Part shown: piece by piece, positions 1 to 62,857 of the stretch | Numbering within the stretch: position 1 is the first letter of the stretch | Layout: the number at the start of each line of letters is the position of its first letter | Assembly (NCBI GenBank): GCA_042217555.1 | Contig: JBDGSL010000011.1 | Location: 1-62,857, forward strand | Source of the DNA: Candidatus Nanohalobium sp. | Lineage (GTDB): Archaea; Nanohalarchaeota; Nanosalinia; Nanosalinales; Nanosalinaceae | Reading direction: 5' to 3' | Length of the DNA stretch: 62,857 bases | Position numbers and translations under genes: made by a program | Notes under the pieces: model-generated | Seen by the model: only the letters and a program-made list of their open reading frames with translations | What the model was told of the DNA's origin: nothing | Databases searched by the model: none

Positions 1-633
1 GTTCTTGGAGTCCATGAAGGTGACTTCCCAGTACTCGGAATGCTTCTCTATGTCCGAGAGCTTTACTTTCCTGACTTCCTTTGTGCGTGCTCCTGCGTCT
101 AGTAGCAGTATCGGTATCAGTTGGTCGCGTGGGTTTCTGGCCGCTTCTACCATCTTCCAGACTTGTTCCGGTGTGAGAAGGTTGACTTCTGTTTTCCTGT
201 CAGGGTCGGTTTCTCCCTTCAGTACTCCGGACTGGAGGATCATCTTCACCCTGTCCGGTCGCTGGTAGGGAATCGGATGCCGCAGCTTGTAGAACATCTT
301 TAATGCGGTCTTGAATCCGTTGATGGTCTTGTCGGCGTAATCCTTCTCTTCGTCATTTTTCAGTTCTCCGATCACCTTTACTAGGTCGTTCTTGGTCAGC
401 TGGTCGAGGTTGTCGCTGTCCAGTTGTTCTATCTTGTCGGTGTTGATGTATCGCTTGAGTAGGGTGGAGAACTTGCTGATGTACCAGCATATTCTGTAGG
501 CGCTGGTTTCGTCTCGTGCCTGTAGTTCTTGTACGAATTCTTCCAGTAGTTCGGCGTTCCGGTTGGTGACGTGGTTTTCTTGTTGTAGGTTTTGCAGGTT
601 TCGGTGTACGTCTTGGTTGGTGTAGTTTGTCAT
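1..633 (-). CDS. Tyrosine recombinase/integrase, N-terminal part (runs off the window)
   Basis: Not in ORF track. Manual translation from ATG at 633 gives MTNYTNQDV...LLTPEQVWKMVEAARNPRDQLIPILLLDAGARTKEVRKVKLSDI, a box I motif with the catalytic Arg; open to position 1. Confidence 0.85.
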   Translation of the reverse strand, partial: MTNYTNQDVHRNLQNLQQENHVTNRNAELLEEFVQELQARDETSAYRICWYISKFSTLLKRYINTDKIEQLDSDNLDQLTKNDLVKVIGELKNDEEKDYADKTINGFKTALKMFYKLRHPIPYQRPDRVKMILQSGVLKGETDPDRKTEVNLLTPEQVWKMVEAARNPRDQLIPILLLDAGARTKEVRKVKLSDIEKHSEYWEVTFMDSKN

Positions 634-919
634 TGGCGTTGTTTCACCATGGGTGCTGGTGGGTTCATGTGAACCCCCCGTCTACCCCCCGTTCACACCG
701 AAACATGGGCAATCAAGCCCGGACGCCGCATAAGGTTACGCTCTTATATCCGTCGTTACGGATGTATTCTAGGTGTGATGCTTCTGCTGTAGAGTCAAGG
801 TGGTTCTCGGAGAGGGGAAGATTTCAGGTTTTTTACACAGCGTTCCGACGCTGGTTGGTGAAGTTAGATGTATTCTAGAAGCGATGTTTTTGATGAGGAG
901 AGAGTAGATGTGGAGGTGT

Positions 920-1237
920 CTAGAATCCTGTCATGCCGGGTAGGTGGCCTACCTGGTCTTTTGCTTTGTCGGTCATTTTTTCTGGTTTCCAGCGTGGTTC
1001 GAAGGTTAGTTCTACGTTGACTTTGTTGACGTTTTGGATGGCTCCGACTTCCTGTCGCACCATTTCGTCGAATACTCCGCTGAGTGGGCATGCGGGTGTT
1101 GTAAGTGTCATGAGGATGTCTACCTGGTCTTCTTCTATTTCTATTTCGTAGATGAGGCCGAGGTCGACTATGTTTACTTCGAGTTCCGGGTCGATGACCT
1201 GTTTTAGTGCTTCTCTGACCTGTTTTTTGGTTGGCAT
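920..1237 (-). CDS. DUF59/MIP18 (SufT-like) Fe-S cluster assembly protein
   Basis: VIDPELEVNIVDLGLIY and MTLTTPACP motifs; start reassigned to ATG 1237. Confidence 0.9.
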   Translation of the reverse strand: MPTKKQVREALKQVIDPELEVNIVDLGLIYEIEIEEDQVDILMTLTTPACPLSGVFDEMVRQEVGAIQNVNKVNVELTFEPRWKPEKMTDKAKDQVGHLPGMTGF

Positions 1238-1281
1238 ACTGTTTCTTTTTGCGGAGTGCAAGTTTTTTAGAGCCTGGTTTT

Positions 1282-2922
1282 TCAGAGGTATATCCAGGTT
1301 ACGAGCCCGGTGTACAGGAGGATGAGTGCGAGTACTGTGAGCCGTATCAGGATGTTTATAGTGAAGACGAGTCCCAGGTAGTCTTCCTGAAGCAGGTTTA
1401 TTTCAGGTGTTTTTCGGCATTTCATTCCTATCTGTGCGTCTGACAGGTTTTCATCTGCTTTCTGTACTGTTTCCTGTATTTTTGATGTTTTCACCTGTTT
1501 TCTGCTGGATAGTTCGTGTATGCTCTGGTGTGTGTCGGTTGTGAAGAGTACTGTCTGGTCGTATCTCTGTGAGAGTTTTTCCTCGAGTTTTCGAAGTTCT
1601 CTGGTTGTGCCGTTGCCTTCTATGCCGAATACCGCTGTTTTCTGGCCTGCTACTTTTTCTACCAGTGCGAATACCGGTGTTTCTCCGGTTCTGGCGGCGG
1701 TTCCGGCGTGGTAGCTGTGCTGTCTTTGCTGTTCGAGTTTCTGTTTGAAGTCTGTGAGGTGTTTTCTGAGCTGGCGTGATTCCCTGGTGTTGTACCATAC
1801 TTCTCCCTTGTCTGTTTCTGTGTCGTGGCTGTGAGTGTCGATCAGGACTGTTCTGTCCAGGTCCAGTTCTTCCTTGAAGACAGGTAGTTCGTAGTCGTCC
1901 CATTCTGCGTCCATGTATATGACTTTGTTTTCTCCTATTTTCCTGCCGTGGAACGTGACTCCGGGGTATTTCTCGGTGATCATCTTTGAGGCTTTACCTG
2001 TCTTTTCTGGTTTTTCAACGGCTTCAAGGATTTTTCTGTGGTCTTCGGGATCGGTGGGGTCGGACTTGTGCATGGAGGGTACGTGGAGGAAGAAGCCTTT
2101 GCCGTCCTTGTTCAGTTTTTCTATTATCTTCGATGTTATCTGTCCTCCTCCAAAACCTTCTAGAGGTCCAGGGTGTATCCACGGAATCAGGAGTGTGGTG
2201 CTGTCTTCCCTGTTTTCTATCTCCAGTGTCTGTACTTCGGGCCTGGTTGGGTATCCAAGGTCGAGCGCTTCCTGTTTTTTCTGAAGTAGACCGGTTGTGA
2301 GCTGTACCACGGAAACGTCCGTATTCACTTTTATAAGGTACTCTCCGATGATTATCACGGCAAACAGTAGGGCTGCGGCCAGTCCAAGCACGGCTATGTT
2401 CCAGATGTAGCCGGTTAAGGAGGCGTTTATCCTTCCTCCGAGGAAGTAATGGAACGCTGCCAGGAATGCAAGAGGCTGTACTGAGCTTAGAACTGCTATC
2501 CTGTCAATGTACTTGTATCCAAGTGTAAGCAGCAGTACTACAAGGTTGGACAGGTATACTGTTGCGAGAGCTAGCCAGAAGATTCTCCATGCACTGCCGA
2601 AGCTTTCTGCACCTGTCAGTATAACGCCGTAGATGAAAAGCATGGTCTCGTTCGATCCCGCAAGGAAGTAACCCCAGCTCCGAGGATAGTCTGGTAGAAA
2701 CCGGTAAAGTAGTTCGCCGGAGATAAAAGCAGGTAATATGAATGCAAAGACCGCTACAACTCCTGCAGTAATTATACCAGGGTTGTACGGCGAGAATAGA
2801 CGGGTGGAAGCTGTGAAAAGTGCTGCGTAGATAGCTCCCAGTCCTATTATTACTGCGGCGACCTTTCGGAAGTCAGGTATGGTGAAGACAACTTTCTTGA
2901 ATATATCAACGTTCTGGCCCAT
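1282..2922 (-). CDS. DUF2070-family membrane protein
   Basis: Multi-TM N-terminus; IHPGP...GG, DxHS, GN and TTDTH motifs. Confidence 0.75.
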   Translation of the reverse strand: MGQNVDIFKKVVFTIPDFRKVAAVIIGLGAIYAALFTASTRLFSPYNPGIITAGVVAVFAFILPAFISGELLYRFLPDYPRSWGYFLAGSNETMLFIYGVILTGAESFGSAWRIFWLALATVYLSNLVVLLLTLGYKYIDRIAVLSSVQPLAFLAAFHYFLGGRINASLTGYIWNIAVLGLAAALLFAVIIIGEYLIKVNTDVSVVQLTTGLLQKKQEALDLGYPTRPEVQTLEIENREDSTTLLIPWIHPGPLEGFGGGQITSKIIEKLNKDGKGFFLHVPSMHKSDPTDPEDHRKILEAVEKPEKTGKASKMITEKYPGVTFHGRKIGENKVIYMDAEWDDYELPVFKEELDLDRTVLIDTHSHDTETDKGEVWYNTRESRQLRKHLTDFKQKLEQQRQHSYHAGTAARTGETPVFALVEKVAGQKTAVFGIEGNGTTRELRKLEEKLSQRYDQTVLFTTDTHQSIHELSSRKQVKTSKIQETVQKADENLSDAQIGMKCRKTPEINLLQEDYLGLVFTINILIRLTVLALILLYTGLVTWIYL

Positions 2923-3961
2923 GTTGTTTCTCCTCCTTCAGCCCCTGGTATATCTGTTCAAGCCTGTCGATCTTGTCTTCCACAGAGTAGTTTTTTACGG
3001 CGTCACGTGTGTCCCAGTCCTGTTCCACTGCCTGAAGTACTTTCTGTTTGAAATCTTCCGTATCTTCTTTCCTGAACTTCAGGCCGTTCTCCTGTACTGT
3101 CTTGTCAAAGGGGTGTACGTCGGGAGCTACAACCGGGGTGTCGCATGCATTGGCTTCAAGCGGTGAAAGTCCGAGCGTATCTCCTGTTGAGGCAGTTACA
3201 AAGACGTCAAGCATTGAGTAGTAGCCCGGTAGTTTGCTGCGGTCGAGAAAGTCCTTGAAGACGACGTTCCCAGGTGCTTCTTCCTCAAGTTCTTCTCTGG
3301 CAGGTCCCTCACCTACTATAACCACTGTTCCAGGGAAGTCTTCTGCCATCTCCAGTACCTGTTCCACGTTTTTCTCCCGGCTTATCCTTCCGCTGTAGCC
3401 TGCGACAGGTCTTTCAAGGTTCCAGTCACTCTCTTCTCCGGGCCGGAAGAACTCCATGTCTATACCTGCTGCCAGCTCCATCGCTTCTACATCCCGGTTT
3501 GGACTTCCTGTATTGGTGGTTACGGTGTCGAAGGTTGAAAGAAATCTTTCCTCTAAAGGCACGTACAGTTTTCCCATAAGGTCAGCGATGGCCTCTACCT
3601 TCACCTGTTGTTCGAAGTACTCTTCAAGCGGAGTGTGATGTGTGTAGACCGATGGCACCTCGTTTATGTAGGCGTAAAGCCTTCCTGCAACTCCCAGGGT
3701 CGCAGGGCCGTGGCAGTGAACGATGTCGAAATCAGGGAAGTCCAGGGAAGCCGGGACAGGAATATTGTAACCGGAGTAGAAAGGGTTGCTAACTGATCTA
3801 ACCGGTATCTCGTCTTTTCCAGGCGTGTAACCTTCTGCATCCGGATAGATAATCTTTACCTCGTGGCCTCTTCTCTCAAGTCTTTCCTTCCACAGCTTCA
3901 AGGTGTAAGCTACTCCGTCTATCTCAGGGAAGTAGCTCTCAGTGAAGAAGCCAATCCTCAT
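2906..3961 (-). CDS. Glycosyltransferase family 4
   Basis: MRIGFFTESYFPEIDGV, GRISREKN, DTLGLSPLEANAC. Confidence 0.9.
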   Translation of the reverse strand: MRIGFFTESYFPEIDGVAYTLKLWKERLERRGHEVKIIYPDAEGYTPGKDEIPVRSVSNPFYSGYNIPVPASLDFPDFDIVHCHGPATLGVAGRLYAYINEVPSVYTHHTPLEEYFEQQVKVEAIADLMGKLYVPLEERFLSTFDTVTTNTGSPNRDVEAMELAAGIDMEFFRPGEESDWNLERPVAGYSGRISREKNVEQVLEMAEDFPGTVVIVGEGPAREELEEEAPGNVVFKDFLDRSKLPGYYSMLDVFVTASTGDTLGLSPLEANACDTPVVAPDVHPFDKTVQENGLKFRKEDTEDFKQKVLQAVEQDWDTRDAVKNYSVEDKIDRLEQIYQGLKEEKQHGPER

Positions 3962-4971
3962 CTCTGATCACCTGAAAGCTCCTGATACAGGGATACAAGG
4001 TCATCTCCTACTTTTTCAAGTTTGAAGTCACGGCTTTTCTTTTCTGCAGCTTTTCCCAGTTCTTTTCTTCTGCTTCTATCGTTTACAAGTTTTTCCAGAA
4101 CGTTTTCAAAGTTTTCTTCTGCTTTCAGACAGTTTTCTCCGTCTTCAAGCCACTGAAATGTTTCGATATCTCTTACTACAGGCGGTTTACTGGCAGCCAT
4201 TGCTTCCAGCAAGGCCATTCCCTCGTTTTCGTTCCTCGTGGGGAAGAAGAATATGTCGCCAGCGGCGAAAGCACCTCTTACATCTTCTATGTACCCTGTG
4301 AACGTGCAGTTGTCCGGTGAGTTCTCAACTATTTTCCCTGTTTCTCTTCCCCGGAGCAAACTGTCTAGAATACTGTCTCCTCCGGTAGGGTTAAGGTAGC
4401 CGAACCATACGAAATCTGTCTCCGGCATCTCTCTCGCTGTTTCAACGAACGTTTTCAGTCCCTTCCTCTTGATCACGTGGCCGACACAGAACACTACAGG
4501 AGGTTCAAGGCTGTAACGTTCCAGGTACTCTTCCCTCAGCTCTTGGAAGCCTTCCAGCTTTTCCGGGTTGAACCCGTTGCTGATAACAGTCTTGGGCGTG
4601 TCAGTGTAGCCCTCAACTACCTCTCTGTTATGCTCTGAAGGGCAGATAACATGGTCTGCAAGAGAGTATACATAGCTCAGGTACGGTTTTAGGGGATGTG
4701 AGAGGATGTTGGAGAATGCAAAGCTCTGTCTGAAGTCTTCAGCAGTTTGATGTGCGTGTATAACTACTTTTACATCTTTCTTCCTGGCTTTCAACGCATA
4801 GTAAACTGATTTAGGGCCCATGTTATTGAGATGGAGTATATCGGCTTCCAGGTCGGGCTGTGTAGTGTAATCTATACCTCTCTCCTTCATTATCTTTCTC
4901 TGGTTCTCTACGGACTGGGCGTGACCTCCCGTGATCAGGTCTTCCCATTCAAAGTAGTGGCTTATCTTCAT
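3958..4971 (-). CDS. Glycosyltransferase family 4
   Basis: GHVIKRKG, ENEGMALLEAMA; 4-nt overlap with the next GT4 gene. Confidence 0.9.
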   Translation of the reverse strand: MKISHYFEWEDLITGGHAQSVENQRKIMKERGIDYTTQPDLEADILHLNNMGPKSVYYALKARKKDVKVVIHAHQTAEDFRQSFAFSNILSHPLKPYLSYVYSLADHVICPSEHNREVVEGYTDTPKTVISNGFNPEKLEGFQELREEYLERYSLEPPVVFCVGHVIKRKGLKTFVETAREMPETDFVWFGYLNPTGGDSILDSLLRGRETGKIVENSPDNCTFTGYIEDVRGAFAAGDIFFFPTRNENEGMALLEAMAASKPPVVRDIETFQWLEDGENCLKAEENFENVLEKLVNDRSRRKELGKAAEKKSRDFKLEKVGDDLVSLYQELSGDQR

Positions 4972-5011
4972 CGAGTTATTCTAAAAAACCTGCTGCCACC
5001 TTTTTGAAGTT

Positions 5012-5299
5012 ATGCGGACCCGTGAAATCGCAAGGGAACGGATAGATATACTGTTTAGAGAGGCTGGAGAGAAGTTTGAACGCCATCCTGAGCTTTCCAG
5101 GCGTTACGTTGAGATAGCCAGAAGGATAGGAGAGAGAGTCCAGGTCTCTATACCTGGAGAGTACAGGAAAAAGTTCTGCAGCAGCTGTGGAGCATACTGG
5201 AAACCAGGAAAGACATGCAGAGTCCGTCTGAAATCTGAAAACCGGCTAGTGCAGTACCACTGCCTGGAATGTGGCGAAGTCGAGAACTATGGATATTAG
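5012..5299 (+). CDS. rnp4: RNase P protein component 4 (Rpp21)
   Basis: IARERIDILF, RRYVEIARRI, two CxxC pairs. Confidence 0.9.
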   Translation: MRTREIARERIDILFREAGEKFERHPELSRRYVEIARRIGERVQVSIPGEYRKKFCSSCGAYWKPGKTCRVRLKSENRLVQYHCLECGEVENYGY

Positions 5300-6302
5300 A
5301 GACCTCAAAGACAGCAAAATGGTATGGTTCGCTATTTCTACTGCTATGATAGCAGGTATGATCTACTTTGCTGATGTAGAAAAGTTTATAGAATCAGTTC
5401 AGAGTGCCAGAGTTCTTCCATTGATACCGGCTTTCGTCCTCGGACTGTCAATCTTCCCTCTACTGAGCTACGTATGGTACCGTGTGTTCACAGCCTCAGG
5501 GATACACACAACGTACTGGAAGGCCCTGAAGGTCTTCATGGCAGGCAACTTCATGAACTCGGTGACCCCTCTCGGACAGTTCGGGGGAGAACCCCTGATG
5601 GCCTATCTCGTACAGAAAAACTGGGATGAAAGCTACGAGAAATCGATTTCAAGCGTCTTCTCAGCCGATATAATGAACGCTACACCTCACGTCACGTTCG
5701 TAGTAGGCGGAGGACTGTACATGATGCTTTTCCACTCCATCAACCAGTTAATAGTTCAAGCGCTTTATGCAACACTGATGATGACGGTACTGGGAGGTCT
5801 GCTTGTCTACCTGCTGTGGTTCGAGGCCGGTACCATAGAGGGTAAAATAGTGGACGCACTGCGGAAGATAAGCAGTTTTGTGGGGAAAGGAAGCAGCGTA
5901 GTAGATAAACTAGAGGAAAAACTGGCCGAAGTAGAGGAAAGCTTCAGAGCAATAGGAGAATCACCACGATACCTGTTCAAAACTGCTGTAGTTGCACACA
6001 TCGGTTTCCTGACACAGGTATTCTGTTTTTACTTTATAGCGCTTTCACTTGGATTTCAGGCAGATATAACACCGATATTCTTCGTAACTACGCTGGCCGG
6101 GCTTGCCACGTTTTCACCGACGCCCGGAGGTTCCGGGACGATGGAAGCAGCTATGGCAGGGCTTATAACCGTGTTCTTCCCCGGTACAAGCTTTGCTACA
6201 GGACTTACTGTGGCTATCCTTTTCCGTATCACAACCTACTGGCCGGGTATACTGCTTGGATGGCTGGCACTGAACAATCTTCAGAAAGGAGAGATAGAAT
6301 GA
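5289..6302 (+). CDS. Flippase-like UPF0104 / lysylphosphatidylglycerol synthase TM-domain protein
   Basis: NSVTPLGQFGGEP, PTPGGSGTME, FRITTYW motifs; multi-TM. Confidence 0.85.
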   Translation: MDIRDLKDSKMVWFAISTAMIAGMIYFADVEKFIESVQSARVLPLIPAFVLGLSIFPLLSYVWYRVFTASGIHTTYWKALKVFMAGNFMNSVTPLGQFGGEPLMAYLVQKNWDESYEKSISSVFSADIMNATPHVTFVVGGGLYMMLFHSINQLIVQALYATLMMTVLGGLLVYLLWFEAGTIEGKIVDALRKISSFVGKGSSVVDKLEEKLAEVEESFRAIGESPRYLFKTAVVAHIGFLTQVFCFYFIALSLGFQADITPIFFVTTLAGLATFSPTPGGSGTMEAAMAGLITVFFPGTSFATGLTVAILFRITTYWPGILLGWLALNNLQKGEIE

Positions 6303-7234
6303 CATACACGTACAGACTGGCCGGAGAAGACCTTGAACTGGCAGAGGCCGAACTCAACGGATTCCTTGAATCCCAGGGACTGGAAGAGAAAGCTGACAGA
6401 AGAGGAAGACTCGCGGAGACAGATTCAGAGCCTTTACAGCTGAAAAGACTTGCACTGACACATGAAGTAATGGAGAAGAAGGTAGAGACCGTTCTGGAAG
6501 ATATTGACCTGTCCGATATCGAAGTAAAAGGTAGTTTCGCAGTCCGCTGCAAGTCACTGAGAGGAGAAACAGACACAGAAAAAATAGAAGAAGAACTGGG
6601 TGAAAAACTCAGCAGTCCTGAAAACCAGGTCGACCTGGAAAACCCGGAGACAGAAATTTTAGCGTACACACAGGGAGAGAGACTGGTTGCAGGAAAAACA
6701 GTCCAGGATATCGACCGTGGACTTTTCAAGAAGCGGAAGAATCAGGAGAGACCGTTCTCATCACCCGTGTCTCTCGACCCTGTTCTGGCCCGTATACTTG
6801 TGAACCTGACAGGTATAAGACCCGGGGAGAAGATCCTTGATCCTTTCTGTGGAACAGGAGGTATACTGATCGAAGCAGGACTATGTGGTGTAGAAGTATA
6901 CGGCCTGGACCTGCAGGAAAAAATGGTGAAAGGGACGCAGAAAAACCTGGAAGAGTACGGCATACTACGACACGACATAAGAAAAGGAAAGATTTCCAAG
7001 GTAGAAGAAGTATTTGACACCGAATTTGACGCAGTAGTAACCGACCTGCCCTACGGAAAAGCATCGCACAAAAAAGGAAACCCTGCTGAAGAGTTCATCA
7101 AAAAAACAGAAAAACTCACGGACGGAAAAACAGTTTTCATGTCCAACCAGGAACAGATAAAAGACCTGAAACCGGAGTTCGAAATCTACGTCCACAAAAA
7201 CCTAACACGGTACATCTACCGGTTTGAACGGTAG
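6299..7234 (+). CDS. THUMP-domain tRNA methyltransferase (Trm11/TrmG10-like)
   Basis: RPFSSPVSLDP, LDPFCGTGGILIEAG, DLPYG. Confidence 0.85.
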   Translation: MTYTYRLAGEDLELAEAELNGFLESQGLEEKADRRGRLAETDSEPLQLKRLALTHEVMEKKVETVLEDIDLSDIEVKGSFAVRCKSLRGETDTEKIEEELGEKLSSPENQVDLENPETEILAYTQGERLVAGKTVQDIDRGLFKKRKNQERPFSSPVSLDPVLARILVNLTGIRPGEKILDPFCGTGGILIEAGLCGVEVYGLDLQEKMVKGTQKNLEEYGILRHDIRKGKISKVEEVFDTEFDAVVTDLPYGKASHKKGNPAEEFIKKTEKLTDGKTVFMSNQEQIKDLKPEFEIYVHKNLTRYIYRFER

Positions 7235-7812
7235 AACTCCTCAAACTCAGGGCCTACATAGCCGCTGTCAAGCCCAGGCCCATAACTTCCCGAGTCGTTA
7301 CCCGGCGTCAGAGGAACTTCAACCTCAAGAGAGTTTCTTACCTCTTCCGGAATACCTTCTCTAAGCCCCTCCATAACCTGTTCATAATCATCCATTACTC
7401 TGAAAAGATAAGGTACCGGGTTTAAACCACTGGAAACCGAACCAAACAGATCTTCGTCAGCGTAAACTTCTCCATCACTATCTGAGACTATTAAGGGAGT
7501 AAGATCTCCTTCCTGTTCCTGGTAAATCACAAACACACCTGTCTTATCGTATAACTCCTCCAGCCCCTCAGAAAAATCTCTGAAGAGCTCTCTAGCAGAG
7601 TCATGAGAAGATCTTTCAAGTATAAAATTGACTTCCCTACCTGCTTTTGAAAAGTCGGAAAAGCCTTCCTCACTCAGCTTTTTTCTCCGCATCTCGCTTT
7701 CATACTGTTCTATGTCGTTTTCTACCTCTCTTAAATCGCTTCCATCTTTTCTCACCTCTCCAACAAGATTTTCATGGACTTCCCTCCAGGAATTACCGAC
7801 ATCATATGCCAT
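7216..7812 (-). CDS. Hypothetical acidic protein
   Basis: 198-aa ORF with halophilic composition; no motif recognised. Confidence 0.6.
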   Translation of the reverse strand: MAYDVGNSWREVHENLVGEVRKDGSDLREVENDIEQYESEMRRKKLSEEGFSDFSKAGREVNFILERSSHDSARELFRDFSEGLEELYDKTGVFVIYQEQEGDLTPLIVSDSDGEVYADEDLFGSVSSGLNPVPYLFRVMDDYEQVMEGLREGIPEEVRNSLEVEVPLTPGNDSGSYGPGLDSGYVGPEFEEFYRSNR

Positions 7813-7898
7813 TGTTACCTGTCCGTGAAAGAGATTTTTTTATAGTTTTCGATGGTGTTGAGAGAAGGTTAAAAATGTGTGATCCAAACGTTTTCCGT

Positions 7899-8810
7899 AT
7901 GGATATCTGGACGGTTGGAACTTCGAGTGCGGTCCCCACGCAGGACAGGAATCTGCCTTGTAACATGGTTAACTTTCAAGGGGAGCGTCTGCTGTTTGAC
8001 TGTGGTGAAGGCGCTCAGAAACGGATAATGATGGATAAACTTGGCCTGATGAAAATATCAAGGATCTTCATAACTCACTGGCACGCAGATCACTTCTCAG
8101 GGCTGCTCGGACTTATCCAGACAATGGAGATGGAGGGTCGGGAGGAAACGCTTTACATCTACGGCCCGCCGAGAACTGAGGAGTTCACGGACCGTATACT
8201 TGACACAGGGTACTTCCAGAGAAACTACGACATCTTCGTTGAGGACATCGTGGAGGGAGACGTCATCTCCGGAGACGGCTACCAGGTCAGGCCTTTCGAA
8301 GTCGAACACGGCGTGAACGCTTTCGGCTACGTTTTCGAAGAAGAGGCCTCAAAAAAGGCAAACAAAGAGAAGATGAAGAAGTACGGACTGGAAAGCTCGC
8401 CGAAGATAGGAGAACTTAAACAGGGAGAAACAATCAAATGGAACGGAGAAAAAATACAGCCAGAGGACGTCATAGAGGAAGTAACAGGGAGAAAAATAGT
8501 CTACTCCGGTGACACAGCAAAATGCGAGAACATGATCCGGCACGCAGAGGATGCAGATCTTCTTATACATGAAGCCACTGTAAGCCACGACATGATAGAC
8601 CAGAGAGACAACCACTCCTCAGCCAGACAGGCAGCCGAAGTAGCCAGAGAAGCAAACGTAGACAAACTCGTCCTGACACACCTATCCAGAAGATTCAGAG
8701 GAGAAAAAAGCCAGGAACTACAGAAAGAAGCAAAAAAAGAGTTCGAAAACACCGTCCTCGGAGAAGACGGCAAAAAATTCGAGATAAAACCTCACAGGCC
8801 GGAATCCTGA
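7899..8810 (+). CDS. rnz: Ribonuclease Z
   Basis: GTSSAVPT, FDCGEG, THWHADH, SGDT, HEAT, LTHLS; start reassigned to ATG 7899. Confidence 0.95.
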   Translation: MDIWTVGTSSAVPTQDRNLPCNMVNFQGERLLFDCGEGAQKRIMMDKLGLMKISRIFITHWHADHFSGLLGLIQTMEMEGREETLYIYGPPRTEEFTDRILDTGYFQRNYDIFVEDIVEGDVISGDGYQVRPFEVEHGVNAFGYVFEEEASKKANKEKMKKYGLESSPKIGELKQGETIKWNGEKIQPEDVIEEVTGRKIVYSGDTAKCENMIRHAEDADLLIHEATVSHDMIDQRDNHSSARQAAEVAREANVDKLVLTHLSRRFRGEKSQELQKEAKKEFENTVLGEDGKKFEIKPHRPES

Positions 8811-8822
8811 GTGAGGTAGGAG

Positions 8823-9326
8823 TTACCGCGCCGGTCCGGAGCAGTACTCCTCAAGTTCTAGTATTTCCTCGTAAGTTCCTATGGTCTCGGCGATCTCCTC
8901 TACTTCTCTGCCGTAGCTTTCTTTATCGAACCGGAATGAAGCAGCTATGCTGTCCTCAAGGATGTTGGCCTCAACTGAGACATCATCAGCGTAGATATAT
9001 TCATCCATCCATGCCTCAGTCAGATTGGCATTCTTCTGGAACAGTTCTTTCCCTCCTTCTATATCAGTTCCCGGCGAAACAGTATATTTGATGTGTACAG
9101 AGTCCTCTCCCTCCGTTACAACGACATCTCCATAGATATCCATGCTATCTTCATCCGGATTGTAGCCTATATTCCCATCATTGATCAGCAAATCCCTGAT
9201 ATCTTCCTCAACATCACTCCTCTTCAATCCTTTCCTAGGGATGCCTTTCTCACGTAAATTCTTTCCTCCTTCAAGAACTTCCTCTACTTCTGAACTCTCC
9301 AAGCCTTCTTCAGATTCTAACGACAT
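8823..9326 (-). CDS. Hypothetical acidic protein
   Basis: 167-aa ORF; no motif recognised. Confidence 0.6.
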   Translation of the reverse strand: MSLESEEGLESSEVEEVLEGGKNLREKGIPRKGLKRSDVEEDIRDLLINDGNIGYNPDEDSMDIYGDVVVTEGEDSVHIKYTVSPGTDIEGGKELFQKNANLTEAWMDEYIYADDVSVEANILEDSIAASFRFDKESYGREVEEIAETIGTYEEILELEEYCSGPAR

Positions 9327-9359
9327 ACGACATTACCAGACGAAAAACTTTTTAGTACT

Positions 9360-9881
9360 TCAAAGTTCACGGGTAAGTTTCCTGTCCTCACTTGGCTCGA
9401 CCCTGATCTCAGCATCTTCAAACTCCTCTTTGATCGGGTCGTTCTGTATCCTGTCAAGGAATACTGCAAGGGCTGCTATTTCGCTGTGCGGCTGGTTTCC
9501 TACCGATATGTTGTAGTCTACGTGTGTGTAGACCCATCGAGGTACTTTTTCGGCGCCGATAACTACCAGGAGATCTCCCTGTTCTTTGAAGGCATCTTCC
9601 AGTTCGCTAGCTTTCTCATTGATCTTTTCTCCGTACATGGTGAGGTGTACGGTTAAACCGTCGAACTTACGGATCTCTTTCCTCCACTCTTCCGTGTAGC
9701 GGACTGTGAAGCTGCCTCCCCACCTGTCAACTATGTCTTCCACGCTTTCCATCATGTTGGAGTCGTGTTGACCTGAGTAAACTATCTCGGAAGCTCCCCA
9801 CTGTCTCGCGGTCAAACCAACATGAGTGGAGATCCTGTCATCTCTTCCGGCCCTGTGTCCGAGGCGTAAGACTTTGATCAT
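9360..9881 (-). CDS. trm56: tRNA (cytidine-56-2'-O)-methyltransferase
   Basis: LRLGHRAGRDDRISTHVGLTAR, HLTMYG, GAEKVP, NQPHSEIAALA. Confidence 0.95.
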   Translation of the reverse strand: MIKVLRLGHRAGRDDRISTHVGLTARQWGASEIVYSGQHDSNMMESVEDIVDRWGGSFTVRYTEEWRKEIRKFDGLTVHLTMYGEKINEKASELEDAFKEQGDLLVVIGAEKVPRWVYTHVDYNISVGNQPHSEIAALAVFLDRIQNDPIKEEFEDAEIRVEPSEDRKLTREL

Positions 9882-9969
9882 ATGGATAAGATAGAAGGAG
9901 TAAAACGTTTTATGGAGAGGGAAGGAAACCGGTTCTGATTTAAAAATCGAGCTGTAATATCTACTTGCT

Positions 9970-10548
9970 ATGATAAATCGATGGTTTGAAGACGTCAAGG
10001 AGGTAGTTTCTGATCCCTCTGGTTTCTTCCAGGATGCGGATCAGGACGGTTTTGGCTACCCTCTGAAGTTCGCTGCAGTCTCCCTTCTTGTATCAGGAGT
10101 TCTTAACGCTGTGAGAACAGCTCTATTCTCCGGTATGGGACAGGAAAGTGGAGCTGTTGCGGCTGGAGCCGTCTTCGGATTTATAGGTACGTTCATAGGA
10201 GGATTGATCAGTCTGCTGATAGGTGCCGGCCTTATCCACATCGTAGTAGTACTATTCGGTGGAGAAGGATACGACAAGACGCTGTCAGTGATGGAGTATG
10301 CGACAGCAGTATCCCCTGTCACCGCGCTTCTATCCTTCGTACCGATTCTCGGAGCACTGGCAGGACTGCTTGTAGGACTGTACGGCCTCTACATCCAGAT
10401 CAAGGGAGTGGAGATCATACAGGACCTTACAACAGGAAAAGCTGCAATTGCAGTGATACTGCCAGGATTGATCATCGCAGCCCTCGTGATGGTGCTAGTA
10501 TTCACAGTGGGCGCAGCCATGTTACTTGGCGGCACAGCAGCGATGTAA
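9970..10548 (+). CDS. Yip1-domain membrane protein
   Basis: About five TM segments; N-terminal V..P..FF pattern. Confidence 0.7.
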   Translation: MINRWFEDVKEVVSDPSGFFQDADQDGFGYPLKFAAVSLLVSGVLNAVRTALFSGMGQESGAVAAGAVFGFIGTFIGGLISLLIGAGLIHIVVVLFGGEGYDKTLSVMEYATAVSPVTALLSFVPILGALAGLLVGLYGLYIQIKGVEIIQDLTTGKAAIAVILPGLIIAALVMVLVFTVGAAMLLGGTAAM

Positions 10549-10663
10549 AAAACACTCCCACAGTTTTCCCTTCCTTCTTTCCCTTTTCTTCAAGCCAGCA
10601 ACTATTAACTCTAGCGGACCAAAAACTTCACGTAAAAAAACACAACTCCCGAGCTGGTAAAAA

Positions 10664-12634
10664 ATGATTGAATTAGAACTACCTGATGGCTCTAGTTTAG
10701 AAGTAGAGGAAAACTCGACAGTAGAAGACGTCGCCTATGAGATAGGTACAGGCCTTGGAGACGATACAGTAGCCGGGAAGATCAACGGCGAATTAGTCGC
10801 GAAAGAGGAACAGGTCTCGGACGGCGATGAGATAGAGATAATAACACCGAGCTCAGACGAATACATAGACGTTCTCAGGCACTCTGCAGCCCACGTCTTC
10901 GCACAGGCACTCAAGAGAATCTACGGCGACAAAGTTAAGCTTACGATCGGTCCGTGGACAGATGAAGGATTCTATTACGATATTGACGGCGTGGAAATCG
11001 AGCAGGAGAACTTCGGGGAAATCGAAGAAGAGATGGAGAAGATCGTTGAGGAAGACCTTGAAATCGAAAGAGAGATGGTTTCCAGAGAGGAAGCAGAGGA
11101 GTTCTTCGAAGACAACGAATACAAAACGGAAATCCTGGAAGAAGAAGCAGCAGCCGAAGATCAGGGATCTTCTCGAGAAGGCTCCTCGGAGAGCGCGCCT
11201 TCAGAAGACAAAGTTTCCTTCTATACGCAGGGCGAGTTCAAGGACCTGTGCAAAGGCCCTCACGTCGAAAGTACAGGAGAGATCGGTGGTTTCAAGCTTC
11301 TGGAGATTGCTGGAGCCTACTGGAGAGGCGACGAAAACAACGAGATGCTTACAAGAGTTTACGGAACAGCATTCCCGAGCGAGTCAGAGCTTGAAGAGTT
11401 CATGGAGAGAAGAAGAGAGGCTGAGAAAAGAGACCACAGAAGGATCGGCCAGGAAATGGATCTATTCTCAATCCCTGAGTTCTCACCAGGATGCGCACAC
11501 TTCCATCCAAACGGCATGAAGATCAGGAGAGAACTGGAAGAGTACATCCGGGAAAAGAACGCAGAGCTCGGCTACACAGAGGTAAAGACACCGGAGCTGA
11601 ACAAGACAGAGCTCTGGAAGAAGACAGGCCACTACGAAGCCTTCAAGGAAGAAGGCGAGATGTTTGCCTGGGAACAGGACGACACAGAATACGGCCTCAA
11701 GCCTATGAACTGTGCGAATCACAGCCATATCTTTGATTCAGGTAAGAAGAGCTACAAGGAACTGCCGATCAAGCTTTCAGAGTTCGGAACAGTTTACAGG
11801 AACGAGCAGTCCGGCGAACTATCAGGCCTGATGCGTGTAAGAGGCCTGACACAGGACGACGGCCACGCTTACATGCGTAAAGACCAGATCGAAGAGGAGA
11901 TCAAGAAACACCTGGACATAATCATCGAGATGTACGACGAGTTCGGCTTCGAGGTCAACTTCATCATGGAGACAAAGCCTGAGAAGGCTCAAGGACCTGA
12001 TGAGCTGTGGGAAGAAGCGGAAGAAGCTCTTGGAAACGCCATGGATGAAAAAGTCGGCGATTATGAAGTCAAACCAGAAGAAGGAGCATTCTACGGCCCT
12101 AAGATCGGCGTAGAAGTAGAAGACGCTATCGGAAGGGAATGGCAGCTTGGGACAGTACAGCTCGACTTCGTGATCCCGAGAAACTACGGATTAAAGTACG
12201 TAGGAGAAGACAACGAAGAACACTACCCAGTCATGCTTCACAGAGCTATCCTCGGATCGATCGACCGCTTCATGGGAGTCATGATCGAACACTTCGCAGG
12301 CGACTTCCCGACGTGGCTCGCACCAGAACAGGTCCGCATCCTCCCCGTAACGGATGAAAACCAGGAATACGCCGAAAAAATCAAGGAAGAACTTAGTGAG
12401 TTCCGCGTAGAAATCGAAGACCGATCCTGGACAGTAGGAAAGAAAATCCAGGCAGCACACGACGACAACGTACCCTACATGCTGATCCTCGGCGACGACG
12501 AAGAAGAAGCAGAAAACATCTCAGTAAGAGACAGACAGGAACGTGAAGAGAACGAAATCAGCGTGGAAAAGTTCAGAAAGGCCTTGAAAGAGGAAATCAG
12601 AGAGAAGAAGCTGGAGCCAGACTTCCTCCATTAG
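10664..12634 (+). CDS. thrS: Threonine--tRNA ligase (bacterial-type, TGS domain)
   Basis: RHSAAH, DLCKGPH, RDHRRIG, KPMNC, GAFYGPK, HRAILGS. Confidence 0.97.
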   Translation: MIELELPDGSSLEVEENSTVEDVAYEIGTGLGDDTVAGKINGELVAKEEQVSDGDEIEIITPSSDEYIDVLRHSAAHVFAQALKRIYGDKVKLTIGPWTDEGFYYDIDGVEIEQENFGEIEEEMEKIVEEDLEIEREMVSREEAEEFFEDNEYKTEILEEEAAAEDQGSSREGSSESAPSEDKVSFYTQGEFKDLCKGPHVESTGEIGGFKLLEIAGAYWRGDENNEMLTRVYGTAFPSESELEEFMERRREAEKRDHRRIGQEMDLFSIPEFSPGCAHFHPNGMKIRRELEEYIREKNAELGYTEVKTPELNKTELWKKTGHYEAFKEEGEMFAWEQDDTEYGLKPMNCANHSHIFDSGKKSYKELPIKLSEFGTVYRNEQSGELSGLMRVRGLTQDDGHAYMRKDQIEEEIKKHLDIIIEMYDEFGFEVNFIMETKPEKAQGPDELWEEAEEALGNAMDEKVGDYEVKPEEGAFYGPKIGVEVEDAIGREWQLGTVQLDFVIPRNYGLKYVGEDNEEHYPVMLHRAILGSIDRFMGVMIEHFAGDFPTWLAPEQVRILPVTDENQEYAEKIKEELSEFRVEIEDRSWTVGKKIQAAHDDNVPYMLILGDDEEEAENISVRDRQEREENEISVEKFRKALKEEIREKKLEPDFLH

Positions 12635-12714
12635 AAGCCCTTTCCTTCTGTCACCTTCTTTTTTGCCAGGTTTTCTTTTTTGGATTTAAAAGTTTTTGAG
12701 TACTGAGTGTTTGT

Positions 12715-13122
12715 ATGACTACTGTTTACGATGTAAAAGCGGAGCCTCTGATAATGGAGGCTGCCGATGATCTAGAGGATGATTTCGAAGCACCGGAATG
12801 GACTAACTTTGTAAAGACCGGAAGCGACAAAGAGAGACCACCTGAGCAGGATAACTGGTTCCATATCAGATCTGCGGCCATCCTCAGAAAGATATACATG
12901 GACGGCCCACTGGGAGTCTCACGCTTGAGAACTATCTACGGAAGCAGGAAGAAGAACGGTCACGCACCCGAGCACTCAGGTAAAGCGTCCGGAAAAGTTA
13001 TCAGAACTGCTCTGCAGAAACTGGAAGAATCAGGGCTCGTGGAAGAGGAAGAAGGAGAAGGCAGGAAGATAACGGACAAGGGGAAGAGCTTCCTTGACGA
13101 AAAATCCGAAGAAGTACTTTGA
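12715..13122 (+). CDS. rps19e: 30S ribosomal protein S19e
   Basis: PEWTNFVKTG, WFHIRSAAILRKIY, GRKIT. Confidence 0.95.
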   Translation: MTTVYDVKAEPLIMEAADDLEDDFEAPEWTNFVKTGSDKERPPEQDNWFHIRSAAILRKIYMDGPLGVSRLRTIYGSRKKNGHAPEHSGKASGKVIRTALQKLEESGLVEEEEGEGRKITDKGKSFLDEKSEEVL

Positions 13123-13176
13123 TACTGCAGTCTTCAAGGTTTCCCGGCCGGAACCTGTCAGAAGATGGTGTGTTCC

Positions 13177-13500
13177 ATGGAAGATGATATAGAGGACCTG
13201 CGTGAACAGAAAAGGAAGCAGATGCAGGAACAGCAGGAAGACCAGGAGGAAGCAGTTGAACAGCGGAGGAAACAGATAAAGCAGCAGGCCTCACAGTATC
13301 TGACAAAGGAAGCGAAGTCACGTCTAGGCAATATACGTGCTGCAGACCCTGACAAGGCCGCAAGCGTCGAGATGCAGATCGCCCGGCTTGGAAGAACAGG
13401 CCGTATCAACAGTATAGACGATGACCGGTTGAAGGATATTCTGAGATCTATCAGCCAGGAAGAAGGTAAAAACGATTCCAATATAAAGTTCAGGAAGTGA
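13177..13500 (+). CDS. PDCD5-like DNA-binding protein
   Basis: LTKEAKSRLGNIR..P.KAASVE; typical position after rps19e. Confidence 0.9.
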   Translation: MEDDIEDLREQKRKQMQEQQEDQEEAVEQRRKQIKQQASQYLTKEAKSRLGNIRAADPDKAASVEMQIARLGRTGRINSIDDDRLKDILRSISQEEGKNDSNIKFRK

Positions 13501-13581
13501 AAAGCATTACTATGAACGAAAATCGAAGATTCGAAGATTCAGAGACGAATCTTCTCCAAGAAAACACAGAGGTGTTTTAGA

Positions 13582-13755
13582 ATGTCAAGCAACAAGTCGA
13601 AGGGAAAGAAGAAGAGGCTTGCCAAGGCCGCTAAAACAGCAAAGTCTGCTCCAAGATGGGTTTCACTCAAGGTTCACGGCATGGACAGGGCAGGTAAGAA
13701 GTCCGTCAAGCCAAGAAAGTCGAGGCACTGGAGACGGGACGACACCGACGAGTAA
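13582..13755 (+). CDS. rpl39e: 50S ribosomal protein L39e
   Basis: Below the ORF-track cutoff; MSSNKSKGKKKRLAKA...PRWV...RHWRR; GAGGTG SD motif. Confidence 0.9.
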   Translation: MSSNKSKGKKKRLAKAAKTAKSAPRWVSLKVHGMDRAGKKSVKPRKSRHWRRDDTDE

Positions 13756-13783
13756 GTCGGAGAAAAACTTTTTTTGATTTCTT

Positions 13784-14428
13784 ATGGATATAGAGAAATA
13801 CAACTACGAGGGAAACGAGAACCTGGGCTTCCACGCCACGGTTGCTGAGGAACAGGCAGTCTTCCCTCCCGAGTTCAAGAGGAAGGATTCCTTTTCTTCT
13901 CAAAACAACGCGGAGACCTATATAAACAGGACCCGTCTGGTAGGTCTTTTCACCGCCGGTAATTCTAACTGCATCCTGATACCAGAGGAAACCACTGAAC
14001 GGGAGAGAAGAAAACTGGAGGAGTCAGGTGTAGAGTTCAAAGTGATCAAGACACAGGATAACGCACTTGGCAACCTGATACTGTGCAACGAATCCGGTGC
14101 ATACATAAGCAGGAAGATAGAAGACAGGAAAGAGGAGATAGAGAACGCACTGGAGGTAGAGGCAGTCGTAGGAGATATAGCAGGTATAAAGAACCCTGGT
14201 GTCTGCGGACTTGCCAACTCACAGGGTGCAGTACTCCACAGAGAGGCCAGCGAGGAAGAAGCTGAGAAAGTGAAGGAAGCGCTTGGCCTTGAAAACGTTG
14301 ATGTCGGCACAGTCAACCTTGGCTCCCCGTACACAGGTTCAGGCGGAGTAGCGACGGACGAACTTGTCATGGTTGGAGAGAACACTTCCGGCCCTGAAGT
14401 CGGCAGGATCGACAGGACCATGAGATAA
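13784..14428 (+). CDS. eif6: Translation initiation factor aIF-6
   Basis: LVGLFTAGNSN, ALGNLILCN, GTVNLGSP..GSG, TSGPE. Confidence 0.92.
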   Translation: MDIEKYNYEGNENLGFHATVAEEQAVFPPEFKRKDSFSSQNNAETYINRTRLVGLFTAGNSNCILIPEETTERERRKLEESGVEFKVIKTQDNALGNLILCNESGAYISRKIEDRKEEIENALEVEAVVGDIAGIKNPGVCGLANSQGAVLHREASEEEAEKVKEALGLENVDVGTVNLGSPYTGSGGVATDELVMVGENTSGPEVGRIDRTMR

Positions 14429-14501
14429 CAAACTCTTTCTTTTCTTGCCACCTCTGAATACTCACGCTTTCTTTATATGGAGACTGTGGAAATCTTCATG
14501 T

Positions 14502-17024
14502 ATGAAGAACGTTCTCTGGTTCGAAAATATCACGGCAGATGACACAGCAAAAGTCGGAGGAAAAAGCGCAAACCTGGGAGAGCTCAGAAACGAGACAGAA
14601 GTACCCGTACTGCCAGGATTCGCCACTACAGCGGACGCATACGAAAAATTTATACATGAAACAGGTCTGAGAGACAAGATAGAGACACTTCTCGATGGAC
14701 TGGACACGGAAGATGTCAGTGACCTGCAGAGACGTGGAAAACAGATACGTGCACACATAAAAGAAGCTGACATGCCGGAGGAGATGAGAAAAGACTTTGT
14801 AAAGCAGTACGAGGAACTTGAAGAAAGACTGGGAGTGGAAAACCCTGAGGTCGCAGTAAGAAGCTCGGCTACTGCAGAAGATCTGCCCGGAGCCTCGTTC
14901 GCTGGCCAGCAGGAGACCTACCTCAACGTATCCGGAAGAAAAGACCTGATAAAGAGGATAAAGGACTGCTACGCATCGCTGTTCACCAACAGGGCGATCT
15001 CATACAGGGAAGACAAGGGCTTCTCACACTTCGACGTAAAATTATCTGCTGTAGTTCAGAAGATGGGGCGTTCAGATATCGGTGCAGCAGGAGTAATGTT
15101 CACACTGGATCCTGACTCCGGTTTCGACAACGTCGTGACAATCAACGGCAGCTATGGCCTGGGAGAGTACGTCGTACTCGGAGAGGTCAACCCGGACGAG
15201 TTCACAGTCTTCAAGGAAAACCTGGGGATCATCGAAAAAGAACTGGGAGAAAAAGAGGTCAAACTGGTCAGAAACGACGAACACAGTTCAGGAGACGGCC
15301 AGGAAAACATCGAGAAGAAAGTACCACAGAGCGACAGAGAAAAGTTCTGTATAACCGACAACCAGGTAAAAGAACTGGCCAAGTACGCGATGAGGATAGA
15401 GGAGCACTACGAGAAGCCTATGGATATAGAGTGGGTGCTTGACGGCCAGACCAACGAACTGTATATCGTACAGGCGAGGCCGGAGACAGTCCAGGCTGAG
15501 AAGGACGAAAACGTAATCGAAGACTATAAGCTTGAGGAAGAGTCGGAAGTCCTGCTTGAAGGCTCGGCAATCGGATCCAAGATCGGCTCAGGCAAGGCCC
15601 ACGTCCTCGACAGCCCGAAGCAGATCGACCAGTTCGAGGAAGGTGAAGTCCTGGTCACTGACATGACAGATCCTGACTGGGAGCCGATTATGAAGAAGGC
15701 AGGAGCCATAATCACAAACAAGGGAGGAAGAACTTCCCACGCAGCGATCGTCTCACGGGAACTCGGAGTACCGGCTGTCATCGGAACCGAGACAGCTACC
15801 TCACAGCTCTCGGACGGACAGGAAGTAACGGTTGACTGTTCTTCAAGTACTGGAAAAATCTGGGACAGCAAGTTAGAGTTCGATGTTGAAGAACATCATC
15901 TTGATGAGATACCTGAGACAGAGACGGACGTACAGGTTAACATCGGAGAACCAAGCGAGGTATTCCACGTCGCCCAGCTACCTGTAGAAGGTGTTGGACT
16001 GGCACGTGAAGAGTTCATAATATCATCTCACGTTGGAGAACATCCTCTGCACCTGATTGAAGAAGATAGAGAGGACGAGTACGTTCAGGCCCTGCGTGAC
16101 GGCCTGGGCAAGATCGGGGCCGCTTTCTACCCGAACCAGGTGGTCGTCCGCTTATCGGACTTCAAGTCGGATGAGTACGCCGAGCTTAAAGGCGGAGAAG
16201 AGTATGAACCGGATGAAGCCAATCCGATGATAGGATTTAGAGGAGCCTCAAGGTATTACGATGACGTGTTCCAGAAGGCGTTCGAGCTGGAGTGCAAGGC
16301 ATTGAGAAGATGTATCGACGAGCTTGGACTCAACAACATCACCGTGATGGTGCCCTTCTGCAGGACCGTCGACGAAGGCAGGAAGGTAAGGGCCAAGATG
16401 AAGGAGTACGGCCTGGATCAGGGTGATATAGAGGTATATGTCATGGCCGAGATACCTGCGAACATCATAAGAGCGGAGGAGTTTGCTGAAGTTTTCGACG
16501 GCTTCTCCATAGGGACAAACGACCTGACACAGTTGACTCTGGGAGTCGACAGGAACAGTGACAAGATGAAGGAAGTATTCGATGAGAGGGATCCTGCTGT
16601 GAAGGAGTCTGTCAGTACGTTGATCAGGAAGGCTCACAGCAAGGACAGACACGTTGGAATATGCGGGGACGCACCCTCCACACATGAAGGCTACGCAGAG
16701 TTCCTGGTAGAAGAGGAAATAGACGCGATCTCGGTATCTCCGGACGTTGCACTTGAGACCATCCTGAAGGTTGCCGACGCAGAAAGAGAAAGAGAGGAAG
16801 AGGGAGAGGTCGAGATCTCCGCAGACGACGTAGGCAGAGCCGCAGGCCAGATATACGAGGCTTTAAGCGACCAGGGCAGGGCAACAGCACAGAAACTACT
16901 GGACTACACAGACGAGAAACTGGACTCAGAGAACATTAACCAGGCCCTAGGCTGGCTTGCAAAAGAAGACAAGATAGAGGTAGAAATCAGGAAAGGTGAG
17001 AAAGAGTACAGTTTAAGCAGTTAA
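14502..17024 (+). CDS. ppsA: Phosphoenolpyruvate synthase with C-terminal winged-helix extension
   Basis: VGGKSANLGEL, AVRSSATAED, GGRTSHAAIVSRE, FSIGTNDLTQ. Confidence 0.96.
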   Translation: MKNVLWFENITADDTAKVGGKSANLGELRNETEVPVLPGFATTADAYEKFIHETGLRDKIETLLDGLDTEDVSDLQRRGKQIRAHIKEADMPEEMRKDFVKQYEELEERLGVENPEVAVRSSATAEDLPGASFAGQQETYLNVSGRKDLIKRIKDCYASLFTNRAISYREDKGFSHFDVKLSAVVQKMGRSDIGAAGVMFTLDPDSGFDNVVTINGSYGLGEYVVLGEVNPDEFTVFKENLGIIEKELGEKEVKLVRNDEHSSGDGQENIEKKVPQSDREKFCITDNQVKELAKYAMRIEEHYEKPMDIEWVLDGQTNELYIVQARPETVQAEKDENVIEDYKLEEESEVLLEGSAIGSKIGSGKAHVLDSPKQIDQFEEGEVLVTDMTDPDWEPIMKKAGAIITNKGGRTSHAAIVSRELGVPAVIGTETATSQLSDGQEVTVDCSSSTGKIWDSKLEFDVEEHHLDEIPETETDVQVNIGEPSEVFHVAQLPVEGVGLAREEFIISSHVGEHPLHLIEEDREDEYVQALRDGLGKIGAAFYPNQVVVRLSDFKSDEYAELKGGEEYEPDEANPMIGFRGASRYYDDVFQKAFELECKALRRCIDELGLNNITVMVPFCRTVDEGRKVRAKMKEYGLDQGDIEVYVMAEIPANIIRAEEFAEVFDGFSIGTNDLTQLTLGVDRNSDKMKEVFDERDPAVKESVSTLIRKAHSKDRHVGICGDAPSTHEGYAEFLVEEEIDAISVSPDVALETILKVADAEREREEEGEVEISADDVGRAAGQIYEALSDQGRATAQKLLDYTDEKLDSENINQALGWLAKEDKIEVEIRKGEKEYSLSS

Positions 17025-17029
17025 AGACC

Positions 17030-17443
17030 TTACCTCACCGTTATTACCCTTTTCTCAACTCTTTCTCCGTTATGTCTGACCTCAACACTGTAACGGCCTT
17101 CTTCCAGCCGCGAAGTATCGAAGTCGTACACTGCAGAGGCCAGGCAGGTATTCCAGAAGCTTTCCGGAGCAACTGCCCCCTCAGACCTGACATCCAGCAC
17201 GATACTGTCGGCACTCCGGGAGTAACTATACCTCAGATCAGCCTCAGGATTCTCAACAGGGAAATAACCCTTGAAACTCATCGAATTATCAGGATGCAGC
17301 TCTATAACCGTGTAGACACCTCTATCACCTCGGCACTCAGTCTCCAAGTCATTCACCTCAAGATTTGAGCCGCCAGCAGCTGCGAAAACTGCAAGCAACG
17401 CTACTACAGATACTGCCCCTACCCCGGTCCAGAAACGTGTCAT
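17030..17443 (-). CDS. Hypothetical exported protein
   Basis: Hydrophobic N-terminal signal/anchor; two Cys. Confidence 0.65.
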   Translation of the reverse strand: MTRFWTGVGAVSVVALLAVFAAAGGSNLEVNDLETECRGDRGVYTVIELHPDNSMSFKGYFPVENPEADLRYSYSRSADSIVLDVRSEGAVAPESFWNTCLASAVYDFDTSRLEEGRYSVEVRHNGERVEKRVITVR

Positions 17444-17539
17444 AACTACCACTTGTACACAAATTATTTTAAAGTCTACGGAGTGACAACGCCTAGATCT
17501 GTGAAGTTATTAAATGAAGGACTACTAAAACTGTTTTAG

Positions 17540-17680
17540 ATGACAGACGGGAGAATAATAGGAATTATCTCTGGGAAGGGCGGCGTCGGAAAGACGAGCA
17601 TGTGCGTTAACCTGGGCGTGGCACTTAATGAATTCGGTGAAAGCGTCACGCTTGTAGATGCTGATTTCTCTGCCTCTGAT
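17540..17680 (+). pseudogene. minD: Truncated MinD/ParA ATPase (N-terminal ~47 codons)
   Basis: IIGIISGKGGVGKTS..NLGVAL...VTLVDAD, then similarity stops abruptly. Confidence 0.8.
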
Positions 17681-18595
17681 ATAGGAGAACGTGCCTCTGT
17701 ATCGATGACGTATTCGCTGCCTACCTCTCCGGTTGCGTTGACACCCCAGTTGAAACTGCACCTGTCGCCGTCCACCATGTCCTGACAGGTCTTCGGATTG
17801 TTTCCAACCGTGTAGAACGGCCTGTCCTGTGTATCAGGTATATCCACCCATCCATCTGACCCATTGTAACGTGCTGCTACATCAACGTCACCGCACTCTC
17901 CTTCGAAGCATTCAACGATTGCGTTTACCTCAAAAGTCCTGTTTGACTGCAGCCGGGAATCTTCAGGAGGCTCATGCATTTTAACGTTCAGTTTTCCAGG
18001 ATCTCGAAGTATTATAGATGTGTTGTGGTCATACTCGCTTCCTGAGCCTTTATCAACGTTTTCAGCTCTGAAGGACTGGTTATAGTTCGTGTCCTGACTC
18101 AGTCCTGGTTCAAATATATAGCTTGCGTTCATTTTTTCACCTGGCTTCAATGTTCCTCCATTGCTTGTATTCCATTCAAGTTGTTCATTGACTATTTCAG
18201 CACCCCCATCTTTTCTCACCTCCTTTAATCCTGTACCAGGCTCCTTCACTTGTATTGATAGTCCAGTTATCCGTGTCTATGCCGTTGTGGAATAGTTCGT
18301 CGTCCTGTGAGATATTCCATTCAGTGTCTCCCTCGTTCTCTATCCTGAAATCATACCTGAACTGTTGTCCAGGCTCCAAACTGGAAATATTCAGCATGTC
18401 ATCCTGGCTTCCAGGAGTTATGGAGTCGACAAGGTTGGTCTTGTTCGTCCTGTTCACTGAATCAAACGAAGTGACGTCATGTACCGCTATACTCTGTATA
18501 ACCGGCTGTGCGTCCGCTCCGAAAGTTACGGCGGAAACTGTGAAAGCCATCACTACAGCGGCAAGTAGAAGAGTTACCTGTTTTCTTGTGTTCAC
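17680..18595 (-). pseudogene. Secreted surface-glycoprotein-like gene, frameshifted and 3'-truncated
   Basis: Signal peptide and many NxS/T sequons; ORFs 18197..18595 and 17536..18249 join if the C5 run near 18203-18207 is C4; runs into the minD fragment. Confidence 0.65.
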
Positions 18596-18675
18596 AGTTT
18601 AAACTGTACAACCGGTCAAATATATACTTCACCTTTCCACGCAGGGGAGGGCTATATTTTTTCTGGAGAGTATAG

Positions 18676-19083
18676 TCAGTGTCTTCCCAGCAGCACTACC
18701 AGTATACCTGCGACTATACCTGATGTCGACAGGACGACCATCCACTGATAATGGTTCTTTGTTGACTCGACCTTTTCACGGGCCTGACCTGCTGCTTCAA
18801 GCGATTCCCGCGCTTCATTAAATCCTTGTTCCACTGCTCTGAACTCCTGTGTAACTCCCTGAACATCCTGAAGTGCCTCCATTATCCTCTGTGTCTCAGC
18901 CGAGTTCACGTAGCTTAAACCGTCCTGCACAGCCTGTTCTGACTCAACTATGCTGTCCTGTACGTTTTGCATCGTGTAATAACCGTGTATAGAGAATATG
19001 AGGAGTGCAAAAGAGAAGACTGATAGCATCTTTCCTGATTCTACCGCATCAGGTTTCAAGTTGGATAGTTGTTGGAGACGCAT
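18676..19083 (-). CDS. Hypothetical protein with two TM segments flanking a coiled coil
   Basis: TM-helical-TM pattern. Confidence 0.6.
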   Translation of the reverse strand: MRLQQLSNLKPDAVESGKMLSVFSFALLIFSIHGYYTMQNVQDSIVESEQAVQDGLSYVNSAETQRIMEALQDVQGVTQEFRAVEQGFNEARESLEAAGQAREKVESTKNHYQWMVVLSTSGIVAGILVVLLGRH

Positions 19084-19176
19084 GTAAAGAAGTTTTATTG
19101 TTCTCTAGGTTTAAAATCCGTTGGAGATGGAAAAGAGGAAAAAGGAGTTATAAGGCTGAACCTCTTATTTGAGTTT

Positions 19177-19584
19177 ATGCCACTGGAACTCTGGATGGTT
19201 TTTGAAGCGGTTGCAGCGACTGAAGAAGGTGCGGAGGAATCACTCAGTGACCACCTTGAGAAGCTTGAATCGGAAGAAGACGTAGAGATAACTGAGTCAA
19301 ACGTTGATGAGACGAACAGGGTTGATGATCCTCATCCTGACCTTGATGAAGGTTTTTCAAAGGTTGCTGAGTGCCGTCTAGAGGTTGAGGGCTTTGACAA
19401 GGCGATAAGCTTAACTTTTAACTATGGTCCTACGTATGTTCAGGTTGAGGGACCTGAGAAGTACGAGATGGATTTGAAGGAGGGTCAGGAGTCGCTTCAG
19501 AACGTGGCGAACATGATTCATAAGTATGCTCAGATGGGTCTGGGAGGGGTTCTGGTTTCAAAGCCGAGTGAAGAGGCATCATGA
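19177..19584 (+). CDS. Hypothetical archaeal protein
   Basis: Acidic ORF overlapping the next gene by ATGA; start reassigned. Confidence 0.7.
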   Translation: MPLELWMVFEAVAATEEGAEESLSDHLEKLESEEDVEITESNVDETNRVDDPHPDLDEGFSKVAECRLEVEGFDKAISLTFNYGPTYVQVEGPEKYEMDLKEGQESLQNVANMIHKYAQMGLGGVLVSKPSEEAS

Positions 19585-20468
19585 AAAAACTGGTTTTACT
19601 TGCTGCACTGGCGCTTTTGGCATCTTCCGTCTCTTCTACGACTATATCTCGGGAGGAGGTGGTAGTTGATCTTGAGAGCGGTGTTATCACTGTTAACATG
19701 GATGTTGAGGAGCTTACTACTGACAGTTTCAACTACCGGACAACGCATGAAGTCACTGATGTCGAGGCCCGTTTTGCTGGTAAACCTGTAGAGTGTTTCA
19801 CCGAGGAGTTTGCTGTAGGCGAGGAGATAAACTGTGAAACAGATCTGGAGAGTAACTTCTCCGTAAATCTTGATTACCGGGCTTCCGGCCTGGTTTCTCC
19901 ACGTAACGGTGTGAAGATGTTCAGGTATACTCAGCCTGTCTACCGTCCTATAGATAACTACACTCTCAGGGTTGTCCTGCCGGAAGGTACCGGTGTCGTG
20001 GATCAGTCAAACATCACTGCTCCGGTGATACAGCCTGAGACAGGTGAAGTCGGAAACATGGGAGGTAGACGGTTCTATGTCGAATGGAGTCTTCAACCCG
20101 ATCTAAGTGAGGCTTTGAACTTTCAGGTAATGTATGAGAGCCTTGAGGAAAGACCTTTGAACGACTTTATAGTGTATGTGCTTGCTGTTTCTGTAGTCGG
20201 TGTTATCTCCTACCTGGTTTACCGCCGGAAAAGCCAGGCATCTGCTTCTAACCGGTTAGAGGAACTGGGTGAGGATGAAAAGATGATAGTTGAGCTTCTG
20301 AGGGATAAAGGCGGTGAAATGCTTCAGAAGGATATAGTAGAGGAGACTGATTACTCCAAGGCCAAGATATCAGGAGTGGTAGGTAACCTTGAGGATGAAG
20401 AGGTAATCGACAAGGAGAAGGAAGGCCGGAGTAACAAGGTTTCACTGAGAAAAAGTTTCAGGAGTTAG
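19581..20468 (+). CDS. Membrane-anchored protein with extracellular domain and C-terminal MarR-like wHTH
   Basis: Signal peptide, TM, then QKDIVEETDYSKAKISGVV..LE...I.KEKEGRSN. Confidence 0.8.
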   Translation: MKKLVLLAALALLASSVSSTTISREEVVVDLESGVITVNMDVEELTTDSFNYRTTHEVTDVEARFAGKPVECFTEEFAVGEEINCETDLESNFSVNLDYRASGLVSPRNGVKMFRYTQPVYRPIDNYTLRVVLPEGTGVVDQSNITAPVIQPETGEVGNMGGRRFYVEWSLQPDLSEALNFQVMYESLEERPLNDFIVYVLAVSVVGVISYLVYRRKSQASASNRLEELGEDEKMIVELLRDKGGEMLQKDIVEETDYSKAKISGVVGNLEDEEVIDKEKEGRSNKVSLRKSFRS

Positions 20469-20739
20469 TACGGCTTACGGCCCATATCTGAATGTTGCCC
20501 TTCCAGCTTCTTCTGCAGACGCACTCCAGTTCGGATTTTTCCTCTACTTTTTCAGTCCTGTTCACACCTATGACTCCGGGTGGGAAACAAGCTACTGCAC
20601 CTCTGATACTGGAGTTGTTTTCTATGGCAGCCTCAGTTTCCGCACACTTAGTGGCCCTGTCGGGAAGGCTTTGAGCTGCCATGACGCCTGCTATGAGGCC
20701 GATCAGTGAGACTGCTGCCAGACCGGTTTTTCTGTTCAT
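20458..20739 (-). CDS. Small exported Cys-containing protein
   Basis: Signal peptide; four Cys. Confidence 0.6.
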   Translation of the reverse strand: MNRKTGLAAVSLIGLIAGVMAAQSLPDRATKCAETEAAIENNSSIRGAVACFPPGVIGVNRTEKVEEKSELECVCRRSWKGNIQIWAVSRTNS

Positions 20740-20766
20740 GTATTTTTCTGGACACCTCAATTCTTT

Positions 20767-21822
20767 TCACTCGAAGGCTATCTTCTCAGATCCGAAGAAG
20801 TTCCAGAGGAATCCTCCGAATATTGCCATTATGTTGGCCAGTGGCTTCCAGATGTTCAGTCCTCCTATCAAAGCGAATAGGAATGCTTCGTAGATCGCGA
20901 ATCCTCCAAGGTTCACCAGGAAGAAGTATATGTACTGGTGTCTGAAGCTTCTGACCGATTTATCGAATGTTATCTCCCGGTTCCAGAAGAAGTTCCAGTG
21001 AAGCGCTCCCAGGAAAGCCAGTGCCCCTGCTATAGGGTAGTGAATGCTGTAATGTATCACTGCCAGGAATATAACAGAGTTCACCAGTACCCCGGTGCCT
21101 CCCACTGCCATGAACTCCATCGCCTTCACTATCCTCTTCGACTGCTGGAAACCAAGGTCGTCCAGAACTATCTTTCCCAGCTGTTCAAAGTAGTCCACGG
21201 CTACCTTCAAACCCATCTGGCTTTCACCGCTGTTCCGCTCTCTGAAACGGTACTGGACCTCCTCCACTTCAAGGTCGTGTCTGTGAAGTATCTCCAAAAG
21301 TATCTTGAAACCTTCCACATCCAGTTCATCCAGGTCAACATCACCTGTTTCCAGTGCGAAGAAACCACTCATGGGATCTGTCATACCGTTTCTTATGACA
21401 AGTGAAGCGAACGTGGACCCGACACGGTTGATGAACTTGCGCGTGAGACCCCAGTGGCCGACAGCTCCGTCTTCCTTGAACCGGCTGCCGACAGCTATCC
21501 TTCCACTACCTGCCTCATCCACAAGTTCAGGGATTTTCTCCGGAGGGTGCTGAAGGTCAGCATCCATGATCACGGCCTTCCCACCTTTCGCCTCCTCAAG
21601 TCCTTTTATAACGCTCTGTGAAAGCCCATGATCTTCCTCTCTCAGGTAAATCCGGACAGGATAAGCATCTGCAAGCTGTCTTGCCTTCCCTGCAGTACCG
21701 TCAGGACTGTTGTCGTCCACGACAAGTATCTCGTAGTCTTTCTCAACGGCGTCATCTATCCTCTGGAAGAGTTCCTCAAGGTTACCTCTTTCGTTATAGG
21801 TCGGCAGTACTACAGATATCAT
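20767..21822 (-). CDS. Polyprenol-phosphate glycosyltransferase (DPM1-like GT2) fused to a GtrA domain
   Basis: PTYNE, VVDDNSPDGT, MDADLQHPP, DPMSGFF plus four C-terminal TM segments. Confidence 0.9.
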   Translation of the reverse strand: MISVVLPTYNERGNLEELFQRIDDAVEKDYEILVVDDNSPDGTAGKARQLADAYPVRIYLREEDHGLSQSVIKGLEEAKGGKAVIMDADLQHPPEKIPELVDEAGSGRIAVGSRFKEDGAVGHWGLTRKFINRVGSTFASLVIRNGMTDPMSGFFALETGDVDLDELDVEGFKILLEILHRHDLEVEEVQYRFRERNSGESQMGLKVAVDYFEQLGKIVLDDLGFQQSKRIVKAMEFMAVGGTGVLVNSVIFLAVIHYSIHYPIAGALAFLGALHWNFFWNREITFDKSVRSFRHQYIYFFLVNLGGFAIYEAFLFALIGGLNIWKPLANIMAIFGGFLWNFFGSEKIAFE

Positions 21823-22496
21823 CTTTCTTTACCCGACAGGTTCAACTCTTCCTCAATCTCATCGCTCGAATGGAAGCCTTCAAGCTTTTCCTCACCGTTC
21901 AGCACCACCGCAGGCGTCTCAGTAATGTTGTACTGTTTTTCAAGCATCTCCACAGCCCCATCATCCAGTGATGTCGGAACAGTGAATACAAGCAGTTCTT
22001 CCCCATACTCCTTCTTCAGAAGTGTCAACTCAGTGCCTAGACTGCTGCACTCATCACATTCAGACTCGCTGAAGAGACTGCTGGTGAAGAAAAGTACAGT
22101 ATTAGACCCGTTATCACACCGGTCTCTCAGTTCCTGAGCATAAAGCCAGTAACGTATCCCTGAAAGTATGTACTCTCTCTTCATAGTCCTGAACTGTTCC
22201 TCCTGGAAGAAACTGTTCTCCTGGTACTGCTGCACTCTTCTAAGCCTTTTATTGTATCCTTCCACTATCTCCTTCAGCCCTGCCTCGATAGCGTCACAGG
22301 ACTGTACCTCAGACGACTTGAGATAGGAAAGCTGCAGCTGCCTGCTCTCCATCTCTACCTGTGTCTGCTGCATCTCGTTTTCAAGACTCTGATACCTTGT
22401 ATCGTCCATAAAATTACTGAAAAGTACGCCGAGAACAAACACAGCTACAGTTAATACTCCAGCCATTACGTAACGGTATTTCTGTATTTCCCTCAT
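21819..22496 (-). CDS. Membrane-anchored thioredoxin-fold protein
   Basis: N-terminal TM, CDEC, YNITETPAVVLNG. Confidence 0.65.
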   Translation of the reverse strand: MREIQKYRYVMAGVLTVAVFVLGVLFSNFMDDTRYQSLENEMQQTQVEMESRQLQLSYLKSSEVQSCDAIEAGLKEIVEGYNKRLRRVQQYQENSFFQEEQFRTMKREYILSGIRYWLYAQELRDRCDNGSNTVLFFTSSLFSESECDECSSLGTELTLLKKEYGEELLVFTVPTSLDDGAVEMLEKQYNITETPAVVLNGEEKLEGFHSSDEIEEELNLSGKER

Positions 22497-23950
22497 TTTA
22501 TCTTTCCAACCTCGTAGATCCTGTAGCTCTGTTTACTTCTTGAGGTTTCGAAGATTTTATTATGTTGCTCCAGTCTTTCAACCAGTTGATCCTGTTTCTC
22601 TCTGCAGTTCTGAATGGCAGGAGCGCAGTACCAGGCTGCCGAGTTGTAGACAAAGTAATCAGCCTGCCTGAAAGCTCTTTCAGTTGTGTTCTCATAGTGT
22701 TCAGGACGTACAGCGATGAAGTCAAAGTTGCCGTAGACCACTGGTGCAGGATGTAAACCGGCGACAGTACCGTTAAGCTTCGATGTCTCCCTCAGGAAGT
22801 CGTTCCTCTCAGGATTGCTCCACGTGTTCATTTGAACGAGCTGGACGCCGTTCACCAGCATGACTGCGCCAGCAGCCAGTAAAACCAGGGAACCCCTTGA
22901 GACCGTGAAACCGTCCAGAACATCCTCAAACGCAGGCAGTTCAAGTCTCTGGAGTCCTATCCCTGCAAACAGTGAGAGCACAGGAAGGAAAAGTATCATG
23001 AACCGTGGCTCCTTGTGAGGATAAACTGTGAAGAAGGTGTAGAACAAGGCCAGACCTGTAACGTATCCATATGCCTTCTCCTCCTTTTTCCTCAGAACAA
23101 AGTAGATGCCGGGAAGAGCAAATATCATCAATGGATTCGTGATTACGGCCTCCTTCAAAAAGTAGAGACCGTAAAGGTACTTATCAGGGTTGAGAAGAGG
23201 TACAGAAGCACCAGACAGTAACGGACTTAGAAAACTGTTACCGTAAAAGTAGTTAAGACTGAAGTAGATTACAGGTAGAACCGAGAAAGACACCGCCATC
23301 TTCAAACCTTCCCCTGCTACCTGAACGAAATCATCAGTGTCAAACCTCAGGTTCATGACATCTTTCAAAGGTACCCGGGTCAGGATGTAGGTTATACCTG
23401 CTGCTGGAGCAGCAAGGGCTGCAGGAAAACGAGTAAGAAAGGCTAATGACGCTGCCAGCCCTGAAATCACAGGTTTCTGGTTTCTTGCGTAGTATATTGC
23501 TGTAAATGCCAGGATGGCCGATGGTATGCCTGTAAGCAGGTAATGACTCCATCTCAAATAGATAAAGCTGGATGCAAGAATTGCTGAGGCATAAAGCGCT
23601 GTCTTCTGTTTGAACTCTGCTCTCACCATGCTGTAGAACACTGTCAGCCCTGTAGCTGAGATAATAACAGCTGTTATCCTTGCAAGATTAGGGAAGAAGA
23701 GTCCTGTCTTCCAGATTGCTCCTATAAGCAATGGTATGATTGGCGGGCGGAAGGATTCGTACAGTCCGATCTCTCCCAGTGTGTACAGGTGTTTTCCCAT
23801 GCCGATGTAGACTGTTGAGTCCCAGACCAGTGCCCTATCCCATCTCAGGGCTAATATAACTGCCTGGAGTACGGTAAAAACACTCAGTACTGCCAGTAGT
23901 TTTCCGTATTCTTGTTTCCAGGTCTGCAGTCGGCCCCGGTTTTTTACCAT
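22493..23950 (-). CDS. GT-C fold (ArnT/PMT-like) glycosyltransferase
   Basis: WDSTVY, RPP, HKEPRF motifs; multi-TM. Confidence 0.8.
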   Translation of the reverse strand: MVKNRGRLQTWKQEYGKLLAVLSVFTVLQAVILALRWDRALVWDSTVYIGMGKHLYTLGEIGLYESFRPPIIPLLIGAIWKTGLFFPNLARITAVIISATGLTVFYSMVRAEFKQKTALYASAILASSFIYLRWSHYLLTGIPSAILAFTAIYYARNQKPVISGLAASLAFLTRFPAALAAPAAGITYILTRVPLKDVMNLRFDTDDFVQVAGEGLKMAVSFSVLPVIYFSLNYFYGNSFLSPLLSGASVPLLNPDKYLYGLYFLKEAVITNPLMIFALPGIYFVLRKKEEKAYGYVTGLALFYTFFTVYPHKEPRFMILFLPVLSLFAGIGLQRLELPAFEDVLDGFTVSRGSLVLLAAGAVMLVNGVQLVQMNTWSNPERNDFLRETSKLNGTVAGLHPAPVVYGNFDFIAVRPEHYENTTERAFRQADYFVYNSAAWYCAPAIQNCREKQDQLVERLEQHNKIFETSRSKQSYRIYEVGKIK

Positions 23951-25188
23951 GTTCTTTCACTTCCGGCAACCATCTTTATAATTACGGTCAACCACAGGAA
24001 CCCGTTTATGAAGACGAAGAACGCCAGGTATGCGAGGACCGGCGTTATACCGTTTTCAAGCAGGTTTTCATCTGTATGCCTGGAGGCCATGTATGCCATC
24101 GCTGTTGAAAGGCTGAACAGCGTGGCTATGAAGAACATCGTCACGAACTCTGTGCTTATCAGGTTCCAGTAAGCGGCCTGAAGTAGCTCGGAAAAGCTGA
24201 GTGCTTCAAAGGAGAAGTAATCAAGGCCTATCTGCGAGATCTGTGACAATGCCTCTACCAGAGGCATGCCGAACAGGTAGACTGTTATGAATAGAAGTAA
24301 CAGGGATAGAACTGTCTGGGCGGTCTTGGCAGGTATTGCGAACATGCCGAAATCTCCGTACTCCCTGTCTAAGATAACCTCCCTGTACTGAAGTATGGTC
24401 TCGAGCGAGCCTCTGTACCACCTGTATCTCTGTGTCTTGAACTCTTCCCATGTTGACGGCGCCACAGTGTGAACTTCTGCCCTGCTTGAATGTCCTATCC
24501 TGTGATGCTGTCTCTGCAGCCGGAAGCAGATCTCCTGATCCTCCACCAGCGAATCCTCATCGAAAAGCCCTACCTCAAGAAGTTCTTTCCTCCTGTACAT
24601 GCTTAGAGGGCCTGGAGTGACGTGTATTGCGTTCATCAAACCCATGATATTCCTTGTGAATATCCCGACGATGTACTCCACCCACTGCAGCTTCTGCAGG
24701 AAATTACTTGGATCCGCCACTTTCATAGCGGATGCCACTCCAACATACCCCTCACTCATTTCACCTGCCATATGCCGGAGAGAATCCTTCTCAAGCCGTG
24801 AATCTGCGTCTACACACGCAACTACTTCAGCGTCAGACTCCCTGATACCTTTATTCAGTGCAGATCCTTTGCCTCCGTTCTCCTTCGTCAGTACAGTGAC
24901 CTCATCCTGGTACTGCCTGGCCTTCTCCAGTGTTCCGTCTGTGCTGCCGTCATCAACTACTATAACCTCGTACTTGTCATCCGGGTAGTTTACAGAGAGA
25001 GCTGACTCTACAGCCATCTCAATTGTATCTTCCTCGTTGTAAGCCGGTATTATAAGCGATAGAGATGGATACTCATCGATATCTTTGACCTCCTCCCTGA
25101 TCCTGCCCTCGTCAAGAAGAGTGATAACAAGAAAAAAGGTGATGTAAAGCACCACCGCATACATCACCCACATAACAGGATCAAGCAT
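23944..25188 (-). CDS. Membrane GT2 glycosyltransferase (cellulose synthase/PgaC-like)
   Basis: PAYNEE, DDGSTD, DAD, ED, QRYRW. Confidence 0.88.
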   Translation of the reverse strand: MLDPVMWVMYAVVLYITFFLVITLLDEGRIREEVKDIDEYPSLSLIIPAYNEEDTIEMAVESALSVNYPDDKYEVIVVDDGSTDGTLEKARQYQDEVTVLTKENGGKGSALNKGIRESDAEVVACVDADSRLEKDSLRHMAGEMSEGYVGVASAMKVADPSNFLQKLQWVEYIVGIFTRNIMGLMNAIHVTPGPLSMYRRKELLEVGLFDEDSLVEDQEICFRLQRQHHRIGHSSRAEVHTVAPSTWEEFKTQRYRWYRGSLETILQYREVILDREYGDFGMFAIPAKTAQTVLSLLLLFITVYLFGMPLVEALSQISQIGLDYFSFEALSFSELLQAAYWNLISTEFVTMFFIATLFSLSTAMAYMASRHTDENLLENGITPVLAYLAFFVFINGFLWLTVIIKMVAGSERTW

Positions 25189-25250
25189 GTAGAAAAAAGA
25201 AGACCGGACAGTTTAAAAATGGAAACCCTGGGTTTTCCTGTCAGGACAGG

Positions 25251-26435
25251 TCAGTCCTTCATTATCTCCCTCAAGAACACGGTAGCGTAACAACCCTTAG
25301 GAAGATCAAAGCTTACCCGCATCATGTTCTTGGCCATGTTCAAATCATCCTCATCCACTTCAAGAACTTCAAAGTTCCTGAAGTCAGCGAACGCCCTTCT
25401 CAGACTGCCTTCCGATCTTAACTCCGATATATCCGGCTTCCGGAAGTCATCCCTTTCGATTCCCTCCTCATCCATAACCTCCTGCATTATCTCATCCGGC
25501 CTGTTATCGTTGAACTCGGTTTTATAACCTACAAGAGGGATTTCATAGTCTTCATCGTACCAACCCTCATCTATAAGCTGTGAAAGAGTTCTGTTAAACA
25601 GCCAGGCCTGATAGGCATGGATGAAAAGAGTTTGAAGGCCTTCAGGAAGCCTCTTTATAGCTCCCTCGTAGTCTCCAGGATTCTTGGTCAGGTGGTACAG
25701 AAGCGATTTTTCGTACCTGAACTTCTCCGGAAACCTCTCCGCTGCTCCTTCTACCTCTCTGGTCTCCCAGAGCTCCTGCCTAACCTTTCTTATGCTTTTG
25801 TACTCCTCATCGTAGGGTTTGGCAATGTAAGTCCAGACAGCTTCCTCGTAGTCTCCTTTCAGAACCAGTCTTCCTACCTGATGGGTTATAGGCCGTGCAG
25901 ATCCGAACCTTTGATCTCCGAAGTAGTTAGGCATCTTCCCTTCCAGTTCACCGATCACTTTCTCCGTCCTGCTCCGGATATCCTCCTCTGGAAGTCTGAG
26001 GTTGCGGACAGCGATGTTAAACCTGTTGGCCTTCAGGTTACCCAGGCCTATCTTCCCGTTCTTTCCAACAACTTCAAGATCGAACTCGTCTGTGTAGACA
26101 TTTCGAACCTCTTCCTCTTCAACACCCTGTATAGAGATGTACTGCTCCGTGACCGCTCTCTTATCCTTGTTTCCTGCATATCCTACCCTGTTACGTGATA
26201 TATGCAGCATCTTGGAAAGCTTGTCTATGGCGTCCATCGTCGTCATGTTCTGCTTACGGAGCTTGACAATGAGGTGATCTCCTTCACCTGTATCATGTGA
26301 GGCAAGTTCCTTGACAACAAAATCATCCACTTGCTCCTTTATCTCACCGGCTATACCTCCGGTTTCAGAGTAGTAGCTCCAGTCCATTTTCGAAAAATCA
26401 ACGTCGGTCTCCATTTCATCAACTTTTTCGTTCAT
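25251..26435 (-). CDS. truD: tRNA pseudouridine(13) synthase
   Basis: DFVVKE, YAGNKDKRAVTEQ, PNYFGDQRFG, LPKGCYAT. Confidence 0.95.
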   Translation of the reverse strand: MNEKVDEMETDVDFSKMDWSYYSETGGIAGEIKEQVDDFVVKELASHDTGEGDHLIVKLRKQNMTTMDAIDKLSKMLHISRNRVGYAGNKDKRAVTEQYISIQGVEEEEVRNVYTDEFDLEVVGKNGKIGLGNLKANRFNIAVRNLRLPEEDIRSRTEKVIGELEGKMPNYFGDQRFGSARPITHQVGRLVLKGDYEEAVWTYIAKPYDEEYKSIRKVRQELWETREVEGAAERFPEKFRYEKSLLYHLTKNPGDYEGAIKRLPEGLQTLFIHAYQAWLFNRTLSQLIDEGWYDEDYEIPLVGYKTEFNDNRPDEIMQEVMDEEGIERDDFRKPDISELRSEGSLRRAFADFRNFEVLEVDEDDLNMAKNMMRVSFDLPKGCYATVFLREIMKD

Positions 26436-26779
26436 TCTATCAGCTTCAAGTCTCCTGTAATCTTATCGATTTTATCCTCTTCAGCCGGCCCTACACCGAG
26501 AGCCGTAACAGTACCTGGCTCAACCTCCGTCAAGCCAGCATCCTGCACAAGTGCAGCCGGGATTTGTAAACTTTTCGCCTTCTCAAGACGCTCACGTAAA
26601 CTTCCATCCCCGATATCCAAAGCAATCTTCCTGCTTCCCTGATCCTCCCAGTCACTGCAGATCTCTCTCGAAGCCTTCTTGTACGACTTCAGAGAGGCAT
26701 GACACGCCTGAGATATCTGTTTGCCTTTGGAAATACCAAGATCCTCATCAAGTACGATTACCTGTTTCAACCGCCTCAT
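26432..26779 (-). CDS. pth2: Peptidyl-tRNA hydrolase 2
   Basis: KGKQISQACHAS, DAGLTEVEPGTVTALGVGP. Confidence 0.95.
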   Translation of the reverse strand: MRRLKQVIVLDEDLGISKGKQISQACHASLKSYKKASREICSDWEDQGSRKIALDIGDGSLRERLEKAKSLQIPAALVQDAGLTEVEPGTVTALGVGPAEEDKIDKITGDLKLIE

Positions 26780-26961
26780 GCAACCATTTTAACTCAGACG
26801 GTTTTAATCATTAACACACCAGCAAACCTTAATTACTTTTCCGTAACAATCAGGTAACCGTGTGTTTCCCAAAGCAAGGCAGACATTTTACAACCTATAA
26901 CGTCAAAACAGGAAGGAACAGTCTTCAACACATCTTCCGTCCTCCCCTTAAAATGAAGGGA

Positions 26962-27117
26962 TGGGTTCGCCCGGATTCGAACCGGGGATCTTCGCCTCTC
27001 CAATACGCTGTATTGGATCCGAGCAACGTCGGAATCCTACGTTGCGTTTGTAAGGGCGACGTCTTAGTCCAAAGCCAACAGAGCTGAACTTTGGATAACC
27101 AACTAGACCACGAACCC
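26962..27117 (-). tRNA. tRNA-Val(TAC) with two introns (~31 nt in the D arm, ~27064-27094; 51 nt at 37/38, 26998-27048)
   Basis: Spliced product GGGTTCG TGGTCTAGTTGGTTATGAC G TCGCC CT TAC AA GGCGA AGATC CCCGG TTCGAAT CCGGG CGAACCC A folds as a cloverleaf; introns are hairpins; first splice register uncertain by 1 nt. Confidence 0.92.
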
Positions 27118-28073
27118 ATGATACGGCACATCAAATTCGTTGCTCCCTGATTTTATAAGGGTGGTTGAACCAGCAGACGGTAGAGTACTGTTCTGTTTGT
27201 AGTAGCGGTATCTTTTAATATTGCGAGCGTTACTGCTTCCCACTTTCTCCATGAATTTGTCCAGTTTTTCTCTACCATAAAGTTGGACTCGGTCCTGAGT
27301 CCTATTTAAAGGCAGGTCTAAAGCGTTAACGGTTTTTCCAAGAAGTTGATGAGAGATTCGTTTTTAGCTGTTATATCCATCATGATACCGGAGTTAGGAT
27401 GCGAGTATACTCCTCCATCTGTGTCGAACAACCCTCTTATCGCCGGTTTGAGAAACTTCTTCTCATGGAGCGTCTCAGGGACTTGGATTTCTTTACCTGC
27501 TTTCTCTCCTTTGGGAAAGCCCTGATTTTTCAAATAAGCCGCTACCTTCCGGCTGTTAAGTATCAAACGTACAACATTCTCCTCACTCTGAAAGTAGATC
27601 TTTGGCTCTATATTGAAAATCGAAACACAAAGTTTCCCTAGATACCTGATGTATTCTTCGTCAAGTTCAGCATTGCCTGTGATACAGAAACCATTCATGT
27701 TAGAGTAAAGGCAGCCGTCACCAAGGAGCGCACCGTACAACTCAGCCAACTCCACATTCCAGTTATCAGGAGTTTTTCCTCTACGCTTTGATTTTGATCC
27801 GCCCTTTCTCTGACCATGCCACAGCGACAAAGTTTGGATTGACAGATCCATTTCCGACATTTCTTGAAGTTTTTCTGCGGCAAACAGCGGAATTGAATCC
27901 GCCTCATTCCTCCACCCCTGACGTGCAGTATAAGTGGAAATATCAAACCTTTGAGCAAAATACCTCCAAGTCCAGCCCTTGTCATTCTTCACATCTTCAA
28001 TCACAGAACCAATATCAGCCGACTCAAATACCGCCCTATCCTCCTTGAAACGACCATCACTGGTTCTATTCAT
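27103..28073 (-). pseudogene. Free-standing LAGLIDADG endonuclease with N-terminal HTH; frameshift at the A5 run (27333-27337)
   Basis: LAELYGALLGDG and IRGLFDTDGG motifs; adding one A extends the frame ~77 codons (..VQLYGREKLDKFMEKVGSSN..) to a TAG inside tRNA-Val. Real lesion or sequencing error. Confidence 0.85.
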
Positions 28074-28093
28074 AATTAACTAGACCACAACTC
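28073..28093 (-). repeat. Degenerate copy of the tRNA-Val 5' end
   Basis: GAGTT-GTGGTCTAGTTAATTATGA vs spliced tRNA GGGTTCGTGGTCTAGTTGGTTATGA; 11-nt exact core. Confidence 0.75.
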
Positions 28094-28132
28094 TTAATTC
28101 CAAAGAATCACCTTTAATGCTACCGGAAACCT

Positions 28133-31100
28133 CTACTCTACCTCTTTTTCCAGTATCGGGTCGTAGACTGTCTCCCCTGAGGAGTAGTAGGGATAGTAGA
28201 CCAGCGAGACTTCTGAGTCCGGGAACTGTTCTTCGACCTGTTCTCTGCTGACTTCTCTGTCGATGAGTTCATCCTTGTTGACATTGTCTTCTCCCATTTC
28301 CAGGTTGAAAAGAGACTCCACTACTTCTGTTCCATCTAGAAGATCTTTTTTCTGCAGTTCTTCGATTTTTGAGGCGACTTTTGAGATACCGACGTCAAGT
28401 TCGTCTACTATCTCCTGTTTGTCTTTTCCCTGCTTCAAGCGCTTGAATACTTTTTCGGTCAGGCCTGAAACCGTTTTCCTCTCCGCTTTCACCTGATCCT
28501 TTACGCCATCAACCAGTTTTTTCTCGTTCAGATCTTCTACGAGGTAGAACGGATAGTATGAACGGTTGAATTTCTCGCCGTACTCGCTTTCCACATCGGC
28601 CAGTTCTCTTCTTGGTTCAAAGAACTTGATCTTCTCTTTTTCTTGGTAGTTGTCTCCTGTCTGTGTCTCACCACCGTGCTTGGATTTTCTGGTCCGGACC
28701 TCGGTCATAACCGGATATTCGTTGCCAAGTGCGAAGCAGACTCCTGGCGGCAGCGACTTGATCATCGACTCAACCTCAGCGTTAATCCCTTCAAAAGACT
28801 TGGATATCGCCTTGATGTCGTTTGGATTGGTTACACGCAGGATGAACTGAGTATTACACTGGGAAAGCACGTTTTTATCGATACGTGCCGGTCTCTGACT
28901 TATTACACCTATTCCCAGACCGAACTTTCTTCCCTCAGACGCTATCTTCCTCATTATATCGTTACTGAGCGTCTGGCCGAATCCCTTCTCCGGTACAAAG
29001 TTGTGCGCCTCCTCCATTATCATGAGGAAGGGCGGAATCCTGTTCTCCTTCCTCAGATCGAAAAGCTTCTTTGCCAGCATGTAAGCCGTCATCTCAGTCG
29101 TATCAGGCTCCACAGCCTTCAAATTAATGATTGTAGCTCGGCCTGGCTCTACAAGATCCTCCAGATCAATCGGATTCGTGCTGAAAAGCCCAGACTCTTC
29201 CAGCTGCTCTAGATAGTTCAGCAGGTTCCATTTAGCGGTCGAATCCTCCTGCGAGACAGCGTCCTCAATGTCCACAAGCGAGTAATCCTCGTCTTTCTCC
29301 TTCAACCGTTTCAAAGCGTTGTAAAGCACCCCCATCTGCGAGTTAGTCAATGAGTCAGGTATGAGAGTCATCAGTTCCTTTTTACCAAGGTTTAGAGAGG
29401 AGAAACGGAGCGGCAACGCATCCTGATTGATGTCGGTATTTGGGGAAAACTCCTTGACCTTGTAGCTCTGCTGCTCCTCATCGTTCTCCGGGTTAGTATA
29501 CTGAAGAGAAGAATACTCACCGTGAGGATCCATGATAAGAACAGGAAAGTCGTCTTCAAGTAATTCCTCTATTATGACACCTGTGAGATAGCTGTTATGC
29601 GATACGATACCTCCGGTACCTGCGACAAAGTTATGATGTTCTCTAACAGTTAAATCGTAGACGTATCCGGAGTAATCTTTTTCCTCTATTGACACTATTT
29701 TATCCCAGTACAGGTCAGATTCTGCGAGGTCGCTGAATAACTGGCTATCAAGTTCTTTGGCCATGGCTGAAAACTTCTCTCTGGAAGGCCTTCTCTCATC
29801 TCTTTCATAGAGAGAAACTAGTGTTGAGTGCGAATCTATCTCCTCCGCCAGTTCTCTCTGTGAAACCCCAACCTTGTTTCTCTCCTTCTTGAGGTACTCA
29901 CCATCAAGAGGCACTACATCCGAGTTAGTGTTCCCGTCTTTTTCCCTAATATATTTCTCCAACTTCTCCTGTTTTCTCTCTATCCCGAAACCTATTTTTT
30001 CGGCGAACTTCTGCATCTGATCGACTCCGCTGATAGCCAACCTGTAGTAGGTGTCTCCTTCGTGATCAGAATTGGTAGCTCTCTTCTCTTTGGATGAGAT
30101 CCTGGAAACTATCCCGAAATCCAGAAGCAGGTAGCTCAACGAATTAATAACTTCTTTGCTCGCAGAAGAAAGAGTTATCTCGTGATCCTCCATACAGCCC
30201 TCACAGTCATAGAAAGTCCTCAAGAACTTTTTCTTTGATTTTTCTGAGGAACGCATAACTATATCCGGAACTTCTTTTTTCCTTGATCTCTGGAGAGTCT
30301 CATACCCCATATCCTCGAGCAAATGCTTCAGGGAGGTCGAGTCGATGTATTCTGCGTTTTCACTCATGCTCCGGGTTTCAAGGCCAAAAAGTTCCTCCGA
30401 CAGAGTCTCGAACCTCTGCATCAACCGATTATCATCATTAGTAAAGATAATTCTGTAACTTCCTTCGGCCTGCTGCTCCGTGCCTTCCGCAATGACCAAG
30501 CTGAGGAATTGTGCCAGTTCAGGAGAAAACATTCCAGGAACTTGAATGCCCTTTGCGTTCATCGATAAAGCCAGGCCAGAGTCCTCATCCGGAACATAGC
30601 CCTGATACTTCCAGTTCTCAATAGTGCTTCGTGAAACCTTCAGCTCTTCCTCCATCATGGAAATCGATTTACCTTCTTCCTCAAGTTCGCTGAACTTGTC
30701 GTATTGTTCCTGGAGATCTTCTCTTCTCTCCGATTCCTCTCCAGCTCTAGACCTAAGTCCTTCAGAAAGCTCCAGACTTTCATCCGGATTTGAAGATATC
30801 TCCCTCGGCACTGCTATGTGCTGACCCTCTTCAATCTCTTCAGAGTTAACAAAGCTGTAATCTTCCTCTGCAACCATCAGAGGATGTTCAGAAGTAACCT
30901 CTATTTCTCTACCAGAGGCAGTCTTCACTTTCAAAACTTTATCAGCTTTTTTACGGTAGGCATAGATCGCATCAGCGTCAGTGAAACTGTAGTTATCATC
31001 CAGAGCCTTCACAGAGCAATAATTCAGAATCCTCAGCTCTTCCTCATCATCCTCTTTAACTACCTGATCCGAACTATCAAATACTTCCTTGATCGGAACC

Positions 31101-31546
31101 GTGCTACCATCAGACATCAAAACATCTGTATCAGGAGTCACACACTTACCGGCGCCTGTCTGTGCTAACACTGCAAAGTGTTTGTAGAAGTCTTCCGGGT
31201 CGACATGGATGTCTATCTCCGGGTTTGTTTCCAGGTTTCCGATAGTCAGGCCTTCATCGTCCAGACCGAGAGTCTCAGAAATAAGTTCCTGGTCTGCCTG
31301 GTAGACGATGCTATCCGGTTCTATTACTCTTCTCGGCGCTTTTGTCAGTCCTTTGTCCCTGTATCCTATTATACTTGCTTTTGCGTATGTTTCTCCACTT
31401 GACTTTTTTGTCACTTCCTCTACCTGGGCGAGAATCCATTCTTCGTTGCTTTTTACTGATACAAAGTCGAATTTCTTTACTTCTTCCGTTGCACGGAACT
31501 TGAAGCTAGAAGTATCGACGTCTCCCTCTATGGTTCCTACCTGCAT
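28133..31546 (-). CDS. HerA/DUF87-family ATPase with intein
   Basis: HAS-barrel N-terminus, HFAVLAQTGAGK|SY, DPHGEY, EEAHNF, EGRKFG, SQRPA; start may be 31567 or 31573. Confidence 0.9.
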   Translation of the reverse strand: MQVGTIEGDVDTSSFKFRATEEVKKFDFVSVKSNEEWILAQVEEVTKKSSGETYAKASIIGYRDKGLTKAPRRVIEPDSIVYQADQELISETLGLDDEGLTIGNLETNPEIDIHVDPEDFYKHFAVLAQTGAGKCVTPDTDVLMSDGSTVPIKEVFDSSDQVVKEDDEEELRILNYCSVKALDDNYSFTDADAIYAYRKKADKVLKVKTASGREIEVTSEHPLMVAEEDYSFVNSEEIEEGQHIAVPREISSNPDESLELSEGLRSRAGEESERREDLQEQYDKFSELEEEGKSISMMEEELKVSRSTIENWKYQGYVPDEDSGLALSMNAKGIQVPGMFSPELAQFLSLVIAEGTEQQAEGSYRIIFTNDDNRLMQRFETLSEELFGLETRSMSENAEYIDSTSLKHLLEDMGYETLQRSRKKEVPDIVMRSSEKSKKKFLRTFYDCEGCMEDHEITLSSASKEVINSLSYLLLDFGIVSRISSKEKRATNSDHEGDTYYRLAISGVDQMQKFAEKIGFGIERKQEKLEKYIREKDGNTNSDVVPLDGEYLKKERNKVGVSQRELAEEIDSHSTLVSLYERDERRPSREKFSAMAKELDSQLFSDLAESDLYWDKIVSIEEKDYSGYVYDLTVREHHNFVAGTGGIVSHNSYLTGVIIEELLEDDFPVLIMDPHGEYSSLQYTNPENDEEQQSYKVKEFSPNTDINQDALPLRFSSLNLGKKELMTLIPDSLTNSQMGVLYNALKRLKEKDEDYSLVDIEDAVSQEDSTAKWNLLNYLEQLEESGLFSTNPIDLEDLVEPGRATIINLKAVEPDTTEMTAYMLAKKLFDLRKENRIPPFLMIMEEAHNFVPEKGFGQTLSNDIMRKIASEGRKFGLGIGVISQRPARIDKNVLSQCNTQFILRVTNPNDIKAISKSFEGINAEVESMIKSLPPGVCFALGNEYPVMTEVRTRKSKHGGETQTGDNYQEKEKIKFFEPRRELADVESEYGEKFNRSYYPFYLVEDLNEKKLVDGVKDQVKAERKTVSGLTEKVFKRLKQGKDKQEIVDELDVGISKVASKIEELQKKDLLDGTEVVESLFNLEMGEDNVNKDELIDREVSREQVEEQFPDSEVSLVYYPYYSSGETVYDPILEKEVE
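29594..31144 (-). mobile_element. 517-aa intein with LAGLIDADG endonuclease, inserted in Walker A
   Basis: GAGK/CVTPDT ... VYDLTV..HNFVA..IVSHN/S; LSLVIAEG and LRTFYDCEG motifs. Confidence 0.95.
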
Positions 31547-31630
31547 ACCCAGATTTTCTGAAGTCATATTCATAAATTCCCGTTCGTCTTCTAGGATGGA
31601 TTTAAGAAGGTAGAGGAGGAACCGGTTTAC

Positions 31631-32080
31631 ATGGAGTTTGAGTATCTGAACAGTCTGGAAGGCCTGCAGGAAGACATCTTCTACCTTGGAGTCATAGCAG
31701 TTATAGTAGTCTTTACCGGCGCCTTCCACAACCTTATAACACCTGACAGCTCTGTCAGGGTCGGATACGTAGAGGTAGAGACAGAATGTACAGGTATAGA
31801 CGCAGGGATATGTCTCGGTATACAGAGACAGGACCACACCACGTACAACTACGACAACTACACAGAAGTCGAGGAAGGAACCGAAAACTTCTACAGAAGA
31901 GTTGAAGCCGAGTTAATGGCCCAGGCCTACAACATCTGCAACACAGACATGAGCGGGATGGAGTGGACGGACCAGGCAGAGTACAGGAATCAGACAGGGA
32001 CAGAATGGCTGGAAAACAAGAACGTTGAGCTTCTTCCATGCGAGAGGACGTTTTACAGGAGCATCAACGCAACAGAGTGA
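31631..32080 (+). CDS. Hypothetical membrane-anchored protein
   Basis: One TM, four Cys, acidic. Confidence 0.7.
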   Translation: MEFEYLNSLEGLQEDIFYLGVIAVIVVFTGAFHNLITPDSSVRVGYVEVETECTGIDAGICLGIQRQDHTTYNYDNYTEVEEGTENFYRRVEAELMAQAYNICNTDMSGMEWTDQAEYRNQTGTEWLENKNVELLPCERTFYRSINATE

Positions 32081-32140
32081 TTTACTCTACGCGGCGAGCA
32101 CTAACAACCATATTTGAATTTCTGTCCGAAGAAGAAGCTA

Positions 32141-32499
32141 GTCAACTACCACAACCTAAATCATAAGATGATTGAGGATAGTGGCTTGTTTAAAGGTTGA
32201 ACCAAACCATTCAGAGACAATTTAATTACCAGTCGATTCGGAAAACTTGGGAACAGAACTTATTCCCAGAGGTTCTCGCTCATCTAATCGCTGATTTCAC
32301 GGTATGTTGACCGATACCGTTCTGCTGAAAGAATACAGCGTGGTTCGTTTATAGCTGTATCAGTCTTTACAGACTTGCTTTTGCCTTCAGCAGAGAGGTT
32401 TAAGTCTTCAAACACGGTAGCGTCCCATCGGAAAAGCCGTTCTCACACCCTTTGGATGTGTGCCTTAAAACCGACAGCTTACCTCTCAGACCTATTGAC
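32141..32499 (-). mobile_element. Probable non-autonomous IS200/IS605-family element (right-end/omegaRNA-like)
   Basis: Minus strand ends CAAGCCACTATCCTCAA..TTTAGGTTGTGGTAGTTGAC, resembling IS605/IS1341-type right-end hairpins; bounded by GTCAA/TTGAC; several internal stems; no ORF. Confidence 0.55.
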
Positions 32500-32724
32500 T
32501 CTACAAAAACTATATTCAAAAAATTAAAAGCCTGTTTCCTCTCACTACCTTAAATCACAAATTTGAGGAAGGAGTCTCCACAGGTGAAAAAAGATGAAAT
32601 AGCTGAGGAGATGGAGAAAGTAAGAGATGAGATAGAATCCGAGATTCAGTCCAAAACCGGACAGGTTTAAAAACAAGTTAAAAATCTTGGGCTCTCAACC
32701 GGTTTTAAGAGGTGTATTTAAACA

Positions 32725-33210
32725 ATGAGCGAACACGTTGAACGCACTTTTGTCGCACTGAAACCGGACGCTGTTAAAAGAGGACTGGTTGGCGAGATCA
32801 CTTCCCGTTTCGAGGACGCAGGATTCAAAATCATGGGACTGAAGATGGTTCAGGCAACCGACCAGCTGCTCGAACAGCACTACGAGGAGCATGTCGACAA
32901 GCCTTTCTACGACGGTCTTGCAGAGTACATGAAATCAGGGCCTGTCGTCGCCATGGTACTGGAAGGAGTTCATGCTGCGGAAAACCTGCGGAAGATCGTG
33001 GGGGATACGGACGCTTCCAAGGCTCATCCAGCAACCATTAGAGGACAGTACAGCCACATGTCGATGGAGCACGCCGACGACGCAGGAAGGCTGTACAAGA
33101 ACCTGGTCCATGCTTCCGAACCGGGAGAAGCAGAGGAAGAGATCGAGATCTGGTTCAGCGAGGACGAGCTTCACGACTACAAGCACAGCCAGGAAGAACA
33201 CGTAAGGTAG
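32725..33210 (+). CDS. ndk: Nucleoside diphosphate kinase
   Basis: ERTFVALKPDAV, HY.EH..KPF, TIRG, NLVHAS. Confidence 0.96.
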   Translation: MSEHVERTFVALKPDAVKRGLVGEITSRFEDAGFKIMGLKMVQATDQLLEQHYEEHVDKPFYDGLAEYMKSGPVVAMVLEGVHAAENLRKIVGDTDASKAHPATIRGQYSHMSMEHADDAGRLYKNLVHASEPGEAEEEIEIWFSEDELHDYKHSQEEHVR

Positions 33211-33272
33211 TGTACAAACGGAGGAGTTTCCGGTCAAAAGGGATAAAACCCCTTCTTTCCAATTTACTTTCT

Positions 33273-33521
33273 ATGAAAAAGCTCTACAGAAGTGAGTCCG
33301 ACAGGATGCTCGGAGGAGTATGCGGCGGAATAGCAGAAGTCTACGACCTCGACCCTACAATTGTCCGGCTGCTAACACTTGTACTGGTTCTCAGTGCCGG
33401 TTCCGGCCTGCTGATCTACCTGGCTGCATGGCTGATAATCCCATCCGAAAGCGAAGTAAAGGAAAAACAGAAAGTAAAGGACGTCGAGGCAGAGAAAGTA
33501 GAAGACGAAGAGGAGGGGTAA
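33273..33521 (+). CDS. PspC-domain protein
   Basis: KKLYRS..DRMLGGVCGGIAE, YLAAWLIIP. Confidence 0.92.
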   Translation: MKKLYRSESDRMLGGVCGGIAEVYDLDPTIVRLLTLVLVLSAGSGLLIYLAAWLIIPSESEVKEKQKVKDVEAEKVEDEEEG

Positions 33522-33671
33522 AATAAGGGCCTCAGCATTTAAAATAGGAACTTCCTATTAACTCTTCTCTCGGAAGTTCCATGCTACAGAGTTCTCCATC
33601 TCTCTCGGAAAAAGATAAAGCTGATTCAAGAAGCATTCGGCCGGATGCTTTCGTTCACATCCTCTCTATTT

Positions 33672-35318
33672 CTATTTTTTGAGTTCTCTGTTTACCTTTT
33701 CTAGGTCGAGCTCAAATCCTGCGGTCGGCTTTTCCAAGCTCCATTTTTCCAGTACCTCTTCCGAGAACTGTCCGATGAAACCTATCTCCTCACCGTCAAC
33801 CAGTACTTTGCCCGAACGTGCCTCCTGGAAGAACTCTTCCTGTCCTTCCCTCACCTCGAGTTCAATGCCTAAATCTCTTTCCAGCACCTGCAACATTTCT
33901 CTAGCATCTGTGAAGTCTGTTTCATCTCCTATCTGTATGTAAGCTGCCTTCTTTTTGTTTGAAGCTCCTGTATACGACTCATCCAGATTCGCTACGTTAC
34001 CTGTCTCAAAGAATTTCTGAGGGTAGGCTCTGTGCTTGTTCTGTTTCAGTACTTCAAGTAGTGACGGCGTCACAAGGTCTCTTAGTGCGGAGTATTCTTG
34101 AGAGAGCGGGTTACCGATCTTAACGAACTCCTCAGTTTCTCTACCTATCTTTTCCGTCAAGTTCTCCCTGTTATCGTGGACGTAGGTCATTGCTTCTAGG
34201 GCCCCTGCTCCCGCCATTATATCACGTACTACCTGAGATGTGTCTTCTATCTCTTTCTGTTCTCCTATCTGATCGACTTCGGGCAGTTCTGGATCTATGT
34301 TGGTGTAGCGATGGGCGATTATCACATCCTCTATGATGTCATATTGATGCATGACATCTGTCCTGTAACATGGTACCTTCACTTTGATCTTCTTTCCTCC
34401 TGTCGCATGGTACTTCATCATCTTGAGCCTGTGGATGATTTCTGACTCTTTGAGGTCTAAACCCGATATATCTCGGAAGTATTCAGGGTCTAGCTCCATC
34501 ACTTCAGGAGTCAGGTCAGGTAGAGTTTCTCCATCCACAGTTACTGACTCGATATCTCCTCCTCTCTCCGCCAACGCTGTGGTCAGTATGTTCAGTGCTT
34601 TGAGAACAGTTTCCTTGTCTTTCCCTGTCACGTCAATGAATATGTCTTCTGTACCTGAGTAGACTTCTGTTAGCTGGTTGTTGATTATTGGCGGGAAGCT
34701 AAGTACTCTGCCATCTTTATCCTCTATTATAGGATATCGATCTTCATCTTCCAGTATCCATGCGTACTCCTGGCCTTTCTCGTGCTCGTCCAGTATCTCG
34801 CCCAGCTGCATCTGTTTATCGTATTCAAGAGGCTTGAATGACACCTGTTCAGGCTTTACAGCTCTGTATGTGAACGGCGGTTCTACAGTAGAGAGGTCGT
34901 GAAGTCCTATAGCCAGTTTATCCCTCTTTCTGCCCATTGTTTCATGCATCTTCTCCTGCAGCTGGATTAAACCGTTGAGTACTTTCTCATTGATCTCCAG
35001 GTTCCTGACTACTGCTCCTCCTATATGTGGACGAACTTCTTCCACAGAATTATCAACCTCTACCTCGATATCGCCTTTTTCTACATCGTATTCTGTTCTT
35101 CCTTTCTCTATGTCGAAGAAACCTCTGTAGGCCCGGGCTAATCCTTCAACAGATAAAAGATCCGGCCTGTTAGGATATGTCTCTACTTCACAGACGTTGC
35201 CGTCGATGCGGTGCCAGTGGGCGCCGAGGAAAGATGCCTCTTCGATTAATTTTTCATCATCAAAATCTGTCCTGGTTAGTTCTACGAACTCTCTTTTATC
35301 TACCTCGATATTTGGCAT
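33672..35318 (-). CDS. pheT: Phenylalanine--tRNA ligase beta subunit
   Basis: NRPDLLSVEGLAR, AIGLHD, SFPPIIN, YRTDVMH..DIIED. Confidence 0.95.
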   Translation of the reverse strand: MPNIEVDKREFVELTRTDFDDEKLIEEASFLGAHWHRIDGNVCEVETYPNRPDLLSVEGLARAYRGFFDIEKGRTEYDVEKGDIEVEVDNSVEEVRPHIGGAVVRNLEINEKVLNGLIQLQEKMHETMGRKRDKLAIGLHDLSTVEPPFTYRAVKPEQVSFKPLEYDKQMQLGEILDEHEKGQEYAWILEDEDRYPIIEDKDGRVLSFPPIINNQLTEVYSGTEDIFIDVTGKDKETVLKALNILTTALAERGGDIESVTVDGETLPDLTPEVMELDPEYFRDISGLDLKESEIIHRLKMMKYHATGGKKIKVKVPCYRTDVMHQYDIIEDVIIAHRYTNIDPELPEVDQIGEQKEIEDTSQVVRDIMAGAGALEAMTYVHDNRENLTEKIGRETEEFVKIGNPLSQEYSALRDLVTPSLLEVLKQNKHRAYPQKFFETGNVANLDESYTGASNKKKAAYIQIGDETDFTDAREMLQVLERDLGIELEVREGQEEFFQEARSGKVLVDGEEIGFIGQFSEEVLEKWSLEKPTAGFELDLEKVNRELKK

Positions 35319-35366
35319 TACTGAATCACCTGTGTTTCAGTTTGAGAAAATCTTCGCATTTTCGAT

Positions 35367-36752
35367 TTACCTCTTCCAGTCCGGCCTCCAGACCGGTGTC
35401 TGGTTTATGATTTCGATGTCGTTCCTGTAAAGCTCCCGGATATCTGTTAGGCCTGCAGCCATAAACGCAATTCTCGGAATCCCAAGACCCCAGGCCAGTA
35501 CTCTGGCTTCGAAGCCCAGCATGGGTTTGACGACTTCAGGGCGGAACATTCCTGCGCCTCCCATTCCAAGCCATTCCTCCTCTTCTTCGTCCCAGACCTG
35601 AACTTCTACACTCATCTCGGTGTACGGATAATAAGATGGAATCAGTCTGAACTTGTCATAGCCCATCTTCTCAAAGAACTTGCTGATATATCCTTTCAGG
35701 TTCGCAAAGTTCAGGTCTTTTCCTACCACTATCCCATCTGTCTGATAGAACTCTGCCAGATGTGTCCTGTCGACTGTTTCGTTCCTGAAGTTCCTGCCGA
35801 CGATGAAAAGCTTTTTCGGAAGTTCTTCCTCGTTTATGTCCATCTCGTGGAGCCTTCTGGCCGAGATAGCTGTAGTATGAGTCCTGACTACGTTCTTTGA
35901 TGCCTCTTCTTTGCTCCAGTCCCCGCCGTATCCTTTGCTACCGGTTTCCCATCCGTCTTCATGGGTTTGCTTGATGTGATCTACTTTGTCTCCGTATTCT
36001 GAGAGATCTGCTGTCTCCGGTTTTTGCACGAAGAATGTGTCATGTAGTTCTCTTGCTGGGTGATCCTGGGGAGTGTAAAGTGCGTCGAAATTGAGAAGGC
36101 TTGGGACTACATAGTCGCCTTCCATCTCCTCGAATCCCATCTCCATCCATGCGTGCCGTGCAAAGTTCAGGATCTCCTTATAGTAATGTTTTTTACCTGT
36201 CCTCGGAGTCTCGGCTCGAGCTTCGACGTTGAAGTCTTCTTCTATCTCTTCTGCGTCGATGTTTCTTCCTTTTTCTGTGGGTTTGATGGTCTTTTTTGTT
36301 TCGGTTTCTGCTTCTGTCAGTCCTCTATTTTCAAGTTCTGTGTCGAAGTTCTCGGCTTTCAGCTTCTGTTTGACTTCGTCTGTGTCAAGTTTGCTTCCTT
36401 TATCCGTTAGTTTGGCCTGTCCGTCTCTTATCTGTATCAGATTTTTTTCCTTTGCTTTTCCTATGCCTACGTGGCTGCCTATCTCTGATACTGGTTTAAG
36501 GCCGGATTCAAGTTCTTTTACCACGTTGAATTCAGGTGAGCCTTGCTTGATGACTTCTTCTCCTTTCTCTGTTATCTTCTGCTTTACTTCCTCCTCTTCC
36601 TCCATTTCTGCCAGGCCTTCCTCTTCAAGTTCGAGAAATGCTCTGTTGACCATCGACTGGTCGAATCCTTCCTCCTCGAACTCTTCGACCTTCATCTCCT
36701 GGTTTTCCTGGAGGAGTTCAAGTACTTGTTTGGCCTGGCCTGAGAGTTTCAC
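35367..36752 (-). CDS. pheS: Phenylalanine--tRNA ligase alpha subunit
   Basis: NFDALYTPQDHPARELHDTF, RTHTT, FRNETVDRTH, GMFRPE. Confidence 0.96.
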   Translation of the reverse strand: MKLSGQAKQVLELLQENQEMKVEEFEEEGFDQSMVNRAFLELEEEGLAEMEEEEEVKQKITEKGEEVIKQGSPEFNVVKELESGLKPVSEIGSHVGIGKAKEKNLIQIRDGQAKLTDKGSKLDTDEVKQKLKAENFDTELENRGLTEAETETKKTIKPTEKGRNIDAEEIEEDFNVEARAETPRTGKKHYYKEILNFARHAWMEMGFEEMEGDYVVPSLLNFDALYTPQDHPARELHDTFFVQKPETADLSEYGDKVDHIKQTHEDGWETGSKGYGGDWSKEEASKNVVRTHTTAISARRLHEMDINEEELPKKLFIVGRNFRNETVDRTHLAEFYQTDGIVVGKDLNFANLKGYISKFFEKMGYDKFRLIPSYYPYTEMSVEVQVWDEEEEEWLGMGGAGMFRPEVVKPMLGFEARVLAWGLGIPRIAFMAAGLTDIRELYRNDIEIINQTPVWRPDWKR

Positions 36753-36783
36753 AGTTCCTTGGTGCCGGAAGGAATCTTAAATA

Positions 36784-37575
36784 TCATTCCCGTGCTTTTC
36801 TCTCCTGGTCGAGAAGTACGTATCCGATTGAGAGTATGCCTGTCAAACCTGTGAGAGAGGCCGTTATGAAACCTGTTTCCAGTCCTGCACCGGCCAGTAC
36901 TGCGGATAGACCTAAAGCAGCTAAGAGTATGTAACGAGTCCATATCTGTTTTTTGAAGTGTTTCCTGTATGCGGCTGCGGAGATAAGCGAACCTGTGATA
37001 CCTGCCAGTATGAAACCTGTCATCTCAAGGGCTGCGTGAGGGAAGTAGAAGAGCGGTGCAGCTTTGTTCAGGCCCTGTAACTCCATCACAAGCTCTGCGA
37101 AGAACTTTCCCATGACTGAGGCGTTCCAGACCAGGATGAACGCTCCTGCCGATCCGAAGATAGCTGAAACTGCCAGTATACCGGTGAAGACAAGCAAGTT
37201 GTTGAATAAGATCTCCAGAAACAATCCGTGTGCAACTGCATGGCCTGAAAGACCTGCGACCTGTGACTGTAGTGAAAGCGACTCAGGATACACCAGCGAC
37301 AAAGCAGTAAATCCGAATACCTGTCCGGTGAAAAGAGCTCCGTAAAGCGATATCTCTTCTATGTATGAAGGTTCTTCTTTCTCATCTTCCAGGAACTTGG
37401 CTGTTAACGGATATATTAGAGGCAGAGATGCGAAAACTACTGAGAGAACATTTGACTGATTCGGGAAAAGTGTTCTGGCAGCGAAAAAACCACCCACAGA
37501 AGCCAGCAAACCAAGTAAAAGTAGTACAGGATAGTCGTCGGTTCTCTCCTCTTTCAGTATAAGCTCCGGCAACAT
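36784..37575 (-). CDS. SpoIIM/DUF95-like membrane protein
   Basis: ILFNNL, WNA, PHAALE, LE motifs. Confidence 0.75.
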   Translation of the reverse strand: MLPELILKEERTDDYPVLLLLGLLASVGGFFAARTLFPNQSNVLSVVFASLPLIYPLTAKFLEDEKEEPSYIEEISLYGALFTGQVFGFTALSLVYPESLSLQSQVAGLSGHAVAHGLFLEILFNNLLVFTGILAVSAIFGSAGAFILVWNASVMGKFFAELVMELQGLNKAAPLFYFPHAALEMTGFILAGITGSLISAAAYRKHFKKQIWTRYILLAALGLSAVLAGAGLETGFITASLTGLTGILSIGYVLLDQERKARE

Positions 37576-37676
37576 GGTGAAGATTTTGGAAAAGCTGGTT
37601 TATAGTACTTCAACTCCTGGAAAAGACCACAGGCTTAGATGTTTTAAATCCAATACATGTTAATACGTGATCGCAG

Positions 37677-37982
37677 ATGGGGAGTACCTTAACCGCACGA
37701 GCGCCAGACGAGCTGAACGAGGCGCTTGACCAGATCAGCGAGGATGAGAAGTTAGACAAGAGTGCTATCGCCCGGAGACTAATTGAAAAGGCCGTAAAAG
37801 AATACAGAGTTGAGAAAGCACTTGAAAGATACAGTGACGGAGAACTGACTATGCGCTAGGCGGCGGAAGAGGCAGGCATGAACCTCTGGCAGTTCATCGA
37901 TAAGATAGGTGAGGAAGATGTGAAGCTGCGGTACTCCGAGGAAGATCTTGAAGAGGACATCCAGGCGGTAAGGGATGAGTGA
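37677..37982 (+). pseudogene. UPF0175-like antitoxin with internal TAG (37857-37859)
   Basis: Frame continues ..YSDGELTMR*AAEEAGMNLWQFI..YSEEDLEED and overlaps the downstream PIN gene. Confidence 0.8.
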
Positions 37983-38472
37983 AGCAGTTGTCGACTCTAC
38001 AGTACTGATATACCTTTCCAAAATCGGCAAACTGCAGCTTCTGAAAGAAGAATATGATTCAGTTCTGATACCTGAGGAAGTTCGGAGAGAAGTATTCGGA
38101 GAAGGCAAAGAGGATGATAGAGATGACGCTGTAGAAGTTGAAAAGATGATAGGAGAACTGATAGAAGTTGAAAAAACTGAAATCGAAAGAGAAATAGAGG
38201 CATACGGACTTGAGAAAGGTGAGAACGCCGTACTTTCCCTAGCACGCAGCAAGGAAATTGACAAAGTTCTGATAGATGAGAGTGCAGCAAGAAAACTGGA
38301 TCTGAAGCCCAGAGGAACACTACTTTTCCTTCTTTCCAAAACAAAGAGAGGTCAAACAGATCTGGATGGATTCCTGAAGATGATGGAAGAACTTTCAGAC
38401 GCAGGTTTTCACATAAGCGAAAAGATATACATGAAAGCAGTGAGAGAAGCAAAGAAGATGGCAGAGGAGTAA
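37975..38472 (+). CDS. DUF3368-type PIN-domain protein (putative toxin)
   Basis: VVDSTVLIYL, LEKGE..VL.LA, LIDE..AR, GTL. Confidence 0.85.
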   Translation: MSEAVVDSTVLIYLSKIGKLQLLKEEYDSVLIPEEVRREVFGEGKEDDRDDAVEVEKMIGELIEVEKTEIEREIEAYGLEKGENAVLSLARSKEIDKVLIDESAARKLDLKPRGTLLFLLSKTKRGQTDLDGFLKMMEELSDAGFHISEKIYMKAVREAKKMAEE

Positions 38473-39576
38473 TCAGATATCGAAGTCGAAGTTTTCCTCG
38501 ATGTACTGTTCGACTTCTTCCTCCGCTTCCTCACGCTTCTTTTGATGCTCAACCAGGAACTCCTCGATTTTCTCTTTCGCTATCTGCTTCAGTTCTCCGG
38601 AAAGCATCTCTCCTGAGGCGTACTCTCTTCTTATCCTCTCTAGCTCGTTATCGTCCTTGATCAGGTGGAATGCTAGAAGTTCGAAGACCATGTCCTCTTC
38701 TATGTCTGCTCCTTTTTCTCTGTGTTCTTCAAGCGAGTCCTGGCCTCCTGTCTTGGCCTGGTCGATCTTCTCTTTTGCTTCTTCCACTGAGTCGGTTAAT
38801 GCGATGTAGCTCTTAGGGTTGCTGCTAGACATCTTTCCTCCCTGCAGCCCTCTCATGAACTTGTTGTAAGTGCTCGCAGGCTTCATGAAATCCTGATCGC
38901 GGTATTTTCTGGCTACATCCCTGGTAAGCCTGATATGAGGATCCTGGTCCACTCCGACAGGCACTACCGTCGGTTTCGGGCCTCCGTTTTCAGGGAACTG
39001 AGGTCGGAGAATATCGGCGTACTGTACCTGTGCTGCTGACATCTTTCCAGGGTCTGCGCTGCCGTAGGTTGCTTCCATCTCGTTCTGGGTCAGGTAGCGT
39101 CCGAACATGGCAGCTCTGGCAAGATGGTCGTTTCCTGCCTCACTCTGGAAGTAGAAGTCAACGTCTTCTAGGTCTATTCCAAGAGCAACGTAGTTCTTCA
39201 GGTACTCCTCTACTACAAGTTCTCTGGCCTCCTCCAGGCTCATGTCTCGTGTGTTGTATGCCTCGATGTCTGCGGCTGCGATCGTTACCTGTGCACCCAT
39301 CTCCTGGTACATCTTTATCTGGTCGACAACACATTTGTGGCCGAAGTGGAAGACCCCTGACGGCATTATGCCTGTTATCATGGCGAAGTCTTCGTTTTCA
39401 TCTCTTGCATCAAGAAGTTCGTCAAGCCCTCTGTGTCCGAAGACTATTCCTCTCCGAATGAACCTGTGGTCAGGAAGCCTGTCCTGTATCTCCTCTATCG
39501 GCTCAATCCCAAACTTATCCATCTTTTCACTGTAGTTTCCAAGTTCAACATCGCCCCAAGGATCAATTTCTGGCAT
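38473..39576 (-). CDS. trpS: Tryptophan--tRNA ligase
   Basis: IDPWG, RRG, TG.MPSG..HFGH, DQDPH, KMSSS. Confidence 0.96.
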   Translation of the reverse strand: MPEIDPWGDVELGNYSEKMDKFGIEPIEEIQDRLPDHRFIRRGIVFGHRGLDELLDARDENEDFAMITGIMPSGVFHFGHKCVVDQIKMYQEMGAQVTIAAADIEAYNTRDMSLEEARELVVEEYLKNYVALGIDLEDVDFYFQSEAGNDHLARAAMFGRYLTQNEMEATYGSADPGKMSAAQVQYADILRPQFPENGGPKPTVVPVGVDQDPHIRLTRDVARKYRDQDFMKPASTYNKFMRGLQGGKMSSSNPKSYIALTDSVEEAKEKIDQAKTGGQDSLEEHREKGADIEEDMVFELLAFHLIKDDNELERIRREYASGEMLSGELKQIAKEKIEEFLVEHQKKREEAEEEVEQYIEENFDFDI

Positions 39577-39602
39577 GTTTATCGGTTCCTCGTATTTTCT
39601 TT

Positions 39603-40244
39603 TTATTCGGTTTGGTTGTGTTTCTGTGCTTTTTCCAGGAAGTTGGCTATCATATCCGGGCCGTATCTCTGGTTGCCGTCTTCACCTGAGCCGCCGGTCA
39701 GCAGGCTTTCAGGATGGAACTGCACTCCTTCTATTGGATAATCTTCGTGTCTCACTCCCATTACGATTTCTTCGCCGTCTTGCTGTGTGGAGGCTGTTTT
39801 TACAAGCTCTTCCGGAAGCTCCACTGCAACAAGAGAGTGGTATCTTCCGCCTCTGAGAGGGTTCTGTAGGTCTTCGTAGACTCCTTCTCCATCGTGATCT
39901 ATTTCAAAGGCTTTTCCGTGCACCGGTTCAGGTGCCTGGCCTATCTCCCCGCCGTATGCATGGACTGCGGCCTCCATACCCAGGCATACTCCTAGAGTAG
40001 GTATCTCTGGCGAAACCTCTCTCAGGATTTCGTTTGTCTCTCCTATGTCCTCTTCATTTGCTGGGTGTCCCGGCCCCGGGCTGAGTACGATCGCGTCGTA
40101 TCCTTCCTCCAAAATCTCTTCCACCGAGATCTGGTCATGGTACTCTACATCAGGTTTGCCATTAACGTAATCTCCGGCCGTTGCGATGTCATCGACTAAG
40201 TTATGCGTGAATGAATCGTAGTGGTCTACTACAAGCACGTCCAT
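39603..40244 (-). CDS. trpG: Anthranilate synthase component II
   Basis: DHYDSFTHNL, SPGPG, LGVCLG, RYHSL, QFHPES. Confidence 0.92.
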   Translation of the reverse strand: MDVLVVDHYDSFTHNLVDDIATAGDYVNGKPDVEYHDQISVEEILEEGYDAIVLSPGPGHPANEEDIGETNEILREVSPEIPTLGVCLGMEAAVHAYGGEIGQAPEPVHGKAFEIDHDGEGVYEDLQNPLRGGRYHSLVAVELPEELVKTASTQQDGEEIVMGVRHEDYPIEGVQFHPESLLTGGSGEDGNQRYGPDMIANFLEKAQKHNQTE

Positions 40245-41797
40245 GTATTCTTCACTCCTTCTTTATCTCCTCCATTGACGGCTTCAAGGCTTTCGACTAT
40301 CGAACCCATCTTCTTCTCGGTCTCTTCAAACTCTTTACCTGGTTCGCTGTCGGCCACTATTCCTGCCCCTGCCTGTACTGTGGCGTTGAAACCTTTTTCT
40401 GTGTCTTCTGCTGTCATTGTTCTTATCGTGATAGCTGAATCCATGGCTCCTGTCTGTGAATAGTATCCGACTGCTCCTCCGTACAGGTTTCTTGGTTCAT
40501 CCTCCTGTTCATCAATAATCTCCATTGCCCGGACTTTAGGCGCTCCTGAAAGAGTTCCAGCAGGGAAAACAGATCTCATAGCATCGAAACGGTCTTTACC
40601 CTCTTCAAGTTCCCCGGTAACTATAGACTCCAGGTGCTGTACAGTAGAGTAAGGAACTACCTGCATAAGCTCATCTACTTCGGTTGTACCTGGCTCTGAA
40701 ACCCTTTTTATGTCGTTTCTTCCCAGGTCCACGAGCATGGCGTGTTCTGCGACTTCTTTATCATTGGCAAGCATCTCACCTGCCTTTCTCCTATCGTCTA
40801 TCGGTGACTGGCCTCTGCCCACTGTGCCTGCGATAGGGTTGGTTTCGACTTTTCCATCTCTAGTCTTTACAAGTGTTTCTGGACTGGCACCCAGTACAGT
40901 TCTATCAGCGAAATCCAGGAAGTACATGTAGGGTGACGGATTTCTCTCCCTGAGATCTTCGTAGACAGTAAGCGGGTCTCCTGTAGCTTCAAACTCTTTG
41001 CTTCGTGAAACCACTCCCTGGTATATGTCTCCTTTCTCCACATGTTCTCCGACTTCTTCGACCATGCCTTCATACTCTTCTCTGTCTCCGCTTCGCCGAT
41101 CTAGGATACTGATCTCGGCCGGTATATCAGCTTCTTCTGTAAGCAGTGCATCGATTACTTCTCCAGCATCTTCTTCTATTCTATCGTACTCCTCAGCTGA
41201 TGATTCTGAAGCTGAGGAAGTAAATACTAACTCCATCTCATCTTCCACATGGTCGTAGGCCAGAAACCTGTCAGCAAAGACAAATACTGACTGTGGCACG
41301 TCTTCCCTATCTACATCCACAGGCTTAGTATCATAAACCATGTCGTACGGATGAAAACCTACCAGTCCTCCCTCAAAAGGCCTGGACTCATCGCAGGAAT
41401 CCTCTATGCTGGCTTGAGGAGACACATCTCTTAACACATCCAGAGGATCATATTCGGAGACTATACTACTGCCTTCAACTGTTTGATCGAAACTCAGGTC
41501 ATGTTTCTCCTGTCTCAGCGATTCTATACTTGCTTCTCCCTCTCCTGTCCTGACAACTGCTGAAGGGTTAAACCCGATAAACGAGTATCTTCCGTGATCC
41601 TGCATCTCGCTGGAGGCATCTATGTCGGCCGTCTCAGCGCTCTCTAACAGAAAGCTGTAACCTGTGTCATCGAACCTGCGCAGAATGTCATAGGCCTCCG
41701 GCGGCGAAATATCCTGATCAAGACTATACCTTACAGGGACTGTTACCCCTTCTTCATTTAGTTGTGCAAACTCCTCTCTATCTATACTAGTATCCAC
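40229..41797 (-). CDS. trpE: Anthranilate synthase component I
   Basis: FLLESA, NPSPYMY, SPETL, PIAGT, EHAMLVDLGRND, GAPKVRAM; GTG start preceded by GGGTG. Confidence 0.92.
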   Translation of the reverse strand: MDTSIDREEFAQLNEEGVTVPVRYSLDQDISPPEAYDILRRFDDTGYSFLLESAETADIDASSEMQDHGRYSFIGFNPSAVVRTGEGEASIESLRQEKHDLSFDQTVEGSSIVSEYDPLDVLRDVSPQASIEDSCDESRPFEGGLVGFHPYDMVYDTKPVDVDREDVPQSVFVFADRFLAYDHVEDEMELVFTSSASESSAEEYDRIEEDAGEVIDALLTEEADIPAEISILDRRSGDREEYEGMVEEVGEHVEKGDIYQGVVSRSKEFEATGDPLTVYEDLRERNPSPYMYFLDFADRTVLGASPETLVKTRDGKVETNPIAGTVGRGQSPIDDRRKAGEMLANDKEVAEHAMLVDLGRNDIKRVSEPGTTEVDELMQVVPYSTVQHLESIVTGELEEGKDRFDAMRSVFPAGTLSGAPKVRAMEIIDEQEDEPRNLYGGAVGYYSQTGAMDSAITIRTMTAEDTEKGFNATVQAGAGIVADSEPGKEFEETEKKMGSIVESLEAVNGGDKEGVKNTWTCL

Positions 41798-41955
41798 TGG
41801 AGACACCCGATACTAACTCAAAACCGGTTTCTATTCTTTTACAGCCAGGGAAAACTGAAGGCGCAGTCGAGAACAAACTTTCTACTCCCTGCACCTCAAC
41901 AACTTCAGAACTATAACTGTATTTCAGCGATTTTCTGCCCTTTTCCCGGACAGTT

Positions 41956-42075
41956 CTAGTGTTTCCAAAAACGTCCACCCTGTCGAAAACTCTGCAAGTT
42001 TTCTCGGCTCGCAGAAAATCTTTCGATTCCCAAGCCCCGAGCTTCCGCCGTAAACTGTTTTACATCCTTTTCCAT
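41956..42075 (-). promoter_or_regulatory. Putative trp leader ORF (39 aa, ending GGRFWKH)
   Basis: ATG ~35 nt after a TTATTTAAA box; shares GGTGGACGYTTT with two other leaders. Confidence 0.6.
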
Positions 42076-42261
42076 GGCAATCACGTAACTAAGTAATAGT
42101 AGAAAAACTTTAAATAACTTTACTAAAGTGATGTTGGGATTAAAGCTATAGCTGTCGCTAGATATCTGTAGAAAGCTCTTTAACATATTAATTCTTGTTT
42201 TACATGAAGTTAAATCTCATGTCGACTATAAGGTAGCTTTATTCTGGAGAAGGGAGGCGCC

Positions 42262-42312
42262 ATGAAAGGTTCTTTACGGAAGAGATTTTTCTGTAAGGTA
42301 CCGGAGAACTAG
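42262..42312 (+). promoter_or_regulatory. Putative orphan leader ORF MKGSLRKRFFCKVPEN
   Basis: RFF motif; no gene directly downstream. Confidence 0.35.
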
Positions 42313-42362
42313 CCCTGGCAGGATGCAGAAAGTTTCCAAAAGCGTCCACCAGCGGTTGACAT
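42309..42362 (-). promoter_or_regulatory. Second putative trp leader ORF MSTAGGRFWKLSASCQG
   Basis: GGTGGACGCTTTTGGAAAC is 18/19 identical to the copy at 41961-41979; CTTAAAG box ~25 nt upstream. Confidence 0.55.
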
Positions 42363-42467
42363 AGGTAATTCTCTGGAGACTGACCTTTAAGTAGTTTTCC
42401 CTCCGTAATGCTTCTTCCTCAGGTCGAGAAGAAAACTTATTTAAGTCTGGACAGTTTTTGCTGGTTT

Positions 42468-42545
42468 ATGGGTGCGGGAATTGAGTCAGTAAAAGGAAGA
42501 AGGTTTTTTTCTGACAGGTTTAGAGGCGGTTTTTTCTATCAGTAG
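42468..42545 (+). promoter_or_regulatory. Putative Phe/Tyr-rich leader ORF MGAGIESVKGRRFFSDRFRGGFFYQ
   Basis: 5 Phe + 1 Tyr in 25 aa; follows a GAAAAC-TTATTTAA BRE/TATA-like site; ~110 nt upstream of the aro operon. Confidence 0.65.
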
Positions 42546-42654
42546 TTTTATTCCCGATGTTTTCTTCAGTCAGAGGTTTGATCTACATGATTCTGAACGA
42601 GAATAGGACGGTGCGTGGAAAAAATGCGGAAAATCTTGAAAGCGGTGTTGCTCT

Positions 42655-43440
42655 GTGACAGGCAAGGAGTTGCGTCTGAACCGGATTAGGGACCCTGAGT
42701 CCGGTAACTTTGTCATCGTTCCGATGGATCACGGGGTTTCTGTAGGCCCTGTGGACGGGCTGAGAGATATCGGGTCTACAGTGTCTGAAGTAGCTGCTGG
42801 TGGCGGTGACGCAGTGCTTATGCAGAAGGGCAACTTCAGAGAGCTGCCGAAGGATAGGGCTGACGAACTGGGTTTTATAGCTCATCTGAATGCGTCTACA
42901 GACCTGGGAGAGCCTAACAACAAGGTAGTAGTTGGGAAAGCCAGGGAGGCTTTGAAGAGAGGTGCTGACGCAGTATCTCTCCACGTGAACATAGGTAGCA
43001 GGACGGAGCCACGTCAGTTAGAGGAACTGGGAGAAATATCCAGAGAATGCGACAGGTTCGGAGTGCCTCTGGCAGTGATGACGTACGTGAGAGGCCCTGA
43101 AGTCGAAAACAGTGTGGACAACATAGCTCATGCCACGCGTGTAGGTGCGGAGCTGGGAGCAGACCTGGTCAAGACATCCTACACCGGAAACCCGGAAGAA
43201 TACCGGAAAGTAGTGGAGGGATGTCCCGTTCCTATCGTTATAGCAGGAGGTTCTAAAGCCGATACGAAGAAAGAGGTTCTGCAGGACATCAGAGACGCAA
43301 TGGACATCGGTGTCAGCGGTACAATGATAGGAAGAAACATTTTCCAGCAGGATGACATTTCAGGCATGGTAGAAGCTGTTTCAGGTATCGTACACGATGA
43401 TAAAACCGTTGAAGAAGCAGTAAATAATGCAGATCTATGA
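42655..43440 (+). CDS. 2-amino-3,7-dideoxy-D-threo-hept-6-ulosonate synthase (class I aldolase, AroA'-type)
   Basis: PMDHGVS.GP, HLNAST, ELGADLVKTSYTG, AGG, GRNIFQ; operon context. Confidence 0.85.
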   Translation: MTGKELRLNRIRDPESGNFVIVPMDHGVSVGPVDGLRDIGSTVSEVAAGGGDAVLMQKGNFRELPKDRADELGFIAHLNASTDLGEPNNKVVVGKAREALKRGADAVSLHVNIGSRTEPRQLEELGEISRECDRFGVPLAVMTYVRGPEVENSVDNIAHATRVGAELGADLVKTSYTGNPEEYRKVVEGCPVPIVIAGGSKADTKKEVLQDIRDAMDIGVSGTMIGRNIFQQDDISGMVEAVSGIVHDDKTVEEAVNNADL

Positions 43441-44528
43441 ACAGGATCTGGCTGAAAGCCGACAAGGGAGACTGGGAAGACAGGAAACCGCTGATAACAG
43501 CAGGCCTGGAAAGCGGAGTAGACGCAGTACTGGTCAAAGAAGACGAAGTGGAGAAACTGAAAGAGCTTGGAGACGTCAAAGCCGCAGCATTAACCAGCAA
43601 ACCCGGAGAATCCAGCGCAGACATACCACTCGTGAAAAAAGAGAGAACTGAAGAATCAGAAACTCTGGAAGAACTTAGACAGGTCGAAGAAGGAGGCCTG
43701 TACGTCGAGATAGACGACAAAGAGAAGGAACGGTTTGCAGCCAGTTCAGCAAGCGAAGTAGATAAACTGATTGCAATAGGAGAGGACTGGAAGATAATAC
43801 CGCTGGAAAATCTTATAGCAGATATAGGAGAAGACACAGAACTTGTGGCCGGAGCTAATTCACCTGAAGAAGTAGTTACAGCCTTTGAGACGCTGGAGAA
43901 AGGTTCTGACGCCGTACTTCTTGACGCAGACGCACCCGGAGAAATCAAAGAAGCAGTTAAAAAACGGGATGAAGCTGCTTCAGAAGAGCTTGAACTGGTG
44001 GAGGCCGAGGTAACGAATGTTGAGCAGACTGAAATGGGTGATAGAGTGTGCGTTGACACGTCTTCCATCATGGAGCAAGGTGAAGGTATGCTTGTCGGCT
44101 CCACATCCAGGGCTCTGTTCTTCGTCCAGGCAGAAACCGCAGAATCACCTTACGTGGCTTCAAGACCCTTCAGAGTTAACGCAGGAGGAGTACACCAGTA
44201 CATCCGTGTTCCAGACGGAGAGACCAAATACCTCAGCGAGATAGAGTCTGGAGACAGAGTCCAGATCATCGATGAAGATGGAGAAGCAAGGAAGGCAGTT
44301 GTAGGAAGAGCCAAAATCGAGAAAAGGCCGATGATGCTGATCGAAGCAGAGTACGAAGGAGAAAAAGCCAAGGCACTGGTGCAGAACGCCGAAACCATCA
44401 AACTCGGAACGCCGGAAGGCCCGAAAGCCGTGACAGAACTAGAAGAGAACGATGAAGTCAAGATCTTTTTTGAGGACGTCGGAAGACACTTCGGGAAAAA
44501 GGTAGAGGAATCACTGGTGGAGAAATAA
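43437..44528 (+). CDS. 3-dehydroquinate synthase II (AroB'-type)
   Basis: WKIIPLENLIA, GDRVCVDT, RPFRVNAG, GRAKIEKRP, QNAETI. Confidence 0.95.
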   Translation: MNRIWLKADKGDWEDRKPLITAGLESGVDAVLVKEDEVEKLKELGDVKAAALTSKPGESSADIPLVKKERTEESETLEELRQVEEGGLYVEIDDKEKERFAASSASEVDKLIAIGEDWKIIPLENLIADIGEDTELVAGANSPEEVVTAFETLEKGSDAVLLDADAPGEIKEAVKKRDEAASEELELVEAEVTNVEQTEMGDRVCVDTSSIMEQGEGMLVGSTSRALFFVQAETAESPYVASRPFRVNAGGVHQYIRVPDGETKYLSEIESGDRVQIIDEDGEARKAVVGRAKIEKRPMMLIEAEYEGEKAKALVQNAETIKLGTPEGPKAVTELEENDEVKIFFEDVGRHFGKKVEESLVEK

Positions 44529-45196
44529 TGGACTTCTCAAAGCCAAAGATAGTCGCAAGCTTGACCTCCGAACTTGAAGAAAAAGCAGAGGAAGCCAGAA
44601 AGAAAGGTGCAGACGCCGTCGAAGTAAGGATAGACCTCTACAACGGAGATATAGAGGACATAAGAGATATTTCACTCCCTGTCATCGTGACAAACAGGCC
44701 TGAATGGGAGGGCGGCGAATTTACCGGAGAGGAAAAAGACAGGATACATGAACTGGAAAAAGCAATGCAGTATGCCGACGCCGTCGACATAGAACTGGAA
44801 GCAGAAGAGTTCCACGAAGAAATACTCAGGAAAGCAGAAAAAGAGAAAGTTAAAGTTATAGTCTCCAGCCACGACTTTGAAAAGACTCCAGAAAAACGGA
44901 AGATGGTAGAGACACTGGAATATGCTGGAAGCATTGGAGACGTCGCCAAGATTGCTGTAAAAGCTGAAAAACCAGATGATTCTCTGAAGCTTCTGGAAGC
45001 AGCCGAAGAAGCGGATGTAAAGATTGCAGCTATGGCGATGGGAGAGCCAGGTTCCTACACGCGGATAGTCTCACCGGTGCACGGTTCGAAGATAACATAC
45101 GCCAGCCTCGGAGAGAAGACAGCTCCAGGACAGCTCAGCGTTGAAGAAGTGGCGGAAGCATGGAGAATGTTGAACATCAGGGAGGAGAAAGAATGA
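44528..45196 (+). CDS. aroD: Type I 3-dehydroquinate dehydratase
   Basis: EVRID, R..EGG, SSHDF..TP, AKIA, APGQ. Confidence 0.93.
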   Translation: MDFSKPKIVASLTSELEEKAEEARKKGADAVEVRIDLYNGDIEDIRDISLPVIVTNRPEWEGGEFTGEEKDRIHELEKAMQYADAVDIELEAEEFHEEILRKAEKEKVKVIVSSHDFEKTPEKRKMVETLEYAGSIGDVAKIAVKAEKPDDSLKLLEAAEEADVKIAAMAMGEPGSYTRIVSPVHGSKITYASLGEKTAPGQLSVEEVAEAWRMLNIREEKE

Positions 45197-46479
45197 AAGC
45201 GAAGATAGGGAACTCGGAAGTTTCCGGAACTGTTTCAGCTCCGCCAAGCAAAAGCTATACTCATAGAGCAGTGCTTGCAGGTCTTTACGCGGACGAGCTA
45301 GAAGTTAAAGACCCGTTAATGAGTGCAGATCCGCGGGCCAGTATCAGATGTGCCGAGAGCCTGGGAGCGGAAGTAGAGGAACTGGAGAACAGTCTGAAGA
45401 TTGAGGGTGTCGATGGAGAACCGGAGACACCGGAAAACATACTTGACTGCGGGAACTCAGGGACAACGCTGAGACTTTTCACAGGTGCCGCTGCACTGGC
45501 AGAGAAAGCAGCAGTTCTGACAGGAGATAAAAGCCTGGTGGAGAGGCCTAACAACCCTCTGATCGAGACGCTCAACGATTTAGGTGCTGAGACGTTCTCA
45601 ACGAAATATGATGGTGCTGCGCCGCTTGTCGTCAACGGAAAGATAAGTTCGGGCGACACCTGCATCGACGGCACAGTTTCATCCCAGTTCATATCTTCCT
45701 TGCTGTTCTGCATGCCTTTGACGGATGAAGGCGGACGGCTGGAGATTGAAGGTGAGCTTAAGAGCCGGCCGTACGTCGATATCACGATAGAGGTGCTGGA
45801 GGACATGGGAGTTGAGATCAACGATTACATGGAAGGTTTCGAGATTCCTGGAGGACAGAGCTATTCCTCAGAGGAGTTCCAGGTTCCTGGAGACTTCTCC
45901 AGTGCCTCTTACCCGCTGGCTGCAGGAGCGCTTGCCGGAAAAGTAAGGGTTGAGAACCTGTATCCCAGTGCACAGGGAGACGAAAGGATACTTGATGTGC
46001 TTGAACGTATGGGTGCTGAGGTCGACTGGAATACCAGGGCAGGAGTTGCAGAGGTTTCTGAAGGAGTACTGGAAGGGATCAAGTTTGATGCGTCCGATAA
46101 CCCGGATCTTGTTCCGACTGTAGCCGTTCTTGCGTCCCAGGCCTCCGGTAGAACTGAGATTGTTAACGCTGAGCATCTGCGTTTCAAGGAGACTGACAGG
46201 CTGGAGGCAATGGCTACTGAGCTGTCGATAATGGGTGCTGAAGTGGAGGAAGGTGAGGATTACCTGGTTATCGACGGGGACAGGTCGGAGCTTGAAGGCG
46301 GTGAAGTTGACGGCAGGGATGATCACAGGGTAGTCATGGCACTGGCCCTGGCAGGACTTGCTGCGGAGGGAGAAACAGTTGTTGATACTGCGGAATGTGT
46401 GGAGATCTCCTATCCTGGTTTCTTCAGCGATCTTGAAGACCTGGGTGTTCAGATTGAGGAGGCTGGAAAAATCACTTAA
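45193..46479 (+). CDS. aroA: EPSP synthase
   Basis: PPSKSYTHR, GNSGTTLR, SSQFISS, R.KETDR, DHRVVMA. Confidence 0.95.
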   Translation: MKAKIGNSEVSGTVSAPPSKSYTHRAVLAGLYADELEVKDPLMSADPRASIRCAESLGAEVEELENSLKIEGVDGEPETPENILDCGNSGTTLRLFTGAAALAEKAAVLTGDKSLVERPNNPLIETLNDLGAETFSTKYDGAAPLVVNGKISSGDTCIDGTVSSQFISSLLFCMPLTDEGGRLEIEGELKSRPYVDITIEVLEDMGVEINDYMEGFEIPGGQSYSSEEFQVPGDFSSASYPLAAGALAGKVRVENLYPSAQGDERILDVLERMGAEVDWNTRAGVAEVSEGVLEGIKFDASDNPDLVPTVAVLASQASGRTEIVNAEHLRFKETDRLEAMATELSIMGAEVEEGEDYLVIDGDRSELEGGEVDGRDDHRVVMALALAGLAAEGETVVDTAECVEISYPGFFSDLEDLGVQIEEAGKIT

Positions 46480-46503
46480 CCATGGTACGGACAGATTAAA
46501 ACA

Positions 46504-47664
46504 ATGAACGGAAACAGTTTCGGCAGGCTTTTTCAGGTAACTACGTACGGTGAAAGCCACGGAGAATCAATGGGATGTATCGTAAGCGGCTGTCCCGCAG
46601 GTTTAGAACTTTCAGAAGAGTATATACAGAGGGAGCTTGACAGGAGAAAACCTGGACAGAGCGATGTAACTACATCCCGGGATGAACCGGACGCAGTCAG
46701 GATAAAAAGCGGTTTACAGGACGGATACACCACGGGCACACCTATCGGAATGGAAATACAGAACCGGGACTCGGACTCCTCAAAGTACCACCAGTTCGTG
46801 ACCGCTCCAAGACCCTCCCACGGAGACTACACATACAGCGCGAAGTTCGGAACACGGAACTGGGGAGGTGGAGGCCGATCATCAGCACGTGAAACAGTTA
46901 ACTGGGTGGCAGCAGGAGCAATAGCCAAGAAAATACTTCAGAAACACGGAATCCATGTAAAGGCTCACACCAGCCAGTTAGGAGAGATCAAAGCCGGAGA
47001 AGTCAGATTTGACAACATGACAGAAGAAGCAGAGAAAAACACGGTGCGATGTGCCGACCAGGAAGCCGCAGAGAAAATGGAGGAAAAACTCAGAGAATAC
47101 AAGAAGGATGGAGACTCCATCGGTGGCGCAGTATACTTCGAAGCACAGGGCCTGCCCACAGGACTGGGTGCACCACGTTTCGACGGCTTCACAGCCAGGC
47201 TCAGCCAGGCACTCGGCTCCATCCCTGCAGTCACATCAATAGAGTACGGCCTCGGAAAAGACGCAAGAACAACCACAGGCAAAGAAAGAAACGATGAATG
47301 GAACTTCAACGAAGAAGGAGATCCAGAACCGGTGGAAAACAGTCATGGAGGGATCCAGGGAGATATAACCTCTGGAAAACCGGTTTACGGAGAACTGACT
47401 TTCCATGCACCGACTTCAATACCCAAGGATCAGAAGACCGTCGACTGGGAGACAGGAGAGGAAAAAGAAGTGCAGGTAACCGGCAGACACGACCCATCAC
47501 TCCCGCCAAGAGCAGTACCGGTAGTTGAATCAGTTCTAAGGCTCGTTATACTGGACTTCATGCTTCTGGCAGGAAGGATAAACCCGGACAGGCTCGACAA
47601 CCAGCCAGGAGAATACGATACAGACTACCATCCTTCAAGCCCGCTCAACAACGAGGGAAACTAG
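46504..47664 (+). CDS. aroC: Chorismate synthase
   Basis: TYGESHG, RRKPGQ, PRPSHGD, GGGRSSARET, GRHDP. Confidence 0.96.
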   Translation: MNGNSFGRLFQVTTYGESHGESMGCIVSGCPAGLELSEEYIQRELDRRKPGQSDVTTSRDEPDAVRIKSGLQDGYTTGTPIGMEIQNRDSDSSKYHQFVTAPRPSHGDYTYSAKFGTRNWGGGGRSSARETVNWVAAGAIAKKILQKHGIHVKAHTSQLGEIKAGEVRFDNMTEEAEKNTVRCADQEAAEKMEEKLREYKKDGDSIGGAVYFEAQGLPTGLGAPRFDGFTARLSQALGSIPAVTSIEYGLGKDARTTTGKERNDEWNFNEEGDPEPVENSHGGIQGDITSGKPVYGELTFHAPTSIPKDQKTVDWETGEEKEVQVTGRHDPSLPPRAVPVVESVLRLVILDFMLLAGRINPDRLDNQPGEYDTDYHPSSPLNNEGN

Positions 47665-47701
47665 ATGAAAACTCAATCTTCAACCACAGGTGTACCACAC
47701 A

Positions 47702-48556
47702 ATGGTTAAAACCGGAAAAGCAAAGGCGCCAGGAGCACTCACAATCATAAACGCCATAGCAGCCCTCAGAGGCTCAGCCTTCGCCATCGACCTCTACACA
47801 GAGGCAAAAGTCGAGATAGACAAGGAAAAAGACGGCATAACCGGCGACATAGAAGGTGACAGCCAGGAAGATACCGAAATGATCGAGAGATGCGTACAAC
47901 TCGTACTTGAAGAGTTTGACATCGACGCAGGAGCACACGTAAGTACGTCAAGCGAGATACCTATGGCCTCAGGACTGAAATCCAGCAGTGCAGCAGCAAA
48001 TGCAGCAACACTCGCCACGCTAGACGCAATTGACGAGGAGAAGGATGAGGTAGAAGCCACCAGGATAGGAGTTCAGGCCTCAGTTGATGCAGGAGTAACC
48101 GTGACAGGCGCCATGGACGATGCCGCAGCATCAATGCTTGGAGGCGTAGTCATGACCGACAACTCAGAGAACAAGCTGGTAAAACACGAGGACTTCGACT
48201 ATCACTGCGCCGTATACATACCGGATGAGAAAGCACGGAGCGTCGACACCGATATCGACAGATCCAAGCTTGTGGACACTGTAGTTGACCAGGCGTTCGA
48301 GAACGCAGTTGAAGGAAACTACGAGGCGGCAATGACTACTAACGGGTTCGCGTACTGCGCAGCACTGGACTTTGAGGAAGAAATAATCATGGAGGCGCTT
48401 GAGCACGCCCCAGCAGCCAGTCTGAGCGGTACAGGACCTTCATTCGGCGCGATAGGAACCAGGGAAGAAGTCGAGAAGGTCGCCGAGGAGTGGCGTGAAA
48501 GGCCTGGAGAAGTCCTTATACTTGAGACAGTTAATGAAGGAGGTGAGAAGCTGTGA
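47702..48556 (+). CDS. aroK: Archaeal (GHMP-family) shikimate kinase
   Basis: IINAIA, SEIPMASGLKSSSAA, TGA.DDA.AS, SGTGP. Confidence 0.93.
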   Translation: MVKTGKAKAPGALTIINAIAALRGSAFAIDLYTEAKVEIDKEKDGITGDIEGDSQEDTEMIERCVQLVLEEFDIDAGAHVSTSSEIPMASGLKSSSAAANAATLATLDAIDEEKDEVEATRIGVQASVDAGVTVTGAMDDAAASMLGGVVMTDNSENKLVKHEDFDYHCAVYIPDEKARSVDTDIDRSKLVDTVVDQAFENAVEGNYEAAMTTNGFAYCAALDFEEEIIMEALEHAPAASLSGTGPSFGAIGTREEVEKVAEEWRERPGEVLILETVNEGGEKL

Positions 48557-49368
48557 AAACGTTCGGACTGATCGGCTGGCCGGTAGAACACTCTTTCTCT
48601 CCGGAGATGCATCACGCAGCCTATGAAGACCTGGAAATGTACGCTAAGTACAGTCTCTACCCTGTGAAAGAGGAAGATCTCGCCGAAGCAATAAAGGGAG
48701 CTAGAGCGCTAGGCATAGAAGGCCTGAACGTGACAGTACCACACAAGGAAGCAGTCAAGGATCTGGAGTTTGTCAAGGTTGACCCGCTGGCCGAGAAGAT
48801 CGGAGCCGTCAACACACTGGACTTCACTGAAGACGGCATCAAAGCCTTTAACACGGATGCGGTCGGCGCCAGAAAAGCACTGGAAAGAGAAGGAGTGGAC
48901 ATAGAGGGAAAAAAGGTTACAGTAGTCGGTGCAGGAGGCGCATCCCGGGCCATCAGCTTTGAACTCGCCGATAAAGGAGCGGAAGTAAAGATAGCTAACA
49001 GGACGGAAGAAAAAGCCTATGAACTTGCGGAAAACGTCTCAAAAGTTGGGAAGGCCTCCGGACACGGGCTTGACGGACTTGAAGATCTGGTAGCCGACTC
49101 CGATATACTCGTTAATTCTACAAGCGTCGGCATGAAGGAGAATAAGACAGTAGTGCCGAAAGAGTATCTTCACCCGGATCTCGTGGTCTTTGATGCAGTC
49201 TACAACCCTCTTGAAACCCGGCTGCTGCGTGAGGCGAAAGAGGTCGGCGCCGAGACGGTTGATGGCGCGTGGATGCTCGTGTACCAGGGTGTGAAAGCTT
49301 TCGAGATATGGACAGGTAGGGAGCCGCCGGAGAACGAGATGAGAGAAGCACTGATGAGGGAGCTTTAA
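48553..49368 (+). CDS. aroE: Shikimate dehydrogenase
   Basis: HSFSPEMH, NVTVPHK, GAVNT, NTD, GAGGAS, MLVYQG. Confidence 0.95.
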   Translation: MKTFGLIGWPVEHSFSPEMHHAAYEDLEMYAKYSLYPVKEEDLAEAIKGARALGIEGLNVTVPHKEAVKDLEFVKVDPLAEKIGAVNTLDFTEDGIKAFNTDAVGARKALEREGVDIEGKKVTVVGAGGASRAISFELADKGAEVKIANRTEEKAYELAENVSKVGKASGHGLDGLEDLVADSDILVNSTSVGMKENKTVVPKEYLHPDLVVFDAVYNPLETRLLREAKEVGAETVDGAWMLVYQGVKAFEIWTGREPPENEMREALMREL

Positions 49369-50528
49369 TCCTTCAGTGCTTTGACCGCGGCAAGTTCCTC
49401 CCCGCTCATGTATCTAACGAACGCTCCTCCCGCTATGGAGACGTGTGAGAAATCATCTAGGTCGTGGCCAAACCTTTGGACCAGTGAAGAAGTGTGGCCT
49501 CCTCCAAGAACAGTGTAGGCATCTGAGCGTGCTATCTCTTCCACTACTTTCCTGGTTCCTTCCGGATAGTCCTCAAAAGCCCCCATTGGCCCTTTCATAA
49601 CCACTGAGTCAGCTTTCCTGATCTCTTCCCTGAACTTTTCCACAGTTTCCACACCTATGTCCCAGGTCATCCCATCCAGAGATTCCTCAACGCTGTGGTT
49701 GCCCGAGTCAGTTCTCAGGTCTTCCGGAAGAACTATTTTCTCTCCGTGTTTCTCCAGCAATCTCTCCAGTTCATGCCTCTTCGAGTCAAGCCCTTTCCTC
49801 TCTATCCACTCCTCTTTCTCTCCAAGACTGTAACCCTCTATTATCAATGCCAGTTCTCCGGGAACACCGCCCATCAATACTTTACCCACTTCTTCAATCA
49901 TTTCATCCATTATACCGATCAAATCCGATGGCTTTTCTCCACCAAGCACAAGCAAACCATCTTCAAAATTTTCCCGGACTTCTGAACAGCTTTCAAGTTC
50001 TTTCTGCATTATAGGCCCGGCATAAGAATCCAGAGTCTCAGTAAATCCTACCAGAGAGCCATGACTTCTATGAGCAGCGGAGAATGCGTCATCAACGTAC
50101 AGATCGAAGTACTGTGAGATCTTCTGAACGAAGAAGTCGTTTGAATGCTGTCGAGGAGAAGCGTTCTGAAGCTCCTCTGACAGGAAGCGGATGTTCTCCA
50201 GCATCGCGACATCGCCCTCCTGCATCTTTGCCACTTTCTCGCCGAGTTCAGGGCCGAAAAAGCTTGGAACGAACTCTACTTCACGCCCCATTGAATCTGA
50301 CAGTATTTCAGCATGTTTTTCCAGTGAAAGAAAGTCTTTCCTCGCAGGTCTGCCCTGATGAGCAACGATAACCACCTTAGCACCTTTGTCACTGAGTTCT
50401 TCAACTGTGTCAAGATATCTTTCAAATCTTACAGTTTTACGTGGCTCTCCATCTTCAACAGGAAGGTTCAAGTCTGTTCTAAGCAGTACACGTTTCCCTT
50501 CCACGTCAACTTCATCCAGCGTTTCCAT
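49365..50528 (-). CDS. pgk: Phosphoglycerate kinase
   Basis: RTDLNLP, HQGRP, LENIRF, DAFSAAHRSH, GGGHT, SIAGGA. Confidence 0.93.
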   Translation of the reverse strand: METLDEVDVEGKRVLLRTDLNLPVEDGEPRKTVRFERYLDTVEELSDKGAKVVIVAHQGRPARKDFLSLEKHAEILSDSMGREVEFVPSFFGPELGEKVAKMQEGDVAMLENIRFLSEELQNASPRQHSNDFFVQKISQYFDLYVDDAFSAAHRSHGSLVGFTETLDSYAGPIMQKELESCSEVRENFEDGLLVLGGEKPSDLIGIMDEMIEEVGKVLMGGVPGELALIIEGYSLGEKEEWIERKGLDSKRHELERLLEKHGEKIVLPEDLRTDSGNHSVEESLDGMTWDIGVETVEKFREEIRKADSVVMKGPMGAFEDYPEGTRKVVEEIARSDAYTVLGGGHTSSLVQRFGHDLDDFSHVSIAGGAFVRYMSGEELAAVKALKD

Positions 50529-50593
50529 GTGTATCAGTATTACGAAGTAATACTTCGCTGGTATTTAATTCTTCCAGCCGGAAAATCTCTTTC

Positions 50594-50816
50594 ATGGACA
50601 TCCGTGAAGCAACTCCAGATAATGCTTCAGGCAGAGAAAAGCGATTTACCGGAAAACTATGGAAAAGATGACAGGATAGTAAATGTGAAGGACGTTGATG
50701 AGGATACAAAGTTCCTGTATGCGGGCTTTGAGAAGTATAGCGAAGAGCTTCGGAACGAGCTGAAAGAAAGATTCGATGCTTTCGAGGTCAATACTATCTA
50801 CGAGAAGGAGATTTAG
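50594..50816 (+). pseudogene. Possible internally deleted GNAT acetyltransferase remnant
   Basis: Starts MDIREATPDNA; another frame ends ..YAGFEKY..IYEKEI. Confidence 0.35.
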
Positions 50817-50938
50817 AGAAGTAATACCGTAAGAGTATTAAGATTACATCCCCTATACCGAGATAGGTGTTGAAGATGACAGATTCAAGATCGGTCAAGC
50901 TTTCCGAAGAATACAGAGATATGTCCAGCAGAGAGATT

Positions 50939-51421
50939 CTAGAAAGATTTAGGAGCAGAGACACCGTTTAAATTCTTTCTACTTCTATCAAGTCCTTCAA
51001 ACCAGCCCAGTTCTCCGATAGTGTACAGCACATCCGCGTTTTCACATACTGCTTTGCTTATTATGTAGCAGTCGTTTCGATGCTTGTCTATCCTGTTGTC
51101 GGTTTCCAGAACCTTTTCCATCGACTTCACAAGTTTTGAAGGCCGAGGCGTCAGCAGAAAAATAAGTTCCTGATCATAGGCACGCTTAAAGTTGAGCAAG
51201 GCCTGCTCCCTTTCGTACTCAGACTCAAACAATGACTGGTCGTGAAGCACGTTATTCACTTCGCCCAGGACATCGTGAGTCGTGGCCGGCAGCCTATTAG
51301 GATCACTTTTCACCTCATGAAGCTTTGAACGCGCCTCCGACGACTTTTCCTTATCCAGTGCCACCTCCAGAAAAACAGCACTGTCAAAAACCTCCAAAGT
51401 ATCAAAGTTTTCCTTCTGCAC
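50939..51421 (-). CDS. PIN-domain protein
   Basis: VFDSAVFL, VLGEV, DCYIISKAV..ADVLYT. Confidence 0.65.
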   Translation of the reverse strand: MQKENFDTLEVFDSAVFLEVALDKEKSSEARSKLHEVKSDPNRLPATTHDVLGEVNNVLHDQSLFESEYEREQALLNFKRAYDQELIFLLTPRPSKLVKSMEKVLETDNRIDKHRNDCYIISKAVCENADVLYTIGELGWFEGLDRSRKNLNGVSAPKSF

Positions 51422-51529
51422 ATCCAGAAATTAACTCTGACCTGTTAATAACTTCCCCCACAGCAAACAGGAAAAACCAACCGATCTAACCAAACGACTT
51501 AAAACTTTCTCACGTAACCCTGCTTACCA

Positions 51530-51577
51530 ATGAAAGGTGGACGTTTTGGACTGCCTGAGACGGCAGGCCTACGGTAG
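51530..51577 (+). promoter_or_regulatory. Putative glyS leader ORF MKGGRFGLPETAGLR
   Basis: ATG ~25 nt after a CTTAAAA box; GGTGGACGTTTT-GGA; 4 Gly codons; CTGCC/GGCAG hairpin. Confidence 0.6.
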
Positions 51578-51643
51578 TATTTCGAGTATTCTAAAACCTT
51601 CTAGAGCTTCTGCTATAAAAATTTCCAGACCGGTGATTTCTTC

Positions 51644-53362
51644 ATGGAGGATCTAAGTGAGAAAGTGGCCGAGCTGTCGAAGAGAAGAGGATTTTTCAGT
51701 CAGACGGCTGAGGCCTATGGAGGCGTCGCAGGATTCCAGACTTTCGGACCTGAAGGTGCAGAACTCAAAAGAAACATAGAAAACAGCTGGAGACGCAAAT
51801 TTACCCGTGAACTAGGACACAGGGAGATCGAAGCACCTACTATCATGCCTGAAGCTGTTTTTGAGGCTTCAGGACACCTGGACGGGTTCGATGATATGAT
51901 AATCGAATGTCCTGAGTGCGGAACAAGTTCACGGGCAGACCACATAGTAGAAGATAACACCAACGTAGAGGAGGCTGAAGCATTCTCAAAAGAGAAGATC
52001 GAGAAACTGTTCGAGGAACATCAACTGCAGTGCCCAAACTGTGGAGAGAACCTGGCCGGAGAGAAGGTCAAAGACTTCAACCTGATGTTCGAGACCAACA
52101 TCGGCCCAGGAAGCAGCAACCCGGGCTACCTGAGACCGGAGACAGCCCAGGGCATCTTCACCGAGTTCCCACGTTTCAAGGAGTACATGAGAAACCAGCT
52201 GCCGTTCGGAATAACGCAGATCGGCAAAGCATACAGGAACGAGATAAGTCCTCGCCAGGGACTGGTAAGAGTCAGAGAGTTCACCCAGGCAGAGCTTGAG
52301 CACTTCATCGACCCCGAGGAAGACGAACCAGACATTGAAGACGTTAAGGATGTCGAGCTAAAGCTTTATCCTGTATCCGAGCAGCAGAAGGAAGATGGCG
52401 AGTATCTCCATCTAACTGTCGAAGAGGCCGTCGAGCAGGAAGTCATCGAGTCGGAATGGATAGCCTACTACCTGGGATACGCCAAGCAGTGGTACAAACA
52501 GATAGGAGTTGACATGGACCGTTTCAGGTTCAGGCAGCACCTTCCCGACGAGTTAGCGCATTACTCGACGGACTGCTGGGATGCAGAATCCGATATAGGC
52601 GGCGGGGAAGAAGACTGGCTGGAGATAAGCGGTTTCTCCTACAGAGGTTGCTACGATCTCTCCAAGCACGACAAGTACTCCGAGGACGACTTCACCGTCT
52701 TCAAGGAGTACGACGAGCCGAAAATCGAGGAGGAAGCCAAAGTAAATCCGGACATGGGCTACATTGGACCGGAGTTCGGCGACAAAGCCGGCGAAATAGT
52801 GGATAGGCTTCAGGAGATGGCTGAAGAGGAACCTGAGGTCTTCGAGCAGGACGAAGTTACTGTAGAAGTCAATGGAGAAGAGTTCGAGATCCCTTCCGAA
52901 AAATGCAACTTCAGCGTCGAAAAGGTGAAGAAGTCAGGAGAACACATCACTCCTCACGTCGTAGAGCCTTCATTCGGTGTGGACAGAGTACTTTACACAG
53001 TGCTAGTCCATGCCTATGATGAGGACAAGGTTGACGGCGAGGAAAGGACTGTTATGCAGTTCAGCGAAGAGGTTGCTCCAACAGAGGTTGCCGTATTCCC
53101 TCTTATGGATAAGGAAGGACTCGGTGAGAAGGCCAGAGAAGTAGCTGACATGCTGAGAAATGAAGGCTATTCCGTCAAGTACGATGACACGGGCAACATC
53201 GGACGTCGTTACAGGAGACAGGACGAGGTCGGTACACCTGTATGCGTGACAGTTGACTACGAGACCTTGGAAGAAGAACCTGAGACAGTCACTGTCAGGG
53301 ACCGTGACTCGACGGAGCAGGAGAGAGTCAAGACGTCGGAACTGGCCGAAAGGCTCCGGTAA
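51644..53362 (+). CDS. glyS: Glycine--tRNA ligase (alpha2 type)
   Basis: KRRGF, SGH, LRPETAQG, YRNEISPR, REFTQAE, EPSFGVDR. Confidence 0.96.
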   Translation: MEDLSEKVAELSKRRGFFSQTAEAYGGVAGFQTFGPEGAELKRNIENSWRRKFTRELGHREIEAPTIMPEAVFEASGHLDGFDDMIIECPECGTSSRADHIVEDNTNVEEAEAFSKEKIEKLFEEHQLQCPNCGENLAGEKVKDFNLMFETNIGPGSSNPGYLRPETAQGIFTEFPRFKEYMRNQLPFGITQIGKAYRNEISPRQGLVRVREFTQAELEHFIDPEEDEPDIEDVKDVELKLYPVSEQQKEDGEYLHLTVEEAVEQEVIESEWIAYYLGYAKQWYKQIGVDMDRFRFRQHLPDELAHYSTDCWDAESDIGGGEEDWLEISGFSYRGCYDLSKHDKYSEDDFTVFKEYDEPKIEEEAKVNPDMGYIGPEFGDKAGEIVDRLQEMAEEEPEVFEQDEVTVEVNGEEFEIPSEKCNFSVEKVKKSGEHITPHVVEPSFGVDRVLYTVLVHAYDEDKVDGEERTVMQFSEEVAPTEVAVFPLMDKEGLGEKAREVADMLRNEGYSVKYDDTGNIGRRYRRQDEVGTPVCVTVDYETLEEEPETVTVRDRDSTEQERVKTSELAERLR

Positions 53363-53497
53363 ACAGGGAAAAACTTTTTCGGACTCTTTTCCCCCTATTT
53401 CTGGCCTTCAGAAATTATTCGTGAAGGTAAAAACCTGGCTCCTGTTTCTTTGGAAAATGCAGGGGTTGATAAAAACCTGGAGGTTTCAAACTGTTTC

Positions 53498-54502
53498 ATG
53501 GCCGAGTGCAGTAAGTGCGGGAAGGAGACGATGAGCTTCACCTGCCGTTACTGCGGTGAAAAGTTCTGCTCTGAGCACCGGCTGCCTGAAAACCATGACT
53601 GTGAAGGATTGGAGTCCGGAAAGAAAGAGGAGTATTCCTCCAGTTCCGGAAATAAGGATGAGAAATGGTTTGATGACAGGTTCTCCAACCGTAAAGAAGA
53701 TACCAGGACAAGTAAAGAGTTTCAGAGACCTGGCTTTCTAAACGAATCAGCAAGGATACTGAAGTCGAATATCACGTTGATCATAATAGGGTTAACTGCT
53801 TTCACCTACATGCTGCATGAGACCCTGCCAGTTGTAAAGGATTTTCTTACTCTTTCACCTGCCCTTACAGATGCAGCAGTTCAGGCAACAAACCAGGCCG
53901 TAGCAGAGTACAGTAACAGTACCGGTCGGAGCCTTCCCACTCCATTCATAGATAAGACTGTCTTGGAGGCACCCTGGACCCTGGCGACAGTGATGCTGGT
54001 TCACGCCAACTTTTTCCACTTCCTGGCGAACATGGCAACGTTCTACTTCTTCGGTACGGCCGTGGAGAAAGCTGTAGGAGGCGTCAAGATGCTGAAGATG
54101 TACATCCTCTCCGGGCTGGCAGCAAGCATCGCAGTAGTTGCGTTCAGAAACCTGCTTTTCCAACTCTACGGCCCTCTACACGGTTCTGTAGCGTTAAGCC
54201 CTATAGTCGGTGCTTCAGGAGCAGTAGTGGCAATGCTAGGTATAGTTGCCATGCTTTATCCGGATGCAGAAGTACTTCTGTACTTTTTCATACCGATGAA
54301 GATAAGAACCGCCGTCTACCTGTTCGGAGGAATGGAGACCTTCAACCTGTTTGCAAAAATATTGGGAGTCCATCTGCCGTTAATAGGTGGTTTTGCTTCC
54401 TCAGCACACCTGGCCGGACTAGCAGCAGGACTTTACTACGGTAAGAAACTTCAGGGCAGTTACAGCAGGAGGACAGCAGCTTTTGACCCTCTAGGCTACT
54501 GA
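53498..54502 (+). CDS. Rhomboid protease with N-terminal AN1 zinc finger
   Basis: C..C...F.CRYCG..FC.EHRLPE.H.C; H..FFH..NM, GASG, AHLAG. Confidence 0.93.
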   Translation: MAECSKCGKETMSFTCRYCGEKFCSEHRLPENHDCEGLESGKKEEYSSSSGNKDEKWFDDRFSNRKEDTRTSKEFQRPGFLNESARILKSNITLIIIGLTAFTYMLHETLPVVKDFLTLSPALTDAAVQATNQAVAEYSNSTGRSLPTPFIDKTVLEAPWTLATVMLVHANFFHFLANMATFYFFGTAVEKAVGGVKMLKMYILSGLAASIAVVAFRNLLFQLYGPLHGSVALSPIVGASGAVVAMLGIVAMLYPDAEVLLYFFIPMKIRTAVYLFGGMETFNLFAKILGVHLPLIGGFASSAHLAGLAAGLYYGKKLQGSYSRRTAAFDPLGY

Positions 54503-54503
54503 T

Positions 54504-55043
54504 TCACAGTTTTTTGTGCTCTACCTCGTAGTAAGTAACCTCGTTCTCCGTGTCGTTTACGGCCCAGAGCATGGATGCTCTGATGTTGTTAGCAAGTCTT
54601 ACCGCTCTGCTCATTTCCTGGAAGCTGAGAGTATGGTTCTCCGGAACAGCGTGGACAACATACTTGGTATGTTCTCTTTCCCGTTTGTCACCGCTCTTGT
54701 ACGGGTTAACACCTCTAGGATAGACTCTGAAATGCGCACCAAACTTGAAACCTGATTTTACGATATAACCTCTTTCACGCAGATCACTGTACGCAGGATA
54801 CTTGTAAGAAAACTCGTCATCTATCTCATCAAACCTTCTATAGGCTTCGTCACGGCCCATCTCGACGCCTTCAACCCGGAAGACCGTACCTCTGTCCATC
54901 AGGTGAAGAGCCTCACACGGAGAAAGCAGGAGAGAACCATCCTCCATGAACTTACCGTAGTACTTTTCATCATGTATCTCCTCCGCCTTTTCCTCTTCAA
55001 AAACCTTCACACCGTTCTCCGTAAACTCCGCTTCCACTTCCAT
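54504..55043 (-). CDS. endA: tRNA-splicing endonuclease
   Basis: EALHL, YSDLRERGYIVKSGFKFGAHFRVY..H, VTYY. Confidence 0.93.
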   Translation of the reverse strand: MEVEAEFTENGVKVFEEEKAEEIHDEKYYGKFMEDGSLLLSPCEALHLMDRGTVFRVEGVEMGRDEAYRRFDEIDDEFSYKYPAYSDLRERGYIVKSGFKFGAHFRVYPRGVNPYKSGDKREREHTKYVVHAVPENHTLSFQEMSRAVRLANNIRASMLWAVNDTENEVTYYEVEHKKL

Positions 55044-55093
55044 AAAGAACAAGAGGGACAGAAAAACTTTTTCTTGTTAGTGAAAAAATCCAC

Positions 55094-55789
55094 TCAGAAT
55101 CTGGAGAGATCTTTCTGATTTGACTCATCTATTATCCGCTGGGCTGTACTCCAGCTCTCTCTGGTCTCCTCCGGCAACCTACCCTTTTCCTGAAGATGTT
55201 TTTTAAGGAACTGTATTGTCGGTTTGTCATGCGGGTATCCTGATTTGAAGTCGTATCCGTACTTCCTGTGAAGCTCTTCCACATGACTCTCTCGGGCTGA
55301 CTTCGCCACGATAGATGCGGCAGACACGATAGGAAAAGTTTCGTCTGCGCCGTGCTCAGCAGTAAACTCCAGATCTATATCAGTCTTCATCAGTTCCTGA
55401 ACCTTTCCTATGAAACGGTCGCCGTCAGGCTCCGGCAAATCCATGAAGACTTCATCCGGCTCCGCCCTGTCAACCACCTCGGCAAAACCCTTCAACTCTA
55501 TCTCGTTCAAGCTCATCACGTCCCTAAGATCATCGATTTTGGAGGCTGTGAACTCAACCAGAAACACCTCACCGAGATCACCCAGTTCCCCCCTCAATCT
55601 CTCCCTCTTCTTATCCGACAGTTTCTTCGAATCCTTGACTCCTAGTTCCTCAAGCTTTTCTAAATCTTCTTCAGTGGCCGTGAAGCCGCCGATGAACATT
55701 GAGCCAATGACGGGGCCTTTAGGCTAAACAAGACCCGGAGATCCTGTCTATCTGCCTGCCTCGTCAATGCCCAGAATTTTTTTCGTCAC
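55094..55789 (-). CDS. rnhB: Ribonuclease HII in two exons (55752-55789 and 55094-55718)
   Basis: GTG start; removing 33 nt restores ILGIDEAGRGPVIG; DSKKL, VSAASIVAK, SGYPHD, RESW; 220 aa. Confidence 0.92.
55719..55751 (-). other. 33-nt BHB-type pre-mRNA intron in rnhB
   Basis: Two in-frame TAG; AGGC/GCCT 4-bp helix with AGA and AAA bulges and an ~11-bp intron stem. Confidence 0.88.
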
Positions 55790-56796
55790 AATACAATCAC
55801 CTGTTTTCCCGTTTCAGTAGTTGTCCACTCATGATCCTTCTTTTTTATAAGCCCAAGTTCCTGAAGCCGATGGAGATTCTTGTAAGCTGAATTATTGGTA
55901 ACAGAGAAATGCTCAGATATCTGACCTACCTTCAGATATTGATTTTCAAGCAGTTCCAAGTAGTTACTCTTCACATCTGAGATTATCACCGAGTTCTGAT
56001 TGTCTCTAATCCAATATGTCTGGCTGCCTGCTTTGTAATTGGTTACTTTTCCTTCTTTCTTCAGCTCCATAAGTACATCACAGAGCCGTGCCTGAGACCT
56101 GTCGAAAACCTCAGCCAGTTCTGTAGTCTGGTACGGCTCAGTCAGCTTTTCATAAGTATTCTGCTTCAATTCACCCTTCAGATAGTGTTCCTCCTGAAAA
56201 CTGCTGTAAATCTGTTTGAACTTTTCCCTTTTTCTTGGATGTAGCTTACAGATCTCATATTCTTCGAATATGTCCCAGTTGGGCTTCTTAGTGACGACAT
56301 AAGACCTTTCTTCGGGCCTGAAAAAGTAACTAATTCCTAAATGATCCATCATTTCCTCCAGAAATTCATCCCTTTCTCCCTGAGAAATCCTCAAACGCCT
56401 AGACTTCCTGGCACCCTCATAGACACTTCCTTCACCCGCAAAGAAACCCTGAAGAATATACGAGTACATATCCGGATCATCCTTTACCCTTGAAACCTTT
56501 TCCTTCCACTCCTCCACCAAGTCTCTGGACGCTAGACGGATGATATAGTAGGTCTGAGTGGCTCTATCGTCAGTGTACAGAGAAGTCTCAGCCCCATCAA
56601 ATGTATTGTAATCAGAGCCCTCACTCGGACGATACACATAAAGCCTGTAATTATCAGCATCAAAAAGACTTTGAAGCTTTCTGTAGAATAAATCCACTAA
56701 TTCAAAGCAGCTGTTAGTAAAAGTAATCTCAGCAATAGTTTTAGTATCTCCCTCAGCCAACCAAAGTCCTACACACCTAGCTAAGTCTTTATCCAT
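55786..56796 (-). CDS. Free-standing LAGLIDADG endonuclease with C-terminal wHTH domains
   Basis: VGLWLAEGD and LQGFFAGEGS motifs; stop overlaps the rnhB start (GTGA). Confidence 0.88.
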   Translation of the reverse strand: MDKDLARCVGLWLAEGDTKTIAEITFTNSCFELVDLFYRKLQSLFDADNYRLYVYRPSEGSDYNTFDGAETSLYTDDRATQTYYIIRLASRDLVEEWKEKVSRVKDDPDMYSYILQGFFAGEGSVYEGARKSRRLRISQGERDEFLEEMMDHLGISYFFRPEERSYVVTKKPNWDIFEEYEICKLHPRKREKFKQIYSSFQEEHYLKGELKQNTYEKLTEPYQTTELAEVFDRSQARLCDVLMELKKEGKVTNYKAGSQTYWIRDNQNSVIISDVKSNYLELLENQYLKVGQISEHFSVTNNSAYKNLHRLQELGLIKKKDHEWTTTETGKQVIVL

Positions 56797-56918
56797 GTAC
56801 AATACCTCTTTTCTAGAGTTATAAAGCCTTTTATCAAGTTATAGAGCGCCGAGTTCTACCGCCTCTACCAATATGAATGGTTTAAAAGAGTAAATGCCGA
56901 CTTTATGATTACAATCAT

Positions 56919-57063
56919 AGCGGGGTAGAGCAGCCAGGAGTGCTCGTCGAGGTGTTCCGTTCCGTGCGGTTCGCCGCGAACGGCTCATAAGAACACTCCA
57001 TTTTAGCGATTAAACCTTATCTGAGACACCCGGAGGTCGCTCGTTCAAATCGAGCCCCCGCTA
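56919..57063 (+). tRNA. Initiator tRNA-Met(CAT) with two introns (56950-56981 in the anticodon stem; 56990-57027 at 37/38)
   Basis: Spliced AGCGGGG TA GAGC AGCCAGGAGT GCTC G TCGGG CT CAT AA CCCGG AGGTC GCTCG TTCAAAT CGAGC CCCCGCT A; A1-U72 and three G-C pairs mark the initiator. Confidence 0.92.
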
Positions 57064-57071
57064 TATTACGT

Positions 57072-57623
57072 TTACTTGACCTTTGGCTTATTTTTAGCTA
57101 TTTCATAAATCTCTTCTTTGTCGTTTATTGACGGAACAGTTAGATAGTATGAATCATCACAGTTAGGACCATTAAGATTAGATTCAACCTTAATAGTTTC
57201 AAACAGTTTTTGAAGGTCTTTTATACCTGATTTATTCATCGACTTTATTTTAAGCCTGTTATACGTTGCTTCGTGATAGCCTTCATCGCGGACAAAGGCT
57301 CTGATCCATTCAATCTTCTTTTCAAAATCCAGATTAAATATCTTTTCTGGTATTCTCCACTCTTCAGAAGAAAGTTCTCCAAATTTACGCTCCAACTCAT
57401 CTGCTATCCTTATTGATTTCACTCTAACCTCATCTTCACGTTCGTACATTTTGACATCGAAGAGCTCACCCATATCATCCCTAAATTGGTCCAAGTTATC
57501 CTCATCGACATTAGTGTAGAGCACCATAGCTCTTCTATTACGATCAGACTCCGAAGTTTCATATCTAGTTATACATCCGTCACCACAAAGCCTAGCATGA
57601 ACTCTAACAAGCTCTACTTTCAT
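57072..57623 (-). CDS. Free-standing LAGLIDADG endonuclease
   Basis: HARLCGDGCI and WIRAFVRDEG motifs; AT-rich. Confidence 0.85.
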   Translation of the reverse strand: MKVELVRVHARLCGDGCITRYETSESDRNRRAMVLYTNVDEDNLDQFRDDMGELFDVKMYEREDEVRVKSIRIADELERKFGELSSEEWRIPEKIFNLDFEKKIEWIRAFVRDEGYHEATYNRLKIKSMNKSGIKDLQKLFETIKVESNLNGPNCDDSYYLTVPSINDKEEIYEIAKNKPKVK

Positions 57624-57664
57624 AATAAAACATACTCAGGATTAGTTATAAACTTTAACCTTAT

Positions 57665-58030
57665 CTAAGAAACTACTAACTGTTCTAATTGGCAGTACTG
57701 CCAGAATTCAGTACATCTATTTTCTTCATCAAGTTCTATGAGATAGATACCGTTCAGCACTTTTCTTTCGAAGTTCTGTGTGTATTCCAGATGCCATTTT
57801 ACTGTGTACTTGTTTTCATCTCCTGAGTAGACTTCAAAGTCTAAGTTTATGTCCTTTTGTTTGTGGATGCCTTGCCATTCTTTCCTGATTTCTTCTTTGT
57901 TCTGTAGTTTCTGGGTTGGTATTTCGTGGTATTCGACATTTTCTGAGAACAGCTCCAATACAGATTTAGGGTCTCTGTCTTTCCAATTTTTCCCGAACTG
58001 GTTGAGCCACTTCTGGATGTCTCTTGTCAT
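57665..58030 (-). CDS. SnoaL/NTF2-like protein
   Basis: W...D...LELFSENVEYHE.P, GIYLIELDEENRCTEFWQY. Confidence 0.75.
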   Translation of the reverse strand: MTRDIQKWLNQFGKNWKDRDPKSVLELFSENVEYHEIPTQKLQNKEEIRKEWQGIHKQKDINLDFEVYSGDENKYTVKWHLEYTQNFERKVLNGIYLIELDEENRCTEFWQYCQLEQLVVS

Positions 58031-58158
58031 TGAATATGGCTAGGAGGATTAGGGTTACATAATTTAAATCATTGTTCTAAAGTGTACGTATCGGAGGGGA
58101 ACCGTTGAGAGTTAGTTGCACAGAAGGGGAGTTTAAACTATGAGGTCCTCGGAAACAA

Positions 58159-58515
58159 ATGAATAAAGTTGGCAACGCGCTTATAGGATTGATGCAGGAT
58201 CTATCCCGTCTCTCCACGAACGGAGAGGCCGAGATCAAGGTGAACGAGGAGCTGTGCGAACCTGAAAGGTTTAAAGCTCTTTTCCAGCATTTTGCCCGCG
58301 GAACCATACTTGAAAGAGTAGATATGGAAGTAGACACTCTTGAGACGAAGGTAAACTGCAGCTGCGGATATGAAAACAAGCATGAGGGAGATCACAACGG
58401 GTACACACGTTGCCCGAGATGTGGAAAATTCGCAGAAGTACAGGACAACGCCTACGAACTGGTAAAACCAGATCCCAGTAAAGCCGGCGAGAGAAAGACA
58501 ATCAGGTTCTCATAA
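58159..58515 (+). CDS. HypA-like zinc-binding protein
   Basis: PE.F..LF.HFARGTILE, CSCG, CPRCG. Confidence 0.7.
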   Translation: MNKVGNALIGLMQDLSRLSTNGEAEIKVNEELCEPERFKALFQHFARGTILERVDMEVDTLETKVNCSCGYENKHEGDHNGYTRCPRCGKFAEVQDNAYELVKPDPSKAGERKTIRFS

Positions 58516-58679
58516 TTTTTCGATAATTTAACTCTCACGTTCAAGTTTACAGTATACAACCTATGCCAGGGTCGAAGACTCTCCGAGTCTTCTCGACACC
58601 AACAAATCTACGGTTTGCCGGGGGGTAGCCAAGTTAAATCTTGCCAACCCGGCCGATCAGAGAAAAAATTAACATGCAC

Positions 58680-58830
58680 GCCGGGGTAGCCAAGTGGCCA
58701 AAGGCGACGGACTCAAGACCTCAAGTTCTCAAGCCATCTGGGGAGAGAACGAGGACTCAGAAGCAAGTCCTTAACGAGCTTCGATATCCGTTCCCGCAGG
58801 GGTTCGCAAGTTCGAATCTTGTCCCCGGCA
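58680..58830 (+). tRNA. tRNA-Leu(CAA) with a 68-nt intron at 37/38 (58718-58785)
   Basis: GCCGGGG TA GCCAAGTGGCCAAAGGC G ACGGA CT CAA G^A TCCGT, variable arm, GCAAG TTCGAAT CTTGT CCCCGGC A. Confidence 0.93.
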
Positions 58831-58973
58831 AGATTCTTCTTCCTAAGAAAACTCTGAGAGTTTTCGGAGTTCAAATCCTGCCTCCGGCATCCAATTTTCT
58901 CAATACACTAGTAGCTATGAACTTGACAACTACTCTGAATATCGAGAAGGAAGTAGACAAGAAAAATTAGAAT

Positions 58974-59321
58974 TTACTCCAGTTCCTGTAGTTCGCTTTT
59001 CAGTGTCTGGAGCTGGTCGTGTAGCTGGTTGACGGATTGGTCTATTTCTGGTTCTTCCTGGTCAGGGTTTGGTGAGATGTCTGCTGCCATTCCGTCTTCT
59101 TCTACGTTTGGCATCTCTGTGTGGACGTTTTCTATTCTCTGGTTGAGTTCGAGGACGTTTTCCTGTATGTTCTGTATGGTTTTCTGTTTGATTTCTCTTA
59201 GTTCGTCCAGTACTTCTTCTGCTTCCTGGATGTTGCGGACTATGTGGTTTACCGAGTTTAGTTCCTGGAGAAGGTCTTCGTGGCCTTCGATTTTGACGTA
59301 GAGCTGGTCCTGTTCAGGCAT
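58974..59321 (-). CDS. Hypothetical coiled-coil protein
   Basis: LYVKI N-terminus; heptad pattern. Confidence 0.7.
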   Translation of the reverse strand: MPEQDQLYVKIEGHEDLLQELNSVNHIVRNIQEAEEVLDELREIKQKTIQNIQENVLELNQRIENVHTEMPNVEEDGMAADISPNPDQEEPEIDQSVNQLHDQLQTLKSELQELE

Positions 59322-59382
59322 GTACTTGTTTTGTCTTCAGGCCTTATTAAAAATTAATTTTTGAGGGGAGGGAAAAGTGGGG

Positions 59383-59462
59383 TAGGTTCAGGAGGTGTTC
59401 ATCTGTCATCACTTCCCGTTTCCGGGATCAGTCGATGTCGAGTAAGCCTTCATCATCACCTG
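59383..59462 (-). ncRNA. C/D-box guide sRNA
   Basis: C GTGATGA (59453-59), D' CTGA (59428-31), TCCCG-GAAA-CGGGA stem, C' GTGATGA (59406-12), D CTGA (59388-91); pyrimidine tract follows. Confidence 0.85.
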
Positions 59463-59467
59463 TGGGT

Positions 59468-59980
59468 TCAGGCCTGGTGGTATCTTCCGTCGTATCCTTC
59501 TGTCTTGTCTATCTGTTCGAAGGTTAACTGGTTGAGACGTGCGTTCTGTTTTATTTCCACGCCTTCAGGGTTTTCCACTATAAGTAGGAATTCGCCCGGT
59601 CCTGTGTACCCCGGTTCCCAGACTGCGTTTCCTACCGTGCAGCCCATCCTGAGCAGGGAACTTCTCGGGTGTGCTACCCCCATCATGTCTTCGGGTATAT
59701 CTACTTTTTCATTCATCACTACTTTGTAAGCTCCTGGCTCCAGTTTCCACCAGCCGTACTTGTCTCCTTCCTCTTTTTTTACCGGTTCAATCTTCTCTGT
59801 TTCCGGTATCTTTCTTTCGTCGTTGGAGAAGTCCAGACGGCCGTTTTCCCTGAAACAGTGTATCTCATCGGCTGTGAGGTCGAAGCCAGCGGGCTGGAGC
59901 TGTGTCTCCAGATGTATGTAGTCTTGGATCAGTGATTTTTCCTCAACCATTTCCCTTAACTGTTTCTTGTTGATTGTCAT
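59468..59980 (-). CDS. dut: Archaeal dUTPase (dCTP deaminase/dUTPase family)
   Basis: QLQPAGFDL, PRSSLLRMG, VWEPGY.G, Y.GRY. Confidence 0.85.
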   Translation of the reverse strand: MTINKKQLREMVEEKSLIQDYIHLETQLQPAGFDLTADEIHCFRENGRLDFSNDERKIPETEKIEPVKKEEGDKYGWWKLEPGAYKVVMNEKVDIPEDMMGVAHPRSSLLRMGCTVGNAVWEPGYTGPGEFLLIVENPEGVEIKQNARLNQLTFEQIDKTEGYDGRYHQA

Positions 59981-60039
59981 GGTACAACGGTTGCAGGCAA
60001 AACTTAAACCTATGCCCTTTCCAAAATTTTTTGACAGGG

Positions 60040-60630
60040 ATGAAAGGGTTCAATGGAGAGGAACTGGAAGACAGGAGGACTGTAACTGCTTACGTAGTTT
60101 CTACTGTTTTCTATCCTGCATTAACGTTTCCTGTCGGCCTTTTGCTGTTCCTGTACTTCAATCATAGATCCACAGCTTTGAACTGGATGCCAATAGGCTT
60201 ACTGACAGCTGCAGCTCCTATACTACTGTATACGTACAGCTATACACGGGAAAAAGAAGGTTCAACTCTGGACAGCAGCGACAGGGAAGGACTGTATCTT
60301 TTTGCAACACCGGTTTTTGCCCTGACTTATCTCACCTACTTTTTGCTGGACTCTCCACCTGTTTTCCAGCGTATAGCAGCTGTTGCAACTTTTTTTACAC
60401 TGATTTACAGACAAGTAAATCTAAAAACAAAGATAAGTATACATACAGGTGCAATAGCCACAGCTACTACACTTAATTTTTACAATCCATTTCTAATGGT
60501 TTTACTGGCTTTTTCCACTGTTTTAACCGGTTGGGCCCGGCTGCATCTTGAAAGACATAGCCTGAAGCAGATAGTGCTGGGTTCAGTACTGGGTATTATC
60601 GCGGGTTTGCTGATGGCCCTCCCCTCATAA
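60040..60630 (+). CDS. PAP2-like membrane protein
   Basis: KISIH and WARLHLERHS..Q..LG motifs; multi-TM. Confidence 0.7.
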   Translation: MKGFNGEELEDRRTVTAYVVSTVFYPALTFPVGLLLFLYFNHRSTALNWMPIGLLTAAAPILLYTYSYTREKEGSTLDSSDREGLYLFATPVFALTYLTYFLLDSPPVFQRIAAVATFFTLIYRQVNLKTKISIHTGAIATATTLNFYNPFLMVLLAFSTVLTGWARLHLERHSLKQIVLGSVLGIIAGLLMALPS

Positions 60631-60656
60631 AAAGATTCTAAGAGTAAAACGGTTCC

Positions 60657-61967
60657 ATGATTGAAAGAACGTACACTCACGAAATTACCTCGGATATGGA
60701 CGGCGAGGAAGTAGCCGTCGCTGGCTGGGCACACGAAATCAGAGACCTGGGAGGAATAACCTTTATAGTAGTTAGAGACCGTGAAGGACAGATTCAGGCC
60801 ACTTTCAAAGAAGATAGGAACGAAGAACTGTTCAAGAAAGCTCAGGAAGTCGGTAAAGAAGACCTGGTACATATCAAAGGAGAAGTAACTGAGACAGATC
60901 AGGCACCAGGAAACAGGGAACTGGTGCCGAAGTCACTGGAAGTAATAGGAGAGTCTGAAAGCCCTCTACCCATGGACATCTCCAAAGACATCGACTCAGA
61001 TCTCTCCACCAGGCTGGACAACCGCTTCATGGACCTGAGAAAGCCAGAAGTACACGCAGTATTCTCACTTAGAAGCCATCTGGTTCAGTCAATGGAAGAA
61101 TGGTTCGATGAGAGAGGGTACATCGACATCGAGACACCTACAATCGCCAAGATGGGTGCTGAAGGAGGAGCAGAGTTATTCCCCGTCATCTACTACGATC
61201 AAGAGGCGTTCCTATCACAAAGCCCACAGCTGTACAAGCAGATGCTGATGGCAGCCGGATTCGACAAGGTATACAAGACAGGAACAGCTTTCAGAGCGGA
61301 AGAGTTCGCCACAAGCCGGCACGTCTCCGAAATCTCCATGTTCGACGTGGAACTAGCCTTCATCGAAGACCAGCACGACGTGATGGATGTAGTCGAAGAA
61401 TCACTACGTTACACACTGAAAGAGACCAAGAAGAGAGCAGCAGATGACCTGGAAGTTCTTGACATAGATCTACAAGTTCCTGAAGATGACTTCCCAAGGA
61501 TCAAGTTCGAGGAGGCACGCAGAATCCTGAAGGAAGAGTACAACCATGTTCCTGAAGATGAAGACGACCTGGACACGGAGGGCGAGCAGCTTCTCGGCGA
61601 ACACTTCATGGAAAAAGGCCATCCCGCAGTATTCATCGTAGGATACCCAGGAGAAAAGTTCTACTACGGAGAAGCACGAGAAGACGACGAATACCAGAGT
61701 CGTCGCTTCGACATGCTGTACAAAGGCCTTGAACTGGTTTCAGGAGGTCAGAGAGAACACGACCCAGACCGACTGATGAGAAAAGTCGAGGAAGAAGGAA
61801 TCAACCCGGAAGACATCAGCTTCTACCTGGAAAGCTTCAAGTTCGGCATGCCACCACACGGAGGATACGGCCTAGGCATCGACAGACTCGTCAAACAGGT
61901 AGCAGAACTCGACAACATCAAAGAAGCCATCCTGTTCCCAAGAACACCGGACAGACTGGAGCCTTAA
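60657..61967 (+). CDS. aspS: Aspartate--tRNA(Asp/Asn) ligase, likely non-discriminating
   Basis: [39 protein letters not shown]. Confidence 0.95.
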
Positions 61968-62013
61968 CTGAACTGTAATCGAGCTTTTAGAGGATCTTCC
62001 TCCTTTTCTTTCC

Positions 62014-62322
62014 ATGTCTCTTACTCAGGACTTCGTGGATTTTCTCCAAGAGTATGGAGTTATCGGACTCGCTATAGCTTTTGTTATAGGCGTTGCTGTG
62101 AAGGATCTGGTCAGTGCGACGGTTGATGTCCTGATAATTCCTGTGGTCGGTGTTTTCCTGCCAGCAGGTGAATGGCAGAACGCTGTACTGACTTTAGCCA
62201 ACATAGAATTCCAGATAGGACTGCTTCTCTCCGCACTTATAGACTTTCTCATAATCGCATTCCTGGTATTCCTGTTCGTGAGATATGTGCTCGGAAAGAC
62301 AGAGGTTGGGAAAAGTGAGTAA
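62014..62322 (+). CDS. mscL: Large-conductance mechanosensitive channel
   Basis: F..FL....VIGLAIAFVIG, G..LSALIDFLIIAF. Confidence 0.88.
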   Translation: MSLTQDFVDFLQEYGVIGLAIAFVIGVAVKDLVSATVDVLIIPVVGVFLPAGEWQNAVLTLANIEFQIGLLLSALIDFLIIAFLVFLFVRYVLGKTEVGKSE

Positions 62323-62354
62323 GACTTAAGTACTTGTAGACGTATGTTTAGTGT

Positions 62355-62585
62355 ATGGCGACGAAGACTATAACCATCAAGGAAGAGGCCTATAACCGGC
62401 TGAAGAATCTAAAGAAGGATAGGAGCTTTTCCGATGTGATAATCGACATCACGGAAGACAGAGAAGTGGATCTGATGGACAGCTTCGGTGCTCTATCGGA
62501 AGATGAAGCTGAGAAAGCCAGGGAGAAAGTGGAAAAGTTCAGAGAAGATTTTGATACTGATGCGGATGAAGCGCTACGCTCTTGA
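62355..62585 (+). CDS. vapB: VapB-type antitoxin (DUF217-like)
   Basis: MATKTITIKEEAYNRL..LK...SFSDVI. Confidence 0.88.
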   Translation: MATKTITIKEEAYNRLKNLKKDRSFSDVIIDITEDREVDLMDSFGALSEDEAEKAREKVEKFREDFDTDADEALRS

Positions 62586-62857
62586 CTCCAGCTTCATGAT
62601 AAACTTCTTGGCAGGGAAGGAAAGCGCCGCTAAAGAAGTCCGGAAACTGGACTCAACCGATCTCATAGTCCCTGCGCCGGCACGGATGGAGACCGAAAGA
62701 GGAGTGGAAGATATCGGATCTTTCAAGGATCTGGAAGTCGAAGGCTTTGGACTCCAACAAGTCGAGGCAGCACTCAGGATAATCGAACACCTCAAACAGA
62801 AAGGAGACATGATAGGGATAATCGATGTCATGATAGCATCGATAGCAGCGACCAAAT
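62566..62857 (+). CDS. vapC: VapC PIN toxin, partial (runs off the window)
   Basis: Manual translation MKRYALDSSFMINFL...GDMIGIIDVMIASIA; overlaps vapB. Confidence 0.85.
   Translation, partial: MKRYALDSSFMINFLAGKESAAKEVRKLDSTDLIVPAPARMETERGVEDIGSFKDLEVEGFGLQQVEAALRIIEHLKQKGDMIGIIDVMIASIAATK

Follow-up and report, generated by a model that had tools for sequence, protein, structure and literature searches.

Architecture of the tRNA-Val locus

The analysed stretch of DNA, here called the window, comprised 62,857 nt of contig JBDGSL010000011.1 of Candidatus Nanohalobium sp. GCA_042217555.1, which is labelled G000 in genome comparisons. Read from the sequence of the minus strand, the locus consisted of a decayed copy of a tRNA 5' end, a LAGLIDADG open reading frame (ORF), a TATA-like box in the 3' end of this ORF and a working tRNA-Val(UAC) gene (Table 1). 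The tRNA gene spanned positions 27117-26962 and carried a 31-nt intron in the D arm and a 51-nt intron in the anticodon loop. Upstream, the locus was anchored by the gene of a HerA-type ATPase, which held an intein with its own LAGLIDADG domain according to Pfam. The decayed copy, referred to as the remnant, started 39 nt after the HerA stop codon.

Table 1. Features of the tRNA-Val locus and the tRNA-splicing endonuclease gene in the window.
Feature	Position	Strand	Basis
HerA-type ATPase (DUF87), upstream anchor gene	28133..31837	-	ORF list; Pfam Intein_splicing, DUF87, LAGLIDADG_3
A/T-rich TATA-like box CATTAAAG upstream of remnant	28112..28119	-	Read from sequence
Copy of tRNA-Val nt 1-23, decayed; nt 24 at 28070	28071..28093	-	Local alignment; synteny distance
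LAGLIDADG ORF, first frame, 251 codons and stop	27318..28073	-	ORF list; Pfam
A5 run, probable 1-nt frameshift site	27333..27337	-	Three-frame translation; orthologues in frame there
ORF continuation, shifted frame, 78 codons and TAG	27103..27339	-	Three-frame translation; tail conserved in orthologues
TATA-like box TTATAAAA, candidate promoter of the working tRNA, inside the coding tail of the ORF	27151..27158	-	33 nt before tRNA nt 1
tRNA-Val(UAC) exon 1, nt 1-22 by tRNA numbering, 23 bases	27095..27117	-	Identical to exon 1 of relatives
31-nt D-arm intron at tRNA position 22/23	27064..27094	-	Absent from intronless orthologues
tRNA-Val exon 2, from the 3' strand of the D stem to nt 37 of the anticodon loop	27049..27063	-	In-silico splicing
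51-nt anticodon-loop intron, canonical position 37/38	26998..27048	-	In-silico splicing
tRNA-Val exon 3, from the 3' strand of the anticodon stem through T arm and acceptor to the discriminator	26962..26997	-	Orthologues; in-silico splicing
tRNA-splicing endonuclease (EndA), catalytic domain	54531..54812	-	PF01974, 91.7 bits, above cut-off

The tRNA-Val gene and its two introns

Neither ARAGORN nor Rfam called a tRNA in the raw locus. After both introns had been cut out by coordinates, ARAGORN called a 74-nt tRNA-Val(tac), which showed two mismatches to each of two intronless orthologues. The 51-nt intron at position 37/38 was 80% identical to that of G005. Introns at this position were ordinary in the window genome, where 34 of the 42 tRNAs called by ARAGORN contained introns. 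D-arm introns were found in three tRNAs of this genome, and those of tRNA-Gln(UUG) and tRNA-Glu(CUC) had no adjoining LAGLIDADG gene. The D-arm cases were checked by eye; an automated classifier of D-arm inserts mis-parsed several tRNAs.

A bulge-helix-bulge (BHB)-like motif was drawn by hand for the D-arm intron. It comprised a 4-bp helix between GGUU of the D loop and GACU of the intron, two 3-nt bulges and an inner helix. Across nine sequences, eight of them distinct, the pairs of the motif held in 99% of cells and two pairs were doubly changed; 13 of 500 shuffles reached this value. Cuts placed by hand after the second base of each bulge yielded the orthologous mature sequence. The minimum free energy fold of the pre-tRNA took a register other than the BHB, and the outer helix of the motif had 1-2 bp at best. 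G063 carried an unrelated 40-nt intron at the same D-arm position, which kept the BHB motif with a covarying central helix, GAUC replacing GACU. The EndA domain was located in a 190-aa open frame and was the sole PF01974 match in the genome. Judging by this gene, the host EndA would remove both introns. The single 190-aa EndA may be of a strict type.

The LAGLIDADG ORF and its protein

The first frame of the ORF in the window (28073-27318, 251 aa) matched Pfam LAGLIDADG_3 with 26.8 bits against a cut-off of 22.5. It contained the LAGLIDADG motifs LLGDG and DTDGG and an N-terminal helical domain. The catalytic acidic residues D119 and D220 were invariant in 19 aligned relatives. The reading frame was broken once, either by a mutation or by an assembly error. 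Three-frame translation forced the switch of frame within 27361-27321, most likely in the A5 run, and the orthologues in G064, in G063 and in the database were in frame at this position. Beyond the break, the continuation encoded the end of the endonuclease core (GSSNARNIKRY), followed by a tail that was encoded by the tRNA promoter, the leader and tRNA nt 1-12 and was conserved in orthologues.

A sequence-only reading of the locus had placed the end of the repaired ORF on a TAG within the tRNA 5' end and a TATA-like box for the tRNA inside the 3' end of the ORF. Both features were recovered. The TAG at 27105-27103 corresponded to tRNA nt 13-15, and the ORF ended on this tRNA TAG in all four genomes that carry it and in eight further database proteins. 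The TATA-like box at 27158-27151 stood at the distance from tRNA nt 1 that is usual in the family, where the box of ORF-less alleles ended about 28-34 nt before the tRNA. Counterparts were present at the same place in the ORF tail of G001 (TTTTAAAA), G064 (TTTTAAGA) and G063 (ATTAAAAA). A second A/T box was located 44-47 nt before the ATG in three of the four carriers, with similar boxes in G001 and G064. In the window, this box, CATTAAAG, may be the old tRNA promoter, which now stands before the ORF. Its reuse is put forward with reserve, since the boxes of these carriers were about 15-26 nt from remnant nt 1, a shorter spacing than the roughly 28-34 nt between promoter and tRNA elsewhere in the family.

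The AlphaFold model of the intact orthologue from G064 reached a pLDDT of 87.5. Its tail was of low confidence, with means of 64, 44 and 47 for the 10-residue blocks from residue 301. Foldseek matched the model to I-Tsp061I (TM 0.71 on target), I-DmoI (0.65) and intein endonucleases, all with a probability of 1.00. The modelled chain showed the alpha-beta-beta-alpha-beta-beta-alpha double-domain fold, and the family profile matched the endonuclease domains of V-ATPase inteins with an E value of 8e-12. By family and modelled fold, the ORF encodes a monomeric two-motif LAGLIDADG homing endonuclease, with cleavage activity as the predicted function.

WhiA and the bI3 maturase were also among the Foldseek matches. 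Together with the N-terminal helical domain of the model, they would fit a domesticated LAGLIDADG protein, either a DNA-binding regulator like WhiA or an intron-processing helper like the bI3 and I-AniI maturases. We regard domestication as very unlikely. Both catalytic Asp residues were invariant, the gene was frameshifted in the window and had four stops in G001, and the sub-branches of the protein family each adjoined a different tRNA and came and went. The gene was also missing from six genomes with the same intron and from 39 with the same tRNA. As it was broken or absent where the intron persisted, a role as maturase or regulator was rejected.

The stranded 5' end and the ancestral insertion site

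The remnant aligned with the tRNA 5' end over 23 nt, with three differences and one gap. It was the best local match of the first 30 nt of the tRNA in the 1400 nt upstream, and its score of 28 was reached by 6 of 1000 shuffles. In G001 and G064, the best match also lay directly before the ATG, with 52 and 84 of 1000 shuffles reaching the score, respectively. The G063 remnant was too decayed to be the best match and was recognisable by eye. Chance similarity or an assembly artefact, suggested by nothing other than the short length of the match, has a negligible probability given the rarity of the score among shuffles and the homologous remnants that G001 and G064 have at this position, with that of G063 visible by eye. 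The ORF had a stranded and a working copy of the tRNA 5' end on its two sides in the window, G001 and G064; in G063, this arrangement was seen by eye.

According to the sequence-only reading, a degenerate tRNA 5' end supplies the ATG of the ORF, the D-arm intron sits where this remnant stops and the whole element lies inside an older tRNA-Val gene. The last three bases of the remnant, 28073-28071, were indeed the ATG, and its end at nt 24 was two bases past the intron site at 22/23. The older gene found support in a conserved synteny, with HerA followed by tRNA-Val(UAC) in 15 of 15 family genomes inspected, and in start positions. In 11 ORF-less relatives, the tRNA started 29-53 nt past the HerA stop, and the remnants started about 37-45 nt past it. 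This match of distances indicates that the stranded copy is the native one at its ancestral place. The promoter and leader before the working exon 1 were unlike those of ORF-less alleles and travelled with the ORF. Exon 1 itself was identical across the family and gave no signal on a foreign origin. Within the nanohaloarchaeal family, the only evidence of an intronless recipient consisted of two bases (GA), which are also constrained by the second codon of the ORF.

Distribution among related genomes

The D-arm intron was present in 10 of the 50 family genomes. The ORF occurred in four of these 10 and in none of the 39 other typed genomes; G048 was left out of the typed set. The four carriers, G000, G001, G063 and G064, shared the HerA stop, the remnant, the ATG, the ORF, the TAG in exon 1 and the D-arm intron. 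Close orthologues were limited to four of 50 genomes from two genera, each of which also had ORF-less members. The ORF was intact in G064 (open frame of 326 aa) and G063 (334 aa), with intact orthologues ranging from 324 to 334 aa. It had four stops in G001 and one frameshift in the window, so that no homing is expected from these two genomes now. Within the genus, ORF identity was 57% versus 77-91% for the flanks, a gap that decay of the ORF and its separate acquisition would both explain; the G001 copy was a pseudogene. An apparent second tRNA-Val 5' half in G012 was identified as a scaffold gap with repeated ends.

In a tree of the HerA C-terminus from 20 genomes, intron-bearing alleles fell into three clades, set apart from one another by genomes free of the intron. 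The D-arm introns of G002 and G019 were identical over all 32 nt although the two belong to different genera, which points to horizontal spread. Strains lacking the ORF had been predicted to contain an intronless tRNA-Val gene that starts at the position of the remnant. The start position held in the 11 relatives, and the absence of the intron did not hold throughout: six of them, G002, G013, G019, G061, G062 and G065, carried the same D-arm intron. The intron may therefore predate the ORF. Every stage was represented among the 50 related genomes, from intronless genes through genes with the intron only to an intact cassette with intron and a decaying cassette with intron.

The architecture, its homology across genomes, its patchy distribution and the family and fold of the protein were observed. 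The locus probably represents a LAGLIDADG homing-endonuclease cassette of the free-standing kind, which entered the tRNA-Val(UAC) gene next to HerA at its D arm and is equipped with a substitute promoter and a substitute 5' exon.

LAGLIDADG ORFs at other tRNA genes

A wider set of distant loci, 160 in all, came from DPANN archaea and CPR bacteria; in it, 103 ORFs stopped at a tRNA 5' end. By ARAGORN calls, 51 of 80 loci from genomes and 52 of 80 from metagenomes had a tRNA 5' end on the same strand between -30 and +50 nt relative to the ORF stop. The metagenomes, scanned with the nanohaloarchaeal alignment, yielded nothing closer than 37% identity and served as a replication set only. Upstream copies of the 5' end were detected at p<=0.01 in 10 of 32 and 5 of 46 loci. 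The copy at locus L125 was perfect over 22 of 22 nt and that at L165 over 25 nt. Both copies ran 2-5 nt across the D-arm intron site without an intron; the working gene has an intron there.

Nine tandem same-strand pairs of a LAGLIDADG gene and a tRNA gene (Val, Leu and Gln) were present in the family, and all had D-arm inserts when inspected by eye. Convergent pairs with tRNA-Met (L033, L038 and L041) carried other inserts. Upstream of the family's ORFs at tRNA-Leu and tRNA-Gln, the search for a copy of the 5' end was negative (0/5). Many ORF-abutted tRNAs elsewhere had no D-arm insert, among them L051, L053 and the majority of tRNA-Gln loci; this suggests that immunity is gained there by other routes or that the enzymes are dead.

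Relationship between the ORF and the D-arm intron

It is plausible, and in our view probable, that the D-arm intron shields the cut site of the enzyme itself, since the ORF was never seen without the intron in the family (4/4). The position of that cut site in the tRNA-Val gene is a guess from the layout of the locus. Alternatively, the cassette could be real and the intron unrelated to it. The intron would then have been present already, at a site that tolerates BHB introns, and the ORF would have arrived once by illegitimate recombination and be decaying since. The six ORF-less genomes with a D-arm intron, the introns of tRNA-Gln(UUG) and tRNA-Glu(CUC) in the window genome without a LAGLIDADG gene nearby and the many ORF-abutted tRNAs without a D-arm insert are compatible with such an independent intron. 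Other observations speak against it. ORF and intron were joined in 4/4 carriers, and in one of these, G063, the site was occupied by an intron of a second type with no relation to the first. The remnant ended at most 2 nt from the intron site, the upstream copies of L125 and L165 crossed that site intronless, and D-arm inserts occurred by eye in all nine tandem same-strand Val, Leu and Gln pairs, with three D-arm-intron tRNAs found in the window genome. We consider an unrelated intron unlikely.

The preferred reading, a cassette that travels with its intron, can be described as a cycle. The cassette would consist of the ORF, a replacement tRNA promoter in the last codons of the ORF and a replacement 5' exon. 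The enzyme would cut intronless tRNA-Val genes at about nt 22-27. The left broken end would pair with the HerA and remnant side of the donor and the right end with the donor tRNA body, and repair would transfer the ORF, the promoter, the 5' exon and the D-arm intron to the recipient, whose native 5' end (nt 1-24) would be left stranded upstream, where it would decay while supplying the ATG of the ORF and perhaps its promoter. A carrier would be immune for two reasons, as the stranded copy is without the right half of the target and the working gene is split at 22/23 by a BHB intron that the host would splice. Later, the ORF would decay, as in the window by one frameshift, or be lost through a deletion from one 5'-end repeat to the other, so that a resistant tRNA gene with the intron would remain.

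More tentatively, such LAGLIDADG cassettes may have delivered and kept the non-canonical D-arm tRNA introns of DPANN archaea, and possibly those of other archaea, with the gene staying intron-bearing and nuclease-resistant after deletion of the ORF. We see this generalisation as possible, at somewhat less than even chances. The short intron where the cassette inserted gives a hint at the origin of unusual tRNA introns. Intron gain at odd positions of archaeal tRNAs and the tRNA fragments scattered in genomes are both old open questions, and if the model is true, cassette delivery would be a concrete and testable route of tRNA intron gain. In the available part of a 2026 preprint on Asgard tRNA introns, the way in which introns arrive is still called open.

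Comparison with known mobile elements

The layout resembles that of mORFs in fungal mitochondria, which provide a substitute gene terminus in atp6 of Allomyces macrogynus and in atp6, atp9, cox2 and nad3 of Glomus sp. (PMC3630166, consulted as an extract, here and below). In the cassette as in mORFs, a free-standing LAGLIDADG ORF (for mORFs also GIY-YIG) interrupts a host gene and supplies a new copy of the gene part that it displaces, with the native version persisting next to it and diverging; spread of mORFs is attributed to the cutting of alleles that have no ORF (PMC3630166), as proposed here for the cassette. They differ in the host gene and in the end that is replaced. The mORFs reside in protein genes and carry a substitute 3' (C-terminal) end before the ORF (PMC3630166), whereas the tRNA-Val cassette has a tRNA host and carries a substitute promoter and 5' end after the ORF, overlapping its stop. 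It also has a BHB intron at the junction, which the host would splice. The hosts are archaea and CPR bacteria for the cassettes and mitochondria for mORFs.

An insertion in tRNA-Thr(GGU) of Candidatus Caldiarchaeum subterraneum was described by Sugahara et al. 2012 (PMC3293823), of which the accessible part is compared here. As in the window, a tRNA 5' fragment (there nt 1-27) lies upstream, an ORF (there 813 bp) immediately precedes the working tRNA in the same orientation and a new intron lies in the insertion (there at 24/25), with alleles with and without the insertion coexisting. The insertion in Caldiarchaeum measures 1.87 kb, including a repeated 545-bp region. Its ORF, compared by description only, was called a putative DNA-binding or recombination protein by SVMProt, and the element was read as pNOB8-like or transposable; homing and LAGLIDADG are mentioned 0 times in the accessible part (PMC3293823).

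By analogy, the tRNA-Val locus could be the leftover of an integrase- or transposon-type element at a tRNA gene, with the 5'-end copies as attachment-site repeats. Direct repeats of a tRNA part do flank about 1 kb, and the tRNA-Thr case, with its nt 1-27 fragment, upstream ORF and intron at 24/25, was so read in 2012 (PMC3293823, accessible part). For integrative elements of the SSV or pNOB8 type, a tyrosine recombinase is expected, and none lay between the repeats at tRNA-Val. Pfam searches found no recombinase domain, and the only ORF between the repeats encoded the LAGLIDADG protein and filled the whole interval. This ORF-only layout recurred in dozens of loci. Lacking a recombinase, the integrase reading was rejected and is given a very small probability.

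Collaborative homing in phages provides a second parallel to the endonuclease cassette. In the phages, as in the model for tRNA-Val, a free-standing endonuclease gene adjoins its target gene, and its carrier is protected by an intron that lies at the cleavage position or close to it and is inherited together with the nuclease gene. The cyanophage enzyme F-CphI and the psbA intron are reportedly such a case. Collaborative or trans homing has been described for T4 mobE with the I-TevIII intron (PMC2790892, in part), and T4 SegB is a free-standing endonuclease in a tRNA gene cluster (PMC2330249, in part). The phage systems differ by their self-splicing group I introns, by enzymes of the HNH, GIY-YIG or EndoVII type and by having no duplicated gene end. 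Cleavage has been shown for them; for the tRNA-Val cassette, the sequence shows the adjacency and the coincidence of the end of the remnant with the intron site.

The enzyme shares its fold and motifs with I-DmoI and I-Tsp061I, which are likewise associated with a BHB intron in an archaeal stable-RNA gene, there rRNA. Their ORF lies inside the intron, whereas that of the tRNA-Val cassette lies outside, upstream of the duplicated exon, and the 31-nt intron contains no ORF. Randau and Soll 2008 proposed that introns shield tRNA genes against integrating elements (as quoted in the available parts of PMC4090602 and PMC4390854). The cassette model shares with this idea that the intron interrupts the target sequence of a mobile element. 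As quoted, the original proposal is about attachment sites used by the integrases of viruses and plasmids, whereas in the model the target would be attacked by a homing endonuclease that brings the intron with it. The literature searched, mostly outside subscription journals, contained no account of archaeal LAGLIDADG genes that abut the 5' end of a tRNA gene. With a spare promoter and gene start of its own, a selfish gene would not need to be an intron to invade an essential RNA gene. The layout also affects annotation, as the essential tRNA-Val was missed by standard tRNA finders and the overlapping ORF was truncated or misread by gene callers.

Structure of the tRNA-Val locus

The best-supported reading of the LAGLIDADG gene upstream of tRNA-Val(UAC) is a homing-endonuclease cassette bringing with it a substitute promoter and 5' exon for the tRNA. 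In the window, the HerA stop, the remnant (a decayed copy of the tRNA-Val 5' end), the ORF and tRNA-Val(UAC) followed one another in that order on the minus strand. The remnant differed from the first 23 nt of the tRNA by three substitutions and one missing base, and its final three bases were the ATG start codon of the ORF. A single frame change lay between 27361 and 27321, most likely in the A5 run 27337-27333. The ORF stop codon coincided with nt 13-15 of the tRNA.

Features of the locus and D-arm introns elsewhere in the window genome (G000; C12 and C74 are its contigs)
Feature	Position	Strand	Basis or remark
HerA-type ATPase gene with intein	28133-31837	-	ORF list, Pfam; 3' end at 28133
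Remnant, 23 nt	28093-28071	-	starts after 39 nt from HerA gene end
LAGLIDADG ORF, first frame, 251 codons	ATG in remnant to 27318	-	both LAGLIDADG motifs; Pfam LAGLIDADG_3
LAGLIDADG ORF, second frame, 78 codons	up to TAG 27105-27103	-	frame translation
TTATAAAA box	27158-27151	-	33 nt upstream of tRNA nt 1, within ORF tail
tRNA-Val(UAC), intact gene	27117-26962	-	sequence; ARAGORN after insert removal
D-arm insert, 31 nt, position 22/23	27094-27064	-	tRNA-Val(UAC)
Anticodon-loop insert, 51 nt, canonical 37/38 site	27048-26998	-	tRNA-Val(UAC)
tRNA-Gln(UUG) with D-arm intron	C12:115150-115320		no adjacent endonuclease gene
tRNA-Glu(CUC) with D-arm intron	C74:1-156		no adjacent endonuclease gene

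Because it carries two inserts, the unspliced tRNA-Val(UAC) gene was not called by ARAGORN or Rfam in the window. With both inserts cut out by coordinates, ARAGORN returned a tRNA-Val(tac) of 74 nt that mismatched each of two intronless orthologues at 2 positions. Apart from this gene, the 94%-complete assembly yielded a single tRNA-Val gene, Val(GAC). The window also holds the host splicing endonuclease gene. The HerA intein has its own LAGLIDADG and HTH domains, and two unrelated LAGLIDADG elements therefore lie less than 4 kb apart.

The remnant is a genuine copy of the tRNA 5' end. In a search of 1400 nt upstream, its score was equalled by just 6 of 1000 shuffles of the first 30 nt of the tRNA. 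In the related genomes G001 and G064 the best match lay at the corresponding position, immediately ahead of the ATG (52/1000 and 84/1000 shuffles), and in G063 a remnant was recognisable by eye but too decayed to give the best match.

Both catalytic Asp residues were invariant across 19 aligned relatives. For the intact G064 protein AlphaFold gave a confident model (pLDDT 87.5) except in the tail from residue 301 (10-residue block means 64, 44 and 47), whose codons fall in the tRNA promoter, leader and exon 1. Foldseek matched the model to I-Tsp061I, I-DmoI and intein endonucleases, and also to WhiA and maturases; the protein profile matched endonuclease domains of V-ATPase inteins. The C-terminus G-F-(V/M)-V, the translated tRNA-Val nt 1-12, was present in 8/8 close full-length database proteins, and three distant ones ended in G-(P/S)-V-V. 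One close homologue bears the NCBI name Candidatus Nanohaloarchaea archaeon.

tRNA-Val alleles in the family

The host, a DPANN-type archaeon with a genome of 1.3 Mb, was compared with its family. HerA followed by tRNA-Val(UAC) was kept in all 15 genomes inspected. The tRNA could be typed in 49 of 50 genomes (1 untypable): it was intronless in 20, had the anticodon-loop intron alone in 19 and a D-arm intron in 10. Close ORF orthologues occurred in four genomes, all within these 10: one frameshift interrupted the window ORF and 4 stops that of G001, and the frames of G064 (326 aa) and G063 (334 aa) were intact. All four carriers showed the order HerA stop, remnant, ATG, ORF, TAG within exon 1, D-arm intron.

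From the sequence alone it had been predicted that strains lacking the ORF would have an intronless tRNA-Val starting at the remnant position. The position held, since the tRNA began 29-53 nt past the HerA stop in 11 ORF-less genomes and the carriers' remnants ~37-45 nt past it. The intronless state did not, as six of the 11 carried the D-arm intron (G002, G013, G019, G061, G062 and G065). An apparent duplicate tRNA-Val 5' half in a relative (L009, G012:C98:4020-4212) was an assembly or scaffolding artefact, an N run with repeated ends and no remnant.

Nine of the ten D-arm introns were of one 31-32-nt type, and G063 had an unrelated 40-nt sequence in the same place. A bulge-helix-bulge motif could be drawn by hand, in which D-loop GGUU pairs with GACU (GAUC in G063) close to the intron 3' end, forming a helix between two 3-nt bulges, followed by an inner helix. 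If each bulge is cut behind its second base, the product is exactly the orthologues' mature sequence. In the alignment of 9 sequences 99% of cells paired and 2 pairs changed on both sides; 13/500 shuffles attained this value. Against this register count the MFE fold, which favours another one with both bulges on one strand, and the nearly absent outer helix. Host tRNAs were extremely intron-rich, with introns of 33-268 nt in 34/42 ARAGORN calls.

Signs of movement

On a HerA tree (last 170 residues, 20 genomes), intron-bearing alleles were spread over three separate clades neighboured by intron-free genomes; G003 was sister to the G000/G001/G002 trio with support 100/99. G002 and G019 belong to different genera and had introns identical at 32/32 positions; the introns of congeners differed. 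In the genus with the tree (G063,((G013,G062),(G064,G065))), the ORF was confined to G063 and G064, a distribution that requires a minimum of two gains or losses.

The window genome was the only one in the family with both introns in tRNA-Val. Compared with congeners (26962-27048 against loci L002, L003 and L045) its tRNA-Val was a mosaic, with D-arm intron and ORF like G001 plus the anticodon-loop intron, the latter 80% identical to the intron of G005, from a different genus. Its T stem was CCGG-type and that of its three congeners CAG/CTG, a difference that would fit a short conversion tract. The window ORF was 57%, 60% and 54% identical to those of G001, G064 and G063. Set against the flanks (HerA 91/66/63%, PTH2 77/62/43%), these values would fit decay as well as separate acquisition.

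Proposed cycle and known systems

We infer a homing cycle in which the enzyme would cut near nt 22-27 of the tRNA and the break would be repaired from the donor. The truncated copy and the intron would confer immunity, and the ORF could be lost later between the repeats. The six ORF-less alleles having the D-arm intron count against the intron part of this reading, as do the host D-arm introns of tRNA-Gln(UUG) and tRNA-Glu(CUC), which lack a LAGLIDADG gene.

A LAGLIDADG ORF abutting a tRNA 5' end was not found described in the literature searched. Fungal mitochondrial mORFs carry a substitute C-terminus (PMC3630166), of which a cassette with promoter and 5' exon is the mirror image. The nearest archaeal precedent is the Caldiarchaeum tRNA-Thr insertion. 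It comprises a piece of the tRNA covering nt 1-27 and an 813-bp ORF that immediately precedes the tRNA, and it includes a new intron at position 24/25; the paper interprets it as a recombinase-bearing element and nowhere mentions homing or LAGLIDADG (PMC3293823). In passages of reviews covering tRNA introns and disrupted tRNA genes, 'homing' is absent and the integration-protection idea alone is cited (PMC4090602, PMC4390854). For tRNA introns of Asgard archaea, a 2026 preprint treats the route of intron arrival as still open.

Occurrence beyond the locus

Other free-standing LAGLIDADG genes in the family adjoined tRNA genes at 13/14 loci, some lying immediately 5' of tRNA-Leu or tRNA-Gln genes that contain D-arm inserts, some convergent on tRNA-Met and some beside tRNA-Asp. 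With ARAGORN, 80 public-genome loci (Woesearchaeota, Pacearchaeota, Nanoarchaeota, Micrarchaeota, Iainarchaeota, Hadarchaea and CPR bacteria) and 80 metagenome loci were scored, one of the latter being too short. A same-strand tRNA 5' end lay -30 to +50 nt from the ORF stop in 51 public-genome and 52 metagenome loci, and deeper overlap was seen in 6 and 10. The ORF ran antisense into a tRNA 3' end in 7 and 4, no tRNA was found by ARAGORN in 14 and 13, and two public-genome loci were arranged otherwise. The ORF stop was usually the tRNA's own U8-A9-G10 or N13-A14-G15. Many ORF-abutted tRNAs were without a D-arm insert, which also counts against the intron part of the reading.

Upstream 5'-end copies at p<=0.01 were found in 10/32 and 5/46 loci tested, and at several loci the copy was followed by a TATA-like box and the ORF ATG. 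At loci L125 (tRNA-Asp, 22/22 identical) and L165 (tRNA-Gly, 25 nt identical) the copy continued uninterrupted 2-5 nt beyond the D-arm intron site, at which the working gene has an intron. At these two loci the invaded gene was intronless and the intron belongs to the cassette side. At L050, a perfect 20-nt upstream copy preceded a short ATGAAT... mini-frame resembling the family N-terminus, with a TATA-like box and the actual start codon ~45 nt beyond it, as if the ORF start had been duplicated.

Members of this protein family in CPR bacteria stopped within or just before tRNA-Ser genes (loci L077, L085, L088, L095, L105, L106, L110, L114, L117, L123 and L126 and many metagenome loci); the arrangement is therefore shared by archaea and bacteria. 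Locus L086, from a Nitrososphaerota MAG, had at ~1038-1970 an opposite-strand tRNA-Pro(ggg) whose 837-nt anticodon-loop intron (ARAGORN) held the LAGLIDADG ORF antisense; this ORF may be a truly intron-borne family member. At 56918-57064 (+) of the window, ARAGORN called a 'tRNA-Stop(tta)' that by eye resembles a tRNA-Met(CAT) with multiple interruptions, and in relatives a different LAGLIDADG sub-family ended convergently on the 3' end of its counterpart.

Follow-up and report, generated by a model that had tools for sequence, protein, structure and literature searches.

A free-standing LAGLIDADG gene beside a bulge-helix-bulge insert in archaeal rnhB as a candidate collaborative homing unit

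Collaborative or trans homing has been described in phages, for F-CphI with psbA of cyanophage S-PM2 and for mobE of T4 with the nrdB intron, as outlined in the published accounts (PMC2988022, PMC2790892, PMC6083498). In these systems, a free-standing endonuclease gene adjoins a conserved gene that bears an intron, both are co-inherited, and the endonuclease is believed to recognise the site at which the intron inserts. The pairing reported here, between the LAGLIDADG gene HE_B and an insert in rnhB, shows the same arrangement and co-inheritance, and we presume the same kind of target. On the other hand, the phage systems use a self-splicing group I ribozyme and HNH or Endo VII nucleases, whereas the rnhB unit would combine a protein-spliced bulge-helix-bulge (BHB) intron of 21-106 nt with a LAGLIDADG protein carrying two winged helices. 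The former belong to phages, and the latter to cellular chromosomes of several archaeal phyla. Our best reading is that the rnhB cassette may be an archaeal counterpart of phage collaborative homing.

In terms of protein fold, intron kind and archaeal host, close known counterparts are I-DmoI and I-Tsp061I of archaeal rRNA BHB introns. These endonuclease genes lie inside the intron that they mobilise, whereas HE_A, HE_B and HE_C lie outside, beside the interrupted gene. A BHB intron in a pre-mRNA is known from cbf5 of Crenarchaeota, which is another gene in other phyla, and the portion of that literature used here reports no endonuclease partner for it. We found no published description of the HE_B/rnhB-intron pairing. 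The intronless homing of T4 seg and mob genes resembles HE_C and a LAGLIDADG gene upstream of metG, since all lie between conserved genes and need no intron; some overlap the end of the neighbour and are probably expressed from its transcript (PMC2988022). The seg and mob genes are those of a phage, whereas HE_C and the metG-upstream gene are of the LAGLIDADG family and lie in a cellular archaeal genome.

The window, that is, the whole 62,857-nt stretch of Nanohaloarchaeon DNA that was analysed, holds three mutually unrelated free-standing LAGLIDADG genes, each abutting an intron-bearing gene. The preliminary description had reported these contacts, and we recovered all of them: a 15-nt overlap with tRNA-Val, a GTGA overlap with rnhB and an 8-nt gap to tRNA-iMet. 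The adjacency is beyond chance, because orthologues retain the identical neighbour (HE_A 4/4; HE_B 78/80, with rnhB directly downstream, in DPANN and Nitrososphaerota loci; HE_C 6/6 resolvable cases). The features are as follows.

26962..27117, minus strand: tRNA-Val(UAC) with two inserts, from a weak tmRNA-model match of tRNA-like ends and from relatives in which either insert is missing
27064-27094, minus strand: tRNA-Val insert 1, D-arm, 31 nt; BHB with central helix 4/4 and intron helix 6/6
26997-27047, minus strand: tRNA-Val insert 2, 51 nt, at 37/38 or 38/39, by the BHB cut rule
27103..28073, minus strand: HE_A, two-motif free-standing LAGLIDADG gene in two frames (27318-28073 and 27103-27363); Pfam LAGLIDADG_3, E 6e-6
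28133..31837, minus strand: HerA-type ATPase gene with an intein (LAGLIDADG and HTH); Pfam Intein_splicing, DUF87, LAGLIDADG_3, HTH_3
54504..55052, minus strand: EndA, tRNA-splicing endonuclease, 182 aa, single alpha-type subunit; Pfam tRNA_int_endo, tRNA_int_endo_N
55094..55717, minus strand: rnhB exon 2, RNase HII from GPVIGSMF to the stop; Pfam RNase_HII from profile position 15
55718..55751, minus strand: BHB-type insert of rnhB, 33 nt (55718-55750, or 55719-55751 by the cut rule AG/A), from fold, cut rule and covariation
55752..55789, minus strand: rnhB exon 1, 38 nt, MTKKILGIDEAGR, by sequence reading; its GTG start overlaps the HE_B stop as GTGA
55786..56802, minus strand: HE_B, LAGLIDADG endonuclease-like gene with two motifs and two C-terminal winged-helix domains, 336-338 aa; Pfam LAGLIDADG_3, TrmB
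56919..57063, plus strand: tRNA-iMet(CAU) with two inserts, by comparison with the 75-nt intronless gene of relatives; BHB central helices 4/4 in both
56950-56981, plus strand: tRNA-iMet insert, 32 nt, at 29/30, by BHB check
56991-57028, plus strand: tRNA-iMet insert, 38 nt, at 37/38 or 38/39, by BHB check
57072..57623, minus strand: HE_C, minimal 183-aa two-motif LAGLIDADG endonuclease-like gene; Pfam match only at E 0.0044

All five inserts (two in tRNA-Val, one in rnhB and two in tRNA-iMet) obey the BHB cutting rule at positions that yield the mature sequence, and EndA is their presumed cutter. In DPANN lineages, disruption of tRNA genes has been associated with an EndA of the alpha4 type that contains an additional loop (PMC5829648). 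In the majority of Nanohaloarchaeota loci, rnhB is followed downstream by EndA, whether the cassette is present or absent; accordingly, this neighbourhood is ancestral. The intein-bearing HerA gene is context and lies outside the endonuclease/intron cassettes.

The insert in rnhB

The insert in the window carries two in-frame TAG codons and splits a conserved motif between DEAGR and GPVIG. In its minimum free energy fold, the central helix has 4 bp, the 5' bulge 3 nt (AGA), the intron hairpin 11 bp and the 3' bulge 3-4 nt; the cut-rule check gave a central helix AGGC/GCCT paired at 4/4 positions, an intron helix at 6/6, and bulges AGA and AAA. An insert at the same codon was found in 62 distinct rnhB genes, with lengths of 21-73 nt (21-106 nt across all loci seen) that split 17/19/26 by residue modulo 3. 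Since the lengths do not follow multiples of three, the insert has to be removed from the RNA. Its removal restores DEAG(R/K)G-P-V-I-G in 62/62 genes, and the cut rule gives an in-frame G-R-G.

Across the 62 inserts, pairing reaches 86.7% of cells in the central 4-bp helix, compared with 66.7% after shuffling, and 85.5% at the base of the intron hairpin, compared with 52.9%; in both cases, none of 1000 shuffles reached the observed value. The pairs at the wobble position of the central helix comprise A-T 16, C-G 15, T-A 9, G-T 7 and G-C 3. No covariation was found in the outer exon-exon helix of these inserts (70.2% versus 69.5%). Because that outer helix is unsupported, we class the rnhB insert as a relaxed-form BHB intron, made of the central helix and the intron helix.

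HE_B and its association with the rnhB intron

HE_B has the motifs CVGLWLAEG and GFFAGEG, in which the acidic residues E15 and E122 are invariant among 25 diverse homologues. Its AF2 model (pLDDT 93) contains the tandem alpha-beta-beta-alpha-beta-beta-alpha fold; the structures in the PDB that it resembles best are those of E-DreI, the bI3 maturase, I-DmoI, I-Tsp061I and WhiA, with a TM score of 0.55-0.62 (by target) against I-DmoI. By its fold and its invariant acidic residues, HE_B is an endonuclease-like LAGLIDADG protein. Its overlap with the start of rnhB (GTGA or ATGA) recurs in many related loci.

The distribution of HE_B is sporadic. It is present in 5/70 Nanohaloarchaeota genomes and missing from all 3 congeners of the window's species, full-length in 5/101 genomes of a Woesearchaeal order, and present in 1/151 genomes of the class to which a Nitrososphaerota carrier belongs. 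Among the Nanohaloarchaeota copies, one has an in-frame TAG and one an internal deletion. The rnhB intron follows this distribution: it occurs in 5/5 genomes with HE_B and 1/62 without it in Nanohaloarchaeota, and in 4/5 and 2/88, respectively, in the Woesearchaeal order. Together these are 9/10 versus 3/150 (combined Fisher p = 1.4e-11), a value that is uncorrected for relatedness and overstates the case, since kin genomes are non-independent. The 3 intron-bearing genomes that lack HE_B hold orphan introns. Conversely, intact HE_B lies beside an intronless rnhB in 12/80 loci, mostly of Pacearchaeota, plus G142, so that persistence of the endonuclease needs no intron. All 12 of these loci have motif codons unlike those of the usual spliced junction.

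HE_B sequences cluster by host group (23 label changes versus 31.3 when shuffled) on long terminal branches (median 0.46), and HE_B identity between carriers (56-64%) is about the same as that of their RNase HII (54-66%). Considering both, the tree alone is compatible with old vertical descent and many losses.

The preliminary description had suggested looking for co-conversion tracts, and a site comparison with relatives revealed a recombination tract around the rnhB intron of the window. This rnhB is a mosaic, whose 5' end differs from that of its sister species and whose remainder agrees with theirs. The first 66-93 nt of the spliced gene side with intron carriers (24 versus 8 informative sites for G067, 17 versus 3 for G051), whereas the remainder sides with the congener G048 (105 versus 46 and 154 versus 41); at the best-placed of the 90 breakpoints examined, Fisher p values were 5e-6 and 2e-8. 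Within a 45-nt stretch across the insertion site, intron carriers take the top three places among 29 genomes (0.89-0.91), compared with 0.62-0.64 for the congeners, and downstream of this tract G048 is the best match (0.85). Some intronless genomes match the 5' tract almost as well as the carriers do (G038, 0.87), and none of the 29 genomes compared was identified as the donor of that tract.

Taken together, we consider it probable, with moderate confidence, that HE_B and the 33-nt insert form one mobile unit, composed of a free-standing LAGLIDADG gene directly upstream and a BHB intron. HE_B would cut intron-free DNA encoding the RNase HII active-site motif DEAGRG. Repair from a carrier would then copy HE_B together with exon 1, the intron and several tens of nucleotides of exon 2, in a direction of transfer that we infer; co-inheritance and the recombination tract are the observed parts of this step. 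In the carrier, the intron would interrupt the presumed target and so protect it from HE_B. Host EndA and an RNA ligase are predicted, from the structure of the insert and the need for its removal, to excise it from the mRNA and restore the frame. The endonuclease gene would later decay or be deleted, leaving orphan introns. The rnhB pairing thus looks like a route for tRNA-type introns into a protein-coding gene.

Endonucleases beside tRNA genes

Removal of the inserts from tRNA-Val and tRNA-iMet gives the 74-75-nt genes of relatives. ARAGORN, with introns allowed, found introns in 22/29 tRNA genes of the window's genome, so the term intron-bearing carries little weight for any tRNA, and in each of the two window tRNAs one insert is possibly at the canonical 37/38 site.

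HE_A is a roughly 1-kb insertion between HerA and tRNA-Val that is absent from the congener G048. It is read in two frames owing to a one-base shift at an A5 run, and its end overlaps the 5' end of the tRNA; the translation shows the motifs LLGDGCL and LFDTDGG. There are 4 copies in 70 genomes, 2 of them broken: the orthologues in G068 and G067 are intact single frames, each about 324 aa long, and four stops interrupt that of G049. HE_A is present at 4/10 loci with the D-arm intron and 0/3 without it (p = 0.5, on small numbers), and the intron thus occurs without HE_A at 6/10 loci. Lying upstream of tRNA-Val, HE_A is possibly the endonuclease of a second cassette, with the D-arm intron as its partner.

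HE_C converges on tRNA-iMet, the gap lying at the tRNA 3' end. Its AF2 model (pLDDT 92) has the tandem LAGLIDADG fold and matches I-DmoI with a TM score of 0.69-0.74 and an rmsd of about 3.5 Å; D15, D113 and E114, in the motifs CGDG and RDEG, are invariant in 19 homologues. Across 70 genomes, 7 HE_C orthologues were found, of which 3 are broken. In 4/6 genomes, the HE_C orthologue occupies the same position next to an intronless initiator tRNA, the G050 copy being intact, and introns in initiator tRNAs are also present without HE_C. Overall, at least three types of endonuclease adjoin initiator tRNAs, whether intronless or intron-bearing (5/8 versus 5/17, p = 0.19). From these patterns, HE_C and the other LAGLIDADG genes near the initiator tRNA appear to be homing endonucleases of the ordinary free-standing kind, associated with a conserved gene and independent of introns. 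In G043, a 145-aa single-motif LAGLIDADG frame lies within a 452-nt initiator-tRNA intron. A fourth free-standing LAGLIDADG gene of the window's genome, on contig C75, abuts metG, in which no intron was seen.

Accordingly, the earlier proposal that endonuclease and micro-intron act as one unit is supported for rnhB, with its linkage, its sporadic and decaying HE_B and its recombination tract, but fails as stated for tRNA-iMet, where intronless genes lie beside HE_C, and is possible for tRNA-Val.

Wider reading and competing explanations

A broader view is that LAGLIDADG endonucleases, free-standing or intron-encoded, could be the general means by which BHB introns enter new sites in archaeal cellular genes, including non-canonical tRNA positions and mRNAs. 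The rnhB unit would then be a working gene drive that has passed between DPANN lineages and Nitrososphaerota, and micro-introns would be remnants after endonuclease loss. We regard this view as tentative and rather doubtful; if true, it would supply the missing DNA-level mechanism of archaeal tRNA intron gain.

The rival accounts of the rnhB locus differ in what they deny. Mobility is denied if HE_B is a domesticated, WhiA-like protein of LAGLIDADG and winged-helix domains that serves as an operon partner or regulator of rnhB, the intron being regulatory. The tight stop/start overlap, the constant gene order, the two winged-helix domains with WhiA among the fold matches, the mostly intact copies with their many invariant residues, the tree that follows host groups and the retention of HE_B at 12 loci without the intron all agree with this account. 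However, HE_B is missing from 65/70, 96/101 and 150/151 related genomes that retain rnhB, as a needed partner would not be, and decayed copies exist. WhiA is not known to carry the catalytic acidic LAGLIDADG residues, whereas those of HE_B are invariant. The window rnhB is also recombinant around the intron site, and on balance we consider domestication unlikely. Splicing is denied if the gene is broken, starts at an internal ATG or is read by ribosome hopping, as in T4 gene 60. In T4, with mobA and gene 60, a free-standing endonuclease can travel with an insert that is not an intron. Insertion of mobA into gene 60 is named in one published account (PMC2988022). Against this precedent, exons 1 and 2 are open and conserved in 62 genomes, and covariation backs the BHB helix pair. 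An internal start would leave out DEAGR, the segment of the motif that holds the catalytic aspartate of RNase HII. The bypass of T4 gene 60 is defined by matched take-off and landing codons around a gap of fixed length. A translational bypass element of this type was rejected, with a gap of 21-106 nt and codons that generally do not match: AGA precedes the insert as a codon in 44/62 genes, but forms its final three bases in only 12/62. An unspliced insert is thus very improbable.

Finally, the functional link itself is denied if endonucleases and BHB introns settle separately in or beside very conserved sequences such as tRNA genes and active-site codons. The tRNA genes favour this account, in that endonucleases adjoin intronless and intron-bearing initiator tRNAs alike, the D-arm intron of tRNA-Val often occurs without HE_A, and most detected tRNA genes bear introns regardless; the intronless metG agrees with it as well. 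We nonetheless judge it improbable for rnhB, where intron and HE_B are seldom apart and the insertion codon is identical in all 62 cases.

Free-standing endonuclease genes and the inserts beside them

All three free-standing LAGLIDADG genes of the window, designated HE_A, HE_B and HE_C, touch an intron-bearing gene. This had been claimed in the preliminary description, and it was borne out when the adjacencies and the inserts were read in the sequence. The features are listed below.

27318-28073, continued in another frame at 27103-27363 (one-base shift at an A5 run), minus strand: HE_A, which ends 15 nt inside tRNA-Val
26962-27117, minus strand: tRNA-Val(UAC), with a 31-nt D-arm insert and a 51-nt insert at 37/38 or 38/39 (by comparison with relatives)
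55786-56802, minus strand: HE_B, whose TGA stop overlaps the GTG start of rnhB, the RNase HII gene
38 nt from the GTG, minus strand: exon 1 of rnhB, encoding MTKKILGIDEAGR
33 nt after exon 1, minus strand: the rnhB insert, with two in-frame TAG codons, followed by GPVIGSMF... to the end of RNase HII
57072-57623, minus strand: HE_C, which stops 8 nt short of the initiator tRNA 3' end
56919-57063, plus strand: tRNA-iMet, with a 32-nt insert at 29/30 and a 38-nt insert at 37/38 or 38/39 (by comparison with relatives)

The frameshift of HE_A lies in a homopolymer and could be an assembly error. Both multi-intron tRNAs were mapped by hand against relatives; ARAGORN at default settings returned no tRNA in the window, and Rfam at gathering score returned tRNA-Leu at 58680-58830 alone. 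The bulge-helix-bulge (BHB) rule calls for a central helix of 4 bp and, on each strand, a cut after the second base of a 3-nt bulge; all five inserts fitted it at precisely the cuts that give the mature sequence. The central helix was paired at 4/4 positions in four inserts and at 3/4 in the anticodon-loop insert of tRNA-Val.

In terms of protein structure, HE_B gave weak Pfam matches to LAGLIDADG_3 and TrmB, and in an alignment of 25 homologues both LAGLIDADG motifs were kept with invariant acidic residues. Its AlphaFold model (pLDDT 93) showed a nuclease core followed by two winged-helix domains and matched the structures of E-DreI, bI3 maturase, I-DmoI, I-Tsp061I, WhiA and PI-PfuI. Model and alignment together argue firmly for a nuclease fold with preserved acidic residues. 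HE_C is predicted to be a minimal I-DmoI-like protein by its own model (pLDDT 92; TM 0.69-0.74 to I-DmoI), and a PDB sequence search with it gave no useful match.

The rnhB intron and its linkage to HE_B

With HE_B homologues we collected 80 loci from public genomes, and rnhB lay directly downstream of the homologue in 78 of them. Across these and later loci, an insert was present at the identical codon in 62 distinct rnhB genes and absent from 37. The inserts of the 62 genes were 21-73 nt long, and one further insert had 106 nt. Since their lengths fall on all three residues modulo 3 (17/19/26), translation cannot read through the insert. Single-sequence folds agreed on the BHB picture in nearly all insert-bearing genes. 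With fixed anchors in the 62 genes, the central helix was paired in 86.7% of cells, compared with 66.7% when partners were shuffled, and the base of the intron hairpin in 85.5% against 52.9%; for both, 0 of 1000 shuffles reached the observed value. The two variable pairs of the central helix take in the wobble bases of the Ala and Gly codons and change on both sides, the first being A-T in 16, C-G in 15, T-A in 9, G-T in 7 and G-C in 3, and the second T-G in 18, C-G in 13, G-C in 12 and A-T in 8. The outer exon-exon helix showed no covariation in the 62 genes (70.2% against 69.5%), and the insert therefore represents a relaxed form of the BHB motif. Judged from sequence, we consider the rnhB insert to be a conserved BHB intron, and these comparisons argue strongly both for its structure and for the need to remove it. 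The gene of the tRNA-splicing endonuclease EndA lies two genes away, in a neighbourhood that is ancestral in the phylum, and EndA would splice the intron out of the rnhB mRNA. A published study of EndA types relates disrupted tRNA genes to alpha4-type enzymes bearing an extra loop, found in DPANN lineages (PMC5829648).

A first reading of HE_B as a conserved housekeeping protein came from 323 homologues of ~340 aa, which have 40-45% identity across DPANN phyla and Nitrososphaerota and many invariant residues. This reading was overturned by clade scans, in which HE_B was rare. The scans covered genomes that are nearly all metagenome bins, for which the host names in titles may be wrong. HE_B was found in 5 of 70 Nanohaloarchaeota, including none of three congeners; full-length copies occurred in 5 of 101 genomes of one Woesearchaeal order, and the class of a Nitrososphaerota carrier (a genome with HE_B) had it in 1 of 151. 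Among the Nanohaloarchaeota copies, one carries a TAG and another has lost its middle. The rnhB gene itself was present in 69/70 and 94/101 genomes of the first two groups. The main rival explanation makes HE_B a domesticated partner of rnhB, which fits poorly with the absence of HE_B from >90% of related genomes.

The intron followed HE_B closely. In Nanohaloarchaeota all five carriers had it, whereas the rnhB N-terminus was contiguous in 61 of 62 resolvable non-carriers, 26 of these being read base by base and the remainder by alignment start and absence of stops; two genomes with rnhB truncated at the site and one without an rnhB match were left out. In the Woesearchaeal order the rnhB N-terminus was disrupted in 4/5 carriers against 2/88 resolvable non-carriers. 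Alignment start alone was used for 35 Nanohaloarchaeota and 86 Woesearchaeal genomes, where an in-frame, stop-free insert could escape, but the matched DNA spans ~645-672 nt and so leaves no room for a missed insert. When both clades are pooled, the intron is present in 9 of 10 carriers and 3 of 150 non-carriers (Fisher p = 1.4e-11, which is only a guide because relatives are not independent). The three orphan introns lie at the usual codon with no HE_B gene upstream: 30 nt in G005, where rnhB stands behind an unrelated gene (locus L141, 905-1000), and, read directly in the Woesearchaeal order, 106 nt of nearly pure A+T in G075 (L157) and 28 nt in G084 (L158). Taken together, these comparisons point clearly to a fixed position of HE_B, to its sporadic distribution and decay, and to its linkage to the intron.

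HE_B homologues also stand beside intronless rnhB, mostly in Pacearchaeota (L005, L009, L010, L011, L013, L017, L024, L025, L027, L061, L063 and L065). All 12 of these loci have motif codons unlike the usual spliced junction (DDSGRG, DEAGKG, or CGN arginine codons), and these codon changes may act as protection.

Mosaic rnhB and explanations of the proposed cassette

HE_B and the rnhB intron are proposed to form one mobile cassette. We aligned the spliced rnhB of the window with those of the congeners G048 and G049 and of the carriers G067, G051 and G016. Its first 20-30 codons have 83-89% identity to G067 and only 60-65% to G048, and from codon 41 onward G048 is nearest (80-89%). Sites that separate sister from carrier favor G067 by 24 to 8 in the first 93 nt and G048 by 105 to 46 in the remainder (p = 5e-6); for G051 the corresponding counts are 17:3, then 41:154 (p = 2e-8), both p values being taken at the best of 90 breakpoints tried. 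When 29 genomes were ranked over the 45 nt round the insertion site, the intron carriers G005, G067 and G051 were closest (0.89-0.91) and the congeners stood near the bottom (0.62-0.64). No unique donor of the 5' tract emerged from these 29 genomes, because G038, whose rnhB is intronless, also scores 0.87. The window is collinear with congeners on both sides of the cassette, with tRNA-iMet upstream and the 3' part of rnhB, EndA and a rhomboid gene downstream, and therefore the cassette sits in the native chromosome. These alignments argue strongly that the rnhB of the window is a mosaic gene; the direction of cassette transfer is inferred.

In a tree of HE_B from 70 loci and the window, obtained by a quick search, the sequences group by host lineage on long terminal branches, indicating that the family is old and mostly stays within lineages. 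Nanohaloarchaea form one clade (support 100), as do Nitrososphaerota (support 94), nested among DPANN sequences. The tree fits either repeated homing within clades or vertical descent with many precise losses, and does not by itself separate them. In the homing cycle that we propose, HE_B would cut its target and the rnhB intron would block this cutting. The alternative that endonucleases and introns are independent settlers accounts well for both tRNA cases, tRNA-Val and tRNA-iMet, but not for rnhB.

How protein-spliced BHB introns spread to new sites is an open question, above all for odd tRNA positions and protein-coding genes. Very few BHB introns are known in protein-coding genes, and rnhB joins this short list in archaea. 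To our knowledge, descriptions of large-scale intron gain in the tRNAs of Thermoproteales include no mechanism at the DNA level, and free-standing LAGLIDADG genes are rarely discussed in archaea. In the open-access titles and abstracts surveyed, we found no account of an rnhB intron, or of a BHB intron with a free-standing endonuclease as its partner. The rnhB locus offers a concrete testable unit: a single endonuclease family, a single insertion codon that stays fixed within the gene of an essential enzyme, natural carriers by the dozen, and sister genomes without the intron as possible substrates. In practical terms, RNase HII in these genomes will be truncated by gene callers.

Endonuclease genes at tRNA genes and metG, and the genome setting

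Seven orthologues of HE_C, of which three are broken, were counted across 70 genomes. Their ends lie ~4-25 nt from the tRNA-iMet 3' end in all six resolvable cases, and four of these six tRNAs are intronless, including that next to the intact copy of G050. Further LAGLIDADG gene types make the initiator tRNA a hot spot. A two-motif type of 215-240 aa occurs there in at least G047, G048 and G062; G026 and G029 have similar matches, located near rnhB. In G048 (L082), an intronless initiator tRNA lies between LAGLIDADG frames on both sides: a 215-aa two-motif frame overlapping the tRNA 3' end and, 52 nt before the 5' end, a single-motif frame of 128 aa (182-829, plus strand, and 953-1339, minus strand). 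In G043, tRNA-iMet (L144:2060-2586, minus strand; loci L101/L144) has a 452-nt intron at 37/38 or 38/39, encoding a 145-aa single-motif LAGLIDADG frame (motif LIDGEGS), and an HE_C orthologue lies 10 nt from this tRNA. The 3' end of this intron is similar to that of the 38-nt tRNA-iMet insert of the window. We know of no report of a LAGLIDADG gene within an archaeal tRNA BHB intron.

HE_A has four orthologues in 70 genomes, intact in G068 and G067, frameshifted in the window and with four stops in G049. All four overlap the tRNA-Val 5' end by 12-15 nt, in the conserved order HerA-[HE_A]-tRNA-Val-PTH2, and the congener G048 has 47 nt in place of HE_A. Of 13 resolved tRNA-Val loci, 10 have the D-arm insert; HE_A is found at 4 of those 10 and at none of the three without the insert. 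This pattern would fit invasion followed by endonuclease loss, and proves nothing.

The preliminary description had tied the endonucleases to the adjacent introns. This was supported for HE_B and rnhB. It was not supported for HE_C and tRNA-iMet, where any endonuclease neighbor was seen at 5/8 intron-bearing and 5/17 intronless initiator tRNAs (not significant, p = 0.19), and the counts for HE_A and the D-arm intron were likewise non-significant (p = 0.5, 13 loci).

The window's genome has a fourth free-standing LAGLIDADG gene (contig C75:1913-2878, plus strand; L155), which encodes 321 aa with two N-terminal helix-turn-helix repeats and precedes metG by 10 nt. The metG gene reads through with no insert seen in it, and Rfam gave no match at E <= 0.1 around the LAGLIDADG gene on C75. 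Free-standing archaeal LAGLIDADG genes were thus seen clustering beside tRNA-iMet, tRNA-Val, rnhB and metG.

The genome of the window has 1.31 Mb in 88 contigs with 46% G+C. ARAGORN with introns allowed found 22 of its 29 tRNA genes to be intron-bearing, with introns of 33-179 nt. In the window, tRNA-Leu(CAA) (58680-58830, plus strand) has an anticodon-loop intron of ~70 nt, and the 109-aa frame overlapping it (58641-58970) is probably spurious. A profile scan of the genome gave 21 LAGLIDADG_3 matches, most within frames of 768-1821 aa; these large frames, about a dozen, probably contain inteins, HerA being the one checked. The HerA-type ATPase gene (window 28133-31837, minus strand) has an intein with LAGLIDADG and HTH domains. 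The window also has a full archaeal-type shikimate pathway cluster (42655-49368, plus strand), comprising a DeoC-family aldolase, DHQS II, DHQase I, EPSP synthase, chorismate synthase, a GHMP-type kinase and shikimate dehydrogenase, a biosynthetic cluster of considerable size in a genome of 1.3 Mb.

Follow-up and report, generated by a model that had tools for sequence, protein, structure and literature searches.

A conserved RNA cassette matched to its downstream gene, and a putative +1-frameshift sensor of tRNA charging, in nanohaloarchaea

In bacterial prfB a Shine-Dalgarno (SD) sequence lies 3 nt upstream of CUUU, as described in PMC10798248. At a hungry codon the A site goes unfilled for want of an aminoacyl-tRNA, and the tRNA in the P site slips by +1 (PMC5009743); the review that describes this calls the natural use of starvation frameshifting unclear (PMC5009743), and it also describes frameshifting in the ermC leader which, followed by translation into the spacer, turns ermC on (PMC5009743). 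In Haloferax, termination-reinitiation has been described at ATGA (PMC6728339). Our literature search found no report of a charged-tRNA sensor of the kind considered here, which concerns a short cassette found ahead of synthetase and biosynthetic genes in Candidatus Nanohalobium sp. and its relatives.

The window, i.e. the whole stretch of 62,857 nt that was analyzed, contains three copies of GGTGGACGYTTT (41968-41979 and 42339-42350 on the minus strand, 51536-51547 on the plus strand), as against 0.01 expected from dinucleotide shuffles of the window, 0/100 of which had three or more. As a first-pass annotation of this DNA had noted, all three carry GGT GGA CGY TTT in frame within short ORFs that have TATA-like boxes upstream of their ATGs, and the codon that follows is TGG for the two copies that precede trpE, trpG and trpS and GGA for the one before glyS (Table 1). 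The leader ORFs start about 25-30 nt downstream of these boxes, the proximal Trp leader having in-frame ATGs at 42186 and 42075, and the position of the Gly leader ATG relative to its TTAAAA box means that this mRNA is probably leaderless. The box spacing matches a genome-wide peak of TTTAA at -32..-28 from start codons, and a TATA-like 5-mer occurs at -36..-24 in 29/46 leaders versus 7/46 in a control window. The leader-to-gene distances given earlier were also borne out, glyS beginning 66 nt past its leader stop and trpE ~150 nt past the stop of the proximal leader. The 'GGTG-type SD' that had been placed before glyS is indeed present, but it overlaps the spacing of a TATA-like box, and hence its role as an SD is ambiguous.

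Table 1. Positions in the window of the leaders, their elements and the genes downstream of them
Feature	Position	Strand	Remarks
TATA-like TTAAAG of distal Trp leader	42390-42385	-	
Distal Trp leader ORF, frame 0, MSTAGGRFWKLSASCQG then stop, begins MSTAGGRF-W	42309..42362	-	cassette 42350-42336
+1-frame ORF of distal Trp leader, ending in ISSVKNLSWRLPSPE then stop	42239..42337	-	
TATA-like TTTAAC of proximal Trp leader	42214-42209	-	22 nt upstream of ATG 42186
Proximal Trp leader ORF, frame 0, ends RQGGRFWKH then stop	41956..42186	-	cassette 41979-41965
+1-frame ORF of proximal Trp leader, 59 codons	41787..41966	-	
Putatively regulated operon trpE-trpG-trpS	38473..41806	-	
trpE	40229-41806	-	
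trpG	39603-40244	-	
trpS	38473-39576	-	
TATA-like box TTAAAA of Gly leader	51499..51504	+	ATG 25 nt downstream
Gly leader ORF, frame 0, MKGGRFGLPETAGLR then stop, begins MKGGRF-G	51530..51577	+	
Gly cassette GGUGGA-CGU-UUU-GGA	51536..51550	+	SD-like GGUGG, spacer codon, putative slippery UUU, putative sensor GGA
Hairpin GACUGCC...GGCAG, starts inside sensor codon	51548..51569	+	compensatory changes, glyS leaders only
+1-frame ORF of Gly leader, predicted entry after UUU	51549..51656	+	open across whole spacer
Conserved spacer element AAAACCTTCTAG	51593..51604	+	AAAACC-containing element
TATA-like TATAAAAA	51614..51621	+	22 nt upstream of glyS ATG
glyS, glycine--tRNA ligase, putatively regulated gene	51644..53362	+	TIGR00389, E 3e-148

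The 12-mer GGTGGACGYTTT recurs across the phylum, in 44/70 genomes. Across 41 related genomes, which are not independent samples, an in-frame ATG precedes 93/100 of its copies and is not separated from them by a stop; 4 of the 93 lie inside long ORFs and resemble chance occurrences. The distance from the in-frame ATG to the motif varies from 2 to 19 codons and is always in frame 0. Moreover, the triplet just past the motif (hereafter X) obeys the genetic code for at least 13 amino acids and tracks the downstream gene with no exception among identified synthetases. The outcomes by which the first-pass annotation would have been refuted, a motif conserved out of frame or lacking an ATG, or an X that bears no relation to the gene downstream, were thus checked for and did not occur. 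In a first set X was cognate in 50/50 identified aminoacyl-tRNA synthetase (aaRS) neighbors (Gly 10, Ser 12, Thr 9, Tyr 5, Val 5, Cys 4, Lys 1, Phe 1 and Trp with trpS 3), and in a second set in 12/12. A Gly codon occupies X in 27/28 assessable glyS loci, a sample that is unbiased in that it was picked by protein and not by motif. Likewise, trpE, trpB and trpC are also preceded by Trp leaders, ilvA by Ile leaders and proS (ProRS) by a variant reading GGYV-Pro-Pro; two Ile/Leu-type leaders precede a chorismate mutase/prephenate dehydratase cluster, to which they are not obviously cognate. These matches favor the earlier suggestion that the leader ORFs are translated and amino-acid-specific, with X as the sensor codon.

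The accompanying suggestion, that GGRF is a peptide stalling context, was not supported, because the peptide varies while the nucleotides and their spacing are kept and the synonymous sites are frozen. A fully degenerate search of 70 genomes recovered 54 M-K-G-G-R-F sites, whose codons are GGT in 54, GGA in 53, CGY in 54 (39 CGT, 15 CGC) and TTT in 54, with TTC never used. Thus 53/54 of these leaders share the codon set GGT GGA CGY TTT, for which joint codon usage gives an expectation of 0.005; in the genome of the window TTT accounts for 32% of the codons for Phe and CGY for 17% of those for Arg. The nucleotide form GGUGRA-YRY-KUU-X is retained with its spacing in leaders that encode GGRF, GGCF, GECF, GGYF, GEYF, GERF, GEHF, GGRV or GGYV. 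With varying amino acids, a constant GGUGRA-YRY-KUU and frozen synonymous sites, conservation lies at the RNA level, and judged by these sites the conserved unit is the RNA, the peptide GGRF not being conserved as such. The 16S rRNA of three relatives ends in GGAUCACCUCCA, and GGUGG pairs with the UCACCU of this anti-SD tail. The gap between GGUGG and UUU is 3 nt (ACG), which is closer to the P-site codon than SD motifs are at real start sites, where GGTG peaks genome-wide at -14..-11, i.e. 7-10 nt from the start codons. After a +1 slip tRNA-Phe would re-pair perfectly only if the first base of X is U or C (Trp, Ser, Tyr, Cys, Phe, His), with a wobble-position mismatch for Gly, Val, Thr, Ile and Lys and a first-position mismatch in the GUU variants of the P-site codon.

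The reading frame entered by such a slip behaves distinctively. In 44/45 aaRS leaders the first +1 stop lies at -12..+25 nt from the gene start, as against 5.9 expected from shuffles and a highest count of 18 in 200,000 simulations; in the same range the first stop falls in 0/45 leaders for frame 0 (6.1 expected) and 4/45 for frame +2 (5.9 expected). Start-codon miscalls account for the one locus dropped and for the one outlier, and both fit once corrected. The +1 stop overlaps the gene start exactly as ATGA or GTGA in 19/46 cases (in serS leaders as ATGCTTGA), nearly all the others being within ~12 nt, and the pattern was replicated in further analyses. In the window, the TAA of the Gly +1 ORF (51654-51656) is 10 nt past the A of the glyS ATG, and the TAG of the proximal Trp +1 ORF (41789-41787) is 17 nt past the first base of the trpE GTG at 41806. 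In leaders L023, L068, L078 and L081 the +1 frame is fused to long ORFs; the proteins that continue it are unrelated (GNAT, IMPase-like, GCS2-like and PPDK_N-like) and have a common cassette-encoded N-terminus, (V)[DN][VAI]FG. That it is specifically the +1 frame which stays open as far as the regulated gene's start codon points to frameshifting with translational coupling. In distal Trp leaders and in the Ile, Val and His leaders of biosynthetic genes, 44-150 nt separate the end of the +1 frame from the next long ORF, and hence coupling is not the whole story for them; the +1 frame of Ile leaders ends in Ile/Leu/Val runs in 12/12, and that of the distal Trp leader in an SS-x-KN-x-SW tail with a Trp codon that is common to relatives.

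Based on these patterns we think it likely that the cassette acts as a prfB-like, hungry-codon +1 frameshift site which senses charged tRNA and is coupled to re-initiation; what we infer from the observed sequences is that the frame shifts, that this is coupled to the gene, and which way the response goes. The mRNA from the leader promoter would begin at or near the ATG of the short ORF, with the cassette GGUG(G/A)A-YRY-(U/G)UU-X a few codons into it. Here GGUGG would bind the anti-SD tail of 16S rRNA 3 nt before the P-site codon, UUU (or GUU) would serve as a weakly paired, slippery P-site codon, and X would be the codon for the amino acid served by the downstream gene. When its tRNA is plentiful, X would be decoded in frame and the ribosome would stop 24-150 nt before the gene, leaving it off; when it is scarce, the A site would remain empty, the peptidyl-tRNA would slip by +1 and translation would go on in the +1 frame. 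At synthetase genes this frame would cross the spacer and end on the start codon (ATGA or within ~12 nt), and the ribosome terminating there would re-initiate; at several Trp-controlled genes the protein's own frame would be the +1 frame, and in Ile/Val-type leaders the +1 frame would enter the tail of Ile/Leu/Val codons as a second sensing stage. We further lean towards a regulon-wide 'frameshift T-box' in nanohaloarchaea, wherein a portable 15-nt cassette would convert the charging of whichever tRNA is chosen into a +1 shift towards the cognate synthetase or biosynthetic gene, the shifted ribosomes reaching its start codon or entering its frame directly. If this is so, Archaea would have their first regulatory +1 programmed frameshift, and hungry-codon frameshifting its first natural role as a metabolic sensor, in a system that is re-programmable through one codon swap and sometimes forms tandem cascades.

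Some conserved features lie beyond this model. The strict YRY (mostly CGY) spacer codon and the A after GGUGG are not explained by simple frameshifting, and neither is the AAAACC spacer element: AAAACCTTCTAG occurs in 37/46 spacers versus 5.4 expected. The element is not a general promoter element, nor, since it is read in different phases, an encoded peptide. In addition, a TATA-like box lies 22-30 nt upstream of 18/46 aaRS gene starts, which suggests a second promoter ahead of many of these genes; in the window TATAAAAA is, tentatively, a possible promoter of this kind that would yield a leaderless glyS mRNA.

Stalling without a frameshift, as the first-pass annotation had it, we regard as unlikely: a pause at an uncharged X would alter RNA folding or uncouple transcription, such that the gene is transcribed or its start exposed. 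It would be compatible with a cognate codon inside a short leader ORF, with the Ile/Leu/Val codon runs of Ile-type leaders, which resemble classical attenuators albeit in the +1 frame, and with the covarying hairpin present in 27/27 glyS leaders (mean z -2.5), whose 5' arm could be covered by a ribosome stalled at X. But classical attenuation is not supported, as the folding analyses detected no conserved terminator/antiterminator structure except in glyS. RNAalifold on 11 serS leaders gave nothing beyond a 4-bp consensus, and the 42 nt from UUU onward fold no better than shuffles (mean z ~0) in the Ser, Thr, Tyr, Val, Cys, Lys and Phe groups, the last two being of one leader each; a search of the Ser, Thr, Tyr, Val, Cys and Lys leaders for conserved hairpins, terminators and alternative pairings found none. 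Furthermore, frame 0 offers a single sensor codon, and stalling does not account for TTT never being TTC, for the frozen Gly and Arg codons, for a varying peptide alongside an invariant RNA, or for a +1 frame that ends on start codons or continues into proteins.

A quite improbable reading dispenses with the frameshift by positing two overlapping uORFs, the +1 ORF starting at the GUG in GGUGGAC and being coupled to the gene, and the frame-0 leader regulating it by occupying or clearing that site. Every cassette does have this GUG in its +1 frame, and the +1-continuing proteins could be read as starting there with the N-terminus M-D-V-F-G. However, stalling at X would place the ribosome over the GUG, and starvation would then silence synthetase, trp and ilv genes, a response of the wrong sign. 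In MK-type leaders 7 nt separate the predicted 5' end from the GUG, which has no SD ahead of it and competes with a terminal AUG; the AAR/CGY variation is synonymous in frame 0 and amino-acid-changing in +1; the cognate codon is readable in frame 0 only; and the preference for UUU over UUC is left without a reason. A DNA or RNA site for a regulatory protein, or a T-box-like tRNA-binding riboswitch with incidental reading frames, would suit the nucleotide-level conservation (synonymous sites included) and the second conserved element in the spacer, but is very hard to credit given the frame-0 ATG 2 to 19 codons away throughout, a post-motif triplet that agrees with the genetic code across 13 amino acids, the failure of the folding tests to find a conserved structure, an Rfam gathering scan of the window that matched one tRNA and nothing else, and a codon only 6 nt from UGGA, too close to reach both tRNA ends.

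The proposed frameshift system invites comparison with several known ones. Like trpL and pheM-pheST attenuators and T-box riboswitches, it would tune each operon by the charging of its own tRNA, and it has short leader ORFs and tandem units ahead of trp genes; unlike trpL-type attenuators it has no regulatory codon run in frame 0 and no terminator/antiterminator, and unlike the T-box riboswitch (RF00230), in which a stem I specifier loop is combined with a T-box bulge that binds the 3' end of the tRNA, it has no tRNA-binding fold and no Rfam match in the window. With ketolide-induced ermC it would share a frame change within a short leader ORF, but there the trigger is a drug on the ribosome rather than tRNA supply, an SD-like stimulator is lacking, mRNA structure is unfolded where a stop/start overlap would act here, and a single gene is controlled rather than a regulon. 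An empty A site followed by a +1 P-site slip would be held in common with hungry-codon shifting in yeast Ty1 (CUU-AGG-C) and starved E. coli, as described in PMC5009743; Ty1 keeps a fixed ratio of two products, whereas here there would be a dedicated sensor with a cognate codon per gene. The +1 stop overlaps the gene start as in the ATGA coupling of Haloferax volcanii and E. coli (PMC6728339), where the upstream partner is an ordinary gene and not, as predicted here, a frame accessible only by frameshifting. In prfB, as described in PMC10798248, an SD-like sequence 3 nt before a slippery P-site codon with UU as its last two bases is followed by a slow A-site codon whose decoding hinges on the product of the regulated gene, and a short frame-0 product is discarded in favor of functional reading in +1. 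The cassette has an SD-like sequence at this distance from a codon of such a form; X would be its slow codon and the leader peptide its discarded product, and functional reading would go on in +1, the frame in which some Trp-controlled proteins here lie themselves. The prfB system is bacterial, and the proposed nanohaloarchaeal one belongs to an archaeon; charged tRNA rather than a release factor would be sensed, and the +1 frame would mostly be a bridge whose end falls at a separate gene's start codon. As the A-site codon is a cognate sense codon of at least 13 possible amino acids and not the in-frame UGA of prfB, we class the cassette as a variant of the prfB-type +1 frameshift site rather than a member of it.

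The 12-mer GGTGGACGYTTT, which is the core of the cassette and encodes GGRF in the frame of the leader (frame 0), occurs three times in the window, where dinucleotide-preserving shuffles give an expectation of 0.01. The first-pass annotation had described three in-frame leaders with TATA-like boxes next to trp genes and glyS, and the ORFs as read from the DNA bear this out: a TATA-like box lies 22-25 nt ahead of each leader ATG, trpE, trpG and trpS stand behind the Trp leaders on the minus strand, and glyS stands behind the Gly leader on the plus strand. Positions relative to start codons across this genome show a TTTAA peak at -32..-28 and a GGTG peak at -14..-11, and it therefore has both leaderless and SD-led genes; by their promoter spacing the window leaders look like leaderless mRNAs. 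At the Rfam gathering thresholds the window gave a tRNA match only (151 nt, 44 bits), and ARAGORN reported no tRNA in the window, including at this match.

Features of the leader loci and their surroundings in the window
Feature	Position	Strand	Remark
ThrRS gene	10667-12631		without leader
Proximal Trp +1 frame	41966-41787	-	stop 17 nt past trpE GTG
Proximal Trp leader ORF ...RQGGRF-W-KH*	ends 41956	-	in-frame ATGs 42075, 42186
12-mer copy	41968-41979	-	
Distal Trp leader ORF MSTAGGRF-W-KLSASCQG*	42362-42309	-	
12-mer copy	42339-42350	-	
Archaeal-type shikimate operon	42655-49368		divergent from trp leaders
Gly leader ORF MKGGRF-G-LPETAGLR*	51530-51577	+	
12-mer copy	51536-51547	+	
Hairpin of glyS leader	51548-51569		
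Gly +1 frame	51549-51656	+	stop 10 nt past A of glyS ATG
Element (Y)AAAACC(N1-3)TTCTAR	51593-51604		
Rfam tRNA match	58680-58830		probably an intron-containing archaeal tRNA

All 100 copies of the 12-mer in 41 related genomes were tabulated, and 93 of these have an in-frame ATG 2 to 90 codons upstream without an intervening stop. The 7 ATG-less copies and 4 of the 93 (loci L008, in gdhA, L012, L039 and L054) look like chance copies within other frames, and such copies are found mostly in sister families with higher G+C. When the 93 downstream ORFs were identified with NCBIfam, every one of the 50 synthetases was cognate to X, the codon after the cassette: GGA precedes glyS (10), TCC/TCT serS (12), ACC/ACA/ACT thrS (9), TAC/TAT tyrS (5), GTA valS (5), TGT cysS (4), TGG trpS (3), AAG lysS (1) and TTC pheS-alpha (1). 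The other targets of TGG copies are trpE, trpB, an IMPase-like gene followed by trpC, a hisC-like aminotransferase and M20 deacylases, along with GNAT-like, GCS2-like and PPDK_N-like proteins, and those of ATT/ATC copies are ilvA (2), a 376-aa family (3) and ORFs without a family. Copies without an assigned target comprise four Val, two Ser, one Phe, one His and several Ile; the family search gave no assignment for the regulated 376-aa Ile-controlled, 285-aa His, 358-aa, 365-aa and 434-aa (contig C81) proteins. A further 18 loci came from a search of 185,579 species, 13 of which were identified at E <= 1e-28, all 13 cognate, the other five being short fragments with no match at that threshold. 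As a sample independent of the motif, the phylum was searched with GlyRS residues 1-200 and the 30 best loci were read, two of them at contig edges; a Gly-codon cassette is present at 27 of the 28 assessable glyS loci (GGA 26, GGG 1), L177 being the sole one without it. A candidate Glu leader, MAGGRFERK*, sits at a contig end. Dozens of genomes show this rule, by which X encodes the amino acid that the downstream gene names, and it extends to at least 13 amino acids. Ile/Leu-type leaders also occur in two genomes (L203 at C45:1892, GGCV-L; L014, GGRF-I plus GGCV-L) 5' of a 120-aa ORF, chorismate mutase and prephenate dehydratase, a target that is not obviously cognate.

The spacer between leader and gene is organized by a different frame. 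We located the first stop after UUU in each frame of the 46 synthetase leaders: the frame-0 stop lies 24-150 nt ahead of the gene, and in 44 of the 46 the stop of the +1 frame, which is entered past UUU, falls at -12 to +25 nt relative to the called start, overlapping it as ATGA or GTGA in 19 of those 44. All serS leaders have ATGCTTGA at this junction. The two exceptions, L010 and L017, have called starts upstream of the beginning of the family model, and show ATGA and TTGCCTGA at their likely true starts. With L010 left out (n=45) and 2000 shuffles per spacer, a stop at the gene start was observed in the +1 frame in 44 leaders (5.9 expected) and in frame 0 in none (6.1 expected); the highest +1 count over 200,000 simulations was 18. 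The rule is repeated in the further loci and in the 27 glyS loci (in two of these after start-call correction), and it also holds where a further stretch of about 50 nt, hairpin-like, appears to be inserted in the spacer (L029, L031, L067).

The cognate codon and the synonymous variation (AAR, CGY) lie in frame 0, and the meaningful frame downstream is +1; slippage by +1 at UUU, brought on by slow decoding of X, would link them most simply. The ribosome would slip at UUU over the hungry codon and read on to the +1 stop, and the gene would then be reached by termination-reinitiation at the stop/start overlap. Such a response would have the right sign, since scarce charged tRNA would raise the synthetase or pathway, and a +1 shift would give a role to every conserved feature other than the identity of the spacer codon. 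We consider it very likely that these leaders act as translated, amino-acid-specific sensors, and the regulatory +1 frameshift in particular seems to us a probable reading. Against the latter, the slipped tRNA would re-pair imperfectly where X begins with G or A, and also with GUU in place of UUU. The observations leave room for an independent +1 start at the GUG inside the cassette, although regulation from such a start would have the wrong sign. A -1 frameshift can be set aside, as the +2 frame, its register, reaches the gene start in 4 of the 45 leaders, where shuffles predict 5.9.

M-K-G-G-R-F searched with fully degenerate codons gave 54 sites in 70 genomes (control 1), at which the codons are GGT in 54, GGA in 53, CGT in 39 plus CGC in 15, and TTT in 54, the Lys codon being AAA or AAG about equally. 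In long ORFs of this genome GGT and GGA make up 24% and 40% of Gly, CGY 17% of Arg and TTT 32% of Phe, for a joint expectation of 0.005. The peptide itself varies: glyS leaders encode GGRF, GGCF, GECF, GGYF or GEYF, second Trp units GGRV-W, GERF-W, GGCF-W or GEHF-W, and the proS leader GGYV-PP. Across these leaders the unit that is kept is GGUG(G/A)A, a YRY codon and (U/G)UU, then X, with the peptide free to change. The proposal that GGRF is a stalling context is thus not borne out, and a nascent-peptide arrest motif is ruled out by these variants. The 16S rRNA of three relatives ends in ...GGAUCACCUCCA, and RGGUGG is therefore able to pair with UCACCU. The GGUG core also serves as the SD of ordinary genes at 7-10 nt before the start codon; in the cassette, GGUGG lies 3 nt from UUU. 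Ordinary G-G-R-F in long ORFs of the same genome (C15:21582, C58:16761, C60:6391) is written GGA GGN MGN TTC in 3/3 cases and GGTGGA...TTT in 0/3, a codon choice that fits avoidance of the cassette inside genes in a tiny sample (n=3).

In several leader classes the +1 frame carries content of its own. All 12 Ile leaders have a +1 tail of runs such as ...ISIILLIILIL* or ...IISIIGIIG*, and their frame 0 contains another module, KGGRVLQ, from which that +1 frame is fed as well. A two-module Val leader ends in ...VPVLLLVAVTVSVLV*, distal Trp leaders end in ...ISS-x-KN-x-SW-R/Q..., and one His leader contains GGRV-H within its +1 frame. In these distal Trp, Ile, Val and His leaders the +1 frame ends 44-150 nt short of the next long ORF, and a further step would be needed, which might be a stall at the Trp codon or within the Ile/Leu run. 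Some proximal Trp units have the gene itself as their +1 frame (IMPase-like, 295 aa; GCS2-like, 471 aa; GNAT-like, 238 and 242 aa), and for others the +1 stop lies at the gene start (L073 at -2; L063, trpS, at -4). Since the cassette is read in +1, the unrelated proteins that continue this frame share the N-terminus (V)[DN][VAI]FG. Some units are also serial: L034, ahead of a hisC-like gene, carries a second unit, GGCF-W, encoded by the +1 frame of its first unit; trpB of L064 is preceded by three Trp units; and 58 nt separate the two Ser units of L089.

Other spacer features are more local. The element (Y)AAAACC(N1-3)TTCTAR is found in 37 of the 46 synthetase spacers (L003-L093; 5.4 expected), 32-72 nt upstream of the regulated start codon, and is absent from sister families f3 and f4. 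It is neither a general promoter (BRE) element, there being no enrichment of AAAACC upstream of TATA boxes genome-wide, nor a conserved +1 peptide, as its phase differs between families; with AARGGU at the leader 5' end it shows weak covariation. RNAalifold proposed a local hairpin and a long-range AARGGU:ACCYU helix for seven glyS leaders and nothing above 4 bp for 11 serS leaders; we do not rely on the long-range helix, whose covariation is weak (odds ratio about 3 over 128 leaders) and confounded by G+C content. All 27 glyS leaders (L172-L201) have a 6-11-bp hairpin that begins in, to about 10 nt past, the Gly sensor codon, with compensatory changes (for example GACUGCC/GGCAGUC, GACCGCG/CGCGGCC and GACUGUCG/CGACAGUC; mean z -2.5), and no hairpin of this type was found in leaders of other amino acids. 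Of the 46 synthetase starts, 18 have a TATA-like box at leaderless distance, which may be a source of basal, unregulated mRNA. The hairpin-like insert (gaaacttctg...cagaaactc...tttcgga) occurs in spacers of various genes and genomes, including C9:10760-10830 of the window's own genome; it resembles a small mobile repeat, and the +1 frame is open throughout it.

The assembly to which the window belongs (G000; 1.31 Mb, 88 contigs, 94% complete, the window being contig 3) holds further units. MKGGRF-T stands ahead of a ThrRS fragment, recognized with tblastn, at a contig end (C70:6486-6758); MTLSTKGGRF-V (GGT GGC CGT TTT GTA) precedes valS, and MSKAITGGRF-I... a 376-aa protein without known family. 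The variant MNKVSTTGGYV-P-P (GGTGGATACGTT CCA CCA) has two copies, on C9 and C83, and ProRS lies downstream of the C9 copy, the one whose neighbour was checked. Other units are GERF-I plus GGCV-L, GGCV-L, and GEYV-H, and no such leader was found at serS, tyrS, cysS, pheS or the window copy of thrS. The leader-controlled ProRS (L205, C9:10863-12083) best matches bacterial-type models (NF006625; TIGR00409, proS_fam_II), not the archaeal/eukaryotic type. The leaderless window ThrRS gene and the leader-bearing C70 fragment are the two ThrRS genes of this assembly, and could be a housekeeping/inducible pair or reflect a second strain in the bin.

The 12-mer is present in 30 of the 41 related genomes, and the same family accounts for 22 of its 24 genomes, at 1-9 copies for a genome of about 1 Mb and with a reversed-pattern control near zero; among 70 genomes of the phylum, 44 have it. 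A search among sequencing runs turned up DNA contigs from one salt-lake study and none from RNA. The 18-mer ATGAARGGTGGACGYTTT, sought in one genome for each of 185,579 prokaryote species, matched 72 stretches, 44 of them in records titled Nanohaloarchaea, Nanohalobium, Nanosalina, Nanohalarchaeota, Asbonarchaeaceae or uncultured archaeon; the others lie scattered, nearly all single and under bacterial titles, as chance would give, and no second lineage with the exact 18-mer was found in this set. We found no description of this motif or mechanism in the literature outside subscription-only papers.

To our knowledge, archaea have no T-boxes and no established leader-peptide attenuator, and how they match the levels of synthetases and amino-acid biosynthesis to tRNA charging is largely unknown. 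Here, throughout a family, the single codon that follows a fixed cassette tells which amino acid the gene serves, and the question therefore becomes directly testable. If the frameshift reading is true, it would add a regulatory +1 frameshift to Archaea and would show that "hungry codon" slippage has a physiological use. Among proteins called from a GTG start (M-D-V-F-G...), several may be trans-frame fusions, and gene callers overlook the short leader ORFs. Being small and modular, the cassette could serve haloarchaeal genetics as a codon-specific sensor of tRNA charging.

Cassettes in series recall tandem T-boxes. The closest parallel in layout is the prfB frameshift site, where, in the available text of PMC10798248, a slippery CUUU is preceded at 3 nt by an SD that acts as a "compressed spring"; the cassette likewise sets an SD-like GGUGG 3 nt before UUU, and the autoregulatory logic would be the same, with a sense codon here. 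Termination-reinitiation at ATGA pairs is described for Haloferax (PMC6728339, available portion). The accessible part of a 2021 review of archaeal recoding (PMC8211752) gives one proven -1 case, +1 events being merely suggested there, for a virus and Mg-chelatase. As far as the available sections of PMC5009743 go, the natural use of starvation frameshifting is called unclear, and in ermC with telithromycin a frameshift in the leader ORF carries translation into the spacer and activates the next gene, which makes ermC the nearest leader-ORF frameshift described in these sources that switches on the following gene by translation of the spacer.

Follow-up and report, generated by a model that had tools for sequence, protein, structure and literature searches.

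Watanabe et al. are said to have reported in 2002 an intron in the cbf5 pre-mRNA of Crenarchaeota. According to passages of a later account (Yokobori et al., 2009; PMC2738675), this BHB intron is cut between residues two and three of the bulge, and its origin is called unclear. Besides the leader of HVO_1309 in Haloferax volcanii, cbf5 provided the only BHB intron reported in archaeal mRNA as of 2020, as stated in an excerpt of PMC7714728. A second group of comparable systems comes from phage homing: in F-CphI/psbA and mobE/nrdB, as far as excerpts of PMC6083498 and PMC2790892 go, a free-standing nuclease gene lies beside a nuclease-less intron, and this intron occupies the expected cleavage site of the nuclease.

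Here we describe a 33-base insert in rnhB, the gene for RNase HII, of a genome of salt-lake Candidatus Nanohalobium (G000; other Nanohaloarchaeota genomes carry the numbers G001-G067 and so on, and loci of the family treated below carry L-numbers). It was found in a window of 62,857 nucleotides, which is the whole stretch of DNA that was analysed. From the sequence and its comparison with relatives we put the probability at about 85% that the insert is a relaxed BHB (tRNA-type) intron in the rnhB mRNA. By the same comparison, it is a member of a widespread family of putative rnhB mini-introns that is linked with an upstream LAGLIDADG gene. As judged from the passages of PMC2738675, the candidate shares with the cbf5 intron its place in a protein-coding gene, a relaxed motif, shortness within the size range of tRNA introns, cuts (here predicted) between the second and third base and a patchy pattern of gain and loss. 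It differs in sitting inside a catalytic motif, in building part of the BHB motif from conserved codons and in being known from sequence alone; moreover, the cbf5 intron belongs to Crenarchaeota, whereas the putative rnhB introns occur in DPANN archaea and some Nitrososphaeria, with the LAGLIDADG gene directly upstream. Like the HVO_1309 intron of H. volcanii, it would present the splicing endonuclease with a substrate beyond tRNA and rRNA, in an mRNA; however, the HVO_1309 intron lies in a 5' UTR leader and its processing is shown in vivo and in vitro in the parts of PMC7714728 drawn on here, whereas the rnhB intron lies in a reading frame and is predicted. The phage introns, in turn, are self-splicing group I introns that go with other nuclease families (PMC6083498 and PMC2790892, in excerpt), in contrast to the predicted archaeal BHB type found here. 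A literature search, with subscription journals and supplementary files outside its scope, returned no report of an rnhB intron; the one paper that contains the search terms, PMC3082918, has them in unrelated places. In the literature searched, the rnhB mini-intron family is apparently undescribed.

The rnhB gene lies on the minus strand and runs from a GTG start at 55789-55787, overlapped (GTGA) by the TGA with which the upstream gene ends, to a stop codon at 55096-55094. Translated without splicing it reads ...LGIDEAGR*TGSPGLV*PKGPVIGSMF.... On this strand the 5' exon (55752..55789) extends from the GTG start to the AG of an Arg codon (V/M-TKKILGIDEAG plus AG). The insert (55719..55751, read from 55751 to 55719) comprises 33 bases with in-frame TAG codons at 55750-55748 and 55726-55724, separated by nine codons, and the 3' exon (55094..55718) opens with the last base of the Arg codon and runs on with GPVIGSMF... 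up to the stop codon. Once the 33 bases are removed, AG and A come together as part of GGC AGA GGC CCC, and DEAGRGP is restored, a motif that is uninterrupted in 28 of 28 relatives with a readable rnhB start in this comparison. The D-E of DEAGRGP are residues of the catalytic strand of RNase HII. The 3' exon matches the Pfam family RNase_HII with an E-value of 5.4e-31, and an ATG-started ORF at 55094-55699 (201 aa) covers positions 15-198 of the 199 positions of this profile. Annotators would call this ATG ORF and hence an rnhB without the D-E of the catalytic strand. A sequence-only reading of this DNA had proposed the borders of the insert with its two in-frame stops, the exact recovery of DEAGRGP by cutting after the second base of each bulge and a truncated rnhB as the outcome of standard annotation. 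The borders, the cuts and the recovered motif of that reading are right.

Folding of 55775..55700 in the sense direction gave a minimum free energy (MFE) structure of -35.5 kcal/mol with a z of -4.46; none of 200 shuffles folded equally well. The antisense strand folds less well (-26.1, z -2.29), which points to a structure at the RNA level on the rnhB strand. In the MFE fold, the 5' strand of the central helix is AGGC at 55754..55757, formed by the last base of the Ala codon and by the Gly codon, and its 3' strand is GCCU at 55721..55724 on the intron side (all elements of the fold are on the minus strand). The 5' bulge AGA (55751..55753) would be cut between 55752 and 55751. Inside the central helix stands a hairpin (55725..55750) with an 11-bp stem, including 3 G.U pairs, and a UCCG loop (55739-55736). 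The 3' bulge, with the predicted cut at 55719/55718, is AAAG (55717..55720) in the MFE fold or, in the alternative, AAA next to one C-G pair. The outer helix pairs the D-E-A exon codons (55758..55766) with the G-P-V exon codons (55708..55716) through 5 + 3 bp with one A.C mismatch. Both bulges lie 3' of their central-helix strand, the same topology as in the tRNA introns of this genome. The motif appears to depart from the strict hBHBh' form, since the 3' bulge has four bases or else three that are closed by a lone C-G pair. Of the AGGC/GCCT helix with 3-nt bulges that the sequence-only reading had described, the helix and the 5' bulge AGA stand, but the 3' bulge counts four bases in the MFE fold; its description of the outer helix as weak, and hence of the motif as a relaxed BHB, agrees with the fold in both forms of the 3' bulge.

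BHB-like shapes are common by chance. Pair counting in the whole genome (inner stem of at least 11, outer of at least 3, length 20-306) returned 72 motifs with the true topology against 63 with the mirror topology, and the chance of such a shape is roughly 1e-7 per exact position and length. Our argument therefore rests on the exact coincidence of predicted cuts and insert borders and on the comparative data. A genome-wide search for BHB shapes that merge two open frames gave 6952 candidates, which were mostly neighbouring genes, and was dropped; a second intron candidate at about C20:6950 resolved into a tandem pair of NUDIX genes. No Rfam family is present at the insert site. By blastn-short the insert has no second copy in the genome (best other matches 13-14 bases), and a 21-base piece of it has no exact match in genome_contigs or viral_contigs.

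The insert is present in DNA contigs of several sequencing runs. The region 54400-56948 is covered with zero differences both by a 4871-base contig from X1, a run that may be the source of this DNA, and by a 4727-base contig of run X2, from another sample of the same study. In run X3, from another study, two contigs span the insert with few differences, and one of these is a base short at 55736, within the hairpin loop, so that its insert has 32 bases. Within the Nanohaloarchaeota, rnhB was matched in 69 of 70 genomes, and the insert was found in six of the 67 genomes with a readable rnhB start (G000, G028, G038, G041, G057 and G067; the start is unreadable in G005, G012 and G037, which are outside this count). 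The six carriers are spread over four GTDB families, and rnhB is uninterrupted in the other 61.

A scan of genome_contigs with an alignment of the upstream gene found 92 relatives, and the 80 best were retained. An RNase HII match starts 25-100 bases behind the LAGLIDADG gene in 78 of the 80 loci; in the two others the contig ends there. Among the 78, rnhB is broken between DEAG and GP in 65 loci (64 recognized by script and L141 by eye). The remaining 13 are uninterrupted (L092, L097, L099, L100, L102, L108, L112, L113, L115, L145, L152, L153 and L155); 11 of them carry a variant motif (DDSGRGP, DDAGRG, DEAGKGP or DEARRGP), and the other two use CGT for Arg. The lineages of the family are DPANN archaea and some Nitrososphaeria. 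A protein scan of metagenome_contigs gave just two distant loci with 35-40% identity.

For comparison of the inserts we used a table of 65 rows, made up of G000 and 64 loci. The inserts measure 20-73 bases, their length is not a multiple of three in 49 of the 65 rows and 57 rows contain an in-frame stop, yet about 200 downstream codons align with RNase HII in every locus. In one fixed register, four of four central pairs form in 52 of the 65 rows. The junction codon is AGA in 56 rows, and the 3' bulge layout N-N-A-G recurs across the family; in rows with AGT or AGC as 5' bulge, the invariant Arg is obtained only from a cut after the second base. Ten of the 13 rows that misfit the register are explained: a register one base earlier accounts for four, one two bases later for another four, and the standard register with one mismatch for two. 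For L109, L128 and L131 no register was found that gives the conserved product, and these three of 65 rows count against the proposed scheme. Individual hairpins illustrate the range within the family. That of L089 (the G067 record) resembles the hairpin of G000, with three stem substitutions and every pair kept, and L091 (G057) shares the frame AGGC/AGA ... GCCU/AAA but with an 11-bp hairpin that differs altogether.

The pairs also covary. The two variable pairs of the central helix, which involve the synonymous third base of the Ala codon and of the Gly codon, occur as five or six pair types and are formed in 54 and 55 of the 65 rows, compared with shuffle means of 26.2 and 28.5; none of 1000 shuffles reached these counts. 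Likewise, positions 0-6 of the inner stem are paired in 46-62 of the 65 rows, a level again reached by 0 of 1000 shuffles. The outer helix gives no covariation signal; it consists of conserved codons, so that covariation cannot test it. A second check used 42 of the 65 rows, picked by hand (40 in agreement with the register, together with L090 and L094). In this set 83.9% of the cells are paired, as against 63.8% after shuffling (0 of 500 shuffles as high), but the set omits long inserts as well as near-duplicates, and of the 13 misfits it omits 11; its central-helix figure is therefore biased by choice. The covariation score of these rows is 0.573 versus 0.196 in shuffles, sliding of the partners leaves 33-48% paired, and all 11 pairs of the inner stem change on both sides. 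Inserts at the same site, lengths that shift the frame, intact frames downstream and covariation together argue for removal at the RNA level and not for a pseudogene.

We propose that in the transcript the exon sequence AGGC before the Arg codon pairs with GCCU of the insert, that the 11-bp hairpin stands inside this central helix and that the D-E-A and G-P-V codons pair outside it. The splicing endonuclease EndA would then cut after the second base of each bulge, and RtcB would ligate the exons to AGA GGC CCC, yielding the intact active-site strand DEAGRGP. A 33-nt piece would be released, probably as a circle. Genes for both proteins are present. The gene next downstream of rnhB is endA (54504..55052, minus strand), a single copy in the genome, which encodes a tRNA-splicing endonuclease of 182 aa (Pfam PF01974 and PF02778) that is presumed to be the enzyme cutting the rnhB intron. 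By size this EndA is alpha4-like, and its closest solved relatives in the PDB include the enzymes of M. kandleri, ARMAN-2, M. jannaschii and N. equitans. The two genes lie on one strand, 41 bases apart, an order kept in six of seven loci of relatives that were inspected (L003, L004, L005, L006, L009 and L014, with or without an insert in rnhB); in G002 (L002) a different ORF of 423 aa follows rnhB. The RtcB gene is located on contig C12 and itself holds a large in-frame insert.

Introns were predicted by ARAGORN in 35 of the 42 tRNA genes of the genome, many of them with canonical motifs. The tRNA-Asp(GTC) gene at C12:63540-63648 has an intron of 33 bases and a 3' bulge of apparently four bases (CATC). 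Since a seven-base anticodon loop is required, the cut in this tRNA must fall after the third bulge base, one later than proposed for rnhB. Applied to rnhB, the same rule would shift the frame, which counts against productive splicing; the family-wide need for AG + A, as read from the aligned loci, argues for an earlier 3' cut in rnhB. Two further tRNA genes were noticed in the window. A tRNA-like gene at 56918-57064 (plus strand), which has a CAT anticodon loop and one intron or more, is miscalled by ARAGORN as an intron-bearing 'tRNA-Stop' and is without an Rfam report. In the runs, contigs from other organisms leave out 72 bases here (56949 to 57022), and depth over 56857-56947 reaches roughly tenfold the level on either side. 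At 58680-58830 (plus strand) lies a tRNA-Leu(CAA) with a 68-base intron by ARAGORN (Rfam tRNA, 44.1 bits), which the default scan missed.

The possibility that a recent insertion of a 33-bp hairpin inactivated rnhB, with an accidental resemblance to a BHB motif, appears very unlikely to us. It would account for the two in-frame stops, for a shape of a kind that arises frequently by chance, for the restriction of the insert to six of 67 genomes of the phylum and for its company of other broken genes in this genome. These other cases are a nucleotidyltransferase gene (C12:36917-37653) with a -1 frameshift at C12:37237 and a nitroreductase-like gene in fragments (C44:6060-9639), the only other broken conserved genes found with 1037 ORFs of G004 as probes; 677 of these probes were matched in G000, and rnhB is alone among them in having a short internal insert with stops. 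Against a pseudogene stand the interruption of the same rnhB site in the 65 of 78 loci from many lineages, with hairpins that differ and yet share one frame and covary in their pairs, the frames that are intact although 49 of 65 inserts would shift them, and the match to rnhB in nearly every genome of the phylum. The gene itself bears no marks of decay. It keeps all 51 positions on which the other 28 sequences agree, the sole nominal deviation being the junction codon when read unspliced, and it has 6-10 unique substitutions as compared with 8-12 in G002 (outgroups G004, G024, G016 and G003), with no rate acceleration and no further stops or frameshifts. Signs of relaxed selection on rnhB, which had been named beforehand as what would speak for a pseudogene, were looked for and not found.

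The comparison with G004 also revealed six large in-frame inserts in conserved genes of G000, of 483-1506 bases and all multiples of three (C45:7779-9244, C12:82664-84087 in RtcB, C54:9914-11076, C75:13069-14564, C75:32910-34390 and C50:5415-5896). These are probably inteins, and six probable inteins would make this a genome rich in selfish elements. An intein reading of the rnhB insert itself was rejected.

Just as improbable as inactivation is a regulatory role in which EndA cuts the transcript without productive ligation, or without full ligation, so that the element throttles the rnhB-endA transcript. The adjacency of the two genes on one strand and their conserved order would suit such a role, and in Haloferax the BHB processing of the HVO_1309 5' UTR matters for expression, according to an excerpt of PMC7714728. 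However, throughout the family the cuts would restore the invariant motif to the base, a precision that is needless for mere cleavage, and the linkage with endA is known from loci of Nanohaloarchaeota only. Least credible, and close to negligible, is that the ribosome deals with the insert, either by bypass of the T4 gene 60 type or by read-through with an 11-residue loop: a hairpin after the break, a stop one codon past it and GGC codons on both sides recall bypass, but a hop between the GGC codons (GGC...GGC), the sole matching pair, would remove the invariant Arg-Gly, the stop comes one codon too late instead of directly behind the matching take-off codon, the 11 residues of a read-through product would land inside the catalytic strand, and the many family inserts that are not multiples of three speak against any ribosomal solution, as does the 32-base version in run X3.

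With a BHB intron in the rnhB mRNA as the favoured reading, we turn to the gene upstream. It occupies 55786..56802 on the minus strand and encodes a protein of 338 aa with two LAGLIDADG motifs and two winged-helix domains; Pfam reports LAGLIDADG_3 (26 bits, cut-off 22.5) and TrmB. Among 1189 candidates, 323 homologues were found at E <= 1e-3. Those in other DPANN lineages share about 40-45% identity and are almost all about 340 aa long, and the names attached to homologues include Nanohaloarchaea, Woesearchaeota, Pacearchaeota, Nanoarchaeota and others. The motifs read GLWLAEGD and GFFAGEG, and E15 and E122 are invariant in an alignment of 30 sequences. An AlphaFold (AF2) model, with a mean pLDDT of 93.7, has the alpha-beta-beta-alpha-beta-beta-alpha fold of LAGLIDADG proteins with an acidic residue ending both motifs. 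Its best PDB matches by Foldseek were E-DreI, bI3 maturase, WhiA, I-DmoI and I-Tsp061I.

With I-DmoI and I-Tsp061I the protein shares the monomeric two-motif LAGLIDADG fold (Foldseek E 5e-7 to 2e-5), but it has two extra winged-helix domains, and while the genes of these two enzymes reside inside large rRNA or tRNA introns, the 338-aa gene lies outside the insert, upstream of the 38-base 5' exon. WhiA is a transcription factor with a LAGLIDADG scaffold and a helix-turn-helix part and is not known to have the catalytic residues. The 338-aa protein resembles it (PDB 3hyi) in combining a LAGLIDADG core with a C-terminal helix-turn-helix part and in its well-conserved length; unlike bacterial WhiA, the 338-aa family keeps the acidic residues, and the gene is decayed or lost in three of the six intron-bearing Nanohaloarchaeota genomes. 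It was found in two of 26 Nanohaloarchaeota genomes searched. Of the five carriers other than G000, G067 and G038 have an intact copy, in G057 the gene contains an internal TAG, and in G028, where an ORF of 233 aa is left, its middle part with the second motif is gone; no copy was found in G041, whose genome is 80% complete and whose contig extends 970 bases upstream. A role of the upstream protein as a maturase is unlikely, since the insert persists in G057, G028 and G041 despite the broken or missing gene. The linkage of the upstream gene with rnhB is strict, and among the 68 rows within reach of a crude script its stop overlaps the rnhB start by four bases in 36. Farther upstream, beyond the tRNA-like gene at 56918-57064, an ORF of 183 aa (57072-57623, minus strand) has two LAGLIDADG-like motifs and no Pfam match; related ORFs of 212-215 aa occur near a tRNA-Met upstream of rnhB in G002 (L002, 203-850) and G003 (L014, 572-1210).

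The arrangement of gene and insert fits collaborative homing, with the gene 38 bases upstream of the insert and both present in 65 of 78 loci. We suggest tentatively, and at slightly less than even odds, that the 338-aa protein is an active free-standing homing endonuclease that targets the intron-less DEAGRGP site and that the mini-intron protects its carriers, the two spreading jointly by gene conversion. On this proposal the mini-intron would split the nuclease target in rnhB, and conversion would carry the nuclease gene, the 5' exon, the intron and a short stretch of the 3' exon jointly from one DPANN archaeon to another and also into Nitrososphaeria. The changed motif in the uninterrupted loci may be another way to lose the presumed target site. 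The 5' exon of G000 has a 13-codon form as in G067, while the congeners G002 and G001 have a 12-codon form. Over the first 20 codons past the insert, G000 is 0.68 identical to G067 and 0.67 to G057, compared with 0.55 to G002 and 0.48 to G001. Over codons 41-160, divided into six stretches of 20 codons, G002 is clearly closest in five (0.77-0.88), and for the whole 3' exon the identity to G000 is 0.76 in G002 versus 0.68 in G067. To judge from 60 bases and six genomes, this pattern looks like a short conversion tract and like a homing element going through its cycle of decay.

A second host gene would mean that protein-spliced mRNA introns are no crenarchaeal oddity, with the putative rnhB introns occurring in dozens of species of very different lineages and always in the catalytic motif. 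Automatic annotation will call such rnhB genes truncated or split, and a core enzyme of replication and repair will then be under-counted in small genomes. The linkage with a LAGLIDADG gene offers a testable route for the gain and spread of the intron, a matter left open in the work on cbf5. If collaborative homing is indeed at work, this would be its first archaeal case and the first with a protein-spliced BHB intron, and it would explain how a BHB intron enters a protein-coding gene.
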